From: a virus | Lineage: Duplodnaviria; Caudoviricetes | Strand: one strand, 5' to 3' | Length of the DNA stretch: 64,000 nt | Virus record (IMG/VR): IMGVR_UViG_642555159_000003 | Span: 25,885-89,884 of that record | In this document: piece after piece, positions 1-64,000 of the stretch | Layout: every line of letters starts with the position of its first letter | Numbering within the stretch: the stretch's first letter is position 1 | Position numbers and translations under genes: made by a program | The notes under the pieces: model-generated | The model's database searches: none | Told to the model about the DNA's origin: nothing | What the model saw: only the letters and a program-made list of their open reading frames with translations

Positions 1-421
1 TGCCGTCGTCAACAAGCTCAAATCATTTTTCACACCGCAGGATAACCCTGCACCAAACCACAAAATGGAGGGCGACATGCCTTTAACCAAAGAAGAACTG
101 GAACAAATCGGCAGCATGGTTAGCGAGGCCGTCGCCACCAATACCGAAAAGGCTATCAAGCCTCTCGCGGAAAAGGTTGATGCGCTACAGGCCAATCAGC
201 AACAACTTTCTGAAGCCCTGACTGCCAACTCCCGCGCCGAAGAGAAAACGAAGCGTGAAGCGGTGGCAAAAGTTCACGGCGAGATTGTGGCTAACGCCCT
301 GTCTGGCGAAGCGCTGGAAGCAATGTACAAAACCATTGGTGATGCCGCACCGCTGGGTACTAACTCTGCACAGCAGCTGAAAGAAACAGGCGCACCTGCC
401 GCATCTGAATACTTCAAATAA
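1..421 (+). CDS. Head scaffold/prohead protein, C-terminal part (5' end outside window)
   Basis: Frame is open from position 2 (AVVNKLKSFF...) through the listed 65..421 ORF; coiled-coil-like, directly upstream of decoration and capsid genes. Confidence 0.6.
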   Translation, partial: AVVNKLKSFFTPQDNPAPNHKMEGDMPLTKEELEQIGSMVSEAVATNTEKAIKPLAEKVDALQANQQQLSEALTANSRAEEKTKREAVAKVHGEIVANALSGEALEAMYKTIGDAAPLGTNSAQQLKETGAPAASEYFK

Positions 422-433
422 GGAGACGGGATA

Positions 434-883
434 ATGTCACGTTATCGTCGCGTTAATATCGACGGGAAATCGCTCTACAAGACCGAAACCCGTATCACCG
501 CCGCAGAACTACTGCCAGGCACCGCCGTCACTATTAACGGTGATGGTAAGTTCGCACAAGCCACAGCATTAACTGGCCGCATGTACATTATTGATTGTGC
601 TTATCATCAGGGGCTTGGCATTCGTGATGCCGTTCCTGCTGGCGATTCTGCTGTTGGCAACTATGTCGAAGAAGGTCGTGAACTTGCGCTTCTGTGTGTA
701 CCTGGTGCGTACAAGAAGGACAGCCCGATTAAGCTTGGCGCGGCTGGTCAATTCACACTGGCAACTGGCGACACCGATTCAGTAATCGGCTACAGCCAGG
801 ACGAGTTCACCATCGCAGCCAGCACCACCGACTTCATTCGCGTTCGTATGCGCGTTGGCACTGCTGCCGCTGCAGGCGCGTAA
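434..883 (+). CDS. Head decoration/cement protein
   Basis: 149 aa Gly/Ala/Thr-rich ORF between scaffold and capsid; GGAG RBS. Confidence 0.65.
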   Translation: MSRYRRVNIDGKSLYKTETRITAAELLPGTAVTINGDGKFAQATALTGRMYIIDCAYHQGLGIRDAVPAGDSAVGNYVEEGRELALLCVPGAYKKDSPIKLGAAGQFTLATGDTDSVIGYSQDEFTIAASTTDFIRVRMRVGTAAAAGA

Positions 884-900
884 CAAAAGGATAAACATAT

Positions 901-1977
901 ATGTATTTCTCTAAAGAGACACTGGCGACTAACTCGCGCCTTGGTGGTCACTGGAATGAGCTTTGGGCAAACCGAAACATGTGGAACGCACAGCATGATG
1001 CTATGATTGCGGCAAATCGTTCTAATATGACTCCTGAATGGCTGGCGGTTAATGCTGTAGGCGGTTTTACGCGTGATTTCTGGGCCGAGATTGACCGTCA
1101 GGTGCTGCAACTGCGTGATCAGGAGGTTGGCATGGAAATCGTCAACGACCTGATTGGTGTGCAGACTGTTCTTTCTGTTGGCAAAACTGCAAAGCTCTAC
1201 AACGTTATTGGTGATATCGCTGATGATGTGTCTGTGAGCATTGACGGTCAGGCTCCATTCTCATTTGACCATACCGAATATGCGAGTGATGGCAACCCGA
1301 TTCCGGTATTCACCGCAGGTTACGGCGTGAACTGGCGTCATGCTGCTGGTCTTAACTCTGTAGGTATTGACCTTGTGCTGGATTCGCAGATGGCTAAAAT
1401 GCGCAAGTTTAACCAGAAGCGCGTCAACTACTATCTGAACGGCGACCCGAATATTCAGGTGCAGTCCTACCCGGCACAGGGTATCAAAAATCACCGTAAC
1501 ACCAAGAAGATCAACCTGGGTTCTGGTTCGGGTGGCGCAAATATAGACCTGACCACTGCCGATATGACAGCACTGTTTGCTTTCTTCGGGAAAGGCGCAT
1601 TTGGTACGCTGGCGCGCGCCAACAAAGTCGCTCAGTATGATGTGATGTGGGTGTCACCTGAAATCTGGGCTAACCTGGCTCAACCGTATGTAGTAAACGG
1701 CGTAGTTAGCGGCAACGTACTGAATGCTGTGCTGCCATTTGCGCCTGTTCGTGAAATTCGCCCGACCTTTGCGCTGAGTGGCAACGAGTTCATTGCCTAT
1801 GTTCGCCGTCAGGACATCATTTCTCCGCTGGTTGGTATGGCTGTTGGCGTCGTGCCGCTGCCGCGTCCGTTACCTAACGTTAACTACAACTTCCAGATCA
1901 TGTCTGCTGAAGGTTTGCAAATCACCGCAGACGACCAAGGCCTGTCCGGAGTTGTCTATGGCGCTAACCTTGTGTAA
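901..1977 (+). CDS. Major capsid protein
   Basis: 358 aa, position and composition typical of HK97-fold coat proteins; AAGGA RBS. Confidence 0.8.
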   Translation: MYFSKETLATNSRLGGHWNELWANRNMWNAQHDAMIAANRSNMTPEWLAVNAVGGFTRDFWAEIDRQVLQLRDQEVGMEIVNDLIGVQTVLSVGKTAKLYNVIGDIADDVSVSIDGQAPFSFDHTEYASDGNPIPVFTAGYGVNWRHAAGLNSVGIDLVLDSQMAKMRKFNQKRVNYYLNGDPNIQVQSYPAQGIKNHRNTKKINLGSGSGGANIDLTTADMTALFAFFGKGAFGTLARANKVAQYDVMWVSPEIWANLAQPYVVNGVVSGNVLNAVLPFAPVREIRPTFALSGNEFIAYVRRQDIISPLVGMAVGVVPLPRPLPNVNYNFQIMSAEGLQITADDQGLSGVVYGANLV

Positions 1978-1986
1978 GGAAATGGT

Positions 1987-2166
1987 ATGGCTAAATACGA
2001 AGTTGTACGACCATGGTTCGGCGTAAAGGTTGGCGATGTGGTGGATATAAAAGAACTGCATCCAGCCATGAAGTCGAACGTTCGTCTGATGCGTGGAGAG
2101 GCGGGTAGTGACCTAACACCGGCAACTCCAGAAGCGAAATCAGGCCGACCACGTAAAAACGAATAG
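1987..2166 (+). CDS. Small head-associated hypothetical protein (59 aa, MAKYEVVRPWFGVKVGDVV...)
   Basis: ORF read manually (below ORF-track cutoff); AAGGA RBS, followed by terminator. Confidence 0.7.
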   Translation: MAKYEVVRPWFGVKVGDVVDIKELHPAMKSNVRLMRGEAGSDLTPATPEAKSGRPRKNE

Positions 2167-2186
2167 CCGCGAAAGCGGTTTTTTTA
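2167..2186 (+). terminator. Intrinsic terminator after capsid operon
   Basis: CCGC-GAAA-GCGG followed by T run. Confidence 0.8.
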
Positions 2187-2217
2187 TGCCCTCTTCGGAG
2201 GGCTATAAGAGGCTCGC

Positions 2218-2619
2218 ATGATTACCACAGAACAGGCCAAGGAATATCTGGAGTCAGTGGGTATCACGCTGCCAGATTTCATTCTGCAGGCTATCGTAGA
2301 GCAGGCTAACAGTATTCAGGAGTGCCTCGATGCACATTACCCGCCCGCAACGGCGCTGCTAATTCAGTCCTATTTACTGGGTTTAATGGCGTTGGGGCAG
2401 GGTGATAGATACATCAGCTCTCAGACCGCGCCTAACGGCGCATCGCGTTCATTTCGGTATCAGTCTTTTGCTGACCGATGGAAGGGGGCCTTGTCACTGC
2501 TGCGTGGCGCTGACAAATTCAGGTGTGCCAATGGACTCATCCCCCCAGACCCGACCAATACAGCGTTTGCTGGTATCTGGATTGGTAAAGGTGGTTGCAT
2601 GTGTAATGGGGATAAGTAA
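2218..2619 (+). CDS. Head-tail connector protein
   Basis: 133 aa after capsid; ISSQTAPNGASRSF motif typical of adaptor proteins. Confidence 0.65.
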   Translation: MITTEQAKEYLESVGITLPDFILQAIVEQANSIQECLDAHYPPATALLIQSYLLGLMALGQGDRYISSQTAPNGASRSFRYQSFADRWKGALSLLRGADKFRCANGLIPPDPTNTAFAGIWIGKGGCMCNGDK

Positions 2620-2798
2620 TGGCATGGATATCGGTTAAGCAGCGATTGCCTGAGCCGTTCGTCAAAGTCTGGGTGATGACAGACATTGGTAAGCGCGTTA
2701 CCGGCTATGTCAAAAGCAACGGTGACTGGTATCTGTTGTGTCGAAAGGTGGCAGCGGAAAAACCGGAGGTGATCCGGTGGGAGGATGGCAATGTCTGA
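2619..2798 (+). CDS. Small DUF551-like protein (MAWISVKQRLPEP..., 59 aa)
   Basis: WISVxxRLP N-terminal motif; TAATG overlap with upstream stop. Confidence 0.65.
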   Translation: MAWISVKQRLPEPFVKVWVMTDIGKRVTGYVKSNGDWYLLCRKVAAEKPEVIRWEDGNV

Positions 2799-3153
2799 AA
2801 TAGCACGCTGGAGTTACACCAACGTTGCGACCATCTACCCGCGCGTCTACGACGACTGGAATAACGCCTGGACAAGCGGAACTCCCTACCTGATTGACTG
2901 TACCTGGACGGCGAACAATGAAGTTGCGGTAGATGCCAGCGGGAAAGAGTTCACCACGAACCTGATTTTCTTCACTGAACTGAAGTGTAACGGCGTCGAT
3001 GCGACCATGCCGTTACGCGACTGGTATATCGCCAGAGGTGACACAACGGCGCAGGTCGATCCCCTGAAAGCTGGCGCGAACGTCATCAAAGCGGTGACGG
3101 AATGGGATATGTCACCATTCGGCGAGGAGCCGGACTACAAAATTCTGACGTGA
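2791..3153 (+). CDS. Head closure/head-tail adaptor protein
   Basis: Position in neck operon; start at MSEIARW. Confidence 0.6.
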   Translation: MSEIARWSYTNVATIYPRVYDDWNNAWTSGTPYLIDCTWTANNEVAVDASGKEFTTNLIFFTELKCNGVDATMPLRDWYIARGDTTAQVDPLKAGANVIKAVTEWDMSPFGEEPDYKILT

Positions 3154-3161
3154 GGTGAACT

Positions 3162-3251
3162 ATGTTTTCTCTTGGATTGGCTTGTTTTGTCCTGGGTTTC
3201 TCTTGCTGCGCTGCGTTTATTCAAATTATCAGGTGGTGGTATGCCCGTTAA
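3162..3251 (+). CDS. Putative 29-aa hydrophobic peptide
   Basis: MFSLGLACFVLGFSCCAAFIQIIRWWYAR; GAGGTG RBS, stop overlaps next start region. Confidence 0.45.
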   Translation: MFSLGLACFVLGFSCCAAFIQIIRWWYAR

Positions 3252-3678
3252 AGGTATCAAGCGTGTTCAGATGAACACCAGCAAGGTGCTGGCAGAAATT
3301 GCCGGGCCACGCACAGAAAGAGTGCTGACTGAGGTCATGATTGTCGGATCGTCTCACGCCGCGCTACTTACTCCCATTGACACATCCACGCTTATCAACA
3401 GCCAGTACAAAAAGCTTGAACCAATGCCCGGTGGGATGCAGGGAAAGGTCGGGTACACGGCTGCATACGCTGCCGCCGTTCACGGTATGTCCGGGAAGCT
3501 AAAAGGCCAGCCGCGTGAACACTTCGGCAGAACTCGCGCTGGAAAAGAATTCGGTGGCGGCACGGGGAAGGGGAACTACTGGGATCCCGATGCCGAGCCG
3601 GGGTTCCTGACCAAAGGCTTCGAGCGTGACGGTTTCAACGAGATAAAGGCCATCATCAAGCAAGGGTACAAAGTATGA
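3241..3678 (+). CDS. Neck/tail-completion protein (HK97 gp10-like)
   Basis: MPVKGIKRVQ... TPIDTSTLINS and GYTAAYAAAVH motifs, PGFLTKGFE near C-terminus. Confidence 0.7.
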   Translation: MPVKGIKRVQMNTSKVLAEIAGPRTERVLTEVMIVGSSHAALLTPIDTSTLINSQYKKLEPMPGGMQGKVGYTAAYAAAVHGMSGKLKGQPREHFGRTRAGKEFGGGTGKGNYWDPDAEPGFLTKGFERDGFNEIKAIIKQGYKV

Positions 3679-4061
3679 CACGTAGCGAAGTGTATGACGC
3701 GCTGAGAGCGTGGTTGCAATCGCATGGCTTTGATGCTGGCTATCGCATCCAGAAACGCTTCTGGAATGAACTGGAGAGTACGGAGGGGGAACGATATCTC
3801 ATTATCCAGCAAAACGGCGGTGGCAAGCCTGAGGAAGCCATAACGCGCGACTTTTTCCGCATCCTTGTTTTGTCAGGCCAGAACGACAGCGACATCAATG
3901 AAGTTGAAAATCGCGCCGACGCCATCCGCCAGGCGATGATCGACGACTACAGAACCGAATGCATCATCTCGATGCAGCCAATCGGCGGTATCACCGCCAT
4001 CCAGACCGAAGAAGGCCGTTACCTCTTCGAGATTTCCTTTCAAACCATCATTTCCAGATAA
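3675..4061 (+). CDS. Tail terminator protein
   Basis: 128 aa immediately before tail tube gene; ATGA overlap. Confidence 0.65.
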   Translation: MTRSEVYDALRAWLQSHGFDAGYRIQKRFWNELESTEGERYLIIQQNGGGKPEEAITRDFFRILVLSGQNDSDINEVENRADAIRQAMIDDYRTECIISMQPIGGITAIQTEEGRYLFEISFQTIISR

Positions 4062-4078
4062 CATGGAGATAATTAATT

Positions 4079-4819
4079 ATGGCCGGATGTGAGTCAGGTG
4101 CATTCACAGGGCGCGATGTCGTTGTTTATTACGCGATTGGCTGCCCGGAAGTACAACCTACCGCCAGCGCTTACCAGCGACTCGGCATGATGCGCGGTAA
4201 AACAGTTAATGCAGAGTGGGAAACCGCAGATGCAACTGCCGATATGAGCGCCGCGTTTACGCAGGAAAATCTTGTTACCTATAAGAACATTTCGTTCTCT
4301 GGTGACGGCGTTACCCGCAAAGAGGATGTATACGCGCAAAACGCGCTGAAGCGTCACGTTTATAACCCGCCAGCGGAGACCAGCAACCAGCCGTATGTGT
4401 GGTTCAAAATCATCTCTCCAAACGATATCACCGAAGGGCCATTCATGGTTACTTCATGGGGTGATGAAGCTCCACACGATGATGTGGCAACGTGGTCCAT
4501 TGAGGCATCAAGTGCAGGTCAGGTTGATGTGCGTGATGTCGGTGCAGTTATTACCATTACCACCCAGCCGCAGGGTAAAACACTGACTGCTGGCGACACC
4601 CTGAATCTGACAGTTGCAGCTACTGTTTCAGATAGCTCATCATTGACTTATCAATGGAAAAAAGACGGAACCAATGTGAGCTCCGGTGGTACGACAGCTA
4701 TATATACTAAGTCCAGTGCGACAACAGGCGATTCTGGTTCATATACTTGTCAGATTAGCTCCAGTACCGCAGCCAGTGTAACCACCAATCCGGTCACAGT
4801 GACTGTCAACGCATCGTAA
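4079..4819 (+). CDS. Major tail tube protein with C-terminal Ig-like domain
   Basis: C-terminal ITTQPQ...LTYQWKKDG...DSGSYTCQIS is an I-set immunoglobulin pattern. Confidence 0.85.
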   Translation: MAGCESGAFTGRDVVVYYAIGCPEVQPTASAYQRLGMMRGKTVNAEWETADATADMSAAFTQENLVTYKNISFSGDGVTRKEDVYAQNALKRHVYNPPAETSNQPYVWFKIISPNDITEGPFMVTSWGDEAPHDDVATWSIEASSAGQVDVRDVGAVITITTQPQGKTLTAGDTLNLTVAATVSDSSSLTYQWKKDGTNVSSGGTTAIYTKSSATTGDSGSYTCQISSSTAASVTTNPVTVTVNAS

Positions 4820-4863
4820 CTTCTTGCCAGGAGGCACCGTCCTCCTTTTTCTTATGGGGATTC

Positions 4864-5517
4864 ATGAAAGCAATCACCGATATCGGCCAGGCTGTCATTC
4901 GCGCCGGCGACAAAGAGATATTTCTCAACCCTTCATTTCTGGCTATGTCCCGAATCGGAACGCCTGAACAAATCGTTGATGTTTTCGTGAAAGTTCATGC
5001 GGGCCATTACCCAAAGCACAGAATTGCTGACCCCCAGATACTAAAAGCGGCTAATGCCCGCTGCTTTGCTGAAATGGCGGCAGCTGCAGCCAACGTAGTC
5101 AAGCGCTGTTCTGAAGGTGACGTTGCTGAAATTATCGGATCCTACTCGGTTACTAGTGCGGGGCGACTTCTGTTCAAGCCGGGAGCCATCCCGATCGAGG
5201 ATGTTATCCAGATTGCCCGCCATCTGATTCTTCATGGTGTAATGGGCGACCAGCCACCGGAAGAATTCGAAGGAAAGAAGGGTGAATACAGCGACAAATT
5301 CGATGTACGGTCATTCGTCTATACCGCTGTTGCTCACCTCGGCATGAGCGAGTCAGACGCATGGGATATGACCATGACCAGCTTCCGGGCCGCCATGAAC
5401 GCTAAATTTCCGCAGAAAGAGAAAGCCAGAGTGCCGACTCAGGAGAAATACGACGAAGTCATGGACTGGGCAGAACAAATGCTGGCGATGGATGCGCAGA
5501 GGCATGGGCCGCACTAA
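4864..5517 (+). CDS. Tail assembly chaperone
   Basis: 217 aa directly after tail tube gene; C-terminal AWDMTMTSF motif of GT-like chaperones. Confidence 0.65.
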   Translation: MKAITDIGQAVIRAGDKEIFLNPSFLAMSRIGTPEQIVDVFVKVHAGHYPKHRIADPQILKAANARCFAEMAAAAANVVKRCSEGDVAEIIGSYSVTSAGRLLFKPGAIPIEDVIQIARHLILHGVMGDQPPEEFEGKKGEYSDKFDVRSFVYTAVAHLGMSESDAWDMTMTSFRAAMNAKFPQKEKARVPTQEKYDEVMDWAEQMLAMDAQRHGPH

Positions 5518-5560
5518 AAAATCTCTCGCCTTAAGAAATTCGACAAGTGACTTTTAAGAC

Positions 5561-5587
5561 AATGCCTCGCATACGCGGGGCATTTTT
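5561..5587 (+). terminator. Intrinsic terminator
   Basis: AATGCCTCGC-ATAC-GCGGGGCATT + T run. Confidence 0.8.
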
Positions 5588-5735
5588 GTATCCGCAGTAA
5601 ATGCGCATTCCCCGCGCTAATCAAACCAGGAGCCCTTTTCGGGATATGAGACAGAGATAGGACGGTGGCTTCCGTCGTGCCGCTCTTGGGCTGTCCATAT
5701 CTGGGGAACTGGCTCATATCACCAAAAAGGAAAGA

Positions 5736-6467
5736 ATGATGTCTAACATTATCCCAATTAATTTCGAAGGCCACTCGATGCGCTTCTATGATGATGGCTG
5801 GATTGATGCAACAACAGCAGCGGAAAAATTCGATAAAGTGCCAAATGAATTCCTCCGTCTGCCGGAAACTGAATCATATATTCAAGGACTTGAGCGTAGA
5901 TACGGGAAAATCCCGTATGTAAAAACCAGTCGGGCGCGTAAAGATCGTGGCGGCGGAACATGGCTGCATCCAAAACTGGCTGTTCGCTTTGCACGCTGGC
6001 TTTCTGTAGATTTTGAAATCTGGTGTGACGAACAAATAGACGCCATTATTCGCGGCCATACAGCACCTGTTGATGATGAGCGCATTAAGGCAATCTTTCT
6101 GCTTAGCGATCCGTCTTCGTGGGAAAAGCGTTTTAATGACCCGCTGTATGATGCGCTATTCAGAATGACCGGGCTTCCCCGCCATAGAAATGATCGAAAA
6201 CCAATGTTATTCAGCCTTATTAGCGCTAAGTGGATTTACGGGCCGGTCCTGCCTGCTGAAGTCTACGCGGATGTAAAAGCACGACTGGCGGTCGGTGAGA
6301 AAATCCACCAACACCTAAAACCAGACGCACTTAAACTGGTTGAGAATCAGATTATTGCTGTGACCAGCATTGCTAACGGTTGTTCCGACTATCGAGACTT
6401 CGAATCCCGTTGCATGGCAGCATTCCCCGTCAAAGGGCAGATGAAGCTTCTTTATGCGGCAGCGTGA
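5736..6467 (+). CDS. KilA-N domain protein with P63C-like C-terminal domain
   Basis: IDATTAAEKF...GGGTWLHPKLAVRFARWLSVDFEIWCD is KilA-N; WEKRF...WIYGPVLP...KIHQHL resembles P63C. Confidence 0.8.
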   Translation: MMSNIIPINFEGHSMRFYDDGWIDATTAAEKFDKVPNEFLRLPETESYIQGLERRYGKIPYVKTSRARKDRGGGTWLHPKLAVRFARWLSVDFEIWCDEQIDAIIRGHTAPVDDERIKAIFLLSDPSSWEKRFNDPLYDALFRMTGLPRHRNDRKPMLFSLISAKWIYGPVLPAEVYADVKARLAVGEKIHQHLKPDALKLVENQIIAVTSIANGCSDYRDFESRCMAAFPVKGQMKLLYAAA

Positions 6468-6481
6468 TGAATGGTGCGTAC

Positions 6482-6504
6482 AGCCCACTCAGGTGGGCTT
6501 TTTG
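6482..6504 (+). terminator. Intrinsic terminator (overlaps stop of convergent gene)
   Basis: AGCCCAC-TCAG-GTGGGCT + T run. Confidence 0.8.
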
Positions 6505-6860
6505 TCGTCGCTCTCGCTGAATACGATTGTTTTGGCGTCTTCAAGGATTTCAGTCAATTCGTGGTGGGTGATGTTATCAAGCGATATCTTCTTCCCGTCC
6601 TTTTCGATGGTCGCTTTCTTGCCTCTGTTTCGGTTTAGATAGGCGATAAAGCAGGCGCTAAAAGCCGCCCAGAATGGTCCTGAGTTGATAAGTTCAATCA
6701 CTATCTCCTTCATCGAATCCTGAGCTGAGTTAACAGCCAGTTTTGGTCCGTTATTTTTTTCTTCCGCTAAGGAGTGCTGTATGGCGTATTCATCAAGAAT
6801 TGTACAAAAAGCATCTGACATATCAGACGGCAAGGACAGCCTTAAGCCGGGGGTGCGCAT
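6489..6860 (-). CDS. Hypothetical moron protein (123 aa)
   Basis: AAGGAG RBS before MRTPGL; antisense to phage late genes. Confidence 0.65.
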   Translation of the reverse strand: MRTPGLRLSLPSDMSDAFCTILDEYAIQHSLAEEKNNGPKLAVNSAQDSMKEIVIELINSGPFWAAFSACFIAYLNRNRGKKATIEKDGKKISLDNITHHELTEILEDAKTIVFSESDDKKPT

Positions 6861-7058
6861 AACATTCTCCTTTGATAGTTGGTCTGAACGACTTTGTTGT
6901 TTGCGCTTCTTTCTTCGCTCCGCCATTGCAGCTTTGCTGAACAAAGAGCTGGAACAAATCTTCTATGATGAAGATTTTGGAAAGATCACCAAAAACATGA
7001 CCAAAGTACCGCAAAAAAGAGAACGCCAGGAAGCCTGATATTTGATCAGGCTAGCCGG

Positions 7059-7385
7059 TCAGGTGGGCTTGCTGCTCTTCTTTGGGATCATTTCATACTT
7101 TTCTATAAGGTTTTCAACGACACTTTTTGCAGTATCTTCAGCAGCAAGCGACACAATCTTGTTAAGTTGACTCATCGACATAGTGACAACCTCATCACTT
7201 GATGATGGGGAGAGTGGCTTATCCCAAGCAACAATCTGCGCCTTAAGGGCATCCTCCAGTATCTGAACTATCTCAGAGTTCATTGACCTGCCATTAGCTT
7301 TGGCGCGTTCGGCTATGGCGTCGCGCATCCCGTCCGGGAAGCGGAGGTTGAACTTATCTTGCATCTGGCTTGGGTACTTACTCAT
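7059..7385 (-). CDS. Arc/Mnt-family ribbon-helix-helix repressor (Mnt-like position)
   Basis: DKFNLRFPDGMRDAIAERAKANGRSMNSEIVQILEDAL is the Arc-family signature. Confidence 0.9.
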   Translation of the reverse strand: MSKYPSQMQDKFNLRFPDGMRDAIAERAKANGRSMNSEIVQILEDALKAQIVAWDKPLSPSSSDEVVTMSMSQLNKIVSLAAEDTAKSVVENLIEKYEMIPKKSSKPT

Positions 7386-7418
7386 AACATCACCTGAGAA
7401 TATTTTGAAAATTATTAT

Positions 7419-7479
7419 GGGGCCAACTTGACATATCGCGCAATGGTGTTAACTTAATATCAGGTGTTAACTTGGCCCC
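7419..7479. promoter_or_regulatory. Divergent promoter/operator region (Pant-like)
   Basis: TTGACA 7428-7433, extended -10 TGtTAACTT; direct repeat GGTGTTAACTT (7445, 7463); inverted GGGGCCAA/TTGGCCCC (7419/7472). Confidence 0.65.
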
Positions 7480-7495
7480 AAAAGGAGATAAAGCA

Positions 7496-7669
7496 ATGCA
7501 AGATACGCTTTTTACTGAGCGCAAAAACATCAAACTCAATCTTCGACTACCTTCTCGACTCGATCAGGAGCTTCGCAGACTGGCGGAAATGGACTGCATT
7601 TCGCTGAACTCTGCAATAGTTCGTTTGCTGGCAAAGGGTGTAAGGGAAGAGGTGGCGAATGGTCGTTAA
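7496..7669 (+). CDS. Arc-like ribbon-helix-helix repressor
   Basis: KLNLRLPSRLDQELRRLAEMDCISLNSAIVRLL; AAGGAG RBS. Confidence 0.85.
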   Translation: MQDTLFTERKNIKLNLRLPSRLDQELRRLAEMDCISLNSAIVRLLAKGVREEVANGR

Positions 7670-7671
7670 AA

Positions 7672-7742
7672 ATGTTGAAGCCCCAACTGCTCGAACAGCT
7701 AGGGCTTCAGTGTCAAATGATTCCAGCGAAGGAAATATCGAC
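7672..7742 (-). ncRNA. sar-like antisense RNA to the antirepressor RBS
   Basis: GAAGCCC-CAACTG...CAG..-GGGCTTC hairpin (7677-7708) between arc and ant as in P22 sar; antisense extended -10 TGcTACAAT inside ant codons 3-5 (7749-7757). Confidence 0.65.
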
Positions 7743-8381
7743 ATGAATATTGTAGCAAAATCAGATTACAACTTCCAAGGATTCGCTTTTAATCCTGTGA
7801 CAGAAGGCGGTTCTATTTGGTTTACCTCCACTGAACTAGCTAAGGCCCTCGGCTACAAAAAAACCGATGCCATCAGCCAGATTTATGCTCGTAACGCCGA
7901 TGAATTTTCCGACTCTATGTCGTTGACCCTCAATATGAAGGTCAACGGGATAAACAATAGCTTACGTAACAAATCGGTCAGAGTTTACTCACTCCGAGGC
8001 GCTCACTTGGTGGCGATGTTTGCTTCTACGCCCAAGGCCAAAGAGTTCCGCCGTTGGGTGCTGGATATTTTGGATCGGCAGGCAGAATGCTCACCGATTG
8101 CAAAACAGTTTACTGACGAAGAGCTGGTCAATCTCTGCTACTTACAATTGTGGATGGAGAAGAGTCAACAAATGTGCAAACACATCTATCCAGGAATGAA
8201 GCAAATTGGTTCTGAGCTTTCAGGAAGGATTTACGATATTGCATATGAGACTCGCTACATGTCAGAAGAAACCAAGAAATCACTTCTTCGTGAAATGAAG
8301 AATCTTGATACCAACAATTTTGTCGTAAAGAACGCTCAGCCAATGCTGGCAAAACTGCGCGGCGAGGAATGGATTCATTGA
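7743..8381 (+). CDS. Antirepressor (Bro-N domain + P22 Ant C-terminal-like domain)
   Basis: WFTSTELAKALGY...YSLRGAHLVAMFASTPKAKEFRRWVLDIL (Bro-N); KQFTDEELVNLCYLQLW (P22 Ant C-terminal-like). Confidence 0.8.
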   Translation: MNIVAKSDYNFQGFAFNPVTEGGSIWFTSTELAKALGYKKTDAISQIYARNADEFSDSMSLTLNMKVNGINNSLRNKSVRVYSLRGAHLVAMFASTPKAKEFRRWVLDILDRQAECSPIAKQFTDEELVNLCYLQLWMEKSQQMCKHIYPGMKQIGSELSGRIYDIAYETRYMSEETKKSLLREMKNLDTNNFVVKNAQPMLAKLRGEEWIH

Positions 8382-8448
8382 TTAGTGCACAGGACAGCGC
8401 AAAAAGAAAAACCGCCAGTGGCTGCTGGCGGCTTACATTAACTACTGA

Positions 8449-9249
8449 TTGGAGTCTTACATGCAACAATCTTCATCAACTGCTGTAAATGTAGCACCGT
8501 TAAATGCGGTTGTCGATCCCCTCGATTGCCCTGTAATCGTGTGGGAAGGAGTGAGGGTCGTCACGACTGATACTCTTGCCAAAGGATACGGAACGGATGA
8601 GTCCAATATCCGTAAAAATCACTCTCGTAACAATTCCCGATTTATTGAGGGGATCCATATTTTCACTGTTAAAGGAGGAGAGCTGAAGAGTTTGCGAGTG
8701 ACTAATAGTCACGCACAAATTTCAAACAAAGCGCGCTCTGTGACGCTCTGGACAGAAAAAGGCGCGGCTCGCATGTCAAAAATTGTCGATACTGACGAGG
8801 CGTGGTCTTTCTTTGAGCGCCTGGAGGATTCGTACTTCCGTCCAGCCACGGCTGTAGGCATCCCACTTACCTACGAAGCGGCTTTAGAAGACCTGCTGGC
8901 AAAGGTGAAGGAAAACCGGGTTATCACCGAACAGCGTGACCGGGCAGTGAAAGAGAAGCTTTGGATCTCTGAGAAGCGGGAAGCTACTGCTATGGCGACC
9001 GCCTCTGCGGAGAAACGTAAGGCGAATGCTTTGGCTGAGAAATTGGGTGAATGCAAAAAACACGCGACTATTAAAGCAGTGCAGCGAGTAACTGGTAAGT
9101 CATTCAGCCACTGGCCGTTGAAGAAATGGTGTGCCGCTAATGGCATGGAGCCTAAAGACGTACCGGATGCGACCTACGGTAGTGTAAAATCATGGCCCGC
9201 AGAGGCATGGAAGGCAGTTAACCAAATCGACATAAAGGGGATGTTCTGA
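8449..9249 (+). CDS. ORF6N-domain antirepressor-type protein
   Basis: RVVTTDTLAKGYGT...FIEGIHIF...LWTEKGAARMSKIVDTDEAW; likely start 8461. Confidence 0.8.
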   Translation: MESYMQQSSSTAVNVAPLNAVVDPLDCPVIVWEGVRVVTTDTLAKGYGTDESNIRKNHSRNNSRFIEGIHIFTVKGGELKSLRVTNSHAQISNKARSVTLWTEKGAARMSKIVDTDEAWSFFERLEDSYFRPATAVGIPLTYEAALEDLLAKVKENRVITEQRDRAVKEKLWISEKREATAMATASAEKRKANALAEKLGECKKHATIKAVQRVTGKSFSHWPLKKWCAANGMEPKDVPDATYGSVKSWPAEAWKAVNQIDIKGMF

Positions 9250-9521
9250 TGCAGGCTTTACAGCGAGTAAGCGCCCCGGTGTACGTGGTTTCTAATCATG
9301 GCAAGACGTTCCGCTGTTTTAGTCGAAACACAGCAATTAAGCGGCTTGCTCATTTTATGACCCAGCGGATGTTCTGTCGCGCAGGTATTGAGACACGACC
9401 GGTTACGAAGGTGGATCGTGATGACGTAGCTATCCACTACATCAACAAGCCAATCCAGCGTTACTGGGATGCACAGGCGAGATGTGAAAGGCGGCTGAGA
9501 AAGATCCTTTCCAGAAAGTAG
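9249..9521 (+). CDS. Hypothetical phage protein
   Basis: TGATG overlap with upstream gene; 90 aa basic protein. Confidence 0.6.
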   Translation: MQALQRVSAPVYVVSNHGKTFRCFSRNTAIKRLAHFMTQRMFCRAGIETRPVTKVDRDDVAIHYINKPIQRYWDAQARCERRLRKILSRK

Positions 9522-9549
9522 CACCACCCTTTAGCAAAGCTATAACCCA

Positions 9550-9572
9550 AACCCGCTTAACTGCGGGTTTTG
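9550..9572 (+). terminator. Intrinsic terminator
   Basis: AAACCCGC-TTAACT-GCGGGTTTT. Confidence 0.7.
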
Positions 9573-9655
9573 TCGTCGCCATGGATAGATGATCAGTTTA
9601 TATAGCGATGTCCCGCGTGATAAATTTACGGAAATACATTTCGTGGTGAATCAAA

Positions 9656-10030
9656 GTGGAAGATGAAAAAAAGCGCCAAATGCAGCTTCAACTGACACTT
9701 CAGCGACGACTGGAGAAAGTCACTCCAGAGCTATTCTCTGAATATCTTTTCGAACGCGGCGTCAAAACAGTCATATGTCCAATGTGTGGTAGTGATGATA
9801 TTTCTATCCCTAACGCCAGTTCGATGACTGTAGGGCCTGAAGGGTGTGAAAGCAACACTTATGCCATTCCAGTCAAACTAGACACAGAAGGGCCACCATA
9901 CTCATTGGTGAAATATGAGTATCGATTGATATGCAAAAACTGTGCGTATTCGATGCATTTTGCAACGTGGCCGGTATTGAAGTGGGTGGAGCAGAAGCTT
10001 TCTGATTCAGGGAAGGGAACCAATGGTTAA
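9656..10030 (+). CDS. Hypothetical Zn-ribbon protein
   Basis: CPMC...CKNC pairs; GTG start. Confidence 0.7.
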   Translation: MEDEKKRQMQLQLTLQRRLEKVTPELFSEYLFERGVKTVICPMCGSDDISIPNASSMTVGPEGCESNTYAIPVKLDTEGPPYSLVKYEYRLICKNCAYSMHFATWPVLKWVEQKLSDSGKGTNG

Positions 10031-10400
10031 TAAAAAAATAGATGATAATATTTATTTTGGAGACTTCCCTAAACATGGTGGCGGCGGAAGCGGAGGTGGT
10101 GAAATGCTCGAAGTACGAGTGGCTAAGCTTGAATCCAACGTTGAGGATATCAAAGCAAACCTGTCTGAGGCGCGGGTTGACATTCGAGACCTTCGTAACA
10201 CGTCATCAGGAACAAGTAGAGATGTGGCGGTAATTCTTCAGAAACAGTTAGATATTGACGAAAAACTATCAAAAAAACCCAGTATCAGCGATATGGACAG
10301 AGCCATATCAACTGCCGCAAACAAGCAAATAATCTGGACGGTTTCTGTCATGGTAGGAATTGCGGGCCTATCAATGGCTGTAGCTAAGCTCATTTTCTAA
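10023..10400 (+). CDS. Coiled-coil protein with C-terminal transmembrane helix
   Basis: GGGGSGGG linker, heptad region RVAKLESNVEDIK..., hydrophobic IIWTVSVMVGIAGLSMAVAKLIF end; overlaps upstream gene. Confidence 0.7.
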   Translation: MVNKKIDDNIYFGDFPKHGGGGSGGGEMLEVRVAKLESNVEDIKANLSEARVDIRDLRNTSSGTSRDVAVILQKQLDIDEKLSKKPSISDMDRAISTAANKQIIWTVSVMVGIAGLSMAVAKLIF

Positions 10401-10482
10401 CGCAGGATAAGCTCAGTTTTCTCATTGACCTCACTATTCATGATGTTAGGATGTTTCCGATTGCAATCAAAGGAAACATAAA

Positions 10483-10836
10483 ATGAAGAAGGTAGTTGCT
10501 TTAGCTCTCGGGGCTTTAATGCTGTCTGGCTGTACTGTTCGCGTTGCTGATATGACCGTAGGTAGTACCAAAAACTACAACCTGAACGCAGCTAAGTTTG
10601 AAAAAGGTCAGCGCGTAACTGGTGAAGACAAAGCTCCGATTGTCATTTTCCCGCTGGGCATTCCTAGCGTTAAAACAGCAATGGATCGCGCTATTGAGAA
10701 AGATAAGTGCGCTGTAGGTTTGAGCGATGTTGTTATCTACCAGCTTAACCATGCGTTCCTGTTCGGCACGTATGGTTTCCGTGTTGAAGGTACTCAAATC
10801 ATCGATAAATCTCAGCTTGGTTGCGAAAACCGCTAA
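10483..10836 (+). CDS. Lipoprotein
   Basis: MKK + hydrophobic segment + LSGC lipobox; followed by terminator at ~10855-10880. Confidence 0.85.
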   Translation: MKKVVALALGALMLSGCTVRVADMTVGSTKNYNLNAAKFEKGQRVTGEDKAPIVIFPLGIPSVKTAMDRAIEKDKCAVGLSDVVIYQLNHAFLFGTYGFRVEGTQIIDKSQLGCENR

Positions 10837-10957
10837 TCTGCTGGGTATACTGACAAGCCACCTCCGGGTGGCTTTTCTTTTTCGAGCGCGAGATCCCTGC
10901 TAGGATTCCCTCATCTTTTACCAAAGGGGATAGCACGTCCTTGTGCCAATAGATGAG

Positions 10958-11812
10958 TCAGTTGAGGTAATTTACTTGGCGTAAACGAGGCAGCACTCGT
11001 CGCCAGTTTTCATCTGATATGCTGTGAGGGTTAGGAGCAATGTGTTTTGTTTCACGTTCGAGAATCTTCCTTCCGGCTTCCAGGGTTCGCTGATACTCAA
11101 GTGCCATTGAGTAGAAACTTGGAGCGTATTCAGATTTGAGAGTTCTCAGTGCCGGGTATGCCAGTTCGATTTTTTCCCGCATGTATTCGGCGGCATTCCA
11201 TACCCAGCATAGGGTGCAAAGTTCTTCACTGGTGAGATGCCCTGACGAAGTTGCAGGAAGCGTCTCGCGTCCAAGATATTCACCTTCCAGCACGGTCAGG
11301 TATTCGATGGCTTCGCTGACCTGCTCAGGCTGCAACTGATGAATATGCTCAACGTCGAAGCGCTGATGCACTAACTTCCAGATATCGGGATAGATTTTAC
11401 CGAGGCCAGTCGTGATTAACCGTTCTGCCGTCTGGCGCAGCGGGGTGAGTTGTTTTGCTGTGCACTGGCGAATTTTTGGCTTAATTTCCACGTTACCAGA
11501 TACCATCGCGTCATATGCCCGAATCACTTTGAGAGCGAAAGAGGCGCTGATCCACATGGCATAAGAGTAAACCAGTTCCTTGCAAACGTAAGTGCCACCG
11601 TAGCGTCCTTTACGGGAATCAACAGGTTTAAATGCTCGGATCTGAGCATTTAAAATTTCATCAATTAATTCAACGGTTTTATCTAAGCGAAGCCAGTTTG
11701 CAGGTTTGTCTTTCTCTTCGCCGCCTGATGCCTGATGCAGATCATTCAGCGAGTAGCGCCCCTGAGCGTCTTTATGGATGGTGATATCGGAGATGATGAT
11801 TTGGTTAGTCAT
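10958..11812 (-). CDS. KilA-N domain antirepressor-type protein with P22 Ant C-terminal-like domain
   Basis: GRYSLNDLHQASGG...GGTYVCKELVYSYAMWISASFALKV (KilA-N); LTSEELCTLCWVW (Ant C-terminal-like). Confidence 0.85.
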   Translation of the reverse strand: MTNQIIISDITIHKDAQGRYSLNDLHQASGGEEKDKPANWLRLDKTVELIDEILNAQIRAFKPVDSRKGRYGGTYVCKELVYSYAMWISASFALKVIRAYDAMVSGNVEIKPKIRQCTAKQLTPLRQTAERLITTGLGKIYPDIWKLVHQRFDVEHIHQLQPEQVSEAIEYLTVLEGEYLGRETLPATSSGHLTSEELCTLCWVWNAAEYMREKIELAYPALRTLKSEYAPSFYSMALEYQRTLEAGRKILERETKHIAPNPHSISDENWRRVLPRLRQVNYLN

Positions 11813-11851
11813 AATGACCTCACTGATTTTTTCGAAGTACCACTATCGGAG

Positions 11852-11934
11852 TGGTGCCGGGAGGTTCGAAACGGCTCAGTGAGACCGCGGACTTATTCCC
11901 CGTAAGGGTGTTGTATTCGTCGCCCTCCCGACAT
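11852..11934 (-). ncRNA. c4-like antisense RNA
   Basis: 5' GTCGGGAGG pairs with 3' CCTCCCGGC-ACCA; contains CACTGAG and GTTTCGA complementary to flanking target boxes. Confidence 0.8.
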
Positions 11935-12048
11935 TGTTCGGGACGTGACCGCGCTATGCGTTCACTGAATGACAGACATAAAAAAGCCAACACTGTCGGG
12001 GTTGGTTCTGACCGCACTGAGAAGAGGTTTCGACGCCTCGTGCAAAAC

Positions 12049-12077
12049 AAGATAGCGAAAGCTGACCTCGTCGTCAA
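12049..12077 (-). promoter_or_regulatory. sigma70 promoter for c4-like RNA/antirepressor operon
   Basis: Minus strand TTGACG-17 bp-TATCTT. Confidence 0.7.
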
Positions 12078-12121
12078 CAGATGGTAGGATTTGACCATCT
12101 TTTAATGTGGGGGATAGGGAT

Positions 12122-12535
12122 ATGAGTTTCGCCAGTCAATCTACACAGCAAATATTTCCATTTCCGGCTGATGTTGCCTATGAAAAACTGATTGAGGCAA
12201 TTCCAGAGGTCGGGATGTCTATAAAGCAAAAAGACGACATTTTGCGTAGAGTTTCCGTTAGTGCGGGCATCTCACTTTTTTCATGGGGTGAAAATGTCTC
12301 TATCGTGGTTAACGCCGATGGAGAGAAGTCATGTATTGTTGGTATTGATTCTTCACTTAAGCTTGGAGTAAACGTGACAGGGGCGCATAGGCATCAAAAG
12401 AATTTTGATAAAATCATCTACGCGCTTAGCAATAAGCTGAAGGAATGGCAAAGACAGCAACCATTAGATCTCGGCCCAGAAAAAACCGATGAGGACTACC
12501 TCGAAGAAGCCAGAAAAAAAGCGGGCTTAATTTAA
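12122..12535 (+). CDS. Hypothetical moron protein
   Basis: 137 aa, AT-rich, co-transcribed with downstream lipoprotein. Confidence 0.7.
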   Translation: MSFASQSTQQIFPFPADVAYEKLIEAIPEVGMSIKQKDDILRRVSVSAGISLFSWGENVSIVVNADGEKSCIVGIDSSLKLGVNVTGAHRHQKNFDKIIYALSNKLKEWQRQQPLDLGPEKTDEDYLEEARKKAGLI

Positions 12536-12549
12536 TAAAAGGAACTTAT

Positions 12550-12846
12550 ATGAAAAAAATATTGATCCCTGCAATTGCTATTATCTTGGCTGGATGTGTT
12601 TATATGGGGAAAAACTTCGATGAAACTAAACTAGCGAGCATCTCAAAGGGGGAGACTACAAAGCAGCAGGTTGTTAGTCTCTTTGGCGAACCAACTACGT
12701 CCACTTATGATTCTGACGGAAACCAAATATTGCTGTGGTCGTATAGTGAAGGTAATGCTCTCGGTGGCGCTAATTCAAAAATACTGAGTGTCAAACTGCA
12801 TGACGGAAAGGTTGAATCCTACTCGGTAAGTAAGTCAGCAATATAA
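12550..12846 (+). CDS. Lipoprotein with SmpA/OmlA(BamE)-like domain
   Basis: LAGC lipobox; ISKGETTKQQVVSLFGEP...W.Y pattern. Confidence 0.8.
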   Translation: MKKILIPAIAIILAGCVYMGKNFDETKLASISKGETTKQQVVSLFGEPTTSTYDSDGNQILLWSYSEGNALGGANSKILSVKLHDGKVESYSVSKSAI

Positions 12847-12910
12847 GATCATTAAGTTAACCATATAAACCTCGCCACGGCGGGGTTTTTTATTGCCCGG
12901 AGAAAAGAGA

Positions 12911-15900
12911 ATGACCCAGAACGTCGGCGATATTGAATATGTGATAAAGGCGGATACTGCTCAGTTGCTGAGAGCTGACAAACAGGTTCGTGACGTAACA
13001 GACGGCATGGAAGTCGGTTTCAAGCGGGCTGATAAGGCTGCATCATCTCTCACTTCCTCATTCGGATCTTTGAGCCGGGTTGCCACTTCTCTGATGGCTA
13101 TCCTGTCGGTTCAACAGGTATCTCAATACGCTGACGCCTGGACAACGCTCAACAACAAACTGGCTAACGCCATCAGGCCAAGCGAGCAACTGGTCGATGT
13201 GACGGAGCGCGTATTTAATATCACGCAGCAAACTCGCGGGAGTCTGGATGCTACGGCTTCTTTGTACGCCAGACTTGAACGAGCCACCCGGGAATATGGA
13301 ACCAGTGCTGACGATCTGGCTAAGCTGACTACCATCATCAACCAGGGATTTGTTGTCTCTGGTGCGACTGCACAAGAGGCCGAAAACGCCATTATCCAGT
13401 TGTCTCAGGGGCTGGCATCTGGCGCGCTGCGCGGTGAAGAATTTAACTCAGTGAATGAGCAGGGCAACCGCCTGATCGTTGCACTTGCCGACTCAATGGG
13501 TGTTGGTATTGGGCAGATGCGTCAGATGGCCGCCGCCGGGAAGTTGACTACTGATGTTGTGGTTAACGGATTACTTTCACAAGGGGTGACGATCGGCAAT
13601 GAGTTCGCCAATACCACGACAACTATCAGTCAGGCATTGCAGGTTGCCGGGAATAACATCACCAAGTTCTTTGGTGAAAACTCCACGGTAAAAACCGGCA
13701 CAGCCATTTTTAACGATGCCGTGATCAGCGTCAGTGAGAACATCGGCGCTCTTAGCGCCATCCTGACCGCCGCTGCTGCTGTTATGGGTAGCCGCTACGT
13801 TGGCGCACTGACAATGGCTACTGCTGCGAAGGTAAAGGCCGCTGTAGCTGCAAGAAATCAGTCTGCTGCTGAAATGCAGGCGGCGCAGGCCGTTGCAAAT
13901 AAAGCTGCCGCCGACCTCCGCGCAGCCGCTATCGCAAAAGAACGGGCGCTTGACGAGATCCGCCTTGCGGAGATGATGAAGCAGACAGCGGTTAGTGCGA
14001 CGAATGCCGCCGCTGCCGAGCAACGCTTATCTTCCGCTCGCGTAGCCGCTGCTGGTGCTGTTGATAATTACAACCGCGCTCTGGCAGCAAATAAAGCGGC
14101 ACAGGCTGGGTTAGCTACTGGAGCAGGGTTGGTTAGCCGAGGATTGTCTCTCATAGGTGGCCCAGCTGGTGCTGCCATGCTCGCGGCCAGTGCGATTCTA
14201 TATTTCTCTCAGCGAGCTAAAGAGGCCAGAGACGATGCCAATAACCTGGCGGATAGCGTCAATGAACTGAGCGCTAAGTTCCAGACTATGTCGCATACCG
14301 AGTTGGCAGCCACCATTGGCAAGTTGAGCAAGAATCTGCCAGAACTAAGCGATGCGGTAGCCGACGCACAGAAAGAATTTAACGACGCTGAATATGCAGT
14401 AAAAAACTATAACCGCGAAATAGGACGATATGGCAACACCACAAGAGGGAGAGAGGCAGCAGAAGCATTGTCTGGTGCTCAAAATAGACTTGCAATAGCT
14501 ACTTTCGAACTTGAAAAAGCACAAAACAGATTAAGCCAGACCCAGAACGCCATTAATATTGGACAGGCAACACTCAATGGCACCATGCGACAAGGCCTAC
14601 CGCTTCTCCAGAGAGAAGGCGAGGAAGCTGGTATCACTGCCGGTATGATGGGCAAGCTTGGCGATATGATCAATTTCGCCGCCAAAGCGAAGGAGAAATA
14701 TAACTCTTCCAGTCTGATGGTTATGCGCAGCGAGGATGGAGATAAACTCCTGTCCAGCCTTGAAAAGCAAAACAATCTGCTGTCCATAACAGACAAAAAA
14801 GAAAGGGCTGTAGCCGAGGCCAGACAAGCGGCCCTGGATGCGGGGGTGGATGCGCATTCAAATCAGATGAGGCAGATTGAAGAGGCCGCGGCAAAAAGAT
14901 ATGACCTTCAGGAGGCTGATTCAGCAGTAACAAAGTCTACAAAAGAGGGAACTAAAGCTGTTGATGAGGCTGCGCAGTCACTTTCAAGGCAACAGGCTGC
15001 TCTCGATCGCCTGAACACTGGTTACGCCGATGGCTCGCTCGAATTAGCGAAATACGATGCTGTTGTTGCGCTTGGTAACAAAGCATCAGCAGAGCAGATC
15101 GCCAAAGCGGAACAGCAAGCTGAGTCCATCTGGAAAGTACAGCAGGCAACCAAAGCCGCAGCAGAAGAGGAAAGGAAGCGCACACAGGCCGGACAAAACT
15201 TTACCGGATTGCAAGGGCAGGTATCACCAGTCGCCGCAGTAGATAACACCTACGCGCAGCAAATGGCACAGCTTGATGAGTATGTGCAACTTTACCCACA
15301 GAAGATTGCAGAGGCTGAGGCTGTACGCGCAGGGATTGAAGATCAGTATCACCAGAAACGCATGGCCGCAATGTGGGAGGAATGGCAGCAGCAGAGCGAG
15401 ATCAACAACATGCTTGGCTCTGCAATCGATTCCTTACAGGGGGGCGCAACCAACGCGATTACCGGCCTTATCAACGGCACTCAAAGCCTGCAGGAGTCAT
15501 TCGCAAATATTGGTTCGACAATACTCAACAGCGTTGTAAGCGCCATTGTGGATATGGGAGTTCAGTATGTTAAGAGCCTGATTATAGGTAAGGCCATGTC
15601 ATCTGCTGCAACTGCCGCACAGATTGCTGAGGCTGGCGCTCTTGCAACAGCTTGGGCTCCTGCGGCTATGGCAGCATCTATTGCGACCCAGGGCAAAGCA
15701 TCTGCTATCGGTTTGGCTGCCTATAGTTCTTCCATGGCGGCAGGGCAGGCGCTTTCTATTGCTGGCGCTCGCCGTTACGGCGGCACAGTATCAGCTGGCA
15801 ACGCCTACCGCATCAACGAAGATGGACGCTCTGAAATCTTCCAGACTGCAGGTGGGCAGCAGGCATTCATCCCGAACCAGTCAGGGAAGATTATTCCGGC

Positions 15901-16081
15901 GGACAAGGCCGGAGGTGGCGGGTCGTTTAGCCCTGTAATGAACCTCACGATAAATACTACGGGAGGAATTGGTAATGAGGAGATCGCAAGGCTGCGTAAA
16001 GTGTGGAACAACGACATGCTGAAAATGATGGTAGACCAGAGCACGCGGCCGAACGGTTTACTGCAAGGGCGGAGAAAATAA
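12911..16081 (+). CDS. Tape measure protein
   Basis: ~1056 aa Ala-rich helical; QLSQGLASGALRGEEFNSVNEQ tape-measure motif. Confidence 0.95.
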   Translation: MTQNVGDIEYVIKADTAQLLRADKQVRDVTDGMEVGFKRADKAASSLTSSFGSLSRVATSLMAILSVQQVSQYADAWTTLNNKLANAIRPSEQLVDVTERVFNITQQTRGSLDATASLYARLERATREYGTSADDLAKLTTIINQGFVVSGATAQEAENAIIQLSQGLASGALRGEEFNSVNEQGNRLIVALADSMGVGIGQMRQMAAAGKLTTDVVVNGLLSQGVTIGNEFANTTTTISQALQVAGNNITKFFGENSTVKTGTAIFNDAVISVSENIGALSAILTAAAAVMGSRYVGALTMATAAKVKAAVAARNQSAAEMQAAQAVANKAAADLRAAAIAKERALDEIRLAEMMKQTAVSATNAAAAEQRLSSARVAAAGAVDNYNRALAANKAAQAGLATGAGLVSRGLSLIGGPAGAAMLAASAILYFSQRAKEARDDANNLADSVNELSAKFQTMSHTELAATIGKLSKNLPELSDAVADAQKEFNDAEYAVKNYNREIGRYGNTTRGREAAEALSGAQNRLAIATFELEKAQNRLSQTQNAINIGQATLNGTMRQGLPLLQREGEEAGITAGMMGKLGDMINFAAKAKEKYNSSSLMVMRSEDGDKLLSSLEKQNNLLSITDKKERAVAEARQAALDAGVDAHSNQMRQIEEAAAKRYDLQEADSAVTKSTKEGTKAVDEAAQSLSRQQAALDRLNTGYADGSLELAKYDAVVALGNKASAEQIAKAEQQAESIWKVQQATKAAAEEERKRTQAGQNFTGLQGQVSPVAAVDNTYAQQMAQLDEYVQLYPQKIAEAEAVRAGIEDQYHQKRMAAMWEEWQQQSEINNMLGSAIDSLQGGATNAITGLINGTQSLQESFANIGSTILNSVVSAIVDMGVQYVKSLIIGKAMSSAATAAQIAEAGALATAWAPAAMAASIATQGKASAIGLAAYSSSMAAGQALSIAGARRYGGTVSAGNAYRINEDGRSEIFQTAGGQQAFIPNQSGKIIPADKAGGGGSFSPVMNLTINTTGGIGNEEIARLRKVWNNDMLKMMVDQSTRPNGLLQGRRK

Positions 16082-16105
16082 GCGGCCTTAAAGCCGCTTA
16101 ATAAT

Positions 16106-16345
16106 TCACTCTTGGCCAACTCCCGTTTTGACTATTTCTTCAATGATGTCGTTAACGGTATCGGCTGCTGCACGAAGCTCTTCCTTCGAGGTTGAGTTAC
16201 TTTCAATCCCATCAAAATTCATAGATCTAGTTTCTGCCAGTCTCATAAGAATTTGTTTTTGATCTTCATTAAGAATTGCGATTACGTAGCTGAGAACTGT
16301 TTTTACAGCCAATCCAGTAAGTAGTTCATTAGAAGGTGCAGCCAT
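16106..16345 (-). CDS. Hypothetical moron protein (79 aa)
   Basis: Antisense AT-rich ORF between TMP and gpM with GAGG RBS; hairpin AAGCGGC-CTTAAA-GCCGCTT at its 3' end. Confidence 0.6.
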   Translation of the reverse strand: MAAPSNELLTGLAVKTVLSYVIAILNEDQKQILMRLAETRSMNFDGIESNSTSKEELRAAADTVNDIIEEIVKTGVGQE

Positions 16346-16430
16346 GTTTTTAACCTCTTATTTTGATGGATAAACAAACGCAATTGTAACATGCAAAACC
16401 GTACAAAAATAAATCCATAAGGGCTTAAAT

Positions 16431-16778
16431 ATGCCAGAAACATTCACATGGACACCGCAGAAAGCCTACTCCGTTGAGCGAACGCCGAACGTAGCCGTCG
16501 TTAAGCTCGGTGACGGTTACGAGCAGCGACAGGTGAAGGGTATCAATCCGTTAATGGATAAATATTCGATCACCTTTCGCGGAGTCAGCGGCGCTTGCCG
16601 CAGCAACCCGGCAAAGGATGCTGAGGCATTTCTCAAGGCTCGAATGGCGGTAGAGTCATTCTACTGGACTCCATCCGATACGGGAGTGCAGGCATTGTTT
16701 GTCTGCCGCTCCTGGAATATGACAAAGACCGGGCCGCTGTTTGAACTGACGGCCACATTTGAACAAGTACCACGATAA
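16431..16778 (+). CDS. Distal tail protein (lambda gpM-like)
   Basis: KLGDGYEQR...GINP...FYWTP motif. Confidence 0.9.
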   Translation: MPETFTWTPQKAYSVERTPNVAVVKLGDGYEQRQVKGINPLMDKYSITFRGVSGACRSNPAKDAEAFLKARMAVESFYWTPSDTGVQALFVCRSWNMTKTGPLFELTATFEQVPR

Positions 16779-16813
16779 GCCACCTCCTGGTGGTTTTTTA
16801 ATGGGAGTTTGCC

Positions 16814-17518
16814 GTGCGCGACATACCAGCAAATTTGATTATCGACAGCGTGGACGCCGGAGTTGGCGCATTTATCGACCTGTTCGAAGCTGACCTGCAA
16901 CCATTTGGTGGTGACCTTATCCGTTTCCATTCCGGCACAAACGGCTATTACGGCAATGTTATCTGGAAAGGTAACCAGTACCAGGCGTACCCGATAGCGG
17001 TTGAAGGATTCGAGTCAAAGAACGAAGGCACATATGCCCGCCCATCAATGTCGGTGGCGAACGTTACCGGCCTGCTGACCGGGATTAACCATGACTTTGA
17101 CGACATGCTGGGCGTGGTTATTACCCGGCGTCAGGTTCCGGTGAAATATCTGGACGCGGTGAATTTTCCGAACGGCAATCCTGATGCAGATCCGACACAG
17201 GAAGCCGTTTCCCGCTACGTTGTGGAAGAGATGACCGAAGAGACATTTGAGCAGGTCACTTACACGCTGGCGACGCCGATTGACTGCGATAACGCCATCA
17301 TCCCGGCCAGAACTATCCTTGCAGACGTATGTCAGTGGCAGTATCGGGGTGTTGGGTGCGGCTATGACGGCCCCCCTGTTGCAGACGAGCGCGACAACCC
17401 AACCACTGACCCGGCGAAGGACAAATGCTCACATCGACGTACTGGTTGCCGGTTCCGCTATCCACGGCCTGAACCAATGCCAATAAGCAGTTTCCCTGGC
17501 TCTCAAAAGGTCTCCTGA
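16814..17518 (+). CDS. Tail tip protein L
   Basis: VKYLDAVNF motif and C-terminal Cys cluster (CQWQYRGVGC...CSH...GC). Confidence 0.9.
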   Translation: MRDIPANLIIDSVDAGVGAFIDLFEADLQPFGGDLIRFHSGTNGYYGNVIWKGNQYQAYPIAVEGFESKNEGTYARPSMSVANVTGLLTGINHDFDDMLGVVITRRQVPVKYLDAVNFPNGNPDADPTQEAVSRYVVEEMTEETFEQVTYTLATPIDCDNAIIPARTILADVCQWQYRGVGCGYDGPPVADERDNPTTDPAKDKCSHRRTGCRFRYPRPEPMPISSFPGSQKVS

Positions 17519-18237
17519 TGCAAGAATTACTCGATTATGCGGCATCGTCGCAGGATGAAGTATGCGCGCTTATCCTGGGTGAAGAGCGAGTGTTTCGCTG
17601 TCGGAATGTGCATCCAGAGCCATGGCATCACTTCCGCATAAGTGATGATGACTGGCTTGCGGCGGAGGAAGAAGGGGAGATTATCGCAGTCTTCCATTCG
17701 CATCCGCAAAGCCAGCCAGTGCTTTCTGGTTCTGACCGGCAGATGCAGGTAATGACGGGGCTGCCATGGTGGCTTGCATCTGGCGGGCAACTGAGGAAAT
17801 ACAGGCCCGTTCCATTCCTGCGGGGGCGCAGGTTCGAACATGGCGTCATGGACTGCTACACCCTTTTCAGGGACGCATACCACCTGTGCGGCATTGACCT
17901 GCCTGATTTTGAGCGCACTAACGGATGGTGGTTGCGCGGTGAAAACCTCTATCTGAGCAACATGCCGCTCAATGGATTCCGCCAGGTATCGCCGGGAGAG
18001 GCGCAACCAGGTGACGTCATTATCAGACAGCCATTCCCCGGCGCTGACCCTTGCCACGCAATGATTCTCCTCGAAGACAACATGGTACTTCATCACGACC
18101 ACGCCGGACACCTGAGCCGGAGAGAACCAATGCGCCCGGCATACGTTAAGCAGATGCATTCAATCTGGAGACACGAACAGTGCTCATCTTTAAATTTGCA
18201 GGCAATTTACGCCGATTTTACCGCCAGATATCCCTGA
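17518..18237 (+). CDS. Tail tip assembly protein K (JAB + NlpC/P60)
   Basis: HSHP...S..D JAB motif; DCYTLFRDAYH NlpC/P60 motif. Confidence 0.9.
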   Translation: MQELLDYAASSQDEVCALILGEERVFRCRNVHPEPWHHFRISDDDWLAAEEEGEIIAVFHSHPQSQPVLSGSDRQMQVMTGLPWWLASGGQLRKYRPVPFLRGRRFEHGVMDCYTLFRDAYHLCGIDLPDFERTNGWWLRGENLYLSNMPLNGFRQVSPGEAQPGDVIIRQPFPGADPCHAMILLEDNMVLHHDHAGHLSRREPMRPAYVKQMHSIWRHEQCSSLNLQAIYADFTARYP

Positions 18238-18707
18238 ATGTTGATACGCCAGCGCAGGGGTTGCGCCTTCTGCTGGCGCAGGATTTTGAATTCAAAAAAG
18301 CCTTTCTCAATACAAAGCTGCGGGTGCGGGTGGCGGGCGAGGATGTTGAGGAATCTGCGATGCAATGGCATCTGGACCGCCACCTTAAAGATGGCTCAGT
18401 GGTTCTGTTCGTGCCGGTAGTGGAGGGGGCAATTTCTGCTGCTGCGGCCGCATGGATTGCGGTGGCCGTCAGCGTGGCTTCGGTAGCTTACTCGGTCTAC
18501 ATGTCACGAAACATGAAAACCAAAACCTCTGCAGAAGCCGCAGAGACTAATACGCTCACAAACAACTCATTTACCAGTGCTGAGAACCGGGTGGGGCAGG
18601 GCCGGGCGGTACCAATCCTTCTCGGAGAAATGGCTGTTGGGAGTAACGTAATCAGTCTCGGGATCGACACTTCTAATAATTCCGACTGGACAGAATCAAT
18701 AGGCTAA
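18180..18707 (+). CDS. Tail assembly protein I
   Basis: Ubiquitin-like N-terminus, GQGRAVPILLGEMAVGSNVIS motif. Confidence 0.85.
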   Translation: MLIFKFAGNLRRFYRQISLNVDTPAQGLRLLLAQDFEFKKAFLNTKLRVRVAGEDVEESAMQWHLDRHLKDGSVVLFVPVVEGAISAAAAAWIAVAVSVASVAYSVYMSRNMKTKTSAEAAETNTLTNNSFTSAENRVGQGRAVPILLGEMAVGSNVISLGIDTSNNSDWTESIG

Positions 18708-18716
18708 GGTGGCTAT

Positions 18717-21700
18717 ATGTCTTCAGGTGGTGGTAAAGCATCAACCCCAAAACTCCTCGACGATAACCTCAAATCAAAACAGTTTTACCGGGTTCTCGAT
18801 CTGATATCGGAAGGTCCGATTGCAGGGCCTGTCGATCAGGAACACATGTCATCGTTTATGCTTAACAAGACACCAATCACGGATGCAAGCGGAAACGTTA
18901 ATGTGAATGGAATTAGCGTAGCGTGGCGCCCCGGATCGGAAACTCAGCAGCCAATTAATGGCTTTTCTGCTATTGAAGCAACCACCATCGTAAACACAGA
19001 TGTAACCCATGACACCCCTCTTGTTCGTACCATAACCGACCAGGACGTAACCCGGGTGCGGTTCAACGTAGGCGTTACCGGTCTGGTTGAGCAGGACACT
19101 AAAGGAAACCAGAACAACACTTCCGTCACCATGGTGCTTGAGAGTAGAACAGGTGCTTCAGGATGGGTCATTGAAAAGACAGTTACTATCACCGGTAAAA
19201 TATCAGGCCAATATCTCGAGGCTCATCTGATCGACGCTCCAGATATTAAGCCGTTTGATATTCGTGTACGCCGCATTACGCCTGACAGCAGCAGCGATTT
19301 ACTGTCCAACGGCACTATCTGGAATAGCTACAGTGAAATCACCGACGACAATCTGAGCTACCCATTTTCAGCCATCGCTGGCGCTGTTATCGACCGCGAC
19401 CAGTACACTGACACTCCAAGCCGCACCTACCATCTTCGCGGACTGATTGTGGACGTTCCTGACAACTATGATCCGATTGCCAGAACTTACTCGGGGTTGT
19501 GGACTGGCGGATTCAAAAAAGCGTGGACTAACAACCCGGCGTGGCTGTTCCGTGAACTGGCCAAGAATACGCGTTTTGGCCTGGCGAAACGTGCCGGTTA
19601 TATCGATGTAGATGACGGTGCGTTGTACGTCCTCTCACAATATTGCGATCAGCTTGTGAACGATGGCTATGGCGGGCAGGAACCAAGGATGACGCTGAAT
19701 GCCTATATTACCGAGCAGGCGAGTGCGCGTGACATTCTCGACAAGATAGCGAGCATGTTTCGGGGTATAGCGCTGTGGGACGGGATGCGACTGTCTGTCA
19801 TGCTGGACGCGCCACAGGATCCGATAGCGACAATCACGAATTCTAACGTGGTTGATGGCGAGTTCAAGCGTAGCTCCGTGAAGCGTTCAGAGAAATACAA
19901 TGCCGTTGTTGTGTCCTGGACTGACCCTGATAACGGCTGGGAGCAGGTAAAAGAGTATGTTTCCGACGATGAGATGATTGCCCGCGGAAACTACAACGAA
20001 ACCACTCTTGAGGCGTTTGGCTGTACCTCACGCGGTCAGGCATGGCGAGCAGGGAAATGGCTGCTGGAAACAGCAAAGCGTGAAAGCAGCAGACTGTCTT
20101 TCCAGATGGCGCGCGATGCTATCCACTTCACACCGGGTGACATAGTTGAAATCATGGACAACAACTATGCTGGCGCGCGGCTCGGCGGCAGAATTATGTC
20201 ACATTCAGGCAATAAAATTACCGTTGATGCTGTCGAATCATCGCTTATAGCTGGCGGCGATACCATGTCTATCATGGGGAGCAGCGGTAAGTTCGTGAAG
20301 TACGTCATTGATGGCGTTGCTAACAACGTTGTAACCCTGAAGACGACTCCATCATGGGTGCGGGATGGAACAGTGTTTGCTATCTCTACCAGCAACGTTT
20401 CAACTCGGTTATTTCGTATCCTCAGCGTCGCAGAGACAGAAAACAATTCCGTATACAGTATTACTGCATCACAGCATGATCCGAATAAACAGGCCATTGT
20501 GGATGAAGGCGCAGTGTTCGAAATTCCTAACGACACGCTTAATGGCTACCGCGTTCCGAACGTTGAAAACCTGCGGATTATTAACACCAATTCGGAAACG
20601 GTACAGGTTATGGCGACATGGGAAACAGCTACGACGACCAAAAAGCTTGTTTTCGAACTTTATGTCTACTCGGGTGATGGGAAAGTGGTTTCTCAGTACG
20701 AAACAGACCAGTTCCGGTATGAGTTTTATGGGCTGGCCGCCGGTAGCTACACGCTGGGTGTTCGTGGCCGCAATGAAAACGGGATGAAAGGTGTTGAAAC
20801 GCAGATCAGTATGATTATCGGTGCGCCACCTGCACCATCCAGCATTATCTGGACGCCCGGCCTGTTTTCTGCTGACCTGGTGCCAGTCATGCGTATCACC
20901 GCCACCACAGATACTTCTTTCGAATTCTGGTACTCAGGGCAAAACAAGATTACCGATCCGGCTAATATCGAAGACCTGGCGCAGTTTTTGGGGCGCTCAA
21001 ACCAGTGGACACTCCACGGCCTGCAGGAAGATAAGACATATTACGTTTATGTGCGCACCAGGAATGCTTTTGGTGTGTCTGAGTTTGTTGAGGCGTCAGG
21101 TCAGGCGTCATCCGATATTCCAGGTATGATAGATCTCATTGATGAGCAGATACGCGAGTCAGACGCGTTCAAAAATGTTCAGGAAGGTGTCGACATTAAC
21201 CTGGAAGGCGTCATGTCGAACGCACTGGCTAATCACGGTAAGGTTGAACATCAGTACCAGCAGTATGGGGAGGTTCGCGCCGACATCCTTGTTGTGAAAA
21301 CAACTGTCGCTACTGCCGAGCAGGGGCTCGCCGATCTTTCCACTTACGTACAGGCACAAATAGGCCCTGAAGGAGAGTTAACCTCAGCCGTAAATCAGAA
21401 AATGACCGCTGAGGTAAATAGTGATGGGACTGCAAAAGCCTCTTACACACTCAATATGGGGATTGTCAGGAACGGTGTGAAATATAACACCGGATTCGGC
21501 ATGTCTATCGAGCCATCGGGGAATAGCTATAAATCTACCGTTGTATTTGCTGCGGAACAGTTCGGCATTTATTCCGGTAATAACCCCGGCAACTGGCAGG
21601 CTGCATTCTTCGTCTATAACGGACAGGTATTTATTCGTAGCGCATTAATTCAGGAAGCATCCATCGATTTTGCGAAAATTACCGATTCACTTCAGTCTGC

Positions 21701-21896
21701 AAACTTTATCCCCGGTGGTGGTGGACGCGGATGGAATTTACCAAAATCTGGTAGCCCAGAATTCCATGGGAAACTCTATGCCGACAGCGGTGAATTTGCA
21801 TTTAACGGAGTGAATAACGTTACTCGCATTGACGGCAATGGGATCACAGTAAATCTCTCAGGAGGTGGTCGTGTTGTTGTTGGACGATGGACATAA
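18717..21896 (+). CDS. Central tail fibre/tip attachment protein J
   Basis: MSSGGGK start, [31 protein letters not shown] motifs. Confidence 0.95.
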   Translation: MSSGGGKASTPKLLDDNLKSKQFYRVLDLISEGPIAGPVDQEHMSSFMLNKTPITDASGNVNVNGISVAWRPGSETQQPINGFSAIEATTIVNTDVTHDTPLVRTITDQDVTRVRFNVGVTGLVEQDTKGNQNNTSVTMVLESRTGASGWVIEKTVTITGKISGQYLEAHLIDAPDIKPFDIRVRRITPDSSSDLLSNGTIWNSYSEITDDNLSYPFSAIAGAVIDRDQYTDTPSRTYHLRGLIVDVPDNYDPIARTYSGLWTGGFKKAWTNNPAWLFRELAKNTRFGLAKRAGYIDVDDGALYVLSQYCDQLVNDGYGGQEPRMTLNAYITEQASARDILDKIASMFRGIALWDGMRLSVMLDAPQDPIATITNSNVVDGEFKRSSVKRSEKYNAVVVSWTDPDNGWEQVKEYVSDDEMIARGNYNETTLEAFGCTSRGQAWRAGKWLLETAKRESSRLSFQMARDAIHFTPGDIVEIMDNNYAGARLGGRIMSHSGNKITVDAVESSLIAGGDTMSIMGSSGKFVKYVIDGVANNVVTLKTTPSWVRDGTVFAISTSNVSTRLFRILSVAETENNSVYSITASQHDPNKQAIVDEGAVFEIPNDTLNGYRVPNVENLRIINTNSETVQVMATWETATTTKKLVFELYVYSGDGKVVSQYETDQFRYEFYGLAAGSYTLGVRGRNENGMKGVETQISMIIGAPPAPSSIIWTPGLFSADLVPVMRITATTDTSFEFWYSGQNKITDPANIEDLAQFLGRSNQWTLHGLQEDKTYYVYVRTRNAFGVSEFVEASGQASSDIPGMIDLIDEQIRESDAFKNVQEGVDINLEGVMSNALANHGKVEHQYQQYGEVRADILVVKTTVATAEQGLADLSTYVQAQIGPEGELTSAVNQKMTAEVNSDGTAKASYTLNMGIVRNGVKYNTGFGMSIEPSGNSYKSTVVFAAEQFGIYSGNNPGNWQAAFFVYNGQVFIRSALIQEASIDFAKITDSLQSANFIPGGGGRGWNLPKSGSPEFHGKLYADSGEFAFNGVNNVTRIDGNGITVNLSGGGRVVVGRWT

Positions 21897-21904
21897 GGTG
21901 AAAT

Positions 21905-22864
21905 ATGCCGGAAGGAATACTGATAGATTATAACGATGGCCGTCCTGCGATGGCGATTACAGCGGGGCTCCGTGCCCCGTCATTCTGCACAAGTTTTGCT
22001 GGTTACGGTACGGGGGCAAACCAGTTTCAGGTTAATACTCCATTAACGTCAGGCTCCACAGTTTTTGTTTTACCGACACGTCCGGTTGACGTTCAGGAGT
22101 TCGCAGACAATCAGACATGGATAGTTTTACCGATATATATGACATCCGTTACAAGAAACGGAGACAACGGTGTGACTGTTAACGGTACAAACAGGGGAAA
22201 CTACCAGCGAATACCAAACTGGGCAGGAACTGTATTTGAAATTCTCCCTGCTGCTACTTACAACGAAGGACTTCTCGTTTCCAACTCTACTGATTTCACT
22301 GCAATTTCGAATCAGGCAAGATTAATGACATGTGCTTATGTTGGCACGGTGACAGTCAACGGCTCGATGGCGCTTCCCGTATCAGGAATACCATTCGGGA
22401 AGTGGGATAACAATAATGTGTCTGTAGGATTTGACGGAGCAAATATTATTGTAAGAGACATCAATTACTCAGGACGGGATGATGTTTCCGCATCTGTAAC
22501 AATGGAACTGGTAATTTTCAATAATACCGCGCCTGTAGCCGGTGATGGCATTACCATGACTAATTCGGCTGGGCAGGTGACATTTTCAACAGTGAAGCGC
22601 CCATTTGTATATGACCAGCAGCTAACGGTAACAGACAATAATCAATACATAGGTGATAAATATTGCCAGATAGTATTTACAGGTGCGCAGTCAAGACGAG
22701 TGGATGGATATTTTAATATAAGGAAAAAGGGCGTGGTAATGTCAGGTGGAAGCATCCGGTCAGCGTATAATCAGGTTGTTGGTAATTACAATGACAACAG
22801 ATTTGATATGACATTTAATCAAAATATCAATATGCCAATTCTTGTCCTTCCGGATATGTATTGA
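21905..22864 (+). CDS. Tail-tip associated protein (319 aa)
   Basis: Between J and fibre; beta-rich, Asn/Thr-rich. Confidence 0.6.
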   Translation: MPEGILIDYNDGRPAMAITAGLRAPSFCTSFAGYGTGANQFQVNTPLTSGSTVFVLPTRPVDVQEFADNQTWIVLPIYMTSVTRNGDNGVTVNGTNRGNYQRIPNWAGTVFEILPAATYNEGLLVSNSTDFTAISNQARLMTCAYVGTVTVNGSMALPVSGIPFGKWDNNNVSVGFDGANIIVRDINYSGRDDVSASVTMELVIFNNTAPVAGDGITMTNSAGQVTFSTVKRPFVYDQQLTVTDNNQYIGDKYCQIVFTGAQSRRVDGYFNIRKKGVVMSGGSIRSAYNQVVGNYNDNRFDMTFNQNINMPILVLPDMY

Positions 22865-22874
22865 GGAAATATTC

Positions 22875-24011
22875 ATGTCAGCAGGAACCTTAACTCTTAC
22901 CAATGACACAGATGCTGTTACTGGCAGCGGCACAGCGTTTACAGCAGAACTTGCTGCTGGCGATTTTATTGTCGTAACTGTCGGCGGCATCCCTTATACA
23001 CTTCCGGTTAAAGCAGTAAATAACAATACATCACTGACGCTGGTTAGTGTTTACACAGGCCCGACACAATCCGGCGCTGCGTGGTCTGCCGTGCCTCGTG
23101 TTGCTTTGAACATGGTCACGGCTGCCTTGGTGGCTCAAAGCGCTGAGGCATTGCGAGGACTGAATTACGACAAACAGAACTGGCAGCAGGTTTACAGTAC
23201 AGACGGAAACATCACAGTGAAGCTGCCAGATGGCACTACCTTCACCGGCCCGTCATGGAAATACCTGTCTGACAATATTGTGTTGCAGAATGATTCTCGT
23301 CTGACAACCATAAATGGTAAAACCGGTGGAATTATTAACGGCGAAATTTCCCTCACTCGTTCAGCCACAGAAAATATTTCAAACAGAATCGTCTTTACTA
23401 CCATTGTTGCTGCTGAGGGGTTAACTGCATGGGCTGAGCGTCATAATTTTGCTGATGGCACTAATCGCCAGATACTCAACTTAAGTTCTGTATCAGGTTC
23501 GCGTAAAGCGGTACTTCATGCAGATGGTGGGGTCCTCTGCAGAGCGGGTATGAATAACCTTTCGTTGTTACGTACTGGATACTTTATTGATTACGAGTCA
23601 GGTCCAATCTCCCTTTATATAGACTCTACCCGTATGGGAGAAATACAGCTATCAGCGACCTCTGACAGGCTTTTGAAGAAAGAAATTGAGTATTTATCAG
23701 ATATGGTTGGTGCAGATCCTTCTGCCAATGCGCTGAATGAAGTACTCCAATGGAACCCGGCAACATTCAAGTATAAGAAACGCAGCATTATCCCAGAGAG
23801 CGATACCCATCTTGGGTTCATTGCTAATGACCTTGTCGAAGTCTCGCCGGAGTGCGTTAAGGGGAAAGGGCTGGAAGATGGCTATGATGAGAACAATACA
23901 GCGGAAGCATATTCACTCGATGAGATAGCTATGATAGCTAAGCTGACATTGTCTATTCAGGAGTTGCAAAAACAGATTTCCGAACTTCAGGCGAATGGTG
24001 CTGGAAGCTGA
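22875..24011 (+). CDS. Tail fibre with C-terminal peptidase S74 (intramolecular chaperone) domain
   Basis: MSAGTLTLTN...VTGSGTAF N-terminus; SDRLLKKEI...GFIANDL and terminal coiled coil. Confidence 0.85.
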   Translation: MSAGTLTLTNDTDAVTGSGTAFTAELAAGDFIVVTVGGIPYTLPVKAVNNNTSLTLVSVYTGPTQSGAAWSAVPRVALNMVTAALVAQSAEALRGLNYDKQNWQQVYSTDGNITVKLPDGTTFTGPSWKYLSDNIVLQNDSRLTTINGKTGGIINGEISLTRSATENISNRIVFTTIVAAEGLTAWAERHNFADGTNRQILNLSSVSGSRKAVLHADGGVLCRAGMNNLSLLRTGYFIDYESGPISLYIDSTRMGEIQLSATSDRLLKKEIEYLSDMVGADPSANALNEVLQWNPATFKYKKRSIIPESDTHLGFIANDLVEVSPECVKGKGLEDGYDENNTAEAYSLDEIAMIAKLTLSIQELQKQISELQANGAGS

Positions 24012-24158
24012 ATAATGCGCAGCCATCGTATGCAAGAACGTGCTTTGGTAGGCCGCCTGACAAGAGCGAAGCATCAGACACTTCGCGTCCGGTGTTCGGA
24101 GTAATAACGTACTTCATCAACAGTGCGACAGATGATTTAAGTCAAGCTAAAGGTGGCA

Positions 24159-24248
24159 CTACGCCACCTTCTCATCAAGCCAGTCAGTCCAAAATTGCAT
24201 CATCTCCAGGTGTGTATCAGGATACGCTGTGCGGTTGTACACAGATCG
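24159..24248 (-). pseudogene. Tyrosine integrase C-terminal remnant
   Basis: Manual translation RSVYNRTAYPDTHLEMMQFWTDWLDEKVA* matches the YNxAxYxxxRxEMMQWWADxLD tail of P4/P22-type integrases. Confidence 0.6.
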
Positions 24249-24291
24249 AGTCCCAGTTAGTTTTATGTTTTCTCGGTGACGTGAGACAAAA

Positions 24292-24354
24292 ATGGGACGT
24301 AAAGGCTTTTATATGCCTTTCGACCAATTTCTATCTTTTTCGAATATGGGACGT
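24292..24354 (+). repeat. Probable integrase arm-type sites of prophage 1 attR
   Basis: ATGGGACGT direct repeat at 24292 and 24346, just left of att core. Confidence 0.55.
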
Positions 24355-24407
24355 GTGAGCGCAGGTATGACGCGGTATGTTGTTGACTTAAAAGGTGGTT
24401 CTAGGAA

Positions 24408-24452
24408 CTTCTAAGCCGTGGGTCGCAGGTTCGAATCCTGCAGGGCGCGCCA
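24408..24452 (+). pseudogene. argU: 3' half of tRNA-Arg(UCU), att core (attR of prophage 1 / attL of element 2)
   Basis: CTTCTAAGCCGTGGGTCGCAGGTTCGAATCCTGCAGGGCGCGCCA: anticodon loop, T-arm and CCA; 5' half absent. Confidence 0.85.
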
Positions 24453-24566
24453 TTTTAAAGTCTATCCACCTCTCTCAAAGTCTACTAATCACTGATATAC
24501 CAATGGATTAAGAGAAATTTCATTATCTCAAAGTCTCTTATCGTCTATTGAAATCTACGTTCATCT

Positions 24567-24615
24567 GGGGGTACATTCGGGGGTATATTCAGGTTCAATG
24601 AAGTGAGATACCCCC
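24567..24615. repeat. Integrase arm-type repeats upstream of int
   Basis: GGGGGTAC (24567), GGGGGTAT (24579), inverted ATACCCCC (24608), typical of P4-family attL arms. Confidence 0.6.
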
Positions 24616-24618
24616 AAT

Positions 24619-25806
24619 ATGAAGCTAACAGCCCGCCAGATCAGTACGGCGAAACCAACGGAGAAACCATATAAGCTGTCTGATGGCGGTGGTTTGTATC
24701 TGCTGGTTAACCCGAACGGCTCCCGATACTGGCGTATGAAGTATCGCTATGCAGGTAAGGAGAAACTTCTTTCCATTGGCGTTTATCCTGATGTGACGCT
24801 TGCGGAAGCAAGAGACAAACGAACCCAGGCTAAACGTATACTTGCTGCGGGCGATGATCCATCTGAAGTAAAACAGGCCGAGAGAGAGGCAAAGAATCTT
24901 GCGGTTAATAACAGCTTTGAACTTCTGGCGCTTGAATGGCATGAGCATAAAAAGCCAAACTGGTCTTCAGGCTATGCTGACGACATTCTTGAATATCTGC
25001 GAAAAGACATATTCCCATATATCGGTAAGAAAGCCATAACAGATATTAAGCCGATGACTATGCTCTCCGTGCTGAAAAAAATGGAGGATCGTGGTGTACT
25101 GGATAAGCTAAAAAAAACTAGGCAAGCCTGCCGACAGATATTTACTTATGCAATTATAACCGGCAGAGCTGAGTTTAATCCCGTAACGGATTTAGCTGGA
25201 GCGCTGAAAACGCCAAAGCAACAACATTTCCCGCATCTGATGCCAACTCAGATTGGCCCCTTCATTCATGCTGTTAATACCTACTCAGGCAGTAAAGTAA
25301 CCCGCATCGCTACGCTATTACTTATGTATACCAGTGTCAGGACAATCGAGTTAAGGGCTTCTGAATGGACTGAGTTCGACCTGGACAACGATTTGTGGCA
25401 GATCCCCAAGGAACGTATGAAGATGCGCCGTCCTCACCTTGTACCGCTTTCAAGGCAGGTTAAATCTCATCTGCTGGAACTAAAAAAGATCACTGGTTGG
25501 GGTAAGTATGTTTTCCCCGGTCGCAATGATGCCCACAAGCCAATGAGTGAGGCCAGTATTAATCAGGTGATTAAGCGCATAGGTTTTGCAGGAAAGGTCA
25601 CAGGACACGGATTCAGACACACCATGAGTACCATATTACATGAAAAGGGGTTCAACTCTGCATGGATAGAAGCACAACTGGCGCACGCTGACAGGAATAC
25701 TATCCGTGGAACTTACAATCATGCTCAGTACCTTGACGGTCGACGGGAGATGCTTCAGTGGTACGCTGACTATCTGGATGAGTTGGTTGGAAAAGTGGTG
25801 GGTTAA
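24619..25806 (+). CDS. int: P4-family tyrosine integrase
   Basis: MKLTARQI...KPYKLSDGGGLYL arm-binding domain; catalytic R (SVRTIEL), HGFRH, LAH, YNHAQY. Confidence 0.97.
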   Translation: MKLTARQISTAKPTEKPYKLSDGGGLYLLVNPNGSRYWRMKYRYAGKEKLLSIGVYPDVTLAEARDKRTQAKRILAAGDDPSEVKQAEREAKNLAVNNSFELLALEWHEHKKPNWSSGYADDILEYLRKDIFPYIGKKAITDIKPMTMLSVLKKMEDRGVLDKLKKTRQACRQIFTYAIITGRAEFNPVTDLAGALKTPKQQHFPHLMPTQIGPFIHAVNTYSGSKVTRIATLLLMYTSVRTIELRASEWTEFDLDNDLWQIPKERMKMRRPHLVPLSRQVKSHLLELKKITGWGKYVFPGRNDAHKPMSEASINQVIKRIGFAGKVTGHGFRHTMSTILHEKGFNSAWIEAQLAHADRNTIRGTYNHAQYLDGRREMLQWYADYLDELVGKVVG

Positions 25807-25834
25807 CCTGTTTTCTTCATGTGTGAGGAAGAGT

Positions 25835-25959
25835 AGTTGTTCCACTTGTTCAAGTTGTTCCAGATATATAGATATGAAGGTAACTTACTGTTTTTATTTA
25901 TATATGCATTTTCAAGATGGAACAACTGTGGAACAACTTTCTGCTGTTTTGGAACAACT
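25835..25959. repeat. Convergent 10-bp iteron array around AT-rich core; candidate replication origin
   Basis: AGTTGTTCCA at 25835 and 25853 (plus partial CTTGTTCA between); reverse complement TGGAACAACT at 25918, 25929, 25950. Confidence 0.65.
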
Positions 25960-26146
25960 TCACGAACGTGATTTTGTATCATAGTTGTCAATTGACTGTT
26001 TATGCATACAGCTACTCTAGACATGTATACCTCAGTAGACGATAATTCCCCCACAGAAAAAGGCTATGTCTAGGCTGATCCCCGAAAACCTGCACACCTC
26101 TGCGGGCCGGCATAGTCGCTAAGATTAGAGGGCGCGAGGTGGCGTT

Positions 26147-26452
26147 ATGCTGGATATAATTTCTGACTTGAAAGAGAAAAAGAGTGAAGTAATTTCCTTA
26201 CATGAGGTGATTACTACTCTGAAGTCTCAGTCCCCTCAGGCAACGTTACCACAGATAGCTGAGTGGCTTTTGATACAACTTGCTGATAATCCTGAGTCCC
26301 CAGAAATGGGAATATTAACGGTTGGTGGAGGTTTTGAATCTATTTTACCGGAATGGATGAGTGCACAAAATGAACAGTATCTTTCACTGAGAGATTTATT
26401 AATTGAGTTGTACCGAAGCAACGGTATTTGGCCGGGGGATATTCCGTTTTGA
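26147..26452 (+). CDS. Hypothetical protein (satellite cargo between int and alpA)
   Basis: 101 aa, GAGG RBS, AT-rich. Confidence 0.7.
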   Translation: MLDIISDLKEKKSEVISLHEVITTLKSQSPQATLPQIAEWLLIQLADNPESPEMGILTVGGGFESILPEWMSAQNEQYLSLRDLLIELYRSNGIWPGDIPF

Positions 26453-26883
26453 ATAAGAAATTTGATATTACTGAAGAAACCTACATGGGATATGGTTTTA
26501 AACGTCAAGAGTTGACGGACTTTTTTCATTCAAAAGGTAAGCACGTTAACTTTGGCGTGCCACCGATGTCTTTTGAAGATTCAAGTGATTTGGACGGGGC
26601 CTTAACTCTTAATGATGCTTTAGCTGAAGTGGAATCTTTGAAGTCGAGGGTCAGAGATTTAGAAGCACTTTTGCCAATCCTTCTTGGTGAGTACAGAAAT
26701 GACGATCCACTTCTGTTAGCCATACAAATAAGAAATAAAGATTGGCTAGACTATGACCCTGACAACGATAGAGCTACAAGGGGAAATCAGGCGGCAATAA
26801 TTCATGACCTCGAAAAACGTGGTTTCCCTAAGCGTCAGGCGGAAGCTATTGAACTAGTCGCTTGCCCTATTAAGAGAGGGTAA
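26428..26883 (+). CDS. Hypothetical protein with coiled coil (start uncertain, possibly TTG at 26449)
   Basis: Overlaps stop of previous gene (TTGA); C-terminal AEAIELVACPIKR motif. Confidence 0.65.
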   Translation: MAGGYSVLNKKFDITEETYMGYGFKRQELTDFFHSKGKHVNFGVPPMSFEDSSDLDGALTLNDALAEVESLKSRVRDLEALLPILLGEYRNDDPLLLAIQIRNKDWLDYDPDNDRATRGNQAAIIHDLEKRGFPKRQAEAIELVACPIKRG

Positions 26884-26891
26884 GCTCCTTA

Positions 26892-27033
26892 CCCTCAGGG
26901 CTATATGAGCGTAATAACGCCATCCCTGAGGGTGATTTGTCCGTTAACCCTAAGGGTAACGGAGCCATAAAATTAAAAACTACTCCATACCCTCAGGGGT
27001 AACTATCACCAACCTCCCTCTAGCTTGAGGGTA
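26892..27033. promoter_or_regulatory. Cluster of CCCTNAGGG palindromes upstream of alpA
   Basis: CCCTCAGGG 26892, CCCTGAGGG 26924, CCCTAAGGG 26948, CCCTCAGGG 26990, half-site TGAGGG ~27026. Confidence 0.6.
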
Positions 27034-27102
27034 TGAAAATAATCATGTTTTTCATGCCATCATTAATCTCGTAAACCGCAATTGACGTTACGAGGTAAAT
27101 AT

Positions 27103-27300
27103 ATGTCGCAATCATTCATTCGTCTTTCTGAAGTCCAGCGCCGTACTGGTTACAGTAAAGCTTGGATCTACCGCTTGATTGGACAGGGTAAATTCCCTTC
27201 CTCTGTCAAAATTGGCTCTCGCGCCATTGCTTTCGTCGAAAGTGAAGTTGATGACTGGATTAACCAGCGCATCGAAGAGTCGCGTAAGGAGGTTGCCTGA
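27103..27300 (+). CDS. alpA: AlpA-family regulator / recombination directionality factor
   Basis: FIRLSEVQRRTGYSKAWIYRLIGQGKFPSSVKIGSRAIAFVESEVDDWINQRI. Confidence 0.95.
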   Translation: MSQSFIRLSEVQRRTGYSKAWIYRLIGQGKFPSSVKIGSRAIAFVESEVDDWINQRIEESRKEVA

Positions 27301-27401
27301 TTCAGAACGCCAAAAATAACTTGCGTGAGTTTGCGGCAAAGCTTTGGCAGTATCGTTTTGTCGCGACAGTCATCAAACTAATTAACGACAGGTAAATAAC
27401 C

Positions 27402-27998
27402 ATGAATAAATTAAATGCCCTCTCCGGGCAGGGACTCACTCAACCTGAAATCGGTCAGGCAGCTATTTCTGCACCTACTATGAGCAGTCTTGAAATGGTC
27501 GATTACATTAATGCAAATCGTAAAGCAAAAGCGGAAGCAGAGGGATTATCGTTCCCATGCAAGAAATACCGCAAGCTATCCCATAAGAACTTTATGCCGA
27601 AAGTGCTGAGGGTGTTGGGTGAAATTCAATCGGCTAAATTTTTAGCCGATTACATTGATGACAAAGGACGTACTCAGCCCTGCTACAACTTCCCTAAACG
27701 TGAAGCTTGCTTAATGGCCATGAGTTACGACTACGAGCTGCAAGCTCAAATCTTCGATTACATGACAGAACTCGAGCGTAACATTAATGGGGATCTCGTC
27801 TACACAATTCAGCAGATGGAAAATATCGTGTCAATTGCTCGAAAAGCATCTGATGAGGATTCGTCGGATGCTGGACGCCGATTACGCCAACGCCAGGATG
27901 ATTTGCCTTTACTCGATAAGGCAGAAAAGCTGGTGAAGGATTTTCGCCAGTTTTCGTTTGAGCTGATTGGTGGCGGGAAAGTCGAGGTATCTGAATGA
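27402..27998 (+). CDS. Rha-family regulator
   Basis: TMSSLEMVDYIN...HKNFMPKV...YIDDKGRTQPCYNFPKREACLMAMSY. Confidence 0.85.
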   Translation: MNKLNALSGQGLTQPEIGQAAISAPTMSSLEMVDYINANRKAKAEAEGLSFPCKKYRKLSHKNFMPKVLRVLGEIQSAKFLADYIDDKGRTQPCYNFPKREACLMAMSYDYELQAQIFDYMTELERNINGDLVYTIQQMENIVSIARKASDEDSSDAGRRLRQRQDDLPLLDKAEKLVKDFRQFSFELIGGGKVEVSE

Positions 27999-28077
27999 GT
28001 AACGTTACTGGCAGCACACCTTATGCGCCCAAAGAAAAAGGCAACGCTGCGAACGTTGCCTTTGGGAACCAGATTGA

Positions 28078-28410
28078 TCACTGGTCGGGATTGTCTTTCG
28101 ATTTTTTGCGCTGCCGGGCTTCCAGTTCGGCATGTGCAATATCGACTATAGCACGAATGTCGGTACCGGCTCTCTCTCCGATTTCTTCAATCTTGGCGAG
28201 CGTCTCAAGCGCCCTGTTTAGCCCGATCTGTAAGCTTTCAGGGCCAGTTGCTGTCGCTTGCCGCCGGGCTACTTCGCCGCGCATCGCTGTAACGATAAAC
28301 CCAGCGTTGCTTTCATCCGGCCTTTTTAATGCTTCCATGCTATCGATTACATCGTGCGGGATACGTATAGATATCTGTTTTGACTTGTCGTTAACGGTAT
28401 TTTTGACCAT
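28078..28410 (-). CDS. Ribbon-helix-helix regulator (YlcI/YnfO-like)
   Basis: SKQISIRIPHDVIDSMEAL...SNAGFIVTAMRGEVARR; divergent from icd operon. Confidence 0.75.
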   Translation of the reverse strand: MVKNTVNDKSKQISIRIPHDVIDSMEALKRPDESNAGFIVTAMRGEVARRQATATGPESLQIGLNRALETLAKIEEIGERAGTDIRAIVDIAHAELEARQRKKSKDNPDQ

Positions 28411-28432
28411 GAGTGTATACCTGATGATTTGG

Positions 28433-28531
28433 TGTGATTCAGTATACACAAAAAATGAATCACAAAAAGGCTTGACATGTGATTCACTAGAAACTAATTT
28501 AAATCACACATCATTGTTATGGTGTGATTCA
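28433..28531. promoter_or_regulatory. Divergent promoter with five TGTGATTCA-type operator boxes
   Basis: TGTGATTCA 28433, 28478, 28523; inverted TGAATCACA 28456, TAAATCACA 28500; TTGACA(28472)-17-TAATTT(28495). Confidence 0.75.
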
Positions 28532-28603
28532 CAAAGGCAACGCCCCGGAGTGCTTGGAACCACTACCGAGGCGTCTAACCACAACGTTAGTTGGAGTAAC
28601 ATT

Positions 28604-28891
28604 ATGGCATGTTCACATGATACCCAAATTCGCCCGGAGTTTACATACCTGTTTCTGGGCACCCCGTCCGATAAACCCAACACCACGCCCGTTGTTCTTC
28701 GTGCGGAAGCCAACAATGAGCAGCAGGCACGTTCTCATTTTCTGAACTGGAATCTGGTATTTGCCGCGCAGATCCGCACTAAGGCTCCATGCCGTCTCCA
28801 GTTGATGGACGGTGGCGATCGCCTTTCCTGGATTTTTGAGCAACTTCCCGATGTCTGCACCTCCGCTGTTCAGGAGGTGGCGTATGTCTGA
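28604..28891 (+). CDS. Icd-like host cell division inhibitor
   Basis: FTYLFLG...VLRAEANNEQQARSHF..WNLVFAAQIR pattern; GGAG RBS. Confidence 0.75.
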   Translation: MACSHDTQIRPEFTYLFLGTPSDKPNTTPVVLRAEANNEQQARSHFLNWNLVFAAQIRTKAPCRLQLMDGGDRLSWIFEQLPDVCTSAVQEVAYV

Positions 28892-29045
28892 ACTCACCAG
28901 AACTGATGCGCTTATCGAAATTGAGGCACTGGCGTGCGCGGCACAGTTTCTGACTGATACGCCAGCAAGGATTGAACTGGCAGGCGCTCTTATGTCGCAG
29001 ATTGAGGAAACCGCTAAAAAAGCGCAGGAGGCCAGCGATGACTGA
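28884..29045 (+). CDS. Small hypothetical protein (53 aa)
   Basis: GGAGG RBS, overlapping stop/start. Confidence 0.65.
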   Translation: MSELTRTDALIEIEALACAAQFLTDTPARIELAGALMSQIEETAKKAQEASDD

Positions 29046-29436
29046 CATTCTCGAAATTATCCGTCCGCACGTTCATCTGGAGCGCCAGGGAAAAAATTAC
29101 GTCGGTCTTTGCCCGTTTCATCAGGAGAAAACGCCGTCATTCACAGTTGATCCGTCAGAACAGACTTTTTGCTGTCTGGGTTGCGGTGCCCACGGTGATG
29201 CCGGGGAGTTTGCAAAACTGATGCTGATGAAAGGAGCAGGTGCGGTTCTGAATGTAAACCTTCATGTCGCCCCGAATTTCACTGGTCGCGTTGTCGTTCA
29301 GCTTAAAGAGGGTCGCCATGTATGCGATTACCCGCTGGTGAATGGTGAGCATATCGCAACGCTGCCGTCATTTCTGGAAATGGCTCGCCTGGCTTGGTGG
29401 TCTGTCACACCTGAACAGGGGGTATGCAATGCGTAA
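29038..29436 (+). CDS. CHC2 (DnaG-type) zinc-finger protein with extra C-terminal domain
   Basis: GLCPFHQEKTPSFTV...FCCLGCGAHGDA. Confidence 0.85.
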   Translation: MTDILEIIRPHVHLERQGKNYVGLCPFHQEKTPSFTVDPSEQTFCCLGCGAHGDAGEFAKLMLMKGAGAVLNVNLHVAPNFTGRVVVQLKEGRHVCDYPLVNGEHIATLPSFLEMARLAWWSVTPEQGVCNA

Positions 29437-29599
29437 CACTAAAGTACTCGATGCTTTCAACGCACTGAACAAAATTCAGGCTCTTGCAGCCGCCGCAGGG
29501 TTCCTTACTTCCAGTGAGGAAGAAGAGGAAATGTGTTTCAGGCTGGTGGATCTCATAGAACAGATAGCCCGTGAAGCAGGGGAGGCTGACAATGGATAA
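29429..29599 (+). CDS. Small hypothetical protein (56 aa)
   Basis: Translationally coupled series of short helical ORFs. Confidence 0.6.
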   Translation: MRNTKVLDAFNALNKIQALAAAAGFLTSSEEEEEMCFRLVDLIEQIAREAGEADNG

Positions 29600-29819
29600 G
29601 CCACGCATTTACCGCACTGATGATGATGTGTTGCTGAATCTGCAACGCTCACTGGATCTGATGAACTGCGCCATACGCATTCTCGGTTCCGGGGAGAAAA
29701 ATATGCAGATGTACGTGATGTCTCTCGTTGACGTTGCAGCCCATCTGACACAGCAATCAACAAATTCTCTCGATTTGGGTGAGCAGGCAGATAACGAACA
29801 TGGGGTGTGCAATGGCTGA
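29592..29819 (+). CDS. Small hypothetical protein (75 aa)
   Basis: GGAGG RBS, overlapping stop/start. Confidence 0.6.
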   Translation: MDKPRIYRTDDDVLLNLQRSLDLMNCAIRILGSGEKNMQMYVMSLVDVAAHLTQQSTNSLDLGEQADNEHGVCNG

Positions 29820-30120
29820 TAAAACCAACCTGATTACATCGGGTGGCGTAGTGACACATATGGGTACTAACCAGGAGCTGGCTATTGACTCAGATACATT
29901 ACTGCAAATGGTCAATGAAGCTCGCAAGGAATGCGGCGAAAAACCAATCCGCAATAACGATTTCATCGCTCGTATCAAAGACGAGTTGGAGGGAGAGGAC
30001 TACGAAATTTTCGTGGTTCAAAATTTGAACAATACCACCTCCGGAAAAGCAGTTATGCGCGTGAGTCAGGCTATCCGCGTTGTCGCTCGGTCGAAAGTTG
30101 TTCTTCGTTCACTGACTTGA
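29812..30120 (+). CDS. Probably truncated antirepressor-type N-terminal domain
   Basis: IDSDTLLQMVNEARKECGE...RNNDFIARIKDELEGE; ends shortly after the conserved helix. Confidence 0.55.
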   Translation: MADKTNLITSGGVVTHMGTNQELAIDSDTLLQMVNEARKECGEKPIRNNDFIARIKDELEGEDYEIFVVQNLNNTTSGKAVMRVSQAIRVVARSKVVLRSLT

Positions 30121-30130
30121 GGAAAGAGTT

Positions 30131-30925
30131 ATGGCTATGAAAACTGAATTAGCAACGGTAGCAGCACGTGATTTACAGATCATTGAGTATCGCGGCCAAC
30201 GAGTAGTGACGAACGAGCAGCTTGCAGCAGGATACGGCACTGATGTCGCCAACATCAAAATGAACTATTCGCGCAACGCCGATCGCTTTGTAGAAGGAAA
30301 ACACTTCTTCAAAGTTACCGGCGAAGAGTTAGCAAATTTGCGAGTAACTTTTAGTTACCTGCAAATTTCCAGCAAAACCCGCTCTCTTATGTTGTGGACA
30401 GAACGCGGCGCGGCGAACCACGCAAAGATGCTGGAAACCGATCAGGCGTGGAGCTACCACGAAGACCTGGTGGAATTCTACTTCACTCAGCGTGATGCGA
30501 TTGCCGCGCCAGTACAACGCGAACTTTCCACAATGGAAATCCTGCAGATTGCTATGGCATCTGAACAAGGTCGCCTGGCGGCAGAAGAACGCGCCAAAAA
30601 CGCAGAACGTACCAAATCACAAATCAGCCGTAAGCGCGAAGCCTCGGCACTCGGAAAGCTCAGTGCTGCAACCCGCCGTTGTCGTGATCTGGAAGAACGT
30701 CTGGGAGAAAGTGAAAAACATGCAACGATTACCCGTGTAGAGAAGGCTACAGGTAAGAAAGGGAAATACAACTATGTCCTGCTGCGACGGTGGTGCAAGG
30801 AAAACGGTATGCATCCCCGTGATGTTCCGGATGAGCGTTACGGCAGCGTTAAGTCCTGGCCCGCTGAAGCATGGCTGGCTGTTTACGGGACTGACCTGAA
30901 AAAACTGGCCGGAGGTAATCTATGA
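30131..30925 (+). CDS. ORF6N-domain protein
   Basis: IEYRGQRVVTNEQLAAGYGT...FVEGKHFF...LWTERGAANHAKMLETDQAW. Confidence 0.85.
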   Translation: MAMKTELATVAARDLQIIEYRGQRVVTNEQLAAGYGTDVANIKMNYSRNADRFVEGKHFFKVTGEELANLRVTFSYLQISSKTRSLMLWTERGAANHAKMLETDQAWSYHEDLVEFYFTQRDAIAAPVQRELSTMEILQIAMASEQGRLAAEERAKNAERTKSQISRKREASALGKLSAATRRCRDLEERLGESEKHATITRVEKATGKKGKYNYVLLRRWCKENGMHPRDVPDERYGSVKSWPAEAWLAVYGTDLKKLAGGNL

Positions 30926-31227
30926 GCAATATAGAACAAATTCTTTCCCGCTGTGATTTACAGAAGGAAGATGATGAATCCCTGGCCAGTATCCGCATGC
31001 ACTCCGAAGGCGCATACGAGGGGATTATGTCGGGGCTGGGGGCCATTGGTAATGCTGTGTTCTGGGCCTGTGATAATAAAAATTACACCGACGATATGGC
31101 GCGTGATGATTTGTATCGTCTGGGTGAAATGCTGATGTATTTACCCGGTATAGCTTTCGCGCTGAAATTTAATGCAGATGAGGCTGACTTCAGTATTAAC
31201 GAACGAAGGCGGAAGTCAGGAAAATAA
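30922..31227 (+). CDS. Hypothetical satellite protein
   Basis: GGAGG RBS, ATGA overlap. Confidence 0.7.
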   Translation: MSNIEQILSRCDLQKEDDESLASIRMHSEGAYEGIMSGLGAIGNAVFWACDNKNYTDDMARDDLYRLGEMLMYLPGIAFALKFNADEADFSINERRRKSGK

Positions 31228-31316
31228 TTAAGACGTAAATAAACCTTATTCATTCTGGAATTAACGGCTATCGGGTCGGGGTAATGCTCGCCCTGATGGC
31301 AGGAGAAACCGTATTT

Positions 31317-31700
31317 ATGACCCGGAAAACGCATAGTCTCGAAATAAACCGCAAGCATATTGCTGATGCCTTTATTAATTATTGCCGCTTGCGTAACAGC
31401 GGTTCGGCGATTCTTAACCTGATGGTAAAAAAACAGGTTGTGGCACTGGATAACCTGACTGTGGCCGCAGTGGAGAACTGCCTCATCCACAGTATTGAGT
31501 TGCAGTGTTTCAGTAAGCTCGGGCGTGACAGGGGACTGCCCATGCTGGTGGAAACCTACTCAGGCATGATGACCAAAGATAACAGTCGTCTGACACCGGA
31601 AGGTGTGGAGTTTATGAATGAAGTCATGACAGCAGCAATCACAGCAGCACTTGCTAATCCGAAAGATAATAATTTTGGTCTGGAGATTTATCATGCGTAA
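31317..31700 (+). CDS. Hypothetical satellite protein
   Basis: AGGAG RBS; in pre-primase operon. Confidence 0.65.
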   Translation: MTRKTHSLEINRKHIADAFINYCRLRNSGSAILNLMVKKQVVALDNLTVAAVENCLIHSIELQCFSKLGRDRGLPMLVETYSGMMTKDNSRLTPEGVEFMNEVMTAAITAALANPKDNNFGLEIYHA

Positions 31701-32340
31701 TACACAATTAAATCAATTTTCGGCTGAATGTAACCAGACAGATAAATATATTCGTATAAATCTCCTGGAAGCAGAAAAAAACTTTGTGCTTTATTTCCAT
31801 CGTCAACAGAATGAAAGCGACAAAATAGCTCCTGATGAAGCTATTCAGAAACTCGAAAGTGGGGAGTATGACGCCGATTTAGTTGAGGGACTGCGTCTGG
31901 TTGCAGCCCTGTGGCACGGTATGCACACCGGATGTTTTATGCTGTCAGATGAGCAAAACCTTGTGCTCTGGCGCTGGACGGTGGCTGCTGTGTATGTCTG
32001 TGAGATGCTCGATACAAACGGAGCCGTCGAAGTGAAAAATGAGCAGGGAGAACCTGAGGAGGTCGCCGTTTATAGCGGAGAGCATGGCGGTATTGTTATT
32101 TATCCGTGGTCGGAGCGTTTTTCCCTGGCAAATCATGTCGAGGGGCTGGCATATGAAATGTTTCCTGTGAATAAAGCACCGGAAATAGCATCGGCTATCT
32201 ATCGAAGTATGCTCGAAATCAGCTCAGAAACAGGTATCGGTATGTCTGAAGAGGGGCTTAAAGGCCTGGCGCTTCTTCACGACAGTTTCATTGAAACGCT
32301 GAAGACGGAAGGCATTCCGGCGGCGCCAGTCGCACACTGA
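31693..32340 (+). CDS. Hypothetical satellite protein preceding replicase
   Basis: GGAG RBS; 215 aa. Confidence 0.7.
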   Translation: MRNTQLNQFSAECNQTDKYIRINLLEAEKNFVLYFHRQQNESDKIAPDEAIQKLESGEYDADLVEGLRLVAALWHGMHTGCFMLSDEQNLVLWRWTVAAVYVCEMLDTNGAVEVKNEQGEPEEVAVYSGEHGGIVIYPWSERFSLANHVEGLAYEMFPVNKAPEIASAIYRSMLEISSETGIGMSEEGLKGLALLHDSFIETLKTEGIPAAPVAH

Positions 32341-32349
32341 GGGGTTACG

Positions 32350-34491
32350 ATGAAAAAAGCACCTAATTTTAAGCACCTGCCAGCGGATAAATTTACTGAG
32401 GCCATTATTTTTGCCGGTTCTGAGGCATACGCTCACGCTAAAGGCTGGGAAGAAGGAATGGGCAGGCAGGTGGCCTGTGACTCAACGCCTCCGGTTTATC
32501 TTGGCACGAAGCAACTCCAGGAACTGAAGAGCCTGAGAATTGTTGATGACGGGCGCAGGAGTGCCCGTGTCTATCTGGCCGGAGTTATCAGCCCGGTCAT
32601 GATTAATGCAATTGCAGAAAAGCTGGCGCTGGCAGGAGTGCAGGATGCGAAATTATACAAGGGGATACCGGACAGACAGCCGGAGGACTGGCGGGACTAT
32701 CTTGCACGGTTGCGTGAGCAGGCAGAACGCGGAGAGAACATGATCCTGCAGCTTCCCTCGTTCAGAAAAGTCCCGGTGGAAGAAACTGATGATGAACTTA
32801 AGCCACGAGTCGAAAGTCGTGATGATGGTGTCTTCTGGGTGACGCCGAAAGTCGATAAGGAAAGCGGCGAAATTATCAGTAACGAGAGCTGGCTGTGTTC
32901 TCCGCTGGATGTTGTGAGTATTGGTAGCGACGGCAGGGATCGTTATCTGATTCTGCGCTGGCAGCCGGAGGGCGAAAAGCTCCCTGTTATCCGCGCGGTT
33001 CCGCTGGCCGATATCGGCGAACGGGAGGGCTGGCGAACCCTCAAGGCCGGAGGGGTGAATGTCACTACCAAAAGTAACCTGCGGGCGATTCTGGCTGACT
33101 GGTTACAGCGAAACGGGCACGGCCAGTTATGGCAGGTTGCCCACACCACTGGCTGGCAGTGTGGTGCTTATATCATGCCGGATGGCGAAATCATCGGGAA
33201 GCCTGAACATCCGGTGCTCTTTAACGGGAGAAGTTCAGCCGCCGCCGGGTACACCGTGAAAGGGGATGTAGAAAGCTGGCGCAAAAGTGTGGCGGCTCTT
33301 GCGAACGGTAACTGGTCAATGATGACGGCTGCTGCGGCTGCGCTGGCTGCCCCATTAATCGGATTGACGGGCGCAGATGGTTTTGGCCTGCATTTCTATG
33401 AACAGTCCAGCGCGGGCAAAACCACCACAGCCAACGTTGCCTCCAGTTTGTATGGCAATCCGGATGTGTTACGCCTGACCTGGTACGGAACGGCACTGGG
33501 GCTGGCAAATGAAGCTGCGGCTCACAATGATGCTCTCATGCCGCTGGATGAAATAGGCCAGGGGGCCGATCCGGTCGAGGTCTGGAAATCAGCGTATGCG
33601 CTGTTCAACGGAACCGGAAAACTACAGGGGGCGAAGGAAGGCGGCAACCGCGAACTTAAACGCTGGCGTACAGTGGCAGTCAGTACCGGAGAGGTTGATA
33701 TGGAAACCTTTGTGGCGGGGGCGGGCCGCAAGGCAAAGGCAGGACAACTGGTGCGTCTGCTCAATATTCCCATGAGCCGCGCCGTGGTTTTCCATGGGTA
33801 CAAAAATGGCAAGCAACATGCTGATGCCATTAAGGATGCGTATCAGAACAACTATGGTGCCGCGGGGCGGGAGTGGATCAGGTGGCTTGCAGAACATCGG
33901 GAAGACGCCGTTGCAGCCGTCAGGACAGCGGAAGAACGATGGCGCAATCTTGTCCCGTCAGATTATGGCGAACAGGTCCACCGTGTGGCTTCCCGCTTTG
34001 CTGTTCTTGAAGCTGCATTGCTGCTCGGAAAGGTGATTACCGGATGGGATGAACAGAGTTGCCGGGATGCCATTCAGCACAGTTACAACGCGTGGATTGG
34101 TGTGTTTGGTACCGGCAATAAAGAAATTGAGCAGATTATTGAACAGGCGGTGAGCTTTCTGAGCACCTTCGGTATGCGACGGTTTGCCCCACTGCCCTAT
34201 GACGAGCAAAGCCTGCCGATAAACGAGCTTGCCGGATACCGGAGCAAAGGGAATCACAGTGATGATCCTGTGCTGTTTTATGTATTACCCACCGTGTTCA
34301 GGACTGAAGTTGCAAGGGGATTCGACAGCGGTCAGTTTGCCAGCACTCTGTGTGAGGCAGGGATACTGAAAAAATCACCGAGTGATAAAGGATATCAGAC
34401 GCTTACCCCCCGGCTCCGGCATATGGGGAATATCCGTCTGCGTTCGTATTTACTGGTTCAGCTTGATGAAAGTGAAGGAGCAGAACAATGA
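32350..34491 (+). CDS. DUF927-type replication helicase/primase
   Basis: GLHFYEQSSAGKTT Walker A-like, MPLDEIG Walker B-like, GQLVRLLNIP; 713 aa. Confidence 0.85.
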   Translation: MKKAPNFKHLPADKFTEAIIFAGSEAYAHAKGWEEGMGRQVACDSTPPVYLGTKQLQELKSLRIVDDGRRSARVYLAGVISPVMINAIAEKLALAGVQDAKLYKGIPDRQPEDWRDYLARLREQAERGENMILQLPSFRKVPVEETDDELKPRVESRDDGVFWVTPKVDKESGEIISNESWLCSPLDVVSIGSDGRDRYLILRWQPEGEKLPVIRAVPLADIGEREGWRTLKAGGVNVTTKSNLRAILADWLQRNGHGQLWQVAHTTGWQCGAYIMPDGEIIGKPEHPVLFNGRSSAAAGYTVKGDVESWRKSVAALANGNWSMMTAAAAALAAPLIGLTGADGFGLHFYEQSSAGKTTTANVASSLYGNPDVLRLTWYGTALGLANEAAAHNDALMPLDEIGQGADPVEVWKSAYALFNGTGKLQGAKEGGNRELKRWRTVAVSTGEVDMETFVAGAGRKAKAGQLVRLLNIPMSRAVVFHGYKNGKQHADAIKDAYQNNYGAAGREWIRWLAEHREDAVAAVRTAEERWRNLVPSDYGEQVHRVASRFAVLEAALLLGKVITGWDEQSCRDAIQHSYNAWIGVFGTGNKEIEQIIEQAVSFLSTFGMRRFAPLPYDEQSLPINELAGYRSKGNHSDDPVLFYVLPTVFRTEVARGFDSGQFASTLCEAGILKKSPSDKGYQTLTPRLRHMGNIRLRSYLLVQLDESEGAEQ

Positions 34492-34883
34492 CAGCACATA
34501 TTGCAGCACATGGGCGGCTGGTGGTTGATGTTCAGAGCAAAACTATCAGCAACGGTAAAAGCATGGCATTTACCCGACTGGCAGTAGCGCTTCCCTGCCG
34601 GGATACAGAAAATGGTGAACTCACTTTCTGGCTGGCAGTGACGGCTTTTGGCAGGCAGGCGGAGTACCTGCTGAAACACCAGAAGGGCGACCTGATTAGT
34701 GTTTCCGGCAATATGCAGGCCAGCCAGTGGAAGGGAAATAATGGTGTTATGCAGACCGGCTATCAGATGGTGGCGGATTCGGTGATCAGTGCGAAAACGG
34801 TACGGCCCGGAGGTAACAGGAGGAAAATTTCCGGCGGGCAGCCAGCGCCGCAGGATGATTTTTCGGATGACGTGCCTTTCTGA
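34488..34883 (+). CDS. ssb: Single-stranded DNA-binding protein
   Basis: OB-fold pattern (KGDLISVSGNM) and acidic C-terminal DDFSDDVPF. Confidence 0.9.
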   Translation: MTAHIAAHGRLVVDVQSKTISNGKSMAFTRLAVALPCRDTENGELTFWLAVTAFGRQAEYLLKHQKGDLISVSGNMQASQWKGNNGVMQTGYQMVADSVISAKTVRPGGNRRKISGGQPAPQDDFSDDVPF

Positions 34884-34920
34884 TAACTGGAGGGCGGGGA
34901 AACCCGCCTGAATACCGGGT

Positions 34921-35841
34921 GTGCAAATGAATAAAGAAATGAAAGAGAACATTATCAGACTGAAACGCAGTGGTATGGGTTATAAAGCTATTTCGCGTGA
35001 AACGGAAATAAACATCAATACGGTAAAAAGTATCTGCCGCCGTTCAGGGTTATTCTGTGATAACCCTGAACACAGGGCGCTTTTCACGATACCGGAACCG
35101 AAATACAGCACTGAACTGGCGACGATTAAACCTCTGCCACCGCAACAGGTTATTACCGGGCATAAACAGACGGATGCTTATCTTTGGGTTCTGGAGGTTA
35201 TCAAAACAGGTGAGCCTGCCCACATTGCCGCAGCGGAAACTGCGCTGTCCAGGCTGATGATTACGCCCAAAGAGGCACAGGAACGGTATACGCGATACCT
35301 GCAACAGAACGGTGCTGGCTGGACTTCAGTGTTTTCGACAATGTGGCTTGATAACCCGCAACACTTTATCAGTAAAGCAAGATTGCAGCGGGAGAAAGCC
35401 GCCAGGGTTCGTGGTGCCTTCGGTAGCCATGAGGCCGTTTTTGAACCCGTACCGGCAGAATGCCTGATTGAGTCCAGGTATGGATCTTATCGGGAGATTT
35501 ACTGCGATTACATGCAGGAAGGCGACGGAGAGTTTATTTACACGGATGTGCTGCCAGCGCCTTATACCCTCAGTGATGTTGTTCGGGAATATCAGTACTG
35601 GGACTGGTTGTCGCAGATGCGAGTCGCGGCCCACAGAGAGTTGTACCCTGAAGACAATCCGTGGGAAAACTCACATCTCTGGCACAGGGAAAACTGGCTA
35701 GAGAAACAGCTGGAAAATATCAGGCCGGTTAGCCGTGGGGAGGCGCTGGACGTTCTTAAATGGTATCTGGAGAGTGAAAATTTTGCGGATATGGGCAGGC
35801 GTCAGGATGGCGTGTATCTGAACCTGATTGGCTCTCATTAG
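34921..35841 (+). CDS. N-terminal helix-turn-helix protein, unknown function
   Basis: IIRLKRSGMGYKAISRETEININTVKSICRR HTH; 306 aa. Confidence 0.7.
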   Translation: MQMNKEMKENIIRLKRSGMGYKAISRETEININTVKSICRRSGLFCDNPEHRALFTIPEPKYSTELATIKPLPPQQVITGHKQTDAYLWVLEVIKTGEPAHIAAAETALSRLMITPKEAQERYTRYLQQNGAGWTSVFSTMWLDNPQHFISKARLQREKAARVRGAFGSHEAVFEPVPAECLIESRYGSYREIYCDYMQEGDGEFIYTDVLPAPYTLSDVVREYQYWDWLSQMRVAAHRELYPEDNPWENSHLWHRENWLEKQLENIRPVSRGEALDVLKWYLESENFADMGRRQDGVYLNLIGSH

Positions 35842-35934
35842 GGGGATTAGTATCATTGCGTTTATTGCATCGAAATGGATGTATATTGCAATAAGTGAGA
35901 TAATAAATGCATCCCACTTCCGGAGGAAATCATT

Positions 35935-36738
35935 GTGAAGCTTGAATCTGCGCTCAGACATTTTAGTCCTCAGGGAATGCACATCAGCGACGACGTGAAA
36001 GGAACCTCTCCGGATCGTCTCACCGGTACAGATGTAATGGCGGCTATTGGTACCACCAGCAGCCGCGCGCGGTTTGGTCTGGCCGCTTTCTTCGGAAAGG
36101 CCGGGATCAGCAAAACGGATGAACAACAGGCTGTGCAGGCGCTGGCGCGTCACGCGATGGATACTGCACCGAAGAACGTGCGCAAAGCTGCAGGTGGTGA
36201 ATTTGGCTGGTGTATGCTGGTACTGGCGCAGTTTGCCTTTGCTGAGTATTCCCGTTCGGCAGCTACCAGCGTGACCTGTCACACCTGCAAAGGCAGCGGA
36301 TTAACCTCTCAGTATGAGGATGTGATAAAACATCCTGGAGTCTTCAACTCTGACGGTATGGAAATCGTGCCTCCGAAAATCAAGCACGAACTGGTCAGGC
36401 GTGCATGTGTGGCATGTAACGGTAAAGGTGAGCTGTTCGCCCGGTGCCGTTGCGGTGGAAAAGGTGAAGTGCTCGACCGTATTGCGACAAAAGAAAGAGG
36501 TGTACCGGTGTTCAAAACCTGTGAACGCTGTTCCGGAAATGGTTTTTCTCCGGTACCCTCTACGGCTGCATATAAAGCGATTCTCAGGCGAGTTCCGGAA
36601 TTACATGTCAGAACATGGACCCGCAACTGGAAACCATTCCTGGAGGCGCTGGTAGATATTTGTTACCGGGAAGAGCGTAAGGCTGATGCTGCTTTTCAGA
36701 ATGCGACCAGTTTTAGCGATGATTTCAACAAAATTTAG
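35935..36738 (+). CDS. Late antiterminator Q (Cys-rich Gifsy/Qin type)
   Basis: MKLESALRHFSPQGM...LTGTDVMAAIG, multiple CxxCxGxG motifs, WTRNWKPF. Confidence 0.9.
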   Translation: MKLESALRHFSPQGMHISDDVKGTSPDRLTGTDVMAAIGTTSSRARFGLAAFFGKAGISKTDEQQAVQALARHAMDTAPKNVRKAAGGEFGWCMLVLAQFAFAEYSRSAATSVTCHTCKGSGLTSQYEDVIKHPGVFNSDGMEIVPPKIKHELVRRACVACNGKGELFARCRCGGKGEVLDRIATKERGVPVFKTCERCSGNGFSPVPSTAAYKAILRRVPELHVRTWTRNWKPFLEALVDICYREERKADAAFQNATSFSDDFNKI

Positions 36739-36757
36739 TATTTTCACGACATATAGC

Positions 36758-36796
36758 TTGATTTTGTCTGAAACTGTCGTGTATGCTTCTAATCAT
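36758..36796 (+). promoter_or_regulatory. pR'-like late promoter
   Basis: TTGATT(36758)-18-TATGCT(36782) right after Q with -10-like AATCAT downstream. Confidence 0.55.
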
Positions 36797-36829
36797 GTGA
36801 AGTTGTACCTAAACAAAATGAATCATCGA

Positions 36830-36856
36830 AACCCTGCCGCCTGGTGGGGTTTTTTA
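36830..36856 (+). terminator. tR'-like terminator
   Basis: ACCCTGCC-GCCT-GGTGGGGT + T run ~50 nt after the promoter. Confidence 0.75.
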
Positions 36857-37258
36857 TGACTCACTGTTTATTGATGTTTGTCTGAGATTGTTGCGTTTGT
36901 GTGGATGCTCAATCCAACGGATATTAATACCAGGATGATTTTTATAGAATATCCTTGCTATTTCACGGGCACAGAAATGGATCGAATCAAAAGCGTCTTC
37001 ACCGCTTGAATGCATATATAAAGACAGTGCATCATTGTTAATGAGATAATGCAGCCACACTCCACCGTAATACCAGCACGTGATATTTTTATAATCGACG
37101 GTAGTGGTTCCCTTTTCTTGGTCATTTAACCATTGAATCAGTGTTTCCTCTGTATTCTGATTTGTATCTGAAGTGACAATGGCTTCCAGAAGGACATCAT
37201 TCCTGTATATGTATCTCCTGCCTTCCCAGGAGCGGCTGATTTTATAATATCGGGGCAT
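36854..37258 (-). CDS. Hypothetical moron protein (start 37258, alt. 37282/37321)
   Basis: AT-rich antisense ORF in late leader, convergent on tR'. Confidence 0.7.
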   Translation of the reverse strand: MPRYYKISRSWEGRRYIYRNDVLLEAIVTSDTNQNTEETLIQWLNDQEKGTTTVDYKNITCWYYGGVWLHYLINNDALSLYMHSSGEDAFDSIHFCAREIARIFYKNHPGINIRWIEHPHKRNNLRQTSINSES

Positions 37259-37509
37259 ATTTATTCTCAGATGATTTAGCATTTCTGGTAAAAAACGCTC
37301 ACCGGAGTGAGCGGGCAGCAACTACTATAAAGACACTCGGGAATTACACAGATATTGCTTTTGTTTACCCCTCATAAAGCCGGGCAAAGGTCGCTTTATA
37401 ACTGAGGGGCCTGTGCAGCGGAACACAATCTACAGGTCATTGTTGCCAGACGTGAGCAGATAATTCTTAAAATAATAAACATGGTAAATTATCATGTTAT
37501 GTTATTGCG

Positions 37510-37633
37510 GTTGCAGTGAATCCCCCTGGGCGGTGGGGCGTAACTGGTTTTCAATGGAAATAGCTGTTTATTTGCTACGCGAGTCACGGTATAGCCAGCC
37601 AAAGATTCACCGGGAGGCACCCGGCACTGCAGC
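37510..37633 (+). ncRNA. Four-way-junction structured RNA, copy 1
   Basis: GTTGCAGTG/CACTGCAGC closing stem; CCCC..GGGG; CCGGG-AGGCA-CCCGG; terminator 37662-37687. Confidence 0.65.
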
Positions 37634-37904
37634 ATACTGATAACAAATATAGCGTGTCCCAAAGGCTCACTTCGGTGGGCCTTTTTTACAGGCGAAAAAA
37701 AGCCCGCTACAGAGAGCGGGCACCTGTATCGTCGCAAAATAATGCCAAAGAGATATAAGGTTCTACAAATGTTCCCGTAAAGAACATAGCCTTAATCAAA
37801 ACTTATGTAAACTTTTATCCGTAGTGCAGTAGACCTTCTTGTTTCTTAGAGCGTGGAGGATGTCTGCTGTTAAAGTTTTACTTTAGTAAGCCGATAAAAA
37901 CACA

Positions 37905-38010
37905 GTTATGGTGAATCCCCCTGAGCGGCGGGGCGACCATTCAAATATATGTTCCTCGCGAACCATGTCGACTGGTATGTGGTTCACCGGGAGGCACCGG
38001 GCACCGTAAC
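37905..38010 (+). ncRNA. Four-way-junction structured RNA, copy 2
   Basis: GTTATGGTG/CACCGTAAC closing stem; same internal hairpins. Confidence 0.65.
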
Positions 38011-38016
38011 AACTGA

Positions 38017-38085
38017 CCGCCACTGGCTCACCCGGACAGATTTCTAAGCTGTAGGTACGAGGTTCAACTCCCCGGTGGCGGACCA
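38017..38085 (+). pseudogene. Degenerate tRNA-Arg(UCU) lacking part of D/anticodon arm
   Basis: Perfect CCGCCAC/GTGGCGG acceptor stem + ACCA, GGTTCAACTCC T-arm, TTTCTAA loop; only 69 nt. Confidence 0.7.
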
Positions 38086-38345
38086 TATATCCCGTGTAGA
38101 TCCGCTGGTCACGCGGCGGCGGTGGCCCATCGTTACAGGGCAAATTTCAGGCAGAAAAAAACCGCCTAAGGGAAGGAAGGCGGGCAGTAAATACTGAACT
38201 TGAATAAGAAGTAATATGTCAACACTGGAGGTCTACACACTCAGCAGAATTGTGTAGCCTTCAACACCTTGCCTGATTTTCATGGTTAAGTTAAACAGAT
38301 AAATCCTAAATTAGTAAACCATGTAAATTATCATGTTATGGTAAT

Positions 38346-38464
38346 GATGTTGCGGTGAATCCCGTTAGCACGGGGCATAAATGGTTAACCTGCTTATCAT
38401 GTGTGATGCGAGTCATTGTATAACCATTCAGTGGCTCACCGGGTAGCGTCGGCACTGCAACATC
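38346..38464 (+). ncRNA. Four-way-junction structured RNA, copy 3
   Basis: GATGTTGCGGTG/CACTGCAACATC closing stem; CCCG/CGGG; AATGGTTA/TAACCATT; terminator 38487-38514. Confidence 0.65.
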
Positions 38465-38561
38465 TACTCTACTCATTACTTAACTCAAGGCTACTTCGGT
38501 AGCCTTTTCTTTTCCACTCACCCGATACCCGGGTAAACAGTCTCCCGGACAGGGGGAGGTC

Positions 38562-38906
38562 ATGAAAATGCACTTTGATCCCCATTCGTGGGACAGTTGG
38601 ATCGAACTTTTTCAAAGCTGGTGGCGGGGAGACGTACCCATTGGCGGCGTTGTTATGGCAATCGTTGTTGCGTTTTTCCGCATGGTCTATAACGGCAGCA
38701 GCTGGAAAGAAACGCTGTTTGAAGGGTTGCTGTGTGGTTCCCTGACCCTGACGGCGGTTTCTGCGCTGGATTATTTTGATGTGCCGAAAAGTCTGACAAT
38801 AGCCATTGGCGGCACTATCGGGTTTATCGGCGTGAAGAAAATCAGCACCATCATTTCAACGTATTTCAGTAACCGCTTTGGCGGTGGCAACCCCCCACAG
38901 GTTTAA
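38562..38906 (+). CDS. Holin (lambda-type) with Met-Lys-Met dual start
   Basis: MKM start, three hydrophobic segments, GGFIG-like IGFIGV motif. Confidence 0.9.
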   Translation: MKMHFDPHSWDSWIELFQSWWRGDVPIGGVVMAIVVAFFRMVYNGSSWKETLFEGLLCGSLTLTAVSALDYFDVPKSLTIAIGGTIGFIGVKKISTIISTYFSNRFGGGNPPQV

Positions 38907-38908
38907 TC

Positions 38909-39523
38909 ATGAATGAGTCACAATTTCAGCAGGCGGCTGGTATCAGCGCCAGGCTTTCTGCGCGCTGGTATCCACACATTGATGCGGCAATGAGCGAATT
39001 CGGTATTACTGCTCCACTGGATCAGGCAATGTTCATTGCTCAGGCGGGACATGAAAGCGCTGGTTTTACAAGGCTGGTGGAGAGCTTCAATTATTCGGTG
39101 GAGGCGCTGAAGAAGACGTTTGGTAAACGCCTGACGCCGTATCAGTGCGAAATGCTGGGGCGTATTGATGATCGCCAGGTTGCCCACCAGCCGCAAATAG
39201 CCAATCTGGTTTACGGTGGCCGCATGGGTAACAAAGACGCCGGAGATGGCTGGAAGTATCGCGGGCGTGGGCTTATCCAGATTACCGGGCTGGAGAATTA
39301 CACCAGATGTGGCGTTGCCCTGAAACTGGATCTGGTGGCGAATCCGGGACAGCTTGAGCTGGAAAGTCATGCCGCCCGATCCGCAGCGTGGTTTTTTGTG
39401 ACTAGAGGGTGTCTGAAATACTCCGGCGACCTGGTACGTGTTACGCAGATCATCAACGGAGGGCAGAACGGCATCGGTGACAGGCGAGAGCGCTTTGAAA
39501 AAGCAAAATCGGTGCTGGTATGA
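38909..39523 (+). CDS. Endolysin, glycoside hydrolase family 19
   Basis: [30 protein letters not shown] motifs. Confidence 0.92.
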
Positions 39524-40056
39524 CTCTGTTACCTGCTCTTCTGAAAAGATACTGGTTGCAGCTGGTCTTTATTTTGCTGATGGCTGGTACGTTTATCGCC
39601 GGTAATGTCTGGAGTGACAGGGGCTGGCAAAAAAAATGGGCAGAACGCGACAGCGCTGAATCCTCTCAGGAGGTCAACGCCCAGACCGCCGCCCGTATTA
39701 TTGAACAGGGCCGCATTATTGCCCGTGATGAGGCTGTAAAAGATGCACAAGCACAAGCCGCTAAATCTGCTGCCACTGCTGCTGGCCTGTCTGCCACTGT
39801 TAGCCAGTTGCGCACCGAAGCAACAAAGCTTGCCGCCCGCCTGGACGCCGCAAAACACACCGCAGATCTTGCCGCTTCCGTCAGAAGCAAAACAACCGAC
39901 GCCACCGCCGGAATGCTTGCCGACATGCTCGGAGATATTGCAGCAGAAGCTAAACGATATGCTGCAATCGCTGACGAACGCTACCAGGCAGGAGTGACGT
40001 GTGAGCGTATTTACGAGTCTGTGAGGCAGTCGAATAACAACAGGGTTACACGATGA
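39520..40056 (+). CDS. Inner-membrane spanin (Rz-like)
   Basis: N-terminal TM + coiled coil; C-terminal TCERIY. Confidence 0.85.
39743..39997 (+). CDS. Outer-membrane spanin lipoprotein (Rz1-like), embedded
   Basis: LASC lipobox, Pro-rich, in alternate frame inside Rz. Confidence 0.8.
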
Positions 40057-40304
40057 ACGTAGAAAACCTAAGTGAAGCGTATTACCTCAATAACGATATA
40101 AAAGAACTACAGCGTCAGAAAAGCATACTGGAAAGTGGTGATGGGCTTGGTGTGACAATCCAGTCTACCTACCAGGATAATGCCTTTCTCGATGCCATTC
40201 GCCCACATGCAGTGGCTGAACTTAATCGCCGGATTGAGGAAAAGAAAGCCGTGCTGGTTAGTTTTGGCATCTCATTCACTACTAAGCCATCAAACATCCA
40301 ATGA
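40053..40304 (+). CDS. Hypothetical phage protein
   Basis: ATGA overlap with Rz; 83 aa. Confidence 0.65.
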
Positions 40305-40376
40305 CTACCTGCGTGAATACTTGGAATGGCTTAGACTAAGATGTAATCTGTAACTTCTTGTTATGAAATGGAGGTT

Positions 40377-40913
40377 ATGATGTCACTTGAAAAGGCTAAA
40401 AATCTAGAAGACTTGAAAGCTCGTGCGCAAAAGATAATTGCTGAAAGAAATGCGGTAGTTGAACAACAAAGACCTTTGGCTATAAAGTCCGCTCTCAAAG
40501 AGATCGCTGAATATTTTCTATCTCAAGACTTCACAGTAACTTATTCACCGACGCGCGCGCGCTCATTTACTGCGAAATACAATGAAATAGAAGTCATTGT
40601 AACGTCTACAGATGATAATGAGAGTTTTTTTGGAGCTGACTATGAGATATGTCTTGAGTATGGACAGAAAAAACTTGCAGCTCGATTATTAGTAAACAGA
40701 GGTACTGATATTAGGGGGCCAAACTCCGGTGATATTGATTCACAAATTGATGATTATAAAAATCGCTATTTACCAGAGATTGAAGCATTAAGCCTAAATG
40801 AACTTGACGGTACATACAAACTTTATTCTTTTGTTAAAGCCAATTCAGGTCATAGAGTTGAAAATTACACGGATGGAAAACAACTCGTAGAAAAATTATT
40901 TGAAGGTATTTAG
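40377..40913 (+). CDS. AT-rich hypothetical moron protein
   Basis: GGAGG RBS; own terminator AAGCCACTA...TAGTGGCTT+T at ~40955-40985. Confidence 0.75.
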   Translation: MMSLEKAKNLEDLKARAQKIIAERNAVVEQQRPLAIKSALKEIAEYFLSQDFTVTYSPTRARSFTAKYNEIEVIVTSTDDNESFFGADYEICLEYGQKKLAARLLVNRGTDIRGPNSGDIDSQIDDYKNRYLPEIEALSLNELDGTYKLYSFVKANSGHRVENYTDGKQLVEKLFEGI

Positions 40914-41370
40914 TAAAGATTATTTAATCGAATATTAATTATAGCTAACTGATAAAGCCACTAACACATGTAGTGGCTTTTTTTATACGCATCGCATGCA
41001 CCGCTCAAGGAGAGTCTTTCAGTAGTGAGACCGGTTCAACGTTTACTCCTAGTACTCCTAGCGGCTTTGCCGTGCGACAGACTCACGCCTGAAAGGAAAT
41101 GAAAATTAACGACACTCACCCGAGGCTGATTGCCCGGAAGGGCAGATGTCAGTATTTGCTGGTACAACGCCCCAGTAGGATCCTGCAGGACCTGCGCATG
41201 CAGAAAGCAGAAGAATTGAAATTAATGCAAAATATTTCACGATACTGTTCCTTATTTATGAATTAATGATGCTCAAACCGATCTGTAACTGTTTGATTAC
41301 ACTTATATCATCAGATGGGGTTGGATGAAAACCATCAGTGAAGAAGGTACTCCTGGGGGAGAGCGCCGCC

Positions 41371-41389
41371 ACGGGGCGGCAGCGGCGCG
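41371..41389 (+). other. Probable cosN site
   Basis: ACG-GGGCGGCAGCGG-CGCG aligns with lambda cosN ACG-GGGCGGCGACCT-CGCG; ~180 bp upstream of terS. Confidence 0.6.
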
Positions 41390-41570
41390 GGATTTGGCAC
41401 ATTTTTGGATTTTCATGGGGACACCACCATGTGTCATAACTTCATGTTTTTATTTGTTTAATTTCAATTTCACCTGTCCATTTGTGTTAAGCAAAGGACA
41501 TCTGACCAGTATGTAATGCATTGTTTGCGCAAAGAAATGTGTATTTTCAGCTGGTGCGTTGAGGTGGGGA

Positions 41571-42068
41571 ATGTCTGACATCAGCAATATCAGGGATGTT
41601 TACAACTGGAGCATCGCCAAAATTGCAGAGGCTTTCGCACTGGACAGAAAGGCCGTAAAACGCAAATTACTTGACGCCAACATTCCTGTAGCAAACACCA
41701 TCCGGGGAAATCCTGTTTACAACCTGAGGGATGTTGGTCCCGCACTTTTTGGTTCGCCAGCTTCTGCCGACCCTGACGATATTCACGACCCCTCAAAAAT
41801 GGAACCCAAAGACCGTAAAGACTGGTTTCAGTCAGAGAATGAGCGGGTAAAACTTGAGGTTTCCACCAGACAACTTGTCCACGGTGATGAGGTGAGGGAG
41901 CAGTTATCCTGCATTGTTAAAGCCGTTACCCAGGTGCTGGATACCTGGCCCGACAAGCTGGAACGCGACAAAGGATGGAATGTGGCACAAATCGATGAAG
42001 CCCAGAGTATGGTTGATGAGCTTCGCGACACTCTGGCCGATGAGGTTATCAATTATGAGAACGAATAA
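41571..42068 (+). CDS. Terminase small subunit (DUF1441-like)
   Basis: WSIAKIAEAFALDRKAV wHTH; DRKDWFQSENERVKLE. Confidence 0.85.
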   Translation: MSDISNIRDVYNWSIAKIAEAFALDRKAVKRKLLDANIPVANTIRGNPVYNLRDVGPALFGSPASADPDDIHDPSKMEPKDRKDWFQSENERVKLEVSTRQLVHGDEVREQLSCIVKAVTQVLDTWPDKLERDKGWNVAQIDEAQSMVDELRDTLADEVINYENE

Positions 42069-44169
42069 TCCAGGTGCTGCATCTGTTGCTCAGATTCGTC
42101 GGGAGGTTGCGGAGTTGCTGCGTCCACCTCGCCGGATCCCCGTTGCTGATGCCGTCAGGCAGTTTATGCGTGTACCAAACGGCTCTAATACGTCAATGCC
42201 CTGGGAGTCAACGCTTACACCCTACATGCTTGAACCCATGAATGTGCTGGCAAAGCGAGAGTATGACGCGGTGATCTTCGCCGGACCAGCTCGAACAGGT
42301 AAAACTCTCGGGCTGATTGACGGGTGGATTGTTTACGGTATTGTCTGCGATCCGGCGGATATGCTGGTGGTTCAGATGACCGAAACCAAAGCGCGCGAGC
42401 ACTCCAAAACCCGTCTGGCGCGTACATTTCGCCACAGCCCGGAAGTCAGAAAACGGCTCAGCCCGACGAGAAATGACAACAACGTCCACGACAAAATGTT
42501 TCGTGATGGTTCATTCCTGAAAATTGGCTGGCCGTCCATAACCGTTTTTTCTTCGTCGGATTACAAGCGGGTAGCGCTGACCGACTATGACCGTTTTCCT
42601 GAAGATATCGATGGCGAGGGGGATGGCTTTTCCCTGGCGTCCAAACGTACCACCACCTTTATGTCAGCGGGGATGACGCTGGCGGAAAGCTCGCCCGGTC
42701 GCGAAATCACCGATGTGAAATGGCGGCGTTCTTCGCCGCACGAGGCCCCGCCCACGACAGGCATTCTTTCTCTTTATAACCGGGGCGATCGCCGTCGGTG
42801 GTACTGGCCCTGTCCACACTGCGGCGACTGGTTCCAGCCCGCGATGGAAAACATGGTGGGGTATCGGGATAACCCGGACCTGATGGCCGCCAGCGAGGCT
42901 GCGCGTATTCAGTGCCCACATTGTCTGGCATTAATTCAGCCGGAACAGAAACGCGGGCTGAATAACCGCGGCGTCTGGCTGAAAGAGGGGCAGTTCATCA
43001 ATAAAGATGGCGGGATAAGTGGGGAGGCACGGCGCTCACGTATCGCAAGTTTCTGGATGGAGGGACCGGCTGCGGCGTATCAGACGTGGCAGCAACTGGT
43101 CTATAAACTGCTGACCGCGGAAGAAGAATATGAGCGCACCGGCAGTGAAGAAACGCTGAAGGCCGTTATTAATACAGACTGGGGACTGCCTTACCTCCCG
43201 CGCATATCCCTCGATCAACGTAAAGCCGAAACGCTGATAGCCCGCGCAGAAAAACTTCCCCCACGGCGGGTGCCCGACGGTGTCCGTTTCCTTGTCGCTA
43301 CTGTTGACGTTCAGGGCGGTAAAAAGCGCCGTTTCGTCGTGCAGGTGGTCGGTTATGGCAGTCATGGTGAGCGCTGGATTGTGGACCGTTTCAATATCAC
43401 CCGGTCACTACGCTGTGATGAGAGCGGCGAGGCCCTGCAGATAAACCCCGGCGCGTATCCGGAAGACTGGCATTTACTGATTACGGATGTCCTCGAAAGG
43501 GCCTGGCCTCTGGTCGGGGATCCTGAGCAGGAAATGAGTGTGTTATGCATGGGGGTGGACTCCGGCGGGGAGGATGGCGTCACGGATAACGCGTATGCGT
43601 TCTGGCGCCACTGCCGGCGGGAAGGGCTTGCCGGTCGGGTGTATCTCTTTAAGGGGGACAGTACCGCGCGGTCAAAAATATTCTCCAAAAGCTATCCCAA
43701 CAATACCGGGCGCAGTGACCGACAGGCCCGCGCCTGCGGCGAAGTTCCGCTCTATCTCCTGCAGACCAATGCACTTAAAGACCGGATCGCCTCCGCCCTC
43801 GACCGTAAAGAGCCGGGGGCAAACTACGTGCATATTCCTGACTGGCTGGGCGACTGGTTTTTTGAAGAACTGACCTACGAAGAGCGTGGCATGGATGGCA
43901 GGTGGACGAAGCCTGGTAAAGGCGCAAACGAGGCGCTGGATTTACTCTGCTATGCCCATGCCCTGGTAATGATCCGCGGCTATGAACGTATCAACTGGGA
44001 TAATCCGCCGCCCTGGGCGCGCCTGCCTGAGCCTGCACAATCCAGCCGCAACACATCAGCAGCAGTAGACCCTGAACCTGTGACGGATGAGAGTGAAAAT
44101 CACGAAATGACAGAACAACACAACCCGGCAGTGCCGTTTGGCGGCGTGTCCGGCGGAGGCTGGTTATGA
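42055..44169 (+). CDS. Terminase large subunit (lambda gpA family)
   Basis: GPARTGKT Walker A, LTDYDR Walker B, CPHC, VDVQG, NEALDLLCYA. Confidence 0.95.
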   Translation: MRTNNPGAASVAQIRREVAELLRPPRRIPVADAVRQFMRVPNGSNTSMPWESTLTPYMLEPMNVLAKREYDAVIFAGPARTGKTLGLIDGWIVYGIVCDPADMLVVQMTETKAREHSKTRLARTFRHSPEVRKRLSPTRNDNNVHDKMFRDGSFLKIGWPSITVFSSSDYKRVALTDYDRFPEDIDGEGDGFSLASKRTTTFMSAGMTLAESSPGREITDVKWRRSSPHEAPPTTGILSLYNRGDRRRWYWPCPHCGDWFQPAMENMVGYRDNPDLMAASEAARIQCPHCLALIQPEQKRGLNNRGVWLKEGQFINKDGGISGEARRSRIASFWMEGPAAAYQTWQQLVYKLLTAEEEYERTGSEETLKAVINTDWGLPYLPRISLDQRKAETLIARAEKLPPRRVPDGVRFLVATVDVQGGKKRRFVVQVVGYGSHGERWIVDRFNITRSLRCDESGEALQINPGAYPEDWHLLITDVLERAWPLVGDPEQEMSVLCMGVDSGGEDGVTDNAYAFWRHCRREGLAGRVYLFKGDSTARSKIFSKSYPNNTGRSDRQARACGEVPLYLLQTNALKDRIASALDRKEPGANYVHIPDWLGDWFFEELTYEERGMDGRWTKPGKGANEALDLLCYAHALVMIRGYERINWDNPPPWARLPEPAQSSRNTSAAVDPEPVTDESENHEMTEQHNPAVPFGGVSGGGWL

Positions 44170-44372
44170 CCCGGGAACAGTTACTGCAACTTCAGCAGGC
44201 TTATTTTGACGCGGAACTTGCCGTGCTTCAGGGGAAATCCATCACCCTGAACGGACAGTCAATGACGATGGAAAGCCTCGGGGATATTCGCCGGGGGCGT
44301 AAGGAGATAGAGGATCGCCTGCGGCTGATGGACTGCGATCGACAACTCCATTCACTGGCGAGGTTCACATGA
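44166..44372 (+). CDS. Head-tail joining protein (gpW-like)
   Basis: 68 aa between terL and portal. Confidence 0.75.
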   Translation: MTREQLLQLQQAYFDAELAVLQGKSITLNGQSMTMESLGDIRRGRKEIEDRLRLMDCDRQLHSLARFT

Positions 44373-45904
44373 ATTTTCTGGATAAAGCGATTGGCGTGCT
44401 GGCTCCGGGGTGGGGCGCGTCCCGTCTGCGTTCCAGGATGGCTATCCGGGCGTATGAAGCCATCACACCCACGCGTACCCACAGGGTGAAGCGTGAAAAC
44501 CGCAGCGGGGACCAGCTTATCCAGCTGGCCGGAAAGTCGCTGCGGGAGCAGGCCCGGTGGTTTGACAACAACCACGACCTGGTGATTGGCGCGCTGGACA
44601 AAATGGAAGAGCGCATCATTGGCGCGAAGGGGATCATCGTGGAACCCCAGCCCCTGACGGGGGCCGGTACGCTGAATTCTGTGCTGGCAGAAAAAATCCG
44701 CCGGTGCTGGGCGGAATGGTCGGTTTCGCCGGAGGTGACCGGGCAGTACACCCGTCCCGTTCTGGAAAGGCTGATGCTGCGCACCTGGCTGCGTGACGGA
44801 GAGGTGTTCACTCAGGTGCTGACCGGAAAAATCAGCGGGCTGTCTCCTGTGGCGGGGGTGCCTTTCTGGCTTGAGGCGCTGGAGCCGGACTATATCCCGC
44901 TGGAGAAGACCGACAACAGCAGCAACCTGGTACAGGGGATTTACTTCAACGAGTGGCGGCGTCCGGTGAAATATCTGGTCTGCCAGTCCTGGCCTGGGGC
45001 GGGCGCTGCGGCAGTCGCCGTTAAAGAGGTGACTGCGGAAAATATGCTGCATCTGCGCTTTACCCGCCGTCTTAATCAGGCGCGCGGCGCTTCTCTTCTT
45101 GCCCCCGTCATCATTCGTCTGATGGACCTGAAAGAGTACGAGGACAGCGAGCGCATCGCGGCGCGGATTGCCGCGTCTCTCGGCATGTTCATCAAAAAGC
45201 AGGATGTCGGCACCGACGGCTATGTGGCGCCGGAGAAACGTAAAGAGACACAAATCCAGCCCGGCATGTTGTTTGACGGTCTGAATCCCGGGGAGGATAT
45301 CGGGATGATCAAATCAGACCGCCCGAATGCGGGTCTGGAATCTTTCCGGATGGGGCAGCTTCGTGCGGTGGCCGCCGGACTGCGCGGCAGCTTCTCTTCC
45401 ATTGCCAGAAACTATGACGGCACCTACAGCGCTCAGCGTCAGGAGCTGGTGGAGGCGCAGGAGGGGTACAGCATCCTTCAGGACAGCTTTATTGCTGCCT
45501 TTACCCGTCCTCTCTACCGGCGCTGGCTGGCTGCTGCGGTGGCTTCCGGTGCCATTGAGGTACCTGCCGGCACGGATATGTCATCGCTGTTTAATGCGGT
45601 GTATTCCGGGCCTGTCATGCCGTGGATTGACCCGCTCAAAGAGGCTAACGCCTGGCGGGTGCTGATACGTGGCGGGGCCGCAACAGAAGGTGACTGGGTG
45701 AGGGCCAGAGGGGGCGCACCTGCCGACGTGAAACGCCGCCGCAAGGCGGAAACTGATGAAAACCGTAAGCTGGGGCTGGTGTTTGACACCGATCCGGCGC
45801 ATGAAACCGGAGAACGATCCGATGTTAAAGAGGAAAAAAAGGACCCTGAACAGTCCACCCAGGGCGATGGCAGCCGCGCGCGGGAAGAACGAAAGCGGCG
45901 CTGA
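44369..45904 (+). CDS. Portal protein (lambda family)
   Basis: LRDGEVF, YSAQRQELVE, PWIDPLKE motifs. Confidence 0.95.
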   Translation: MNFLDKAIGVLAPGWGASRLRSRMAIRAYEAITPTRTHRVKRENRSGDQLIQLAGKSLREQARWFDNNHDLVIGALDKMEERIIGAKGIIVEPQPLTGAGTLNSVLAEKIRRCWAEWSVSPEVTGQYTRPVLERLMLRTWLRDGEVFTQVLTGKISGLSPVAGVPFWLEALEPDYIPLEKTDNSSNLVQGIYFNEWRRPVKYLVCQSWPGAGAAAVAVKEVTAENMLHLRFTRRLNQARGASLLAPVIIRLMDLKEYEDSERIAARIAASLGMFIKKQDVGTDGYVAPEKRKETQIQPGMLFDGLNPGEDIGMIKSDRPNAGLESFRMGQLRAVAAGLRGSFSSIARNYDGTYSAQRQELVEAQEGYSILQDSFIAAFTRPLYRRWLAAAVASGAIEVPAGTDMSSLFNAVYSGPVMPWIDPLKEANAWRVLIRGGAATEGDWVRARGGAPADVKRRRKAETDENRKLGLVFDTDPAHETGERSDVKEEKKDPEQSTQGDGSRAREERKRR

Positions 45905-47936
45905 ATCCTGGTACACCATCCGCGCGGCGGCGAATAACGCGGCCGATATCAGTATTTACGATGAAATTGGTGGCTGGGGAATTTCGGCGCACTGGTTTGC
46001 CGAAGAGCTGGTGGCCCTGGGGAGTATCACGCAGATCAACCTGCATATTCATTCCCCGGGTGGCAGTATTTTCGACGGGCTGGCCATTTACAATCTGCTG
46101 AAAAATCACCCGGCGAGAAAAGTGGTGTATGTGGACGGTGTGGCCTGTTCGATGGCGTCGGTCATCGCGATGGTGGGCGACCCCGTCATCATGCCGGAAA
46201 ACGCGATGATGATGATCCACCGCCCACGCGGTATTGCCGGTGGTGAGTCCTCTGATATCCGCGACTATGCCGATCTGCTCGACAAGATGGAAAGCGTCAT
46301 CATCCCGATTTACGCCGAAAAAACGGGGAAGTCACCGGACGATATTGCCGCGCTGCTCGCCAGTGAGACCTGGATGAGTGGTGCCGAGTGTGTCCGGGAA
46401 GGCTTTGCCGACAAAGTTATTCAGCCCGTCCGGGCAATGGCTCAGCTGTATTCAAAACGACTTGAGGAATTTGAACATATGCCACAGAACGTCAAAAACA
46501 TGATTATTGCCCCCCAGGGTAACGCCGGGACACTGACGCAGCCGGAGCCGCAGGCCATCGTGACCCCGCCGCCGGTGGCGGTCACCACACCGTCGCCACA
46601 ACCTGCTACCACTGCTCCGGGGACGGATGAAATCACCCTGCGCGCCCGTTTTCAGGAAGAGCAGCGACAGCGTATCAGCGGGATCCAGAATGTGTTTGGT
46701 ATGTTCGGTAACCGCCACGGCGAGCTGATGGCGCAGTGCATTGCGGATGTGGACTGCAATGTGGACGCGGCGAAAGACAAACTACTGGAGGCACTGGGCA
46801 GGGGGGTGACACCCACCAATACGCTGGGCGGGACGCAGAACACACATAATCCGATGCTCTCCCATATCTATGCGGGCAACGGTAACTTTGCCGGGGACGG
46901 CATCCGGGCTTCCCTGATGGCACGGGCGGGGTTTGAAAGCAGCCAGGCCGATAACCCGTATAACGCCATGACCATGCGGGAACTGGCGCGTATGTCACTG
47001 ACCGAACGTGGCGTGGGTGTCTCGACACTCAATCCGATGCAGATGGTCGGGATGGCGTTCACGCACAGCACCTCAGATTTCGGCAATATTCTGCTGGATG
47101 TGGCGAACAAGGCCATTCTTCAGGGCTGGGAGGAAGCCCCGGAAACCTACGAACAGTGGACGCGCAAAGGCCAGCTTTCTGACTTTAAAACGGCACACCG
47201 TGTGGGTATGGGGGGCTTTAATGCCCTGCGTCAGGTGCGCGAAGGGGCGGAATATAAGTACGTCACCACCGGGGACAAACAGGCCACCATTGCTCTGGCA
47301 ACCTACGGGGAACTGTTCAGCATCACCCGTCAGGCCATCATTAACGACGATCTGAACATGCTGACCGATGTCCCGATGAAGCTGGGGCGGGCAGCGAAGT
47401 CCACCATTGCCGATCTGGTTTATGCCATTCTGACCGCCAACCCGAAAATGTCCACGGACAACGTGAACCTGTTCGACAAGGCGAAACACGCGAACGTACT
47501 GGAAGGGGCGCTGATGGATGTGGCATCACTGGATAAAGCCCGCCAGCTGATGCGCACCCAGAAAGAAGGTGAGCGTCACCTGAATATTCGTCCGGCATTC
47601 GTGCTGGTGCCGACAGCACTGGAGTCCGTCACTAACCAGGTGATCAGATCCACGAGTGTGAAAGGCGCGGACATTAACGCCGGCATTATTAACCCGGTGA
47701 AAGATTTTGCGACCGTCATCGCCGAGCCGCGTCTGGACGATAACAGCCAGTCCACCTTTTATCTGGCTGCCGCCAAAGGCACTGACACGATTGAAGTGGC
47801 TTATCTCAATGGTGTGGATACACCGTATATCGATCAGCAGGACGGTTTCAGCGTCGACGGCGTGACCACCAAAGTGCGTATCGATGCCGGGGTGGCGCCG
47901 GTCGATCACCGCGGTCTGGTGAAGTGTTCCGCGTAA
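45822..47936 (+). CDS. ClpP-like protease - major capsid fusion protein (start uncertain)
   Basis: HIHSPGGSIF, ACSMAS, MMIH, ETWMSG (ClpP) followed by capsid domain HSTSDF...YGELFSITRQAIINDD. Confidence 0.9.
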   Translation: MLKRKKRTLNSPPRAMAAARGKNESGAESWYTIRAAANNAADISIYDEIGGWGISAHWFAEELVALGSITQINLHIHSPGGSIFDGLAIYNLLKNHPARKVVYVDGVACSMASVIAMVGDPVIMPENAMMMIHRPRGIAGGESSDIRDYADLLDKMESVIIPIYAEKTGKSPDDIAALLASETWMSGAECVREGFADKVIQPVRAMAQLYSKRLEEFEHMPQNVKNMIIAPQGNAGTLTQPEPQAIVTPPPVAVTTPSPQPATTAPGTDEITLRARFQEEQRQRISGIQNVFGMFGNRHGELMAQCIADVDCNVDAAKDKLLEALGRGVTPTNTLGGTQNTHNPMLSHIYAGNGNFAGDGIRASLMARAGFESSQADNPYNAMTMRELARMSLTERGVGVSTLNPMQMVGMAFTHSTSDFGNILLDVANKAILQGWEEAPETYEQWTRKGQLSDFKTAHRVGMGGFNALRQVREGAEYKYVTTGDKQATIALATYGELFSITRQAIINDDLNMLTDVPMKLGRAAKSTIADLVYAILTANPKMSTDNVNLFDKAKHANVLEGALMDVASLDKARQLMRTQKEGERHLNIRPAFVLVPTALESVTNQVIRSTSVKGADINAGIINPVKDFATVIAEPRLDDNSQSTFYLAAAKGTDTIEVAYLNGVDTPYIDQQDGFSVDGVTTKVRIDAGVAPVDHRGLVKCSA

Positions 47937-48024
47937 CCACCCAAAATAACCATCCGAGTGGCCCGTCAGGGCTTTTTTTACGCCTGAAATCCGGGCATTC
48001 GTGACCGGACCGGAGAAAATCATT

Positions 48025-48348
48025 ATGGCAAAGAATTATGTACAGGCGGGCACCACGCTCGCCATTACGGCCACCGCTGCGGTAAAGAGTGGCGATCTGG
48101 TGCAGGCCGGCGATGTGTTCGTCGTCGCTGTCACCGATATTGCGGCAGGCGCCACCGGGGACGGCATCGCCCACGGCGTTTTCCTGGTCCCCAAACTGGC
48201 CACCGACGTGATGGCGGCGGGGAAAAAAGTGTATCTGAAAGACGGTAAGGTGCAGCTGGATGCGACGGGCGGACTGCCACTGGTGGGCGTGACCTGGGCG
48301 CCGGCGGCAAAAGGGGATGAGATTGTGCCGGTGCGGCTTAATGGCTAA
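48025..48348 (+). CDS. DUF2190-like capsid cement protein
   Basis: MAKNYVQAG... after capsid. Confidence 0.8.
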   Translation: MAKNYVQAGTTLAITATAAVKSGDLVQAGDVFVVAVTDIAAGATGDGIAHGVFLVPKLATDVMAAGKKVYLKDGKVQLDATGGLPLVGVTWAPAAKGDEIVPVRLNG

Positions 48349-48616
48349 TCCCTTTGATCGCCTGAGCACCAGGATGGACGAGGTGACGGCTGCCCGCTTC
48401 GGGCGGCCTGTCCTGATTGACGGGGCGGAGTATGTCGCTGCGGAGGCCACATTTCCGGCTGAACTGGGTGCGCTTTCCGGGGAGGGGACACACCTGATTG
48501 TGTTCAGCCCGCAGTACAGGCCCGCCAGAAAGCAGGCCGTGCTCTGGCAGGGGCAGGATTTTACCGTCACCCGCTGGCAGCGCGTCAACGGAAAATACCA
48601 GATTTCACTGGAGTGA
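48341..48616 (+). CDS. Head-tail joining protein
   Basis: MANPFDRL; position. Confidence 0.7.
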   Translation: MANPFDRLSTRMDEVTAARFGRPVLIDGAEYVAAEATFPAELGALSGEGTHLIVFSPQYRPARKQAVLWQGQDFTVTRWQRVNGKYQISLE

Positions 48617-48619
48617 ATC

Positions 48620-49204
48620 ATGTCTCTGAAGGGGCTGGAGAATGCCATTCGTAACCTGAACAGCCTGGACAGCCGTATGGTGCCGCAGGCCAGCGCCTGG
48701 GCAGTCAACCGCGTGGCGGCCTCGGCGGTGTCCGCCGCCACGCACCGCGTGGCGAAAGAGGTCGTGGCAGGTGATAACCAGAAGAAAGGGATCCCTTTCC
48801 GGCTGGTGAAACAGCGCGTCAGACTCTGGAAAGCGAGTGCGACAGGGAAAAACTATGCCCGTATCCGGGTGAACCGCGGCAACCTGCCCGCCATCAAACT
48901 TGGTACTGCCCAGGTCAGGCTGTCCCGGCGCGGCGGAAAGCTCCTGCGCCGTGGCAGCGTGCTGAAAATCGGCCCGTATCTGTTCCGGGATGCCTTTATT
49001 CAGCAACTGGCTAACGGGCGCTGGCATGTTATGCGACGCGTGAACGGCAAAAACCGCTACCCGATTGATGTCGTCAAAATCCCGCTGGTCACCCCACTGA
49101 CGCAGGCGTTTGAAACAGAGAAAAAACGCATGCTGGAGCAGGAGATGCCTAAACAACTGGTGTATGCGCTGAAACAACAACTGAGGTTGTATCTCACCCG
49201 ATGA
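48620..49204 (+). CDS. Minor tail protein Z
   Basis: Basic, NRGNLPAIKLG and RYPIDVVKIP motifs. Confidence 0.85.
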   Translation: MSLKGLENAIRNLNSLDSRMVPQASAWAVNRVAASAVSAATHRVAKEVVAGDNQKKGIPFRLVKQRVRLWKASATGKNYARIRVNRGNLPAIKLGTAQVRLSRRGGKLLRRGSVLKIGPYLFRDAFIQQLANGRWHVMRRVNGKNRYPIDVVKIPLVTPLTQAFETEKKRMLEQEMPKQLVYALKQQLRLYLTR

Positions 49205-49602
49205 ACAAACATACCCAAATCCGCCAGGCGATTCTGGCAGACCTGGAATCCCTGGCAGGTGAGACCGTCACGCTGTTCGATGGTCTGCCGGCATTTATTG
49301 AACCTGAAGACCTGCCAGCGCTGGCCGTCTGGCTGACCGATGCCCAGTATACCGGCGTCATGACCGATGAGAATGACTGGCAGGCAGTGCTCCATGTGGC
49401 GGTATTTCTGAAGGCACAGGCGCCGGATGCGGAGCTTGATACGTGGATGGAAGAAAAAATCTTTCCTGCGCTGGAAGAGGTCAATGGTCTGGAGCGCCTT
49501 ATCGATACGATGACGCCGCTGGGTTATGACTACCAGCGTGACAGCGAAATGGCAACGTGGGGGATGGCAGAAATTACTTACCGGATCACCTATATCAACT
49601 GA
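49201..49602 (+). CDS. Tail terminator protein U
   Basis: MNKHTQIRQAIL, LPALAVWLTDA motifs. Confidence 0.85.
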   Translation: MNKHTQIRQAILADLESLAGETVTLFDGLPAFIEPEDLPALAVWLTDAQYTGVMTDENDWQAVLHVAVFLKAQAPDAELDTWMEEKIFPALEEVNGLERLIDTMTPLGYDYQRDSEMATWGMAEITYRITYIN

Positions 49603-49609
49603 GGAGGAT

Positions 49610-50356
49610 ATGATGGGAACACCAAACCCGCTGGTAAAAACGAAAGGCGCCGGAACCACATTCTGGCTGTATACCGGCAGCGGCGATGCGTTTAAAAATC
49701 CACTGGCTGACGATGACTGGCTGCGACTGGCAGGTATTAAGGATCTGCAGCCCGGAGAAATGAGTGCAGATGCGGAAGACGATGACTATCTTGATGATGA
49801 AAATGCCGACTGGAAAAGCACTACGCAGGGGCAGAAAAGCGTCGGTGACACCACGGCCACGCTGGCCTGGAAACCCGGTGAGACCGGACAGAAAAAACTG
49901 GTTGAGCTGTTTGACACCGGCGAAGTTCGCGCCTTCCGTATCAGGTATCCTAACGGGACGGTTGATGTGTTCCGCGGCTGGCTGAGTTCACTGGGTAAAA
50001 CCGTGACGTCCAAAGAGGTGATGACACGCAGCGTAAAAATCACCGGCGTCGGGCGTCCTTCTCTTGCGGAGGAGGATACACCTGACGTAGTCAGCGTATC
50101 CGGCGTGACCGTTGCGCCGGCCAGTGCCACGGTGGCTGCCGGAGCCACCACCACGCTGACATTTACGGTAAAACCTGATAACGCGTCAGATAAAACGCTG
50201 CAGGTTGCGACCGCCGATCCGCTGATCGCCACCGTCACGCTGAAGGATAATGTGGCCACGGTTAAAGGCGTGAAGGCGGGCAGCGTGAATATTGTTGGCA
50301 TCAGCAGTGACGGCAGTCTTGTCGCGGTGGCAGCAGTGACAGTGACGGCGTCATAA
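49610..50356 (+). CDS. Major tail protein V with C-terminal Ig-like (Big2) domain
   Basis: KGAGTTFWLYTG...YPNGTVDVFRGW; VSGVTVAP...ATV C-terminal domain. Confidence 0.9.
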   Translation: MMGTPNPLVKTKGAGTTFWLYTGSGDAFKNPLADDDWLRLAGIKDLQPGEMSADAEDDDYLDDENADWKSTTQGQKSVGDTTATLAWKPGETGQKKLVELFDTGEVRAFRIRYPNGTVDVFRGWLSSLGKTVTSKEVMTRSVKITGVGRPSLAEEDTPDVVSVSGVTVAPASATVAAGATTTLTFTVKPDNASDKTLQVATADPLIATVTLKDNVATVKGVKAGSVNIVGISSDGSLVAVAAVTVTAS

Positions 50357-50406
50357 CCCTCTCTTATCAGTCCGCCCCGGTTCCGGGGCTTCTATGGAAA
50401 ATCATC

Positions 50407-50802
50407 ATGTTTCTCAATACAGACACCTTTAACTACGGTGGGCATTCCATCGTGCTCAGTGAGCTTTCTGCCCTGCAACGTGTGGATTATCTGAAGTTTA
50501 TTCAGCAGCGGACGGCAGACTATGACGCACAGCCTGAAACCCTGACGGAAGCAGAGCGTCAGACAGAATTTATGCAGATGGGGGTGGATATTAATGCATG
50601 GCTGGTATCCCGCTCCCTGTGTGAGAGCAAAAAAGAGGAGGAGGCCCGCGCCCTGTATGAGTCCGTCAGACTGGAATGGTCTTATGAGGCGCTGGGACGT
50701 GGCGCTGATATGGTTCTTTCCCTGAGTGGTATGCGTCTTCCGGCATCGCAGGAAGACGACAGCGGGAGTGAAAAGGACACGACCACGCCGGAAAAGTCCT
50801 GA
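50407..50802 (+). CDS. Tail assembly chaperone G
   Basis: MFLNTDTF...LSELSALQRVDYL. Confidence 0.85.
   Translation: MFLNTDTFNYGGHSIVLSELSALQRVDYLKFIQQRTADYDAQPETLTEAERQTEFMQMGVDINAWLVSRSLCESKKEEEARALYESVRLEWSYEALGRGADMVLSLSGMRLPASQEDDSGSEKDTTTPEKS
50790..50796 (+). other. -1 programmed frameshift site producing gpGT
   Basis: G GAA AAG before G stop; -1 frame reads KVLNRELAFVMRLAREF into T ORF as in lambda G-T. Confidence 0.75.
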
Positions 50803-50819
50803 ACCGGGAGCTGGCGTTT

Positions 50820-51137
50820 GTGATGCGGCTCGCGCGTGAGTTCCGGCGACCAGACTGGCGGCAGATGCTGGCGGAAATGAGTGCGACAGAGCTGGGTGAG
50901 TGGGCGGAGCATTTCGGGAAGAACAGCTTCAGTGACATGTTGCTGGATGCGGAGTTTGCAACGCTGAAATCGCTGATTTCCGGACTGGTTACAGGCACGC
51001 ATCACGATGCAGAAATGTTCAGCCTGATCACTGATCCTGAGTCGTTGCACGAAAAAACGGATGATGAACTGATGATCCTGGGCGAAGGTATTACCGGAGG
51101 TGTCCGCTATGGACCAGATAGCGAACCTGGTCATTGA
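50820..51137 (+). CDS. Tail assembly protein T (C-terminal part of gpGT)
   Basis: RPDWRQMLAEMSATELGEW. Confidence 0.85.
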   Translation: MMRLAREFRRPDWRQMLAEMSATELGEWAEHFGKNSFSDMLLDAEFATLKSLISGLVTGTHHDAEMFSLITDPESLHEKTDDELMILGEGITGGVRYGPDSEPGH

Positions 51138-54100
51138 TTTAAGTATCGACAGCGCAGAGTTCCGAAACGAAGTTCCGCGCATTAAAAAATTGCTGAACGA
51201 TGCGGCTGGTGACTCAGAACGTTCAGCGGCCCGGATGCAGCGTTTTCTGGATAAGCAGACGGAGGCGACGCGCCGGACGTCCGCCGGTCTGGAGCAGGTG
51301 ACTGCCAGCAGTACCGCGTACAGTTCCGCTGTGGAGAAAAGCGCAGCGGCCAGTACGCGTCTGGCGGCGGATGTGGATCAGACGCGACAGCGGGTGGAGG
51401 CACTGGGAAGGAAACTGCGTGAGGAACAGGCGCAGTCAGCGGCTGTGGCGGCAGCACAGGACAGGACAAGTGCTGCTTTTTACCGCCAGATTGACAGTGT
51501 AAAACAGTTAAGCGGTGGTCTGCAGGAGCTGCAGCGTATCCAGGCGCAGGTACGACAGGCGAAAGGACGCGGAGATATCTCACAGGGCGATTATCTGGCG
51601 CTGGTGTCTGAAACCGCCAGGAAGACCCGTGAGCTTACCGATGCCGAAGCGCTGGCCACGCAGAAAAAAGCACAGTTTATACGCCGCCTGAAAGAGCAGA
51701 CGACGGTACAGGGCCTCTCCCGTACTGAGCTGCTGCGGGTGAAGGCGGCTGAACTGGGTGTCAGCAGCGCCGCAGATATTTATATCCGTAAACTGGAGCG
51801 TACCGGAACTGCCACCCATACGCTAGGACTGAAAAGCGCCGCTGCCCGTCGTGAACTGGGCGTGCTGGCTGGTGAGCTGGCCCGTGGGAATTTCGGGGCA
51901 CTGCGGGGAAGTGGTATCACGCTCGCTAACCGCGCCGGGTGGATCGAGCAACTGATGTCTCCGAAGGGCATGATGCTCGGCGGGCTGGCTGGCGGCGTGG
52001 CTGCTGCTGTTTACGGGCTGGGTAAGGCCTACTATGAAGGAGCTAAAGAAAGCGAGGCGTTCAATAAACAGCTTATTCTGACCGGGAGTTATGCCGGAAA
52101 AACCACAGGCCAGCTTAATGCGATGGCGAAGTCGCTCGCCGGAAATGGCGTCACGCAGCACGACGCTGCAGGCGTGCTGGCACAGGTGGTCGGTAGCGGA
52201 GCGTTTACCGGGCAGGCAGTGGCAATGGTATCCCGTACCGCGACCAGAATGCAGGAAAACGTTGGACAATCAGTGGATGAAACCATCCGCCAGTTTAAAC
52301 GCCTGCGGGATGATCCGGTGAATGCGGCGAAAGAACTGGACAGGACACTGCATTTTCTGACCGCCACCCAGCTTGAACAAATCAGGGTACTGGGCGAGCA
52401 GGGAAGAGTGGCTGATGCCGCGAAAATTGCCATGTCCGCGTATTCGGAAGAAATGAATAAGCGGATGGGGGACGTACACGACAATCTGGGCTGGATTGAA
52501 AGAGCATGGAATGCTGTCGGTGATGCGGCGAAGTGGGCATGGGATCGGATGCTGGATATCGGGCGGGAAGACACGCTCGATGAAAAGATCGCGACACTGC
52601 AGGAAAAAATCGCGCGCGGCAGAAAAACGCCCTGGACGGTGTCTTCCTCCCAGACTGAATACGATCAGCAGCAGCTGAACGAACTTCAGGAACAGAAACG
52701 CCAGAAGGACCTGCTGGATGCGAAGGCGCAGGCAGAGCGTAATTATCAGGAAACGCAGAAACGTCGGAACGAGCAGAACGCCGCGCTGAACCGGGATAAT
52801 GAAACTGAATCCCTGCGGCACCAACGGGAGGTGGCGCGCATTACCGCCATGCAGTATGCCGATGCTGCTGTACGCAATGCCGCACTGGAGCGTGAAAATG
52901 AACGTCATAAAAAGGCGTTGTCACAACAGGCGAAAAAGCCAAAGACTTACCACAACGACGAGGCCAGGCGACTGCTTTTGCAGTACAGCCAGCAACAGGC
53001 GCAGACTGAAGGGCAGCTTGCCGCCGCGAAGCTTTCCACGACCGAAAAAATGACGGAAGCGCATAAGCAGCTTTTGTCATTTCAGCAGCGCATCGCTGAT
53101 TTGTCCGGTAAAAAACTGACGGCGGATGAACAAAGCGTACTGGCACATAAGGATGAAATCGCGCTTGCGCTACAGAAGCTGGATATCTCACAACAGGATT
53201 TGCAACACCAGAATGCCCTTAATGAACTGAAGAAAAAGACGCTCACATTGACCAGCCAGCTCGCTGACGAAGAATCCCGCGTCAGGCAACAGCACGCAAT
53301 GGCGCTGGCCACAATGGGTATGGGCGATCAGCAACGTGGCCGATACGAAGAGCGTCTGAAAATTCAGCAGCACTACCAGGAACAACTGGAGCAGCTTAAA
53401 CGCGACAGCAAGGCAAAAGGGACATACGGTTCTGACGAATATCGTCAGGCGGAGCAGGCGCTGAAGGGCAGTCTCGATCGCCGGCTGGCTGAGTGGGCGG
53501 ATTACAATGCGAAAGTTGACGCTGCGCAGGGAGACTGGACGCTGGGGGCGTCGCGGGCGCTGGATAACTTTCTGGCGCAGGGCGGCAATGTGGCAGGCAT
53601 GACGGAGAACGTTTTCACAAACGCATTTAACGGCATGGCGGACAGTATCGCGAATTTTGCCGTGACCGGAAAGGGCAGTTTCCGGAGCCTGACGGTCTCC
53701 ATCCTGGCTGACCTTGCAAAAATGGAGGCACGTATTGCGGCTTCTAAACTGTTGGGTTCAGTGCTGGCAATGTTCGGCTTTGGCACATCGGCAGGCGGCA
53801 GTACACCATCAGGGGCATACAGTTCTGCGGCGCTGTCGGTTATTCCGAATGCGGACGGCGGCGTGTACCGTTCGGCAGGACTCAGCCAGTACAGCGGCAG
53901 CATTGTTAATCGCCCGACATTTTTTGCTTTTGCCAAAGGTGCCGGGGTGATGGGCGAGGCAGGACCGGAGGCAATATTACCACTTCGTCGTGGTGCTGAC
54001 GGTAAGCTGGGTGTCGTGGCAGCCGGTTCAGGAGGGATGGCGATGTTTGCGCCTGAGTACAACATTGAAATCCACAACGACGCCGGCAACGGACAGATTG

Positions 54101-54204
54101 GTCCGCAGGCATTACAGGCCGTATATAACATTGGAAAAAAAGCCGCCATTGATTTCTGGCAACAGCAGTCGCGTGACGGGGGTATTGCCGGAGGAGGGCG
54201 ATAA
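51109..54204 (+). CDS. Tape measure protein H
   Basis: QIANLVIDL start; lambda-type TMP; C-terminal GEAGPEAILPL. Confidence 0.95.
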   Translation: MDQIANLVIDLSIDSAEFRNEVPRIKKLLNDAAGDSERSAARMQRFLDKQTEATRRTSAGLEQVTASSTAYSSAVEKSAAASTRLAADVDQTRQRVEALGRKLREEQAQSAAVAAAQDRTSAAFYRQIDSVKQLSGGLQELQRIQAQVRQAKGRGDISQGDYLALVSETARKTRELTDAEALATQKKAQFIRRLKEQTTVQGLSRTELLRVKAAELGVSSAADIYIRKLERTGTATHTLGLKSAAARRELGVLAGELARGNFGALRGSGITLANRAGWIEQLMSPKGMMLGGLAGGVAAAVYGLGKAYYEGAKESEAFNKQLILTGSYAGKTTGQLNAMAKSLAGNGVTQHDAAGVLAQVVGSGAFTGQAVAMVSRTATRMQENVGQSVDETIRQFKRLRDDPVNAAKELDRTLHFLTATQLEQIRVLGEQGRVADAAKIAMSAYSEEMNKRMGDVHDNLGWIERAWNAVGDAAKWAWDRMLDIGREDTLDEKIATLQEKIARGRKTPWTVSSSQTEYDQQQLNELQEQKRQKDLLDAKAQAERNYQETQKRRNEQNAALNRDNETESLRHQREVARITAMQYADAAVRNAALERENERHKKALSQQAKKPKTYHNDEARRLLLQYSQQQAQTEGQLAAAKLSTTEKMTEAHKQLLSFQQRIADLSGKKLTADEQSVLAHKDEIALALQKLDISQQDLQHQNALNELKKKTLTLTSQLADEESRVRQQHAMALATMGMGDQQRGRYEERLKIQQHYQEQLEQLKRDSKAKGTYGSDEYRQAEQALKGSLDRRLAEWADYNAKVDAAQGDWTLGASRALDNFLAQGGNVAGMTENVFTNAFNGMADSIANFAVTGKGSFRSLTVSILADLAKMEARIAASKLLGSVLAMFGFGTSAGGSTPSGAYSSAALSVIPNADGGVYRSAGLSQYSGSIVNRPTFFAFAKGAGVMGEAGPEAILPLRRGADGKLGVVAAGSGGMAMFAPEYNIEIHNDAGNGQIGPQALQAVYNIGKKAAIDFWQQQSRDGGIAGGGR

Positions 54205-54206
54205 CA

Positions 54207-54536
54207 ATGGAAACATTTAACTGGAAGATCCGCCCTGATATGACAGTGGAATCAGAACCAAAAGTCACCTCCATAAAACTGGGTGACGGGTATGAACAAC
54301 GGCGTCCAGCCGGGCTGAACAACCATCTGGCGAAGTATAACGTAACGGTCCGGATTCGTAAGGGAGAACATCAGAACCTTGAGGCATTTTTATCCCGCCA
54401 CGGTGGAGTGAAATCCTTTCTCTGGACGCCGCCTTATACCTGGACACAAATTCGGGTGATTTGCCGCAAATGGTCGATTAACGTTGGCTCTCTTTGGGTG
54501 ACTGTGACCACGACTTTTGAACAGGTTGTTATCTGA
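54207..54536 (+). CDS. Distal tail protein M
   Basis: KLGDGYEQR...FLWTPP. Confidence 0.9.
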   Translation: METFNWKIRPDMTVESEPKVTSIKLGDGYEQRRPAGLNNHLAKYNVTVRIRKGEHQNLEAFLSRHGGVKSFLWTPPYTWTQIRVICRKWSINVGSLWVTVTTTFEQVVI

Positions 54537-54542
54537 GGAGGA

Positions 54543-55244
54543 GTGATGCAGGACATTTCGCAGGATACGCTGAACGAATCCGCTAAACTGGCGCAGTCCG
54601 CCAGGATCACTTTGTGGGAAATCGATCTGACACAGTCTGGCGGTGATCGTTATTTTTTTTGTAACGAGGCAAATGAAAAGGGGGAGGCGGTTACCTGGCA
54701 GGGACGGAAATATGACGTTTATCCTGTAGACGGTTGCGGATTTGAAATGAACGGCAAAGGCGCAGCTGCGCGCCCGTCACTGAAGGTATCCAATCTTTAC
54801 GGTACGGTGACCGGAATGGTGGAGGATTTGCATAGCCTGGTTGGGGCGACGGTCATCCGCAGGATAGTATATGCCCGGTTTCTCGATGCCGTGAATTTTC
54901 AAAACGGCAACCAGGAGGCTGACCCGGAGCAGGAATCCGTAAGCCGATGGGTGATCGAGCAGTGCAGTGATCTGACGGCGGTAAGTGCGACATTTGTCCT
55001 GGCAACACCGACTGAAACGGACGGATGTGTCTTCCCCGGGCGAATTATGCTGGCCAATACCTGTACATGGATATACCGCTCTGACGAATGCGGTTATACG
55101 GGACCAGCTGTCGCAGATGAATTTGATAACCCTACCGCCGATCCGGCAAAAGATGCCTGCAGCCGCTGCGCCCGGGGATGCGCCCTGCGTAACAATACCG
55201 GAAACTTTGGCGGTTTCCTCTCCATTAATAAACTTTCACAGTAA
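54543..55244 (+). CDS. Tail tip protein L
   Basis: RFLDAVNF; CTWIYRSDEC Cys cluster. Confidence 0.92.
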   Translation: MMQDISQDTLNESAKLAQSARITLWEIDLTQSGGDRYFFCNEANEKGEAVTWQGRKYDVYPVDGCGFEMNGKGAAARPSLKVSNLYGTVTGMVEDLHSLVGATVIRRIVYARFLDAVNFQNGNQEADPEQESVSRWVIEQCSDLTAVSATFVLATPTETDGCVFPGRIMLANTCTWIYRSDECGYTGPAVADEFDNPTADPAKDACSRCARGCALRNNTGNFGGFLSINKLSQ

Positions 55245-55250
55245 ATCATC

Positions 55251-55988
55251 ATGAAAGAACAGGATATTCTGGCGCACGCCCGACGGTGTGCGCCTGCGGA
55301 GTCGTGCGGCTTCGTGGTGAGAACACAGGCGGGAGAACGGTATCTCCCCTGTGTGAATATTTCTGCCGCGCCGGAGGATTATTTCCGTATGGCGCCGGAG
55401 GACTGGCTGAGGGCTGAAACGCAGGGGGATATTGTGACGCTGGTTCACAGCCATCCTGGCGGCCAGCCGTATCTGAGCGATGTGGACCGCAGGCTGCAGG
55501 TTCAAAGCGACCTGCCGTGGTGGCTGGTATGCGCCGGCCAGGTACATAAATTCCGCTGTGTGCCACACCTGACCGGACGGCATTTTAAACATGGGGTTTT
55601 TGACTGTTACACGCTGTTCCGTGATGCCTATCATCTGGCGGGGATTGATATGCCGGATTTTCACCGGGACGACGACTGGTGGCGGCATGGTGACAATCTC
55701 TATCTGGATAATCTGGAGACGACGGGGTTTTACCGTGTCAGCGCAGCCAGTGCGCAGCCCGGCGACGTGTTGATTTGCTGCTTTGGCTCCTCCGTTCCGA
55801 ACCACGCAGCGATTTACTGCGGCGACGGAGAGCTGCTGCACCATATTCCTGAACAACTGAGTAAACGTGAGAGGTATACCGACAAATGGCAACGACGCAC
55901 GCACTCCATCTGGCGACACCGGGCATGGCGCGCATCTGCCTTTACGGGGATCTGCAACGATTTTGCCGCCGCGTCAGCCTGCAGGTAG
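55251..55988 (+). CDS. Tail assembly protein K
   Basis: ESCG, HSHPGG..LS..D, DCYTLFRDAYH. Confidence 0.92.
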   Translation: MKEQDILAHARRCAPAESCGFVVRTQAGERYLPCVNISAAPEDYFRMAPEDWLRAETQGDIVTLVHSHPGGQPYLSDVDRRLQVQSDLPWWLVCAGQVHKFRCVPHLTGRHFKHGVFDCYTLFRDAYHLAGIDMPDFHRDDDWWRHGDNLYLDNLETTGFYRVSAASAQPGDVLICCFGSSVPNHAAIYCGDGELLHHIPEQLSKRERYTDKWQRRTHSIWRHRAWRASAFTGICNDFAAASACR

Positions 55989-56533
55989 CCAGTGGTGCTG
56001 AAGCTGTCCGGGCACTGGCGGTACAGTTGCCCGGTCTCCGGCAGAAACTGAACGACGGCTGGTATCAGGTACGCATAGCCGGAGACGATGTTACGGCTGA
56101 TACCCTGACAACCAGCCTGCATGACCCGCTGCCGCCTGGCGCGGTGATTCATATTGTGCCGCGTCTGGCCGGGGCCAAATCTGGCGGGGTGTTTCAGGCG
56201 GTGCTTGGTGCGGCGCTGATTGCCGTTGCCTGGTGGAACCCGGCAGGCTGGCTGGGAGCGGCGGCGGTATCCGGTATGTATATGACCGGGGCGTCGATGG
56301 TTCTGGGCGGTGTGGCGCAGATGCTGGCACCAAAACCTAAAATGTCCGAAATGAGGCAGACCGATAACGGCAGGCAGAACACGTATTTCTCGTCGCTGGA
56401 TAATATGGTTGCCAACGGTAACACGTTGCCGGTGCTGTACGGCGAGATGCAGGTGGGGTCACGCGTGATTTCCCAGGAAGTCAGTACCGCTGATGAAGGA
56501 GATGGTGGTCAGGTTGTGGTGATTGGCCGCTGA
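55886..56533 (+). CDS. Tail assembly protein I
   Basis: ICLYGDLQRF, LPVLYGEMQVGSRVIS. Confidence 0.9.
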   Translation: MATTHALHLATPGMARICLYGDLQRFCRRVSLQVASGAEAVRALAVQLPGLRQKLNDGWYQVRIAGDDVTADTLTTSLHDPLPPGAVIHIVPRLAGAKSGGVFQAVLGAALIAVAWWNPAGWLGAAAVSGMYMTGASMVLGGVAQMLAPKPKMSEMRQTDNGRQNTYFSSLDNMVANGNTLPVLYGEMQVGSRVISQEVSTADEGDGGQVVVIGR

Positions 56534-56594
56534 CAACAGAACAGATTCAGACAGAACCGCCTCCGGGCGGTTTTGTCGTTTTACGGGGTAATAA

Positions 56595-59500
56595 ATGGGA
56601 AAGGGCGGCGGAAAAGGGCATACGCCCCGCGAGGCACCGGATAACCTTAAATCCACGCAGCTGCTGAGCGTCATCGATGCCATCAGCGAGGGACCGATAG
56701 AAGGCCCGGTGAACGGTCTGCAAAGTGTTCTGGTAAACCAGACGCCGGTGGTGGACCGCGACGGTAACACGAATATCCACGGCGTGAAGGTGGTATACCG
56801 CGTCGGTGAGCAGGAACAGACCCCGCTGGAGGGATTTGAATCGTCCGGCGCCGAGACGGTGCTTGGTGTACAGGTCAAATACGACAATCCGGTGACCAAA
56901 ACCATCACGGCTGCAAATATTGACCGCCTGCGTTTTACGTTCGGCGTGCAGTCACTGGTGGAGGCCAACAGCAAGGGCGACCGCAATCCGACATCGGTCA
57001 GGCTGCAAATCCATCTTGAGCGCTATGGTCAGTGGGTGGTGGAAAAAGAAATTACGATTACCGGGAAAACAACCACACAGTATCTGGCCTCGGTGATAGT
57101 GGATAATCTCCCTCCCCGGCCATTCGGTATCCGGATGGTACGTGTGACGGCAGACAGTACCACTGACCAGTTACAGAACAACACGGTCTGGTCGTCGTAT
57201 ACCGAGATTATTGATGTCCGGCAGCGCTATCCCAACACCGCCGTAATTGGCCTGCAGGTGGCGTCTGAGCAGTTCGGCAGCCAGCAGGTGACGCGAAATT
57301 ACCATTTTTTCGGGCGGATTATTCAGGTGCCGTCGAATTATGATCCGGTAGCGCGAACCTACAGCGGCATCTGGGACGGCACGTTCAAGCCTGCATACAG
57401 CAATAATCCGGCGTGGTGTCTCTGGGATATGCTGACTCATCCCCGTTATGGCATGGGACAGCGAATCGGCGCGGCGGACGTGGACAGGTGGGCGCTGTAT
57501 GCAATAGGCCAGTACTGCGACCAGATGGTCCCTGACGGATTCGGCGGGACAGAGCCGCGTATGACCTTTAATGCGTATCTGGCACAGCAGCGTAAGGCGT
57601 GGGATGTGCTGACCGACTTCTGCTCCGCCATGCGTTGTATGCCGGTGTGGAACGGGCAGAGGCTGACCTTCGTGCAGGACAGGCCCTCGGATACAGTCTG
57701 GACCTATACCCGCAGCAATGTGGTAATGCCGGATGAGGGTACACCGTTCCGTTACAGCTTCAGTACGCGGAAGGACCGCCATAATGCGGTAGAGGTGAAC
57801 TGGATCGACCCTGATAATGGCTGGCAGACATCCACGGAACTGGTGGAAGACACGGTCGCCATCAGTCACTACGGACGCAATCTGGTAAAAATGGATGCGT
57901 TTGGCTGTACCAGTCGCGGGCAGGCACACCGCGCCGGGCTGTGGCTGATAAAAACGGAGCTGCTGGAAACTCAGACGGTTGATTTTAGTGTGGGGGCGGA
58001 GGGGCTGCGCCACGTTCCCGGTGATGTGATTGAGGTTTGCGACGAGGATTATGCCGGCATCAGCCTGGGCGGGCGGATTCTGTCCGTTGACCGCGCCCGC
58101 CGCATTCTGACCCTTGACAGGGAGATTACCCTGCCGTCGTCCGGCACCACGCTGATAAGCCTGGTGGATGGCGAAGGCTTGCCGGTCAGCGTGGACGTGC
58201 AGTCTGTTACCGACGGTGTGCAGGTTCAGGTCAGCCGGATACCGGACGGCGTGGCGGAATACAGCGTCTGGGGGCTGAAACTGCCGTCGCTGCGCCAGCG
58301 TCTCTTCCGGTGTGTGGCTGTCCGGGAAAACGACGACGGAACGTATGCCATCACCGCCGTACAGCATGTGCCGGAAAAAGAGTCCATCGTGGACAACGGG
58401 GCATCATTCGATCCGCAACCCGGAACGATTCACGGCACCGTTCCCCCGGCGATACAACATCTGACCACAGAAATTCTGGCGGAGGAGGGACAGTATCAGG
58501 TACTGGCGCGCTGGGACACACCGCGAGTCGTTAAGGGCGTCTCGTTTTCTTTGCGCCTGAACGTGGCGGCGGAAGATGGCAGTGACCGGCTGGTAAGCAG
58601 CGCAGGAACGCCGGATACGCAGTACCGGTTCCGGGGGCTGACGCCGGGGCGCTATACCCTGTCCGTCAGGGCGGTGAACAGCCAGGGACAACAGGGATAC
58701 CCGGCCAGCATACAGTTCAGCATCTCCGCGCCGGCGGCACCATCATTTATCGAACTCACCCCTGGCTATTTCCAGATTACAGCCACACCGCGTCAGGCGG
58801 TATACGACCCGACGGTGCAGTATGAGTTCTGGTTTTCAGACGCGCAGATTACGGATATCCATCAGGTGGAAAACGCCGCACGATATCTGGGAACGGCGCT
58901 GTACTGGATAGCGGCCAGTGTGAATATCAGGCCCGGCAGGGATTACTATTTTTATATCCGGGCGGTAAATCAGGTCGGTAAATCCGCATTCGTGGAGGCG
59001 ACCGGGCAGGCCAGCAACGATGCCGCAGGCTATCTGGATTTTTTCAAAGGGCAGATAACTGAAAGTCACCTGGGTAAGGAACTGCTGGAGAAGGTGGAAC
59101 TGACGGAGGATAACGCCAGCAAACTGCAGCAGTTTTCGAAGGAGTGGCAGGATGCTAACGATAAATGGAACGCCATGTGGGGCGTCAAAATAGAGCAGAC
59201 CAAAGACGGCAAATATTATGTGGCCGGACTTGGACTGAGCATGGAAGACACGCCTGACGGGAAGATAAGCCAGTTCCTGGTGGCGGCGGATCGCATTGCT
59301 TATATTAACCCGGCAAACGGAAACGAGACGCCCGGATTCGTCATGCAGGGCGACCAGATAATCATGAATGAGGCGTTCCTGAAATATCTGAGCGCGCCGA
59401 CCATTACCAGTGGCGGGAATCCTCCAGCATTTTCCCTGACGCCGGATGGAAAGCTGACTGCGAAAAATGCGGATATCAGCGGGCATATCAACGCTGTATC

Positions 59501-59957
59501 TGGCTCGTTTACGGGAGAAATCAATGCCACCTCCGGTAAGTTTTCTGGCGTGATAGAAGCAAGAGAGTTTGTCGGTGATATCTGCGGCTCAAAAGTCATG
59601 CAGGGCGTGAACATCAGGGCGACGAACGACGAACGCAGCACCTCAACACGGTATACCGACAGCGCCACCTATCAGATAGGGAAAACCATCACGGTGATGG
59701 CTAACTGTGAGCGTAACGGTGGCACCGGTGCCATCACCGTCACGATAAATATTAACGGCCAGGTGAAAACGGCGGAGGTTATCCCGTATACCGCAGGGCT
59801 TCCGGCCATGTATCAGACCGTTGTCTTTTCGGTCTACACCACTTCACCTGTCGTGGATATCAGCGTTTCTCTGAGGGTTCGTGGGCAGTACACCACGTCT
59901 GCTTCCGTCTGGCCGCTGGTGATGGTTTCCCGGTCGGGGAGTAACTTCACAAACTGA
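56595..59957 (+). CDS. Central tail fibre/host specificity protein J
   Basis: [38 protein letters not shown]. Confidence 0.96.
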
Positions 59958-59995
59958 CCGGATTTTCGGTCCCTTTCGTTTAACGAGGAACAGAT

Positions 59996-60238
59996 ATGAC
60001 TATGTCGCGCGTAATTTCTCTGGCGGCAGGGCTTTCCCTGTCCGTTTTATTTTCCACTGCTGCCGTTGCCGATAACGGAAGAGGAAGCGGCAACAGCAAT
60101 ATTGAAAACCAGACCCGGATTTATACCGGCACCGACCGTGGGCAGAAACAGCACCGCGAGGCAAAGGGAAAAACAATCACGCGGAGCGTCCAGTGTTCTC
60201 TGCCGGCATATTTACGTGACCCGGATAATCAGTGCTGA
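59996..60238 (+). CDS. Small exported protein between J and stf
   Basis: Signal peptide ending AVA-D; two C-terminal Cys; followed by terminator GCCTGC-CTGC-GGGCGGGC+T. Confidence 0.75.
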   Translation: MTMSRVISLAAGLSLSVLFSTAAVADNGRGSGNSNIENQTRIYTGTDRGQKQHREAKGKTITRSVQCSLPAYLRDPDNQC

Positions 60239-60291
60239 GATGTGAATGAATCTGAAGCCTGCCTGCGGGCGGGCTTTTTTATGGAGGTAAT

Positions 60292-62970
60292 ATGCCAGTA
60301 CTTATTTCCGGCGTACTGAAAGATGCCACGGGAACGCCGGTACAGAACTGCACCATTCAGCTGAAGGCCTGCCGGACCAGTACGACGGTGGTCGTGAATA
60401 CGGTGGCATCGGAAAATCCGGATGACGCCGGGCGCTACAGCATGGATGTGGAGCAGGGGCAGTACACTGTCACGCTCCTGGTGGAAGGGTATCCCCCGTC
60501 ACATGCCGGAGTTATTACGGTTTACGATGATTCAAAGCCGGGCACCCTGAATGATTTTCTGGGGGCCATGACGGAAGACGACGTCCGCCCGGAGGCGCTG
60601 CGGCGTTTTGAGGCGATGGTGGAAGAAGTTGCCCGCCAGGCATCGGAGGCATCGCGGAATGCCACCTCCGCAGGGCAGGCATCTGAACAGGCGCAGACAT
60701 CAGCAGGTCAGGCAGCGGAAAGCGCCACGGCAGCAGTGAATGCAGCCGGAGCGGCAGAAGCATCAGCCACACAGGCAGCCTCATCCGCAGCATCTGCGGA
60801 GAGCAGCGCAGGTACGGCGACCACAAAAGCCGGGGAGGCATCAGCCAGCGCGGCGTCGGCTGACACAGCCAGAACGGCAGCAGCCGCATCGGCAGCCGCA
60901 GCGAAAACATCTGAAGCGAATGCAGATGCCTCCCGTACTGCCGCCGGCGATTCAGCTGCTGCCGCAGCCGCCAGCGCGACGGCGGCGCAGACATCAGCAG
61001 CGCGCGCCGGAGCATCCGAAACCGCCGCGAAGATGTCAGAAACGCAGGCGGCCTCCAGTGCCGGTGATGCAGGTGCGTCAGCCACTGCGGCGGCAGCGTC
61101 GGAAAAGGCGGCAGCCGCATCGGCAGCCGCAGCAAAAATATCTGAGACAAACGCAGCAACGTCAGCAAGTACAGCAGCAGCCAGCGCAACAGCCGCCTCG
61201 TCATCAGCATCGGAGGCATCCAATCACGCCGCCGCATCTGATACCAGCGCATCACTGGCGGCGCAAAGCAGTACTGCTGCCGGAGCAGCAGCCACCAGAG
61301 CAGAAGATGCCGCAAAACGGGCAGAAGACATCGCGGACGTGATTTCCCTGGAAGATGCCAGCCTGACGAAAAAAGGTATCGTTAAGTTAAGCAGTGCCAC
61401 GGACAGTGACAGCGAAGCGCTGGCAGCCACACCAAAGGCGGTAAAAACCGTTATGGGTGAGGTGCAGACCAAAGCGCCGCTGGACAGCCCGGCATTCACT
61501 GGAACGCCGACCACACCGACGCCGCCAGACGATGCTAAAGGGCTTCAGACAGCAAACGCGGAGTTTGTCCGCAAACTGATTGCCGCGCTGGTTGGTTCCG
61601 TACCGGAGTCACTGGACACCCTGCAGGAACTGGCGGACGCGCTGGGTAACGATCCGAGCTTTGCCACCACTGTACTGAATAAACTGGCGGGCAAGCAGCC
61701 GCTGGACGATACACTGACGGCGCTGTCAGGAAAAAGCGTTGACGGTCTTATCGAATACGTTGGTTTACGGGAAACCATAAATCACGCCGCCGATGCATTA
61801 CTAAAATCGCAGAACGGCGGAGATATTCAGGACAAAAAACAATTTGCGAGAACTATCGGCGCTGTGACTTCAACTACAATTTCACTTGGTGAATCAGGCT
61901 GGTTCAAAATCGCCACGGTTGTAATGCCGCAGGCTACATCAACAGCGGTGATTAAACTGTACGGTGGGGCGGGGTTTAACGCTGGTTCACCTGAACAGGC
62001 GGCAATCAGCGAACTGGTATTGCGTGCCAGTAATGGTTCACCTGTTGGAATAACTGCCACGTTGTGGAGACGCTCGCCTGCTGCGGCTAACGAGGTCGCA
62101 TGGGTTAATACATCAGGCGACACCTACGATATTTATATTAATATCGGCCAGTATGCGTACTGGTTAATTGCGCAATATGATTACACCGGTAATGCAAATG
62201 TCACGCTGCACAGTACACCTGAATATTCATCAGTCCAGCCGGGGGACTCAACCAGCGGTCAGACATATACACTGTTTAATAGCCTGATGAAACCCACTCC
62301 CGAAGATGTCGGAGCGCTGTCAGTTAATGGAGGAAGGCTAAACGGCCCGTTAGGCATTGGTACTGACAATGCGCTTGGTGGTAATTCGATTGTGTTCGGC
62401 GATAACGACACAGGAATTAAACAGAACGGTGACGGGATACTGGATACGTTTGCGAATAGCCAGCACACCGTTCGTGTCGCTCCCGGTGAAATGCAGGTTC
62501 TGGGAGCCATTCGCGCAGGCAATGCCAAACGAATGACCATGACTAGCTCAAATAACTCCGTGCTGAATGCTCAATTTCATTTGTGGGGTGACGGAAATCG
62601 ACCAACGGTTATTGAGCTGGATGACGACCAGGGATGGCATTTATACAGCCAGCGTAATACCGATGGCAGTATTCAGTTTGTTGTTAATGGACAAGTTATT
62701 CCGGATAATTACGGTAATTTCGACGCCCGTTATTTAACATCAGGAAACGTATATACAAAAGGCGAATCAGATAATCGTTATGTCCAAAATATCCAGCGTG
62801 GCGCCCCAGTATGGCCGGGCAAAGTAGATGAATATGGACCTGCAGAAGCGCCTGCTGGTTGCTTTTTAACACAAGCCAGACATGACCCAACAACAGCATA
62901 CGGTGTGACATTTGCGTATCGACCGTTGCAAATGTGGGTGGGTAATGGCTGGCGTACAATTAATGGATGA
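60292..62970 (+). CDS. Side tail fibre (Stf-like)
   Basis: Lambda stf N-terminus (ISGVLKD...GRYSMDVE.GQY), Ala/Ser repeats, EDASLTKKGIVKLSSAT repeat. Confidence 0.92.
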   Translation: MPVLISGVLKDATGTPVQNCTIQLKACRTSTTVVVNTVASENPDDAGRYSMDVEQGQYTVTLLVEGYPPSHAGVITVYDDSKPGTLNDFLGAMTEDDVRPEALRRFEAMVEEVARQASEASRNATSAGQASEQAQTSAGQAAESATAAVNAAGAAEASATQAASSAASAESSAGTATTKAGEASASAASADTARTAAAASAAAAKTSEANADASRTAAGDSAAAAAASATAAQTSAARAGASETAAKMSETQAASSAGDAGASATAAAASEKAAAASAAAAKISETNAATSASTAAASATAASSSASEASNHAAASDTSASLAAQSSTAAGAAATRAEDAAKRAEDIADVISLEDASLTKKGIVKLSSATDSDSEALAATPKAVKTVMGEVQTKAPLDSPAFTGTPTTPTPPDDAKGLQTANAEFVRKLIAALVGSVPESLDTLQELADALGNDPSFATTVLNKLAGKQPLDDTLTALSGKSVDGLIEYVGLRETINHAADALLKSQNGGDIQDKKQFARTIGAVTSTTISLGESGWFKIATVVMPQATSTAVIKLYGGAGFNAGSPEQAAISELVLRASNGSPVGITATLWRRSPAAANEVAWVNTSGDTYDIYINIGQYAYWLIAQYDYTGNANVTLHSTPEYSSVQPGDSTSGQTYTLFNSLMKPTPEDVGALSVNGGRLNGPLGIGTDNALGGNSIVFGDNDTGIKQNGDGILDTFANSQHTVRVAPGEMQVLGAIRAGNAKRMTMTSSNNSVLNAQFHLWGDGNRPTVIELDDDQGWHLYSQRNTDGSIQFVVNGQVIPDNYGNFDARYLTSGNVYTKGESDNRYVQNIQRGAPVWPGKVDEYGPAEAPAGCFLTQARHDPTTAYGVTFAYRPLQMWVGNGWRTING

Positions 62971-62984
62971 TTAAGGAAACTATA

Positions 62985-63503
62985 ATGGAATTAAAAAACG
63001 TAACCAGATACACTCCTGATGACCCGGATTATGATAACAACTTTCTGTATTTTCGTAGTGAAGATGGTCAGGATTTTTATGAGTCGCTGAGTAAATTCAC
63101 GAAAAAATATAAGTTGTGTATTGACTCCGAAAATATAATCCGTTCCGTATCAGAAGATGTCTCTCGTCTTTATCCGGCTGGTTTTTCAGTTGTTGAGGTT
63201 AACAAGTTACCTGCAGGATTTAATATCTATGGCGACTGGAAATATTCGAACGGCGCTGTTGTCGCTGTTCCCGTTGATTATCATGCAAAAGCCGAAACCA
63301 CACGTCAGAAGCTACTTACCGATGCTAACAGCACCATTGTCGACTGGCGAACCGAACTGGCGTTGGGGGATATCAGCGACGATGATAGGGCAAGCCTGAC
63401 TAAATGGATGGTCTATATCAGGGCGCTGAAAATGCTGGATTTGAGCGATGTGAAAGATGAGGCCACCTTCACAGCAATCAGGTGGCCTGCATTACCACAG
63501 TAA
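62985..63503 (+). CDS. Tail fibre assembly protein (Tfa)
   Basis: FRSEDGQDFYE...W..YIRALKMLD...IRWP. Confidence 0.9.
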   Translation: MELKNVTRYTPDDPDYDNNFLYFRSEDGQDFYESLSKFTKKYKLCIDSENIIRSVSEDVSRLYPAGFSVVEVNKLPAGFNIYGDWKYSNGAVVAVPVDYHAKAETTRQKLLTDANSTIVDWRTELALGDISDDDRASLTKWMVYIRALKMLDLSDVKDEATFTAIRWPALPQ

Positions 63504-63689
63504 TAACTACTGGCTGGTTTCTCAGGAGGCATGGGCCAGTAAGTCAGTAATATGACGTTGTGAAAAAACAGGCTGGCGTTAATAAAATACACCAGCCTGA
63601 AGTAATATTCAGTTCAGGAGGAACTGATGAAGCATAATAACCAGATATACCATCAGTACTGATATGGTTGTTACAGCCTTCTGTAAAAA

Positions 63690-63915
63690 TTAACAACCAC
63701 AAATCTGACACCACTCCGGTGGTTTTTCTATATCTGGTGGCCAGTTGTCACACCAGGGGGGACGAATAAATGGGGCGGGTATTGGCGGCAGTCTACTGGA
63801 GGCGGATTTTGTATTATCTGGTGGGGGGGGTTGTATCACTAGCGGCCATCGCCGATGCCGAAAAGGCTGTAGCCGACAACACCAGAAGCAATGGGGAAAA
63901 TATACGATGTCTCAT
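63690..63915 (-). pseudogene. pagK: PagK/PagJ-family small secreted protein, +1 frameshift in C8 tract
   Basis: MRHRIFSPLLLVLSATAFSASAMAASDTTP then stop; removing one C gives ...PPDNTK...RPPWCDNWPPDIEKPPEWCQICGC* (74 aa). Confidence 0.8.
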
Positions 63916-64000
63916 AATATCACCCGTGAATATTCAGACTATCCTTACTGTTGACTTCCTTCATTTCCAGCATAGTTCATACTTCATTGTCATTGAATAA

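Follow-up and report, generated by a model that had tools for sequence, protein, structure and literature searches.

A Salmonella prophage that joins PICI-satellite-type integration, control and replication genes to a complete lambda-type virion-building operon

Introduction

Gram-negative PICIs are satellites that normally measure ~10–20 kb, lack tail and lysis genes and travel in the virion of a helper phage. The AlpA-driven cycles of E. coli PICIs need a helper signal (Fillol-Salom 2018, PMC6092414), and alpA expression in EcCICFT073 was reported to depend on the helper and not on the SOS response (PMC6092414). Late-gene capture is known from ‘elongated’ PICIs and may involve up to 17 genes (PMC10111431); among about 1,400 satellites, however, none had the tail genes M and L (Tommasini, Mageeney & Williams 2023, PMC10111431). 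Satellite censuses follow a simple rule, according to which AlpA plus an inward-facing integrase identifies a satellite and tail or holin genes identify a prophage, and SatelliteFinder-type models treat tails and holins as forbidden components (PMC10111431, PMC10085698). The cf-PICIs have been described as intermediates between satellites and phages, and a YlcI/YnfO + Icd pair has been annotated in them as well (PMC13612085).

Here, we describe a Salmonella prophage (element 2) that combines PICI-satellite-type integration, control and replication genes with a complete lambda-type virion-building operon. It occupies the right part of the window, i.e., the whole 64,000-nt stretch of DNA analyzed (IMG/VR record IMGVR_UViG_642555159_000003, positions 25,885 to 89,884), next to another prophage (prophage 1). 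Because AlpA and an inward integrase occur together with tail and holin genes, the lineage to which it belongs escapes satellite finders and is classed as ordinary prophage. The satellite literature sorts elements by AlpA versus tail genes, and we found no description of the lineage there; it is apparently new to the literature.

Results

The gene order originally predicted for window positions 24408–64000 proved to be real (Table 1). Pfam, PHROG and NCBIfam profiles matched each family in the proposed series of P4-family integrase, AlpA, Icd-like protein, DUF927 helicase and SSB, the late ORFs are all full length against Pfam models, and Q indeed starts 93 bp past the preceding gene. Some details required amendment. 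That preceding gene is not ssb, since the gene for a 306-aa HTH protein (HTH306) sits between ssb and Q; a common strand applies to most genes, but not to those for the RHH protein and the 155-aa protein after Q; and the ‘tRNA anchor’ is a 3’ piece of argU at the left end, ARAGORN finding no tRNA in the window.

Table 1. Features of element 2 in window coordinates, with the evidence for each assignment.
Position	Strand	Feature	Evidence or remark
24408..24454	+	3’ 47 nt of tRNA-Arg(TCT) argU	identical to 3’ end of full tRNA
24567..24585	+	doubled arm-type motif GGGGGTACATTCGGGGGTA adjoining int	one occurrence in window
24619..25806	+	P4-family tyrosine integrase, inward-facing	Pfam Arm-DNA-bind_3, Phage_int_M, Phage_integrase
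25836..25958	.	convergent 3+3 GTTGTTCCA/TGGAACAAC repeats flanking AT-rich core	candidate replication origin
25996..26046	+	LexA-type box CTGTTTATGCATACAG abutting promoter-like TAGACA-17-GATAAT	motif and promoter scan
26063..26131	+	int-alpA RNA motif	Rfam RF02996, 34.9 bits (below gathering cutoff of 35.8), E 4e-4
26147..26452	+	101-aa ORF, translationally coupled to following gene	family not recognised
26449..26883	+	o151, 144 aa, conserved C-terminal four-helix domain	alignment and structure prediction
26892..26998	.	four CCCTNAGGG palindromes flanking promoter-like TTAACC-18-TAAAAT, upstream of alpA	
27103..27300	+	AlpA-family regulator/excisionase	PF05930, E 9e-18
27402..27998	+	Rha/Ant-like (Bro-network) protein	phrog_63 anti-repressor Ant, E 3e-13; weak Phage_pRha
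28078..28410	-	YlcI/YnfO-family ribbon-helix-helix (RHH) protein	NCBIfam NF041551, 63.7 bits (cutoff 30)
28433..28531	.	five TGTGATTCA/TGAATCACA boxes bracketing + strand promoter TTGACA(28472)-17-TAATTT	
28604..28891	+	Icd-like protein, first gene of rightward early operon	NCBIfam NF033153, 51.3 bits (cutoff 25)
28972..29436	+	CHC2 zinc-ribbon (DnaG-type) protein	PF01807, E 5e-24
29779..30925	+	two Bro-network/ORF6N antirepressor-like genes	PF10543, E 7e-24; PHROG anti-repressor families
30922..32340	+	three conserved ORFs (101, 138, 229 aa)	phrog_6805, phrog_1737, phrog_1515
32350..34491	+	DUF927 primase-helicase (replicase)	PF06048, E 3e-51; phrog_1139 DNA primase, E 1e-139
34488..34883	+	SSB	PF00436, phrog_44
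34921..35841	+	HTH306, 306-aa HTH protein preceding Q	phrog_6204, E 1.5e-83
35935..36738	+	antiterminator Q	PF03589, E 3e-54
36854..37321	-	155-aa gene after Q	phrog_22299; synteny with Fels-1, ENT39118
37480..38515	+	three STnc100-type RNA repeats, Q-holin leader	Rfam RF02076: 136.8, 58.3, 86.8 bits
38562..40056	+	three lysis ORFs: holin, endolysin, Rz	synteny and DNA similarity
41559..47936	+	DUF1441 terS-like, GpA terL, head-tail connector, lambda-type portal, ClpP-protease/capsid fusion	Pfam
48001..59957	+	genes for head-tail joining and for a complete lambda-type tail (V, G/T, H, M, L, K, I, J)	
60292..63503	+	side tail fibre and tail-fibre assembly protein	ORFs; Caudo_TAP, Phage_fiber_2 on identical proteins elsewhere

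The argU fragment, present as a single copy in the window, is an att site shared by two elements, being attR of prophage 1 and the attL side of element 2; the complete tRNA-Arg(TCT) lies upstream of prophage 1 at record positions 852–928, outside the window. The left flank of element 2 thus consists of the tRNA att fragment and the tail-fibre end of another prophage. This neighbouring prophage 1 carries a sar-type RNA regulatory module. In lambdoid phages, int faces outward and is accompanied by xis at the prophage end, whereas here, as in PICIs, an att-adjacent inward int is followed by, and paired with, alpA. The same arrangement is seen in Yokenella and in locus G005, where int comes directly after a complete tRNA-Arg. 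The doubled arm-type motif occurs at both ends of the satellites L029 and L122, at a distance of 13.5–15 kb, and is single in the window’s 39.4 kb as well as in 41 kb of Yokenella and 41 kb of G005. A search of the window for att repeats and the arm motif revealed no satellite-type right end ahead of the late genes. As the record stops at position 64000, the attR of element 2 itself cannot be seen, and the status of the element as one unit is for this reason inferred from relatives. The provirus records of L004, L008, L009, L010 and L033 contained no second att copy, and an exact Tfa protein search for the right flank yielded matches only on short contigs common to Gifsy-type prophages and is thus uninformative on attR.

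In the early operon, a Bro zone precedes a replication zone with primase and SSB, the associated origin being deduced from repeat distribution; this is the PICI order, and DUF927 and SSB stand in for the O/P or helicase/primase genes that lambdoids place under pR. The ORFs scanned yielded no N, O/P or Red genes, as had been stated. The three ORFs ahead of the replicase gene are conserved across the group of related loci described below (group A), and HTH306 homologs were found ahead of Q in Fels-1 and other classical lambdoids (tblastn, annotation) and also in satellites. From Q onwards the order is that of lambda, with lysis genes followed by terminase, head and tail. The Q–lysis and head regions each share ~91% DNA identity with Fels-1, and positions 48857–61771 are 97.9% identical to Gifsy-1. 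The lysis ORFs match annotated holin, endolysin and Rz genes of Fels-1 and ST64B at the DNA level, and Pfam matches in the tail region comprise the tail tube, the tape measure, Phage_min_tail (M), Phage_tail_L (L), K and J. The join between HTH306 and Q (35841–35935) is as clean as claimed, with no att duplication, no att-like repeat of at least 11 nt and no convincing plus-strand terminator. A recent recombinational graft at 35.8–35.9 kb, which the original prediction had considered, is unsupported, and recent exchange was evident in the tail module only, at the identity to Gifsy-1 given above.

The junction of this integration, control and replication ‘chassis’ with Q and the late genes recurs with reassorted alleles in many proviruses and two named genomes. 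Specifically, ~11 proviruses from IMG/VR and genomes of Yokenella and Serratia show the layout, with differences in integrase, immunity, Q and late alleles. The order DUF927-ssb-HTH306-Q is present in L003–L008, L011, L030 and L033 with Q at 64–99% identity, and in the same group the late genes range from 26% to 100% identity and two integrase/AlpA types occur. Several group A records are 92–100% complete by CheckV, and AlpA and Phage_tail_L were found together in four further provirus records. The Yokenella element has a full tRNA-Arg, an inward int, a chassis at ~80% and a full late set at ~62–68% identity, its contig ending ahead of attR. The Serratia relative is distant (replicase 56% identical, different integrase) and shows the same gene order with a third allele set; here, chassis plus tail (int through J) lie between two exact copies of a 22-bp att repeat spaced 41,956 bp apart. 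The Yokenella and Serratia genomes each have a single tail-L gene, situated ~32 kb from the chassis int. In a replicase tree (FastTree), group A constitutes a single clade (100% support), nested among the replicases of satellites; true satellites with a replicase ~70% identical are 12–18.5 kb long. E. coli complete genomes gave matches to Q and the tRNA fragment only, and no group A element. Among 50,697 phage records there was no isolated plaque-forming phage with this chassis, so the lineage could be defective or helper-dependent for some step; the only isolated-phage record with a close replicase was that of Klebsiella phage P12620-1, which is 106 kb long and almost unannotated. Judged from these comparisons, the lineage keeps its chassis and exchanges integrase, immunity, Q and virion modules in lambdoid fashion.

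The convergent repeats downstream of int, a candidate replication origin, form a cluster that is found once per element and follows the replicase clade. They are present in 11 of 14 group A loci, with either int/AlpA type, versus 1 of 118 group B loci, the loci not being phylogenetically independent and the label ‘B’ (satellite) being imperfect, with L028 carrying non-lambdoid tail/baseplate genes downstream. Reading the TTGTTC repeats as AlpA operator arrays is disfavoured because the single-copy cluster tracks the replicase clade rather than the AlpA allele. Next to it, CTGTTTATGCATACAG is the only perfect CTGT-N8-ACAG within the window and lies just upstream of the predicted -35 element without overlapping it. 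Similar LexA-type boxes occur 60–73 nt upstream of the int-alpA RNA in five diverged loci, and a LexA-type box at this spacing is seen in six lineages. Seven relatives have this RNA at the corresponding position with a score above threshold. Neither the coupled 101-aa ORF nor o151 matched any family in Pfam, PHROG or NCBIfam. The former has homologs in related loci at 37–65% identity; for the latter, Atlas gave hypothetical clusters only, and its AlphaFold model (pLDDT 74) matched nothing in the PDB at E <= 0.001. Clusters of CCCTNAGGG accompany o151 homologs exclusively (8 of 13 loci versus 0 of 67, again not phylogenetically independent), and o151 is a candidate regulator acting at the alpA promoter. 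The Rha/Ant-like protein encoded after alpA is a candidate antirepressor.

The RHH gene has its own terminator at 28063–28037 and diverges from the promoter of the icd-replication-Q operon; its product is a candidate immunity repressor. The TGTGATTCA/TGAATCACA boxes occur only alongside RHH alleles at least 92% identical, and each of six RHH alleles comes with a distinct set of boxes placed at constant scaffold positions, such that the boxes track the RHH allele and not the icd allele. The assertion that no CI is recognisable holds only by homology, the ORFs of 24.6–36 kb giving no match to a CI/Cro family and the divergent CI/Cro-type HTH region of lambdoids being absent; a candidate divergent repressor/operator immunity region nonetheless exists, with the RHH/operator module in the putative functional place of the lambdoid one. 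Along the same lines, Q is last in its operon as proposed, but this operon is not simply the AlpA-side one and is predicted to be driven by the promoter at 28472–28500 amid RHH-allele-specific operator boxes. An ORF at 27995–28891 was dismissed as a single gene, as it is an artefact that fuses the RHH-gene antisense to the Icd-like gene. In the region 24.3–38.7 kb, there was no C4/isrK match (CI RNA/seqA-type immunity) at E <= 1; the satellites L014, L031, L068 and L082 carry both C4 and isrK RNA. The roles proposed for RHH protein, o151, LexA and origin are drawn from sequence covariation and position only.

Discussion

Our findings make it probable that element 2 is one integrated unit, namely a complete-looking temperate siphovirus prophage of the Fels-1/Gifsy type whose entire left arm follows the Gram-negative PICI plan, and that it belongs to a lineage recurrent in Enterobacterales. 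Of the autonomous temperate phage envisaged in the original prediction, the satellite-type replicon and regulon are backed comparatively, by recurrence, by the missing satellite right end and by the Serratia att pair.

The arrangement of sites and genes suggests how such a prophage might be controlled. Lysogeny would be kept by the minus-strand YlcI/YnfO RHH protein bound to inverted TGTGATTCA boxes, which bracket the spacer and -10 element of the rightward promoter at 28472–28500. This promoter would serve icd, the primase components, DUF927, ssb, HTH306 and, last, Q, and since Q would be the last gene of the rightward operon, Q-dependent late transcription would follow derepression. Induction probably begins at the LexA-boxed promoter (25996–26046), giving rise to the int-alpA leader RNA and to expression of the 101-aa ORF and o151; o151 may then work on the CCCTNAGGG sites at the alpA promoter, after which AlpA would act as activator and excisionase while the co-transcribed Rha/Ant-like protein would inactivate the RHH repressor. 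The helper-dependent alpA expression reported for EcCICFT073 (PMC6092414) argues against this scheme.

Element 2 might instead be an extreme elongated PICI, a satellite that has captured a whole late operon and still depends on a helper (e.g., prophage 1) for induction or another essential step. Its first three zones fit the four-zone PICI plan, and capture of late genes on a smaller scale is established (PMC10111431). The nesting of the replicase clade among satellite replicases, the need of E. coli PICI AlpA cycles for a helper signal (PMC6092414), the lack of the chassis in isolated phages and the sar-type module of adjacent prophage 1 are in line with this notion as well. However, all functions that satellites normally borrow are encoded by element 2 and look intact, and a candidate repressor/operator region of its own is present, as is a LexA-type box heading the alpA-side module. 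Moreover, as the Yokenella and Serratia elements hold their genome’s only tail-L gene, there is no lambda-tailed helper in these genomes. We therefore regard helper dependence of this kind as rather unlikely. Still less credit is due to the view of element 2 as a non-functional relic of two decayed elements, an argU PICI-like satellite abutting a Fels-1/Gifsy-like right half after a deletion across att. The Fels-1 plan of the HTH306-Q-lysis-head segment, the Gifsy-1-like tail, the unseen attR and the presence of HTH306 homologs in satellites and lambdoids, which offers a recombination point, would be compatible with such a history; yet several genera show the junction again, with two integrase types and with HTH306, Q and the late genes in reassorted allelic forms, the join lacks att remnants, the ORFs are full length and the Serratia relative is bounded by a single att pair. 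An ancient fusion may well have been the origin of the lineage, which has since spread and diversified. That element 2 is a helper-embedded PICI, a satellite inside a lambdoid prophage at its early/late boundary, is scarcely credible and already contradicted: such PICIs are indeed co-oriented with helper late genes and have the same zones (PMC10111431), but here the left flank does not consist of lambdoid early genes, Q and the late genes are intact and unsplit, no second att or arm motif lies right of the chassis, and int directly follows a complete tRNA-Arg in Yokenella and G005.

Returning to the reading as a single temperate prophage, the lineage blurs the boundary between satellite and phage. 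If its members are functional phages, they offer a concrete bridge, accessible to experiment, by which the debated relationship between PICIs and phages could be approached, provide a candidate function (immunity repressor) for the YlcI/YnfO family and connect SOS control with the int-alpA RNA motif, an orphan in Rfam; if defective, they would still be the fullest instance of late-gene capture to date. A more far-reaching idea, which we put forward tentatively and consider possible rather than probable, is that these are ‘AlpA-type phages’, autonomous viruses with recent ancestry shared with enterobacterial PICIs. They could be satellites that completed late-gene capture and regained independence, or the phage stock that founded PICIs through loss from Q rightward. 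Their switch would then constitute a new cascade running from host LexA via the int-alpA RNA, a swappable o151, AlpA and an antirepressor to the RHH protein, which is lifted off the replication-Q operon.

How element 2 relates to known systems can be summarized as follows. With Gram-negative PICIs (EcCICFT073 type; PMC6092414, PMC10111431) it shares the inward P4-family int plus AlpA, the Bro zone, the DUF927 and SSB zone and a late zone, to which it adds Q, holin/endolysin/Rz, terminase, portal, capsid and a tail with M and L; at 39.4 kb or more it exceeds their usual size. The cf-PICIs likewise combine phage-derived morphogenesis genes with an int-alpA-primase left arm, but have no tails and holins, whereas element 2 has both and Q in addition. 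Satellite phage P4 resembles element 2 in its P4-family int at a tRNA, an AlpA-family Vis followed by a Bro-network gene, a primase-helicase with an origin made up of short repeats, and an Icd-like gene; in contrast, element 2 has a DUF927-type replicase and itself encodes a full set of virion and lysis genes, and no psu-delta-sid families were present among its ORFs scanned. Fels-1 (NC_010391), Gifsy-1 (NC_010392) and Cronobacter phage ENT39118 have in common with element 2 the HTH306 homolog, Q, the minus-strand small gene, lysis genes, the DUF1441/GpA terminase, portal, ClpP-capsid and lambda-type tail. Fels-1 and ENT39118 own an outward int with xis, an HTH CI/Cro pair and a helicase plus toprim primase, and in place of this left arm element 2 has int-AlpA, the Bro zone, the RHH/operator module and DUF927-SSB. 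Finally, Gifsy phages, P22 immI and coliphage 186 Tum exemplify a logic in which a non-cleavable repressor is inactivated by a LexA-controlled antirepressor. Element 2 would represent a variation on it, with a YlcI/YnfO RHH protein as the repressor candidate and a putatively SOS-linked module that includes AlpA and the int-alpA leader RNA.

Gene Content and Locus

In the left arm of element 2, Pfam, PHROG and NCBIfam searches recovered the P4-family int, alpA, icd-like, DUF927, ssb and Q genes named in the original prediction, along with the further genes listed in the table.

Features of element 2 and of the LexA-type box/int-alpA RNA unit in the window and five relatives
Feature	Locus	Position	Strand	Basis or remark
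P4-family integrase	window	24619-25806		Pfam/PHROG/NCBIfam
LexA-type box + int-alpA RNA	window	25996-26131
LexA-type box + int-alpA RNA	L068	1216-1343
LexA-type box + int-alpA RNA	L082	2665-2792
LexA-type box + int-alpA RNA	L031	2682-2822
LexA-type box + int-alpA RNA	L052	1231-1359
LexA-type box + int-alpA RNA	L028	5948-6078
AlpA	window	27103-27300		Pfam/PHROG/NCBIfam
Rha/Ant-like protein	window	27402-27998		Pfam/PHROG/NCBIfam
YlcI/YnfO-family RHH gene	window	28410-28078	minus	63.7 bits vs cutoff 30
Icd-like protein	window	28604-28891		Pfam/PHROG/NCBIfam
CHC2 zinc-ribbon protein	window	left arm, between icd and DUF927 in operon		Pfam/PHROG/NCBIfam
ORF6N/antirepressor-like proteins	window	left arm		Pfam/PHROG/NCBIfam
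DUF927 primase-helicase	window	32350-34491		Pfam/PHROG/NCBIfam
SSB	window	34488-34883		Pfam/PHROG/NCBIfam
HTH306 (306-aa HTH protein)	window	34921-35841		Pfam/PHROG/NCBIfam
Q	window	starts 35935, 93 bp after HTH306		PF03589
stf/tfa ORFs	window	after tail genes		tfa = Caudo_TAP; stf/tfa naming from original prediction

The provirus record comprises 89,884 bp and stops where the window stops, within a PagK-like ORF. Close to its start is a complete tRNA-Arg(TCT), next to which lies the outward-facing int of prophage 1; the tail-fibre genes of this prophage stop near window 24011. The tRNA anchoring proposed for the element 2 int did not hold in that form: ARAGORN found no tRNA in the window, and 24408-24454, a single-copy sequence there, is the 3' 47 nt of tRNA-Arg(TCT). 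Since only this fragment lies at 24408-24454 and the full tRNA precedes prophage 1, the locus is a tandem array of argU, prophage 1, a 47-bp att and element 2. A late region 91-98% identical to Fels-1/Gifsy-1 and Rfam matches to isrG and STnc100 point clearly to Salmonella as the host.

The isrG match is full-length (320.7 bits, window 61040-61318, minus strand) and antisense within the side-tail-fibre gene. Three STnc100 copies (RF02076) occupy the Q-holin interval (37480-38515), and a single one the equivalent position of the related provirus L010 (13886-14087); these copies are probably part of a Q-dependent late leader. Prophage 1 gave matches to P22 sar RNA and sRNA-Xcc1 (7673-7741 and 11848-11932). 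Downstream of an identical Tfa, contigs L143-L150 carry a PagK-like ORF, a Tox-PLDMTX-domain protein, an SRAP protein and GtgE, or in some cases SopE and NleG-type genes instead, a cargo region of the usual Gifsy type.

Recurrence of the Layout

A replicase query against IMG/VR returned 80 loci, which a tblastn table split into group A, with chassis plus Q and late genes (L003-L011, L030, L033), and the remaining, satellite-type group B. The original prediction had asked whether the chassis-late junction recurs; it does so in group A proviruses, in Yokenella and in Serratia. Group A proviruses measure ~38-49 kb where complete, and most of them (L003-L008, L011, L030, L033) share DUF927-ssb-HTH306-Q in identical order and spacing, at identities of 64 to 99% for Q and 26 to 100% for late genes. 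Four group A loci carry another P4-family integrase (27-28% identical) and a divergent AlpA in unchanged position, and HTH306 and Q alleles reassort freely (HTH306 100% with Q 71% in L003, 64% with 94% in L007). Group B members have int and alpA at ~74-80% identity, a replicase at ~65-72%, ssb and often an HTH306 homolog, and are devoid of Q, lysis and terminase genes.

Among species-representative genomes, the phage-type layout was found in two named organisms: Yokenella regensburgei, with a full tRNA-Arg, inward int, a chassis at ~80% identity and terL, portal, ClpP-capsid, TMP and J at ~32-68%, and a Serratia species with a third allele set. In both genomes, the sole tail-L gene has the orientation of the chassis integrase and is located ~32 kb downstream of it. 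AlpA and Phage_tail_L occur together in four further provirus records; other group A records presumably use another tail type, as they lack tail L although CheckV rates them 88-99% complete. The Yokenella element (L086) has four tRNA genes (Met, Ser, Thr, Gly; 15524-15830) between early and late regions, and in L005 of group A a Mutator-family IS transposase (3045-4253, minus strand) separates int and alpA.

In an unrooted FastTree replicase tree, all group A rows except Serratia, which was placed separately, formed one clade with 100% support, nested among satellite-type rows. One of the neighbouring 'satellite' rows, metagenome contig L028, carries non-lambdoid tail/baseplate genes. We therefore infer no direction, neither satellite to phage nor the reverse. 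In L028, tape-measure-like, gpV-apex, baseplate-hub and Dit-like genes (15757-19859) come within ~3.6 kb after the same int-alpA-RHH-DUF927 chassis, which may thus also be joined to non-lambdoid tail modules.

Element Boundaries and the Chassis-Late Join

Evidence on the unity of element 2 is drawn from the ends of relatives, the record stopping at the window's right end. Where both ends of a group B element could be seen, direct repeats spaced 12-18.5 kb delimit it. In two satellites with an int ~74% identical to that of the window, L029 and L122, each end carries the doubled arm motif GGGGGTAyATTyGGGGGTA, the copies being separated by 13.5-15 kb. A single copy, beside int, is present in the window; the remaining 39.4 kb gave no second one, nor did 41 kb of the Yokenella contig or the L033 record (41 kb), in which int comes after a complete tRNA-Arg. 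The Serratia relative has a pair of exact 22-bp repeats that share no similarity in their flanks. One copy is 288 bp upstream of int, the other 41,956 bp from it and 6.2 kb past J, the pair enclosing chassis and late region.

As originally predicted, the join at 35.8-35.95 kb showed no attL-zone repeat of at least 11 nt and no convincing plus-strand terminator. HTH306 homologs (45-48% identity) stand immediately upstream of Q in Fels-1, Cronobacter phage ENT39118 and E. coli phi467, classical lambdoids with outward int plus xis, an HTH CI/Cro pair and helicase plus toprim primase, and in phage Fraca a primase-helicase adjoins Q too. Replicase-to-Q adjacency is thus ordinary; the unusual part of element 2 is everything to its left. 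HTH306 also follows ssb in satellites, which makes it a plausible site of ancient recombination. Identity to Gifsy-1 is 97.9% across the tail module (48857-61771), and identity to Fels-1 ~91% across Q, lysis and head genes, a pattern of normal lambdoid mosaic exchange.

Predicted Regulatory Modules of the Left Arm

Regulatory roles in the left arm were all assigned from sequence. Between int and alpA, once per element, a convergent 3+3 cluster of TTGTTC-containing repeats surrounds an AT-rich core in 11/14 group A loci (of either int/AlpA type) versus 1/118 group B loci. We consider it a candidate replication origin because its distribution follows the replicase clade; the same distribution disfavours reading such repeats as AlpA operator arrays. 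Convergent GGTTCAGTCGGTTCA / TTGAACCGAC repeats between attL and int in Serratia (G012:C13, reverse complement of 1-60000, about 10280-10400) may be its counterpart, differing in sequence.

The window's one perfect CTGT-N8-ACAG box abuts a promoter-like site and stands 67 nt upstream of the int-alpA RNA motif match (RF02996). That a LexA-type box precedes this orphan Rfam motif at a fixed 60-73 nt in six diverged elements suggests that the RNA forms the leader of a transcript under SOS control. Next come two coupled small genes, o101 and o151, and downstream of o151 four CCCTNAGGG palindromes surround the predicted alpA promoter. Such clusters occur in 8/13 loci with an o151 homolog versus 0/67 without; the predicted o151 fold matched no solved structure.

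The claimed absence of CI held by homology, but a putative RHH (ribbon-helix-helix) repressor/operator region, recognized by sequence, is present. The RHH gene, with an RHH-type N-terminus and a strong terminator, diverges from a near-consensus plus-strand promoter (TTGACA-17-TAATTT, 28472-28500) predicted to head the icd, CHC2, DUF927, ssb, HTH306, Q operon; inverted TGTGATTCA boxes fill its spacer and overlap the -10 element. Across relatives, these boxes occur only alongside RHH alleles of at least 92% identity, independently of the icd allele, and each of six different RHH alleles comes with repeated boxes of its own, placed identically on a conserved promoter scaffold. Such covariation typifies a phage immunity region, with the YlcI/YnfO RHH protein as repressor candidate. 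In the Bro zone of satellites L014, L031, L068 and L082 (about 4.6-6.2 kb) lie P4-type C4 plus isrK RNAs, and at the equivalent place in the window (28078-28531) and other group A elements the RHH gene with its operator-like boxes; the two look like alternative immunity modules.

Comparison with Satellites and Prophages

No description of such an AlpA-plus-tail lineage was found in the literature searched, nor an isolated phage with this chassis among the phage records searched. Tommasini et al. 2023 (PMC10111431) defined four PICI zones and described 'elongated' PICIs that had captured as many as 17 late genes, and prophages as lacking AlpA and having int outward; SatelliteFinder (PMC10085698) lists tails and holins among its forbidden components and regards where satellites came from as an open question. 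The gene order originally reported was largely right, and of its readings an 'autonomous phage on a satellite chassis' appears best supported. Judged by the criteria of both studies, element 2 bears signatures of satellite and prophage alike.

Follow-up and report, generated by a model that had tools for sequence, protein, structure and literature searches.

STnc100-family small RNA repeats with a covarying pseudoknot between Q and the holin gene of a Fels-1-like prophage

The 64,000-nt stretch of Caudoviricetes DNA analysed here (the window) carries three RNA repeats on the + strand between Q and the holin gene (Table 1). The setting is that of a lambdoid prophage late region, with Q upstream, holin, endolysin and spanin genes downstream, and synteny with the prophage Fels-1. 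A late-promoter-like sequence and a tR'-like terminator were read just after Q, and two putative minus-strand transcription units are interspersed with the repeats. Minus-strand ORFs over the copies (37492-37737 and 37883-38143) were judged spurious, as they begin with TTG and 37883-38143 has no Pfam match. ARAGORN found no tRNA or tmRNA gene in the window.

Table 1. Features of the Q-holin interval and its flanks (positions in the window)
Feature	Position	Strand	Parts	Basis
Q	35935-36738			Pfam PF03589; phrog_127
Late-promoter-like sequence	36758-36787	+	TTGATT-18-TATGCT	Read from sequence; promoter assignment inferred
tR'-like terminator	36832-36856	+		Read from sequence
Copy 1, full-length STnc100 sRNA gene (candidate)	37480-37693	+	-10 motif box 37485-37501; P1 37510-37518/37625-37633; P2 37522-37525/37535-37538; pseudoknot 37544-37549/37593-37598; P4 37581-37585/37604-37608; P5 37610-37614/37620-37624; terminator 37662-37687	RF02076; own models R1 and R2, 85 bits
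Candidate convergent sRNA facing copy 1	37693-37811	-	Promoter-like TTTACA-17-TATGTT 37811-37783; terminator 37721-37702 and T run	Scan, sequence, fold
Copy 2, core only, no -10 motif or terminator	37894-38016	+	P1 37905-37913/38002-38010; P2 37917-37920/37930-37933; weakened pseudoknot 37936-37939/37973-37976; P4 37960-37968/37977-37985; P5 37987-38001, G-G mismatch	RF02076; own model R1, 84 bits
Degraded tRNA-Arg(UCU) gene (putative)	38017-38085	+	Six bases past copy 2	Alignment to intact phage tRNA-Arg(UCU) genes; fold
Second minus-strand terminator, candidate convergent transcript	38150-38262	-	Stem 38162-38183; T run down to about 38154; structured upstream stretch	Sequence; fold
Copy 3, full-length but divergent STnc100 sRNA gene (candidate)	38319-38515	+	-10 motif box 38324-38340; P1 38346-38357/38453-38464 (12 bp); P2 38361-38364/38371-38374; pseudoknot 38380-38387/38421-38428 (8 bp); P4 38410-38418/38429-38437; P5 38439-38442/38449-38452; terminator 38487-38513	RF02076; terminator by scan
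Holin	38562-38906	+		Context; phrog_126; Pfam (PF05106, PF00182, PF10721 for the lysis genes)
Endolysin	38909-39523		After holin	Pfam
Spanin-type gene	39520-40056		After endolysin	Pfam

The three repeats are members of the catalogued prophage sRNA family STnc100 (EcOnc27/PasD group). In cmscan against Rfam, RF02076 (STnc100) scored 136.8 bits for copy 1, 58.3 bits for copy 2 and 86.8 bits for copy 3, against a curated gathering cut-off of 47 bits. Copies 1 and 3 covered model positions 1-206, from the 5' leader to the 3' terminator hairpin; copy 2 aligned to positions 19-154 only, and is neither full-length nor provided with a terminator. The original prediction had assigned no named family and had stated that a strong match to a characterised Rfam family would remove novelty; as all three copies match above the cut-off, the repeats are therefore not novel by that standard. 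Identity among the three paralogues is 43-56%. At E <= 10 on both strands, no ribozyme, riboswitch, tRNA, AsxR or AgvB family was matched, and the few remaining Rfam matches had E values of about 1-8, far under their gathering scores. The finding is largely an ordinary one: the family is in Rfam, its E. coli type is present in 3086 of 5426 complete E. coli genomes, and the same array is found in the long-sequenced Fels-1. What this analysis adds is limited to a well-supported pseudoknot in the fold and to the decay of the middle copy, which is fused to a dead tRNA gene. RNA genes of the family are often overlaid by "hypothetical protein" calls in RefSeq.

The sequence confirmed the positions and strand first proposed for the three copies, and their compensating closing stems (P1), each with one G-U wobble that would give an A-C mismatch on the opposite strand. 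Also present as described were the AAU linker and CCCC/GGGG hairpin (P2; CCCG/CGGG in copy 3), the GCGA(G/A)(T/C)CA box, and the CCGGG-AGGCA-CCCGG hairpin (P5), which reads CCGGG...CCGGG with a G-G mismatch in copy 2 and CCGG-GUAGCG-UCGG in copy 3. The conserved-box pattern had three matches in the window and none in any of 100 shuffled versions. The helices of the proposed four-way-junction cloverleaf are there, but a plain cloverleaf is an incomplete description, the core being pseudoknotted. Likewise, the "variable long arm" with its box is not a single arm but comprises a pseudoknot strand, a variable hairpin, GCG and P4. The core would accordingly be ordered as P1, the AAU linker, P2, a strand of 6-8 nt pairing with the apical loop of P4, a hypervariable hairpin, GCG, P4, and P5 directly continuous with the 3' strand of P1; the segment after P2 is the first pseudoknot strand and the P4 loop the second. 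P1 was kept in the minimum free energy fold of every copy. Folding energy was rejected as evidence, since the single-sequence z-scores of copies 1 and 2 (-0.75 and -1.44) are unremarkable and the minus strand of copy 3 (-3.19) folds about as well as its plus strand (-3.47); structural support therefore comes from comparative data.

Covariation was assessed on a set of 99-100 distinct homologues drawn from the window, Fels-1 and 96 viral contigs (98 sources in all). The search pattern used to collect them prescribes parts of P2 and P5, so the invariance of these parts is to some extent built in. In model-based alignments, which are biased toward the fitted structure and in which related sequences inflate counts, changes on both sides were seen in 8 of 10 P1 pairs and 7 of 8 P4 pairs. 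The nested helices had 86.9% of cells paired and 17 of 27 pairs varying on both sides, a level reached by none of 500 shuffles, and their covariation score was 0.279, compared with 0.138 in shuffled and <= 0.09 in slid controls. RNAalifold recovered P1, P2 and P5 unaided from the raw MAFFT alignment, and the covariation claimed for the closing stem was upheld among about 100 distinct homologues. In 89 of 99 sequences the second pair of P4 is G-U, which fixes the strand.

The pseudoknot (6-8 bp) is the most strongly covarying helix in these homologues. All seven of its pairs vary on both sides, with 85% of cells paired and a covariation score of 0.361 versus 0.149 after shuffling. These columns were scored with a second model in which the pseudoknot is nested; a column-wise count failed on the MAFFT (A1) and P4-fitted (A2) alignments because three registers coexist. 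In an alignment-free comparison of cognate and non-cognate strand/loop partners from 49 representatives, the cognate duplex reached -8.6 kcal/mol versus -4.1 kcal/mol for non-cognate partners, and none of 10,000 permutations was as good. The pseudoknot measures 6-8 bp in 41 of the 49 representatives, and its 3' strand adjoins the 3' strand of P4 (L3 = 0) in 28. It is absent from the Rfam consensus line displayed by cmscan, where its 5' strand is paired differently, and a 2026 preprint on PasD and STnc100 (bioRxiv 10.64898/2026.05.13.724894) makes no mention of it. The published secondary structures of the family hence miss the helix with the strongest covariation in the RNA, which matters for mutants, probes and target prediction on EcOnc27, PasD and STnc100, RNAs linked to Shiga-toxin phages.

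While the helices covary, the junction bases AAU, GCG and UCA and the loops of P2 and P5 are near-invariant. The two loops switch jointly between subfamilies: CUGUGCGGA occurs with AGGCA, UUAGCA with GUAGCG, and UCAG with GAAA. Kissing between them was rejected: the main type allows only three Watson-Crick pairs and the copy 3 type allows none. The P2 loop was also considered as a CsrA-type GGA motif, a reading discarded because its final base varies (A, U or C).

In agreement with the original prediction, copies 1 and 3 have the appearance of independent sRNA genes, with a promoter-type -10 box and an intrinsic terminator in each candidate. A 17-nt motif is common to both, their -35 elements (TTAAAA) are weak, and the promoter scan returned TTAAAA-17-TATCAT for copy 1 and no promoter for copy 3. 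In several subfamilies, a TAAATT -10 box homologous to the motif in the window keeps a constant spacing to P1, and a TTGACA-like -35 element (TTGACA, TTGACG or TTGAAA) lies upstream of it with a 17-18 nt spacer. A terminator follows P1 at a median distance of 17.5 nt in 86 of 116 distinct homologous copies, and 30 have none. Autonomous transcription of copies 1 and 3 would use the sigma-70-type -10 box within the 17-nt motif and start a few bases upstream of P1, and the predicted RNAs, of about 175-195 nt, would comprise the pseudoknotted core (~120 nt) and an intrinsic terminator with a U tail, joined by 20-30 nt of single-stranded linker.

Both minus-strand terminators proposed earlier were found, and a convergent terminator recurs in 26 of 76 terminator-bearing homologues. 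Copy 1 and the candidate facing it, which has a promoter-like sequence, match the arrangement of an sRNA "dyad" in EHEC phages. The hairpin of the second minus-strand candidate was read directly from the sequence, its 10-nt loop being over the limit of the scanner; the minus strand of 38150-38262 folds with z = -2.96, and no convincing promoter was found for it. No Rfam family matched either candidate at E <= 10.

Copy 2 has lesions in two helices, the pseudoknot and P5, compared with its intact orthologues in Fels-1 and in locus L114. The segment immediately following it is, judging from the alignment, a tRNA-Arg(UCU) pseudogene. It retains a 7-bp acceptor stem, a UUUCUAA anticodon loop, a T-arm remnant and ACCA, and an 8-nt deletion has taken out the 3' side of the D stem together with the 5' side of the anticodon stem; neither ARAGORN nor Rfam (E <= 10) reported a complete tRNA there. 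In another locus (L094), an intact core is followed 44 nt later by tRNA-Arg(UCU). Copy 2 probably represents a terminator-less core formerly co-transcribed with tRNA-Arg(UCU), with core and tRNA both decaying here. In 51 of 98 loci, phage tRNA genes are found 0.05-2 kb from an STnc100 core and on its strand. Cores occur as tandem arrays of diverged paralogues, and their 3' partner may be a tRNA instead of a terminator.

We consider the repeats to be three old, diverged STnc100 paralogues with pseudoknotted cores, of which copies 1 and 3 are autonomous sRNA genes and copy 2 is decaying (probability about 0.8), in keeping with the initial suggestion of repeated phage small-RNA elements on the + strand. 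The interval would be the Q-holin region of a Fels-1-like Salmonella prophage, and its RNAs would belong to the family of EcOnc27/sRNA103 and, more distantly, PasD1/2. STnc100 relatives are published as discrete expressed sRNAs, and Hfq binding has been shown for most of them (PMC5331693, PMC8550237, PMC7873438). By analogy with these, the RNAs would associate with Hfq via the terminator and U tail, and would pair in trans with their targets using unpaired or variable parts. The conserved core would form a compact 5' domain, hiding the 5' end and stabilising or presenting the RNA. In the lysogen, the RNAs' own promoters would drive their synthesis; once the prophage is induced, polymerase modified by Q would pass the sRNA terminators and continue into the lysis genes.

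P2, P5 and their loops show much stronger conservation than the scaffold of an Hfq sRNA requires, which hints at a function beyond base pairing. One reading, rather unlikely in our estimate, is that the STnc100/PasD core is a distinct structured-RNA module with an activity of its own (protein capture, decoy or RNase protection) that is reused as a chassis. Such a module would be built of a P1/P5 stack, a P4/pseudoknot stack and the co-varying P2 and P5 loops, with variable hairpins and 3' tails (terminator or tRNA) plugged in, and the tandem arrays of late regions would then be cassette libraries rather than ordinary seed-plus-terminator sRNAs. It is also improbable that the core is itself the functional unit, as a protein-binding, decoy, nuclease-resistant or tRNA-linked RNA, with Hfq-mediated pairing secondary or incidental. 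The near-invariant junction bases and loops amid covarying helices would fit, as would the terminator-less quarter of copies (30 of 116) and the frequent same-strand tRNA genes, to which a core can be fused in place of a terminator. The joint change of the P2 and P5 loops points the same way but could be mere divergence. Against this proposal, the published relatives behave like Hfq-dependent sRNAs having many RNA partners (PMC8550237, PMC7873438). Besides STnc100, no Rfam family of established function (ribozyme, riboswitch or tRNA-like) was matched at E <= 10, and no self-cleavage motif of known type was seen in the repeats.

A role in cis, as processing sites or put-like antitermination RNAs tuning lysis timing, is highly improbable. 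In its favour, the repeats are situated downstream of the late promoter region and ahead of the holin gene, copy 2 lacks a promoter and would depend on read-through for its synthesis, and Q-modified polymerase must pass each terminator, so that the repeats could in principle gate late transcription. Against it, lambda-type Q requires no RNA element and acts via a DNA site in the late promoter region, copies 1 and 3 have promoter-type boxes and terminators of their own, family members are also found elsewhere than in late leaders, as in the case of those downstream of stx2B (PMC12370729, PMC12711010), and the copy number, from 1 to 5 among otherwise similar late regions, suggests swappable accessory cassettes. 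The processing or antitermination role first proposed for the repeats found no support, their relatives being published as discrete sRNAs.

HK022 put is a cis-acting, promoter-proximal two-hairpin RNA that has no terminator of its own and is needed for read-through; the elements in the window differ in having their own terminators, promoter-type boxes and a five-helix pseudoknotted fold, and the phage encodes Q. PasD1/2 of EPEC E2348/69 were discovered by RIL-seq, depend on Hfq for stability and are prophage-encoded near Q and the lysis genes (PMC8550237). According to their authors (PMC8550237; bioRxiv 10.64898/2026.05.13.724894), PasD and STnc100 share a consensus fold and ancestry, and PasD is too diverged for detection by BLAST. 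PasD copies are described by the authors as dispersed rather than tandem, whereas the window has three copies within 1 kb. In EDL933, RNA-seq reads were recorded for 11 STnc100-family copies, and a northern blot confirmed one of them (PMC5331693). The Hfq-binding sRNA EcOnc27/sRNA103 was detected with Hfq-CRAC and on northern blots; it coincides with an STnc100 annotation in the lambdoid late region and is paired with the convergent AsxR (PMC7873438, PMC12711010). In the Stx2 phages of EHEC Sakai and EDL933 it is part of the "dyads" between the late promoter and the lysis genes, and copy 1 likewise faces a convergent terminator. The equivalence of EcOnc27 with the repeats rests on the published descriptions. 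Unlike the Stx2 phages, the window carries no stx genes in the Q-holin interval, and neither the AsxR nor the AgvB family of Rfam matches its minus-strand partners.

STnc100 is a gammaproteobacterial prophage sRNA family with copies in phage Fels-1 of Salmonella (LT2). Fels-1 has the same three STnc100 elements in the same order between Q and holin. Its DNA match to the window is 88.5% identical overall and 99% in the spacer between copies 1 and 2, whereas the third copies are only 63% identical and their pseudoknot helices are entirely different (AAUGGUUA/UAACCAUU in the window, UGAUCA type in Fels-1). Fels-1 also has an extra ORF between copies 2 and 3 that the window lacks. The tRNA cluster ileZ-argN-argO of lambdoid late regions occupies the same slot and strand as the STnc100 cores. 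The core is not itself a tRNA: ARAGORN and the Rfam tRNA model were negative, and unlike these tRNAs it contains a pseudoknot, lacks an anticodon arm, and has a 5-nt P5 loop where a tRNA has its T loop. The tRNAs of this type near STnc100 cores are tRNA(CAU), tRNA-Arg(UCG) and tRNA-Arg(UCU), of which the window appears to keep a dead tRNA-Arg(UCU).

All three folded RNA repeats located between the antiterminator Q gene and the lysis cassette (37476-38514) belong to a known RNA family. An Rfam scan of the whole window matched copies 1, 2 and 3 to RF02076 (STnc100) with 136.8, 58.3 and 86.8 bits, respectively, against a cut-off of 47 bits. Copies 1 and 3 span all 206 model positions, terminator included, and copy 2 spans model positions 19-154 only. 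Salmonella phage Fels-1, the phage record nearest to the window (88.5% identity over 86% of the query), has three corresponding RF02076 matches in the same order. The repeats seen in the original prediction are real and were correctly observed, but it could name no family and held that a strong Rfam match would remove novelty; STnc100 is such a match. The additions made here are modest: support for a pseudoknot, a decaying copy linked to a tRNA, and the tandem-array and dyad context.

Salmonella LT2 carries multiple copies of the STnc100 family (PMC10794520), and E. coli O157:H7 EDL933 has 11 family copies with RNA-seq reads, one of them also detected by northern blot (PMC5331693). One family copy, situated downstream of stx2B, overlaps the Hfq-binding sRNA EcOnc27/sRNA103 (PMC12711010, PMC7873438), and STnc100 was detected in outer-membrane vesicles of STEC (PMC12370729). 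PasD1/2 of EPEC, discovered by RIL-seq and confirmed by northern blot, need Hfq for stability (PMC8550237), and a common fold and ancestry with STnc100 have been reported (bioRxiv 10.64898/2026.05.13.724894). None of these reports establishes a function for the family. The E. coli type of STnc100 RNA was present in 3086 of 5426 complete RefSeq genomes, with as many as 10 places in one genome. Among the E. coli records listed (H6-H13), the match was overlain by a 'hypothetical protein' feature, not an ncRNA.

Features of the window, which is part of an 89.9-kb IMG/VR provirus, are listed in the table. The promoter-like element and hairpin at 36758-36856 resemble the late promoter of lambdoid phages followed by the tR' terminator, an arrangement that would yield a 6S-like leader RNA of ~60 nt. 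On the minus strand, a terminator (37313-37296) precedes the moron gene's ATG (37258), and a promoter-like ATAACA-17-TATTAT is found at 37500-37472. These elements in 37290-37500 could constitute a leader/attenuator of ~175 nt or else an independent RNA on the minus strand that diverges from copy 1.

Features in and around the repeat region, and other Rfam matches in the window
Feature	Position	Strand	Remarks
sar RNA	7673-7741	-	48 bits, above Rfam threshold
sRNA-Xcc1	11848-11932	-	68.6 bits, above Rfam threshold
Antiterminator Q gene	35935-36738	+	Pfam PF03589, phrog_127
Promoter-like TTGATT-18-TATGCT	36758-36787	+	just 3' of Q
Short hairpin and T run	36832-36856	+	~95-118 nt after Q stop codon
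Gene of unknown function (termed moron gene)	36857-37258	-	phrog_22299; between Q region and the three repeats
Copy 1	37510-37633	+
Candidate sRNA, ~85 nt	37693-37811	-	promoter-like TTTACA-17-TATGTT and terminator; convergent with copy 1
Copy 2	37905-38010	+
Degraded tRNA-Arg(UCU) gene	38017-38085	+	by alignment to intact phage tRNA-Arg(UCU) genes; six bases after P1 of copy 2
Second terminator, CCGCCU..AGGCGG and U7	38150-38262	-	after a well-folding stretch, z = -2.96
Copy 3	38346-38464	+
Holin	38562-38906	+	lysis cassette
Glycoside-hydrolase endolysin	38909-39523	+	lysis cassette
DUF2514 spanin-type gene	39520-40056	+	lysis cassette
isrG	61040-61318	-	320.7 bits, above Rfam threshold

The predicted layout was found in the sequence, with every feature on its proposed position or no more than two bases away: three closing stems (P1) with one G-U each, the AAU linker, the CCCC/GGGG hairpin (P2), the GCGA..CA box, the CCGGG hairpin (P5), the 17-nt upstream motif common to copies 1 and 3, and two terminators on each strand. 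The conserved-box pattern had three matches in the window and none in 100 shuffles. As the folding energies of single copies were not distinctive, the case rests on homologue comparison. The pattern retrieved 120 viral-contig stretches, giving 98 distinct cores, and 49 representatives with <93% identity were aligned with MAFFT. A covariance model built from this alignment with P1, P2, P4 and P5 (R1) yielded 138 matches, 99 of them distinct, in 98 sources. Eight of 10 P1 pairs change on both sides among the 99 distinct homologues, bearing out the proposed compensation in the closing stem, as do 7 of 8 pairs in P4, and 86.9% of cells pair overall. The covariation score was 0.279 versus 0.138 in shuffles (0/500 as high), and fell to 0.09 or less when partners were slid by 1-3 columns. 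P2 and P5 were nearly invariant, in part because portions of both were prescribed by the pattern used for retrieval; RNAalifold on the raw MAFFT alignment recovered P1, P2 and P5 without structural input. The second P4 position is a G-U pair in 89 of 99 sequences, which together with the closing-stem G-U pairs assigns the RNA to the plus strand, as had been proposed.

In nearly all homologues, the 6-8 nt following P2 and the apical loop of P4 are complementary, though the sequences themselves are diverse (AUCAGC/GCUGGU, CCAGUC/GACUGG, GCCAGGUC/GACCUGGC; in copy 3, AAUGGUUA/UAACCAUU). In an alignment-free test on duplex energies of strand/loop pairs from the 49 representatives, which formed 38 distinct helices, the cognate mean was -8.6 kcal/mol, versus -4.1 for non-cognate pairs and -2.8 for shuffled own loops, and a mean as low as the cognate one did not arise in any of 10,000 permutations. 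Of the 99 distinct sequences, 90 have an uninterrupted helix of 6 bp or more. In the alignment from a second covariance model with the pseudoknot nested instead of P4 (R2), all seven pseudoknot pairs change on both sides, 85% of cells pair, and the whole-structure covariation score was 0.361 versus 0.149 when shuffled. On this alignment, no other helix of the RNA combines so much variation with pairing; since the alignment was itself fitted to the structure, the alignment-free test provides cleaner evidence. The pseudoknot pairing is absent from the RF02076 consensus line as displayed by cmscan, and the word 'pseudoknot' is not used in the 2026 PasD/STnc100 preprint. Accordingly, the 'variable long arm' of the original prediction resolves into one strand of the pseudoknot, a hairpin that is genuinely variable (the pseudoknot strands lie 15-37 nt apart), the conserved GCG and P4. 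Among the 49 representatives, the pseudoknot helix has 6-8 bp in 41; in 28 its 3' strand joins the P4 3' strand without a spacer, and in 40 the opposite spacer measures 0-2 nt. This coherent geometry fits a P4/pseudoknot coaxial stack, in which, judging by general pseudoknot stereochemistry, the deep groove would be crossed by a short link.

Among the 116 distinct copies whose downstream sequence was long enough, 86 have a terminator-like hairpin after P1 (median distance 17.5 nt), and window copies 1 and 3 are of this class. Several subfamilies have a TAAATT -10 box at a fixed distance from P1, preceded at 17-18 nt by a TTGACA-like -35 hexamer (TTGACA, TTGACG or TTGAAA), and their transcripts would start at the P1 5' strand or slightly upstream of it. 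As the 17-nt motif of the window, TAAATTATCATGTTATG, includes an identical TAAATT box, it is best read as a -10 region plus initial transcribed bases, with predicted start sites near 37500 and 38340. A promoter scan pairs an overlapping TATCAT in this motif with TTAAAA; the -35 elements in the window are weak.

Copy 2 has neither a -10-type box nor a terminator. Compared with its intact orthologues (Fels-1 and L114, a viral contig locus), it has a G-to-T change that leaves the pseudoknot with four contiguous pairs (5' strand ACCAGUC to ACCAUUC), and its P5 has acquired a G-G mismatch through a C-to-G change. In Fels-1, copy 2 bears a separate lesion at an otherwise invariant position (GGUGAAU to GGCGAAU). 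The adjacent tRNA-Arg(UCU) remnant, called by neither ARAGORN nor the Rfam tRNA model, keeps the acceptor stem, the anticodon loop UUUCUAA and ACCA, and has an 8-nt deletion across the D-stem/anticodon-stem boundary. Genes for tRNA(CAU), tRNA-Arg(UCG) and tRNA-Arg(UCU) occur near cores on the same strand in 51 of 98 loci on other contigs, including an intact tRNA-Arg(UCU) 44 nt after the core in L094. Copy 2 is thus best read as a decaying core-tRNA unit. The remnant is also present in Fels-1, with its 3' end further degraded.

The three window copies share only 43-56% pairwise identity, and contigs elsewhere carry one to five copies. Copy 3 and its Fels-1 counterpart share 63% identity and differ in their pseudoknot helix, whereas the spacer between copies 1 and 2 is 99% identical to that of Fels-1, suggesting cassette-like replacement. 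Tandem arrays of three to five diverged cores, several without terminators, were seen in further viral contigs, at L041:4373-8522, L100:3824-12863, L011:366-995 and L019:1719-3286. Divergent members with replaced P2 and P5 loops (L010:3367-3485, with five identical cores in other loci, L095:2515-2633 and L085:3342-3500) keep P1 and P4. The L010/L095 type (P2, GCCUG-UCAG-CAGGC; P5, CCGG-GAAA-CCGG) also keeps the loop-to-upstream pseudoknot, and L085 has a different loop pair; the P2 and P5 loops change together across subfamilies.

The analysis of the window establishes which family the repeats belong to, their conserved pseudoknotted fold, the terminators and the genomic context. By analogy with their relatives, these RNAs would associate with Hfq and base-pair in trans. 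Their anatomy suggests that P1 buries the 5' end, that the core is a stabilising or presenting domain, and that specificity probably lies in the variable hairpin and in the 20-30 nt linker preceding the terminator; after induction, Q-modified polymerase would read through the terminators. A less likely reading, and the most novel of those left, is that the core has a function beyond base pairing. The originally proposed processing or antitermination role in cis found no support.

The copy 1 terminator is faced by a minus-strand terminator (37702-37721, GCCCGC..GCGGGC and U7) belonging to the candidate sRNA, which is 99% conserved in Fels-1. A convergent terminator lies within 60 nt in 26 of 76 terminator-bearing homologues. 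No convincing promoter was found for the second minus-strand terminator region, and the minus-strand partners in the window matched no Rfam family. In EHEC phages, 'dyads' of Hfq-binding sRNAs lie between the late promoter and the lysis genes (Tree et al. 2014, summarised in PMC7873438). Copy 1 and its convergent minus-strand candidate match that arrangement, the candidate occupying a position like that of AsxR/AgvB in the EHEC dyads.
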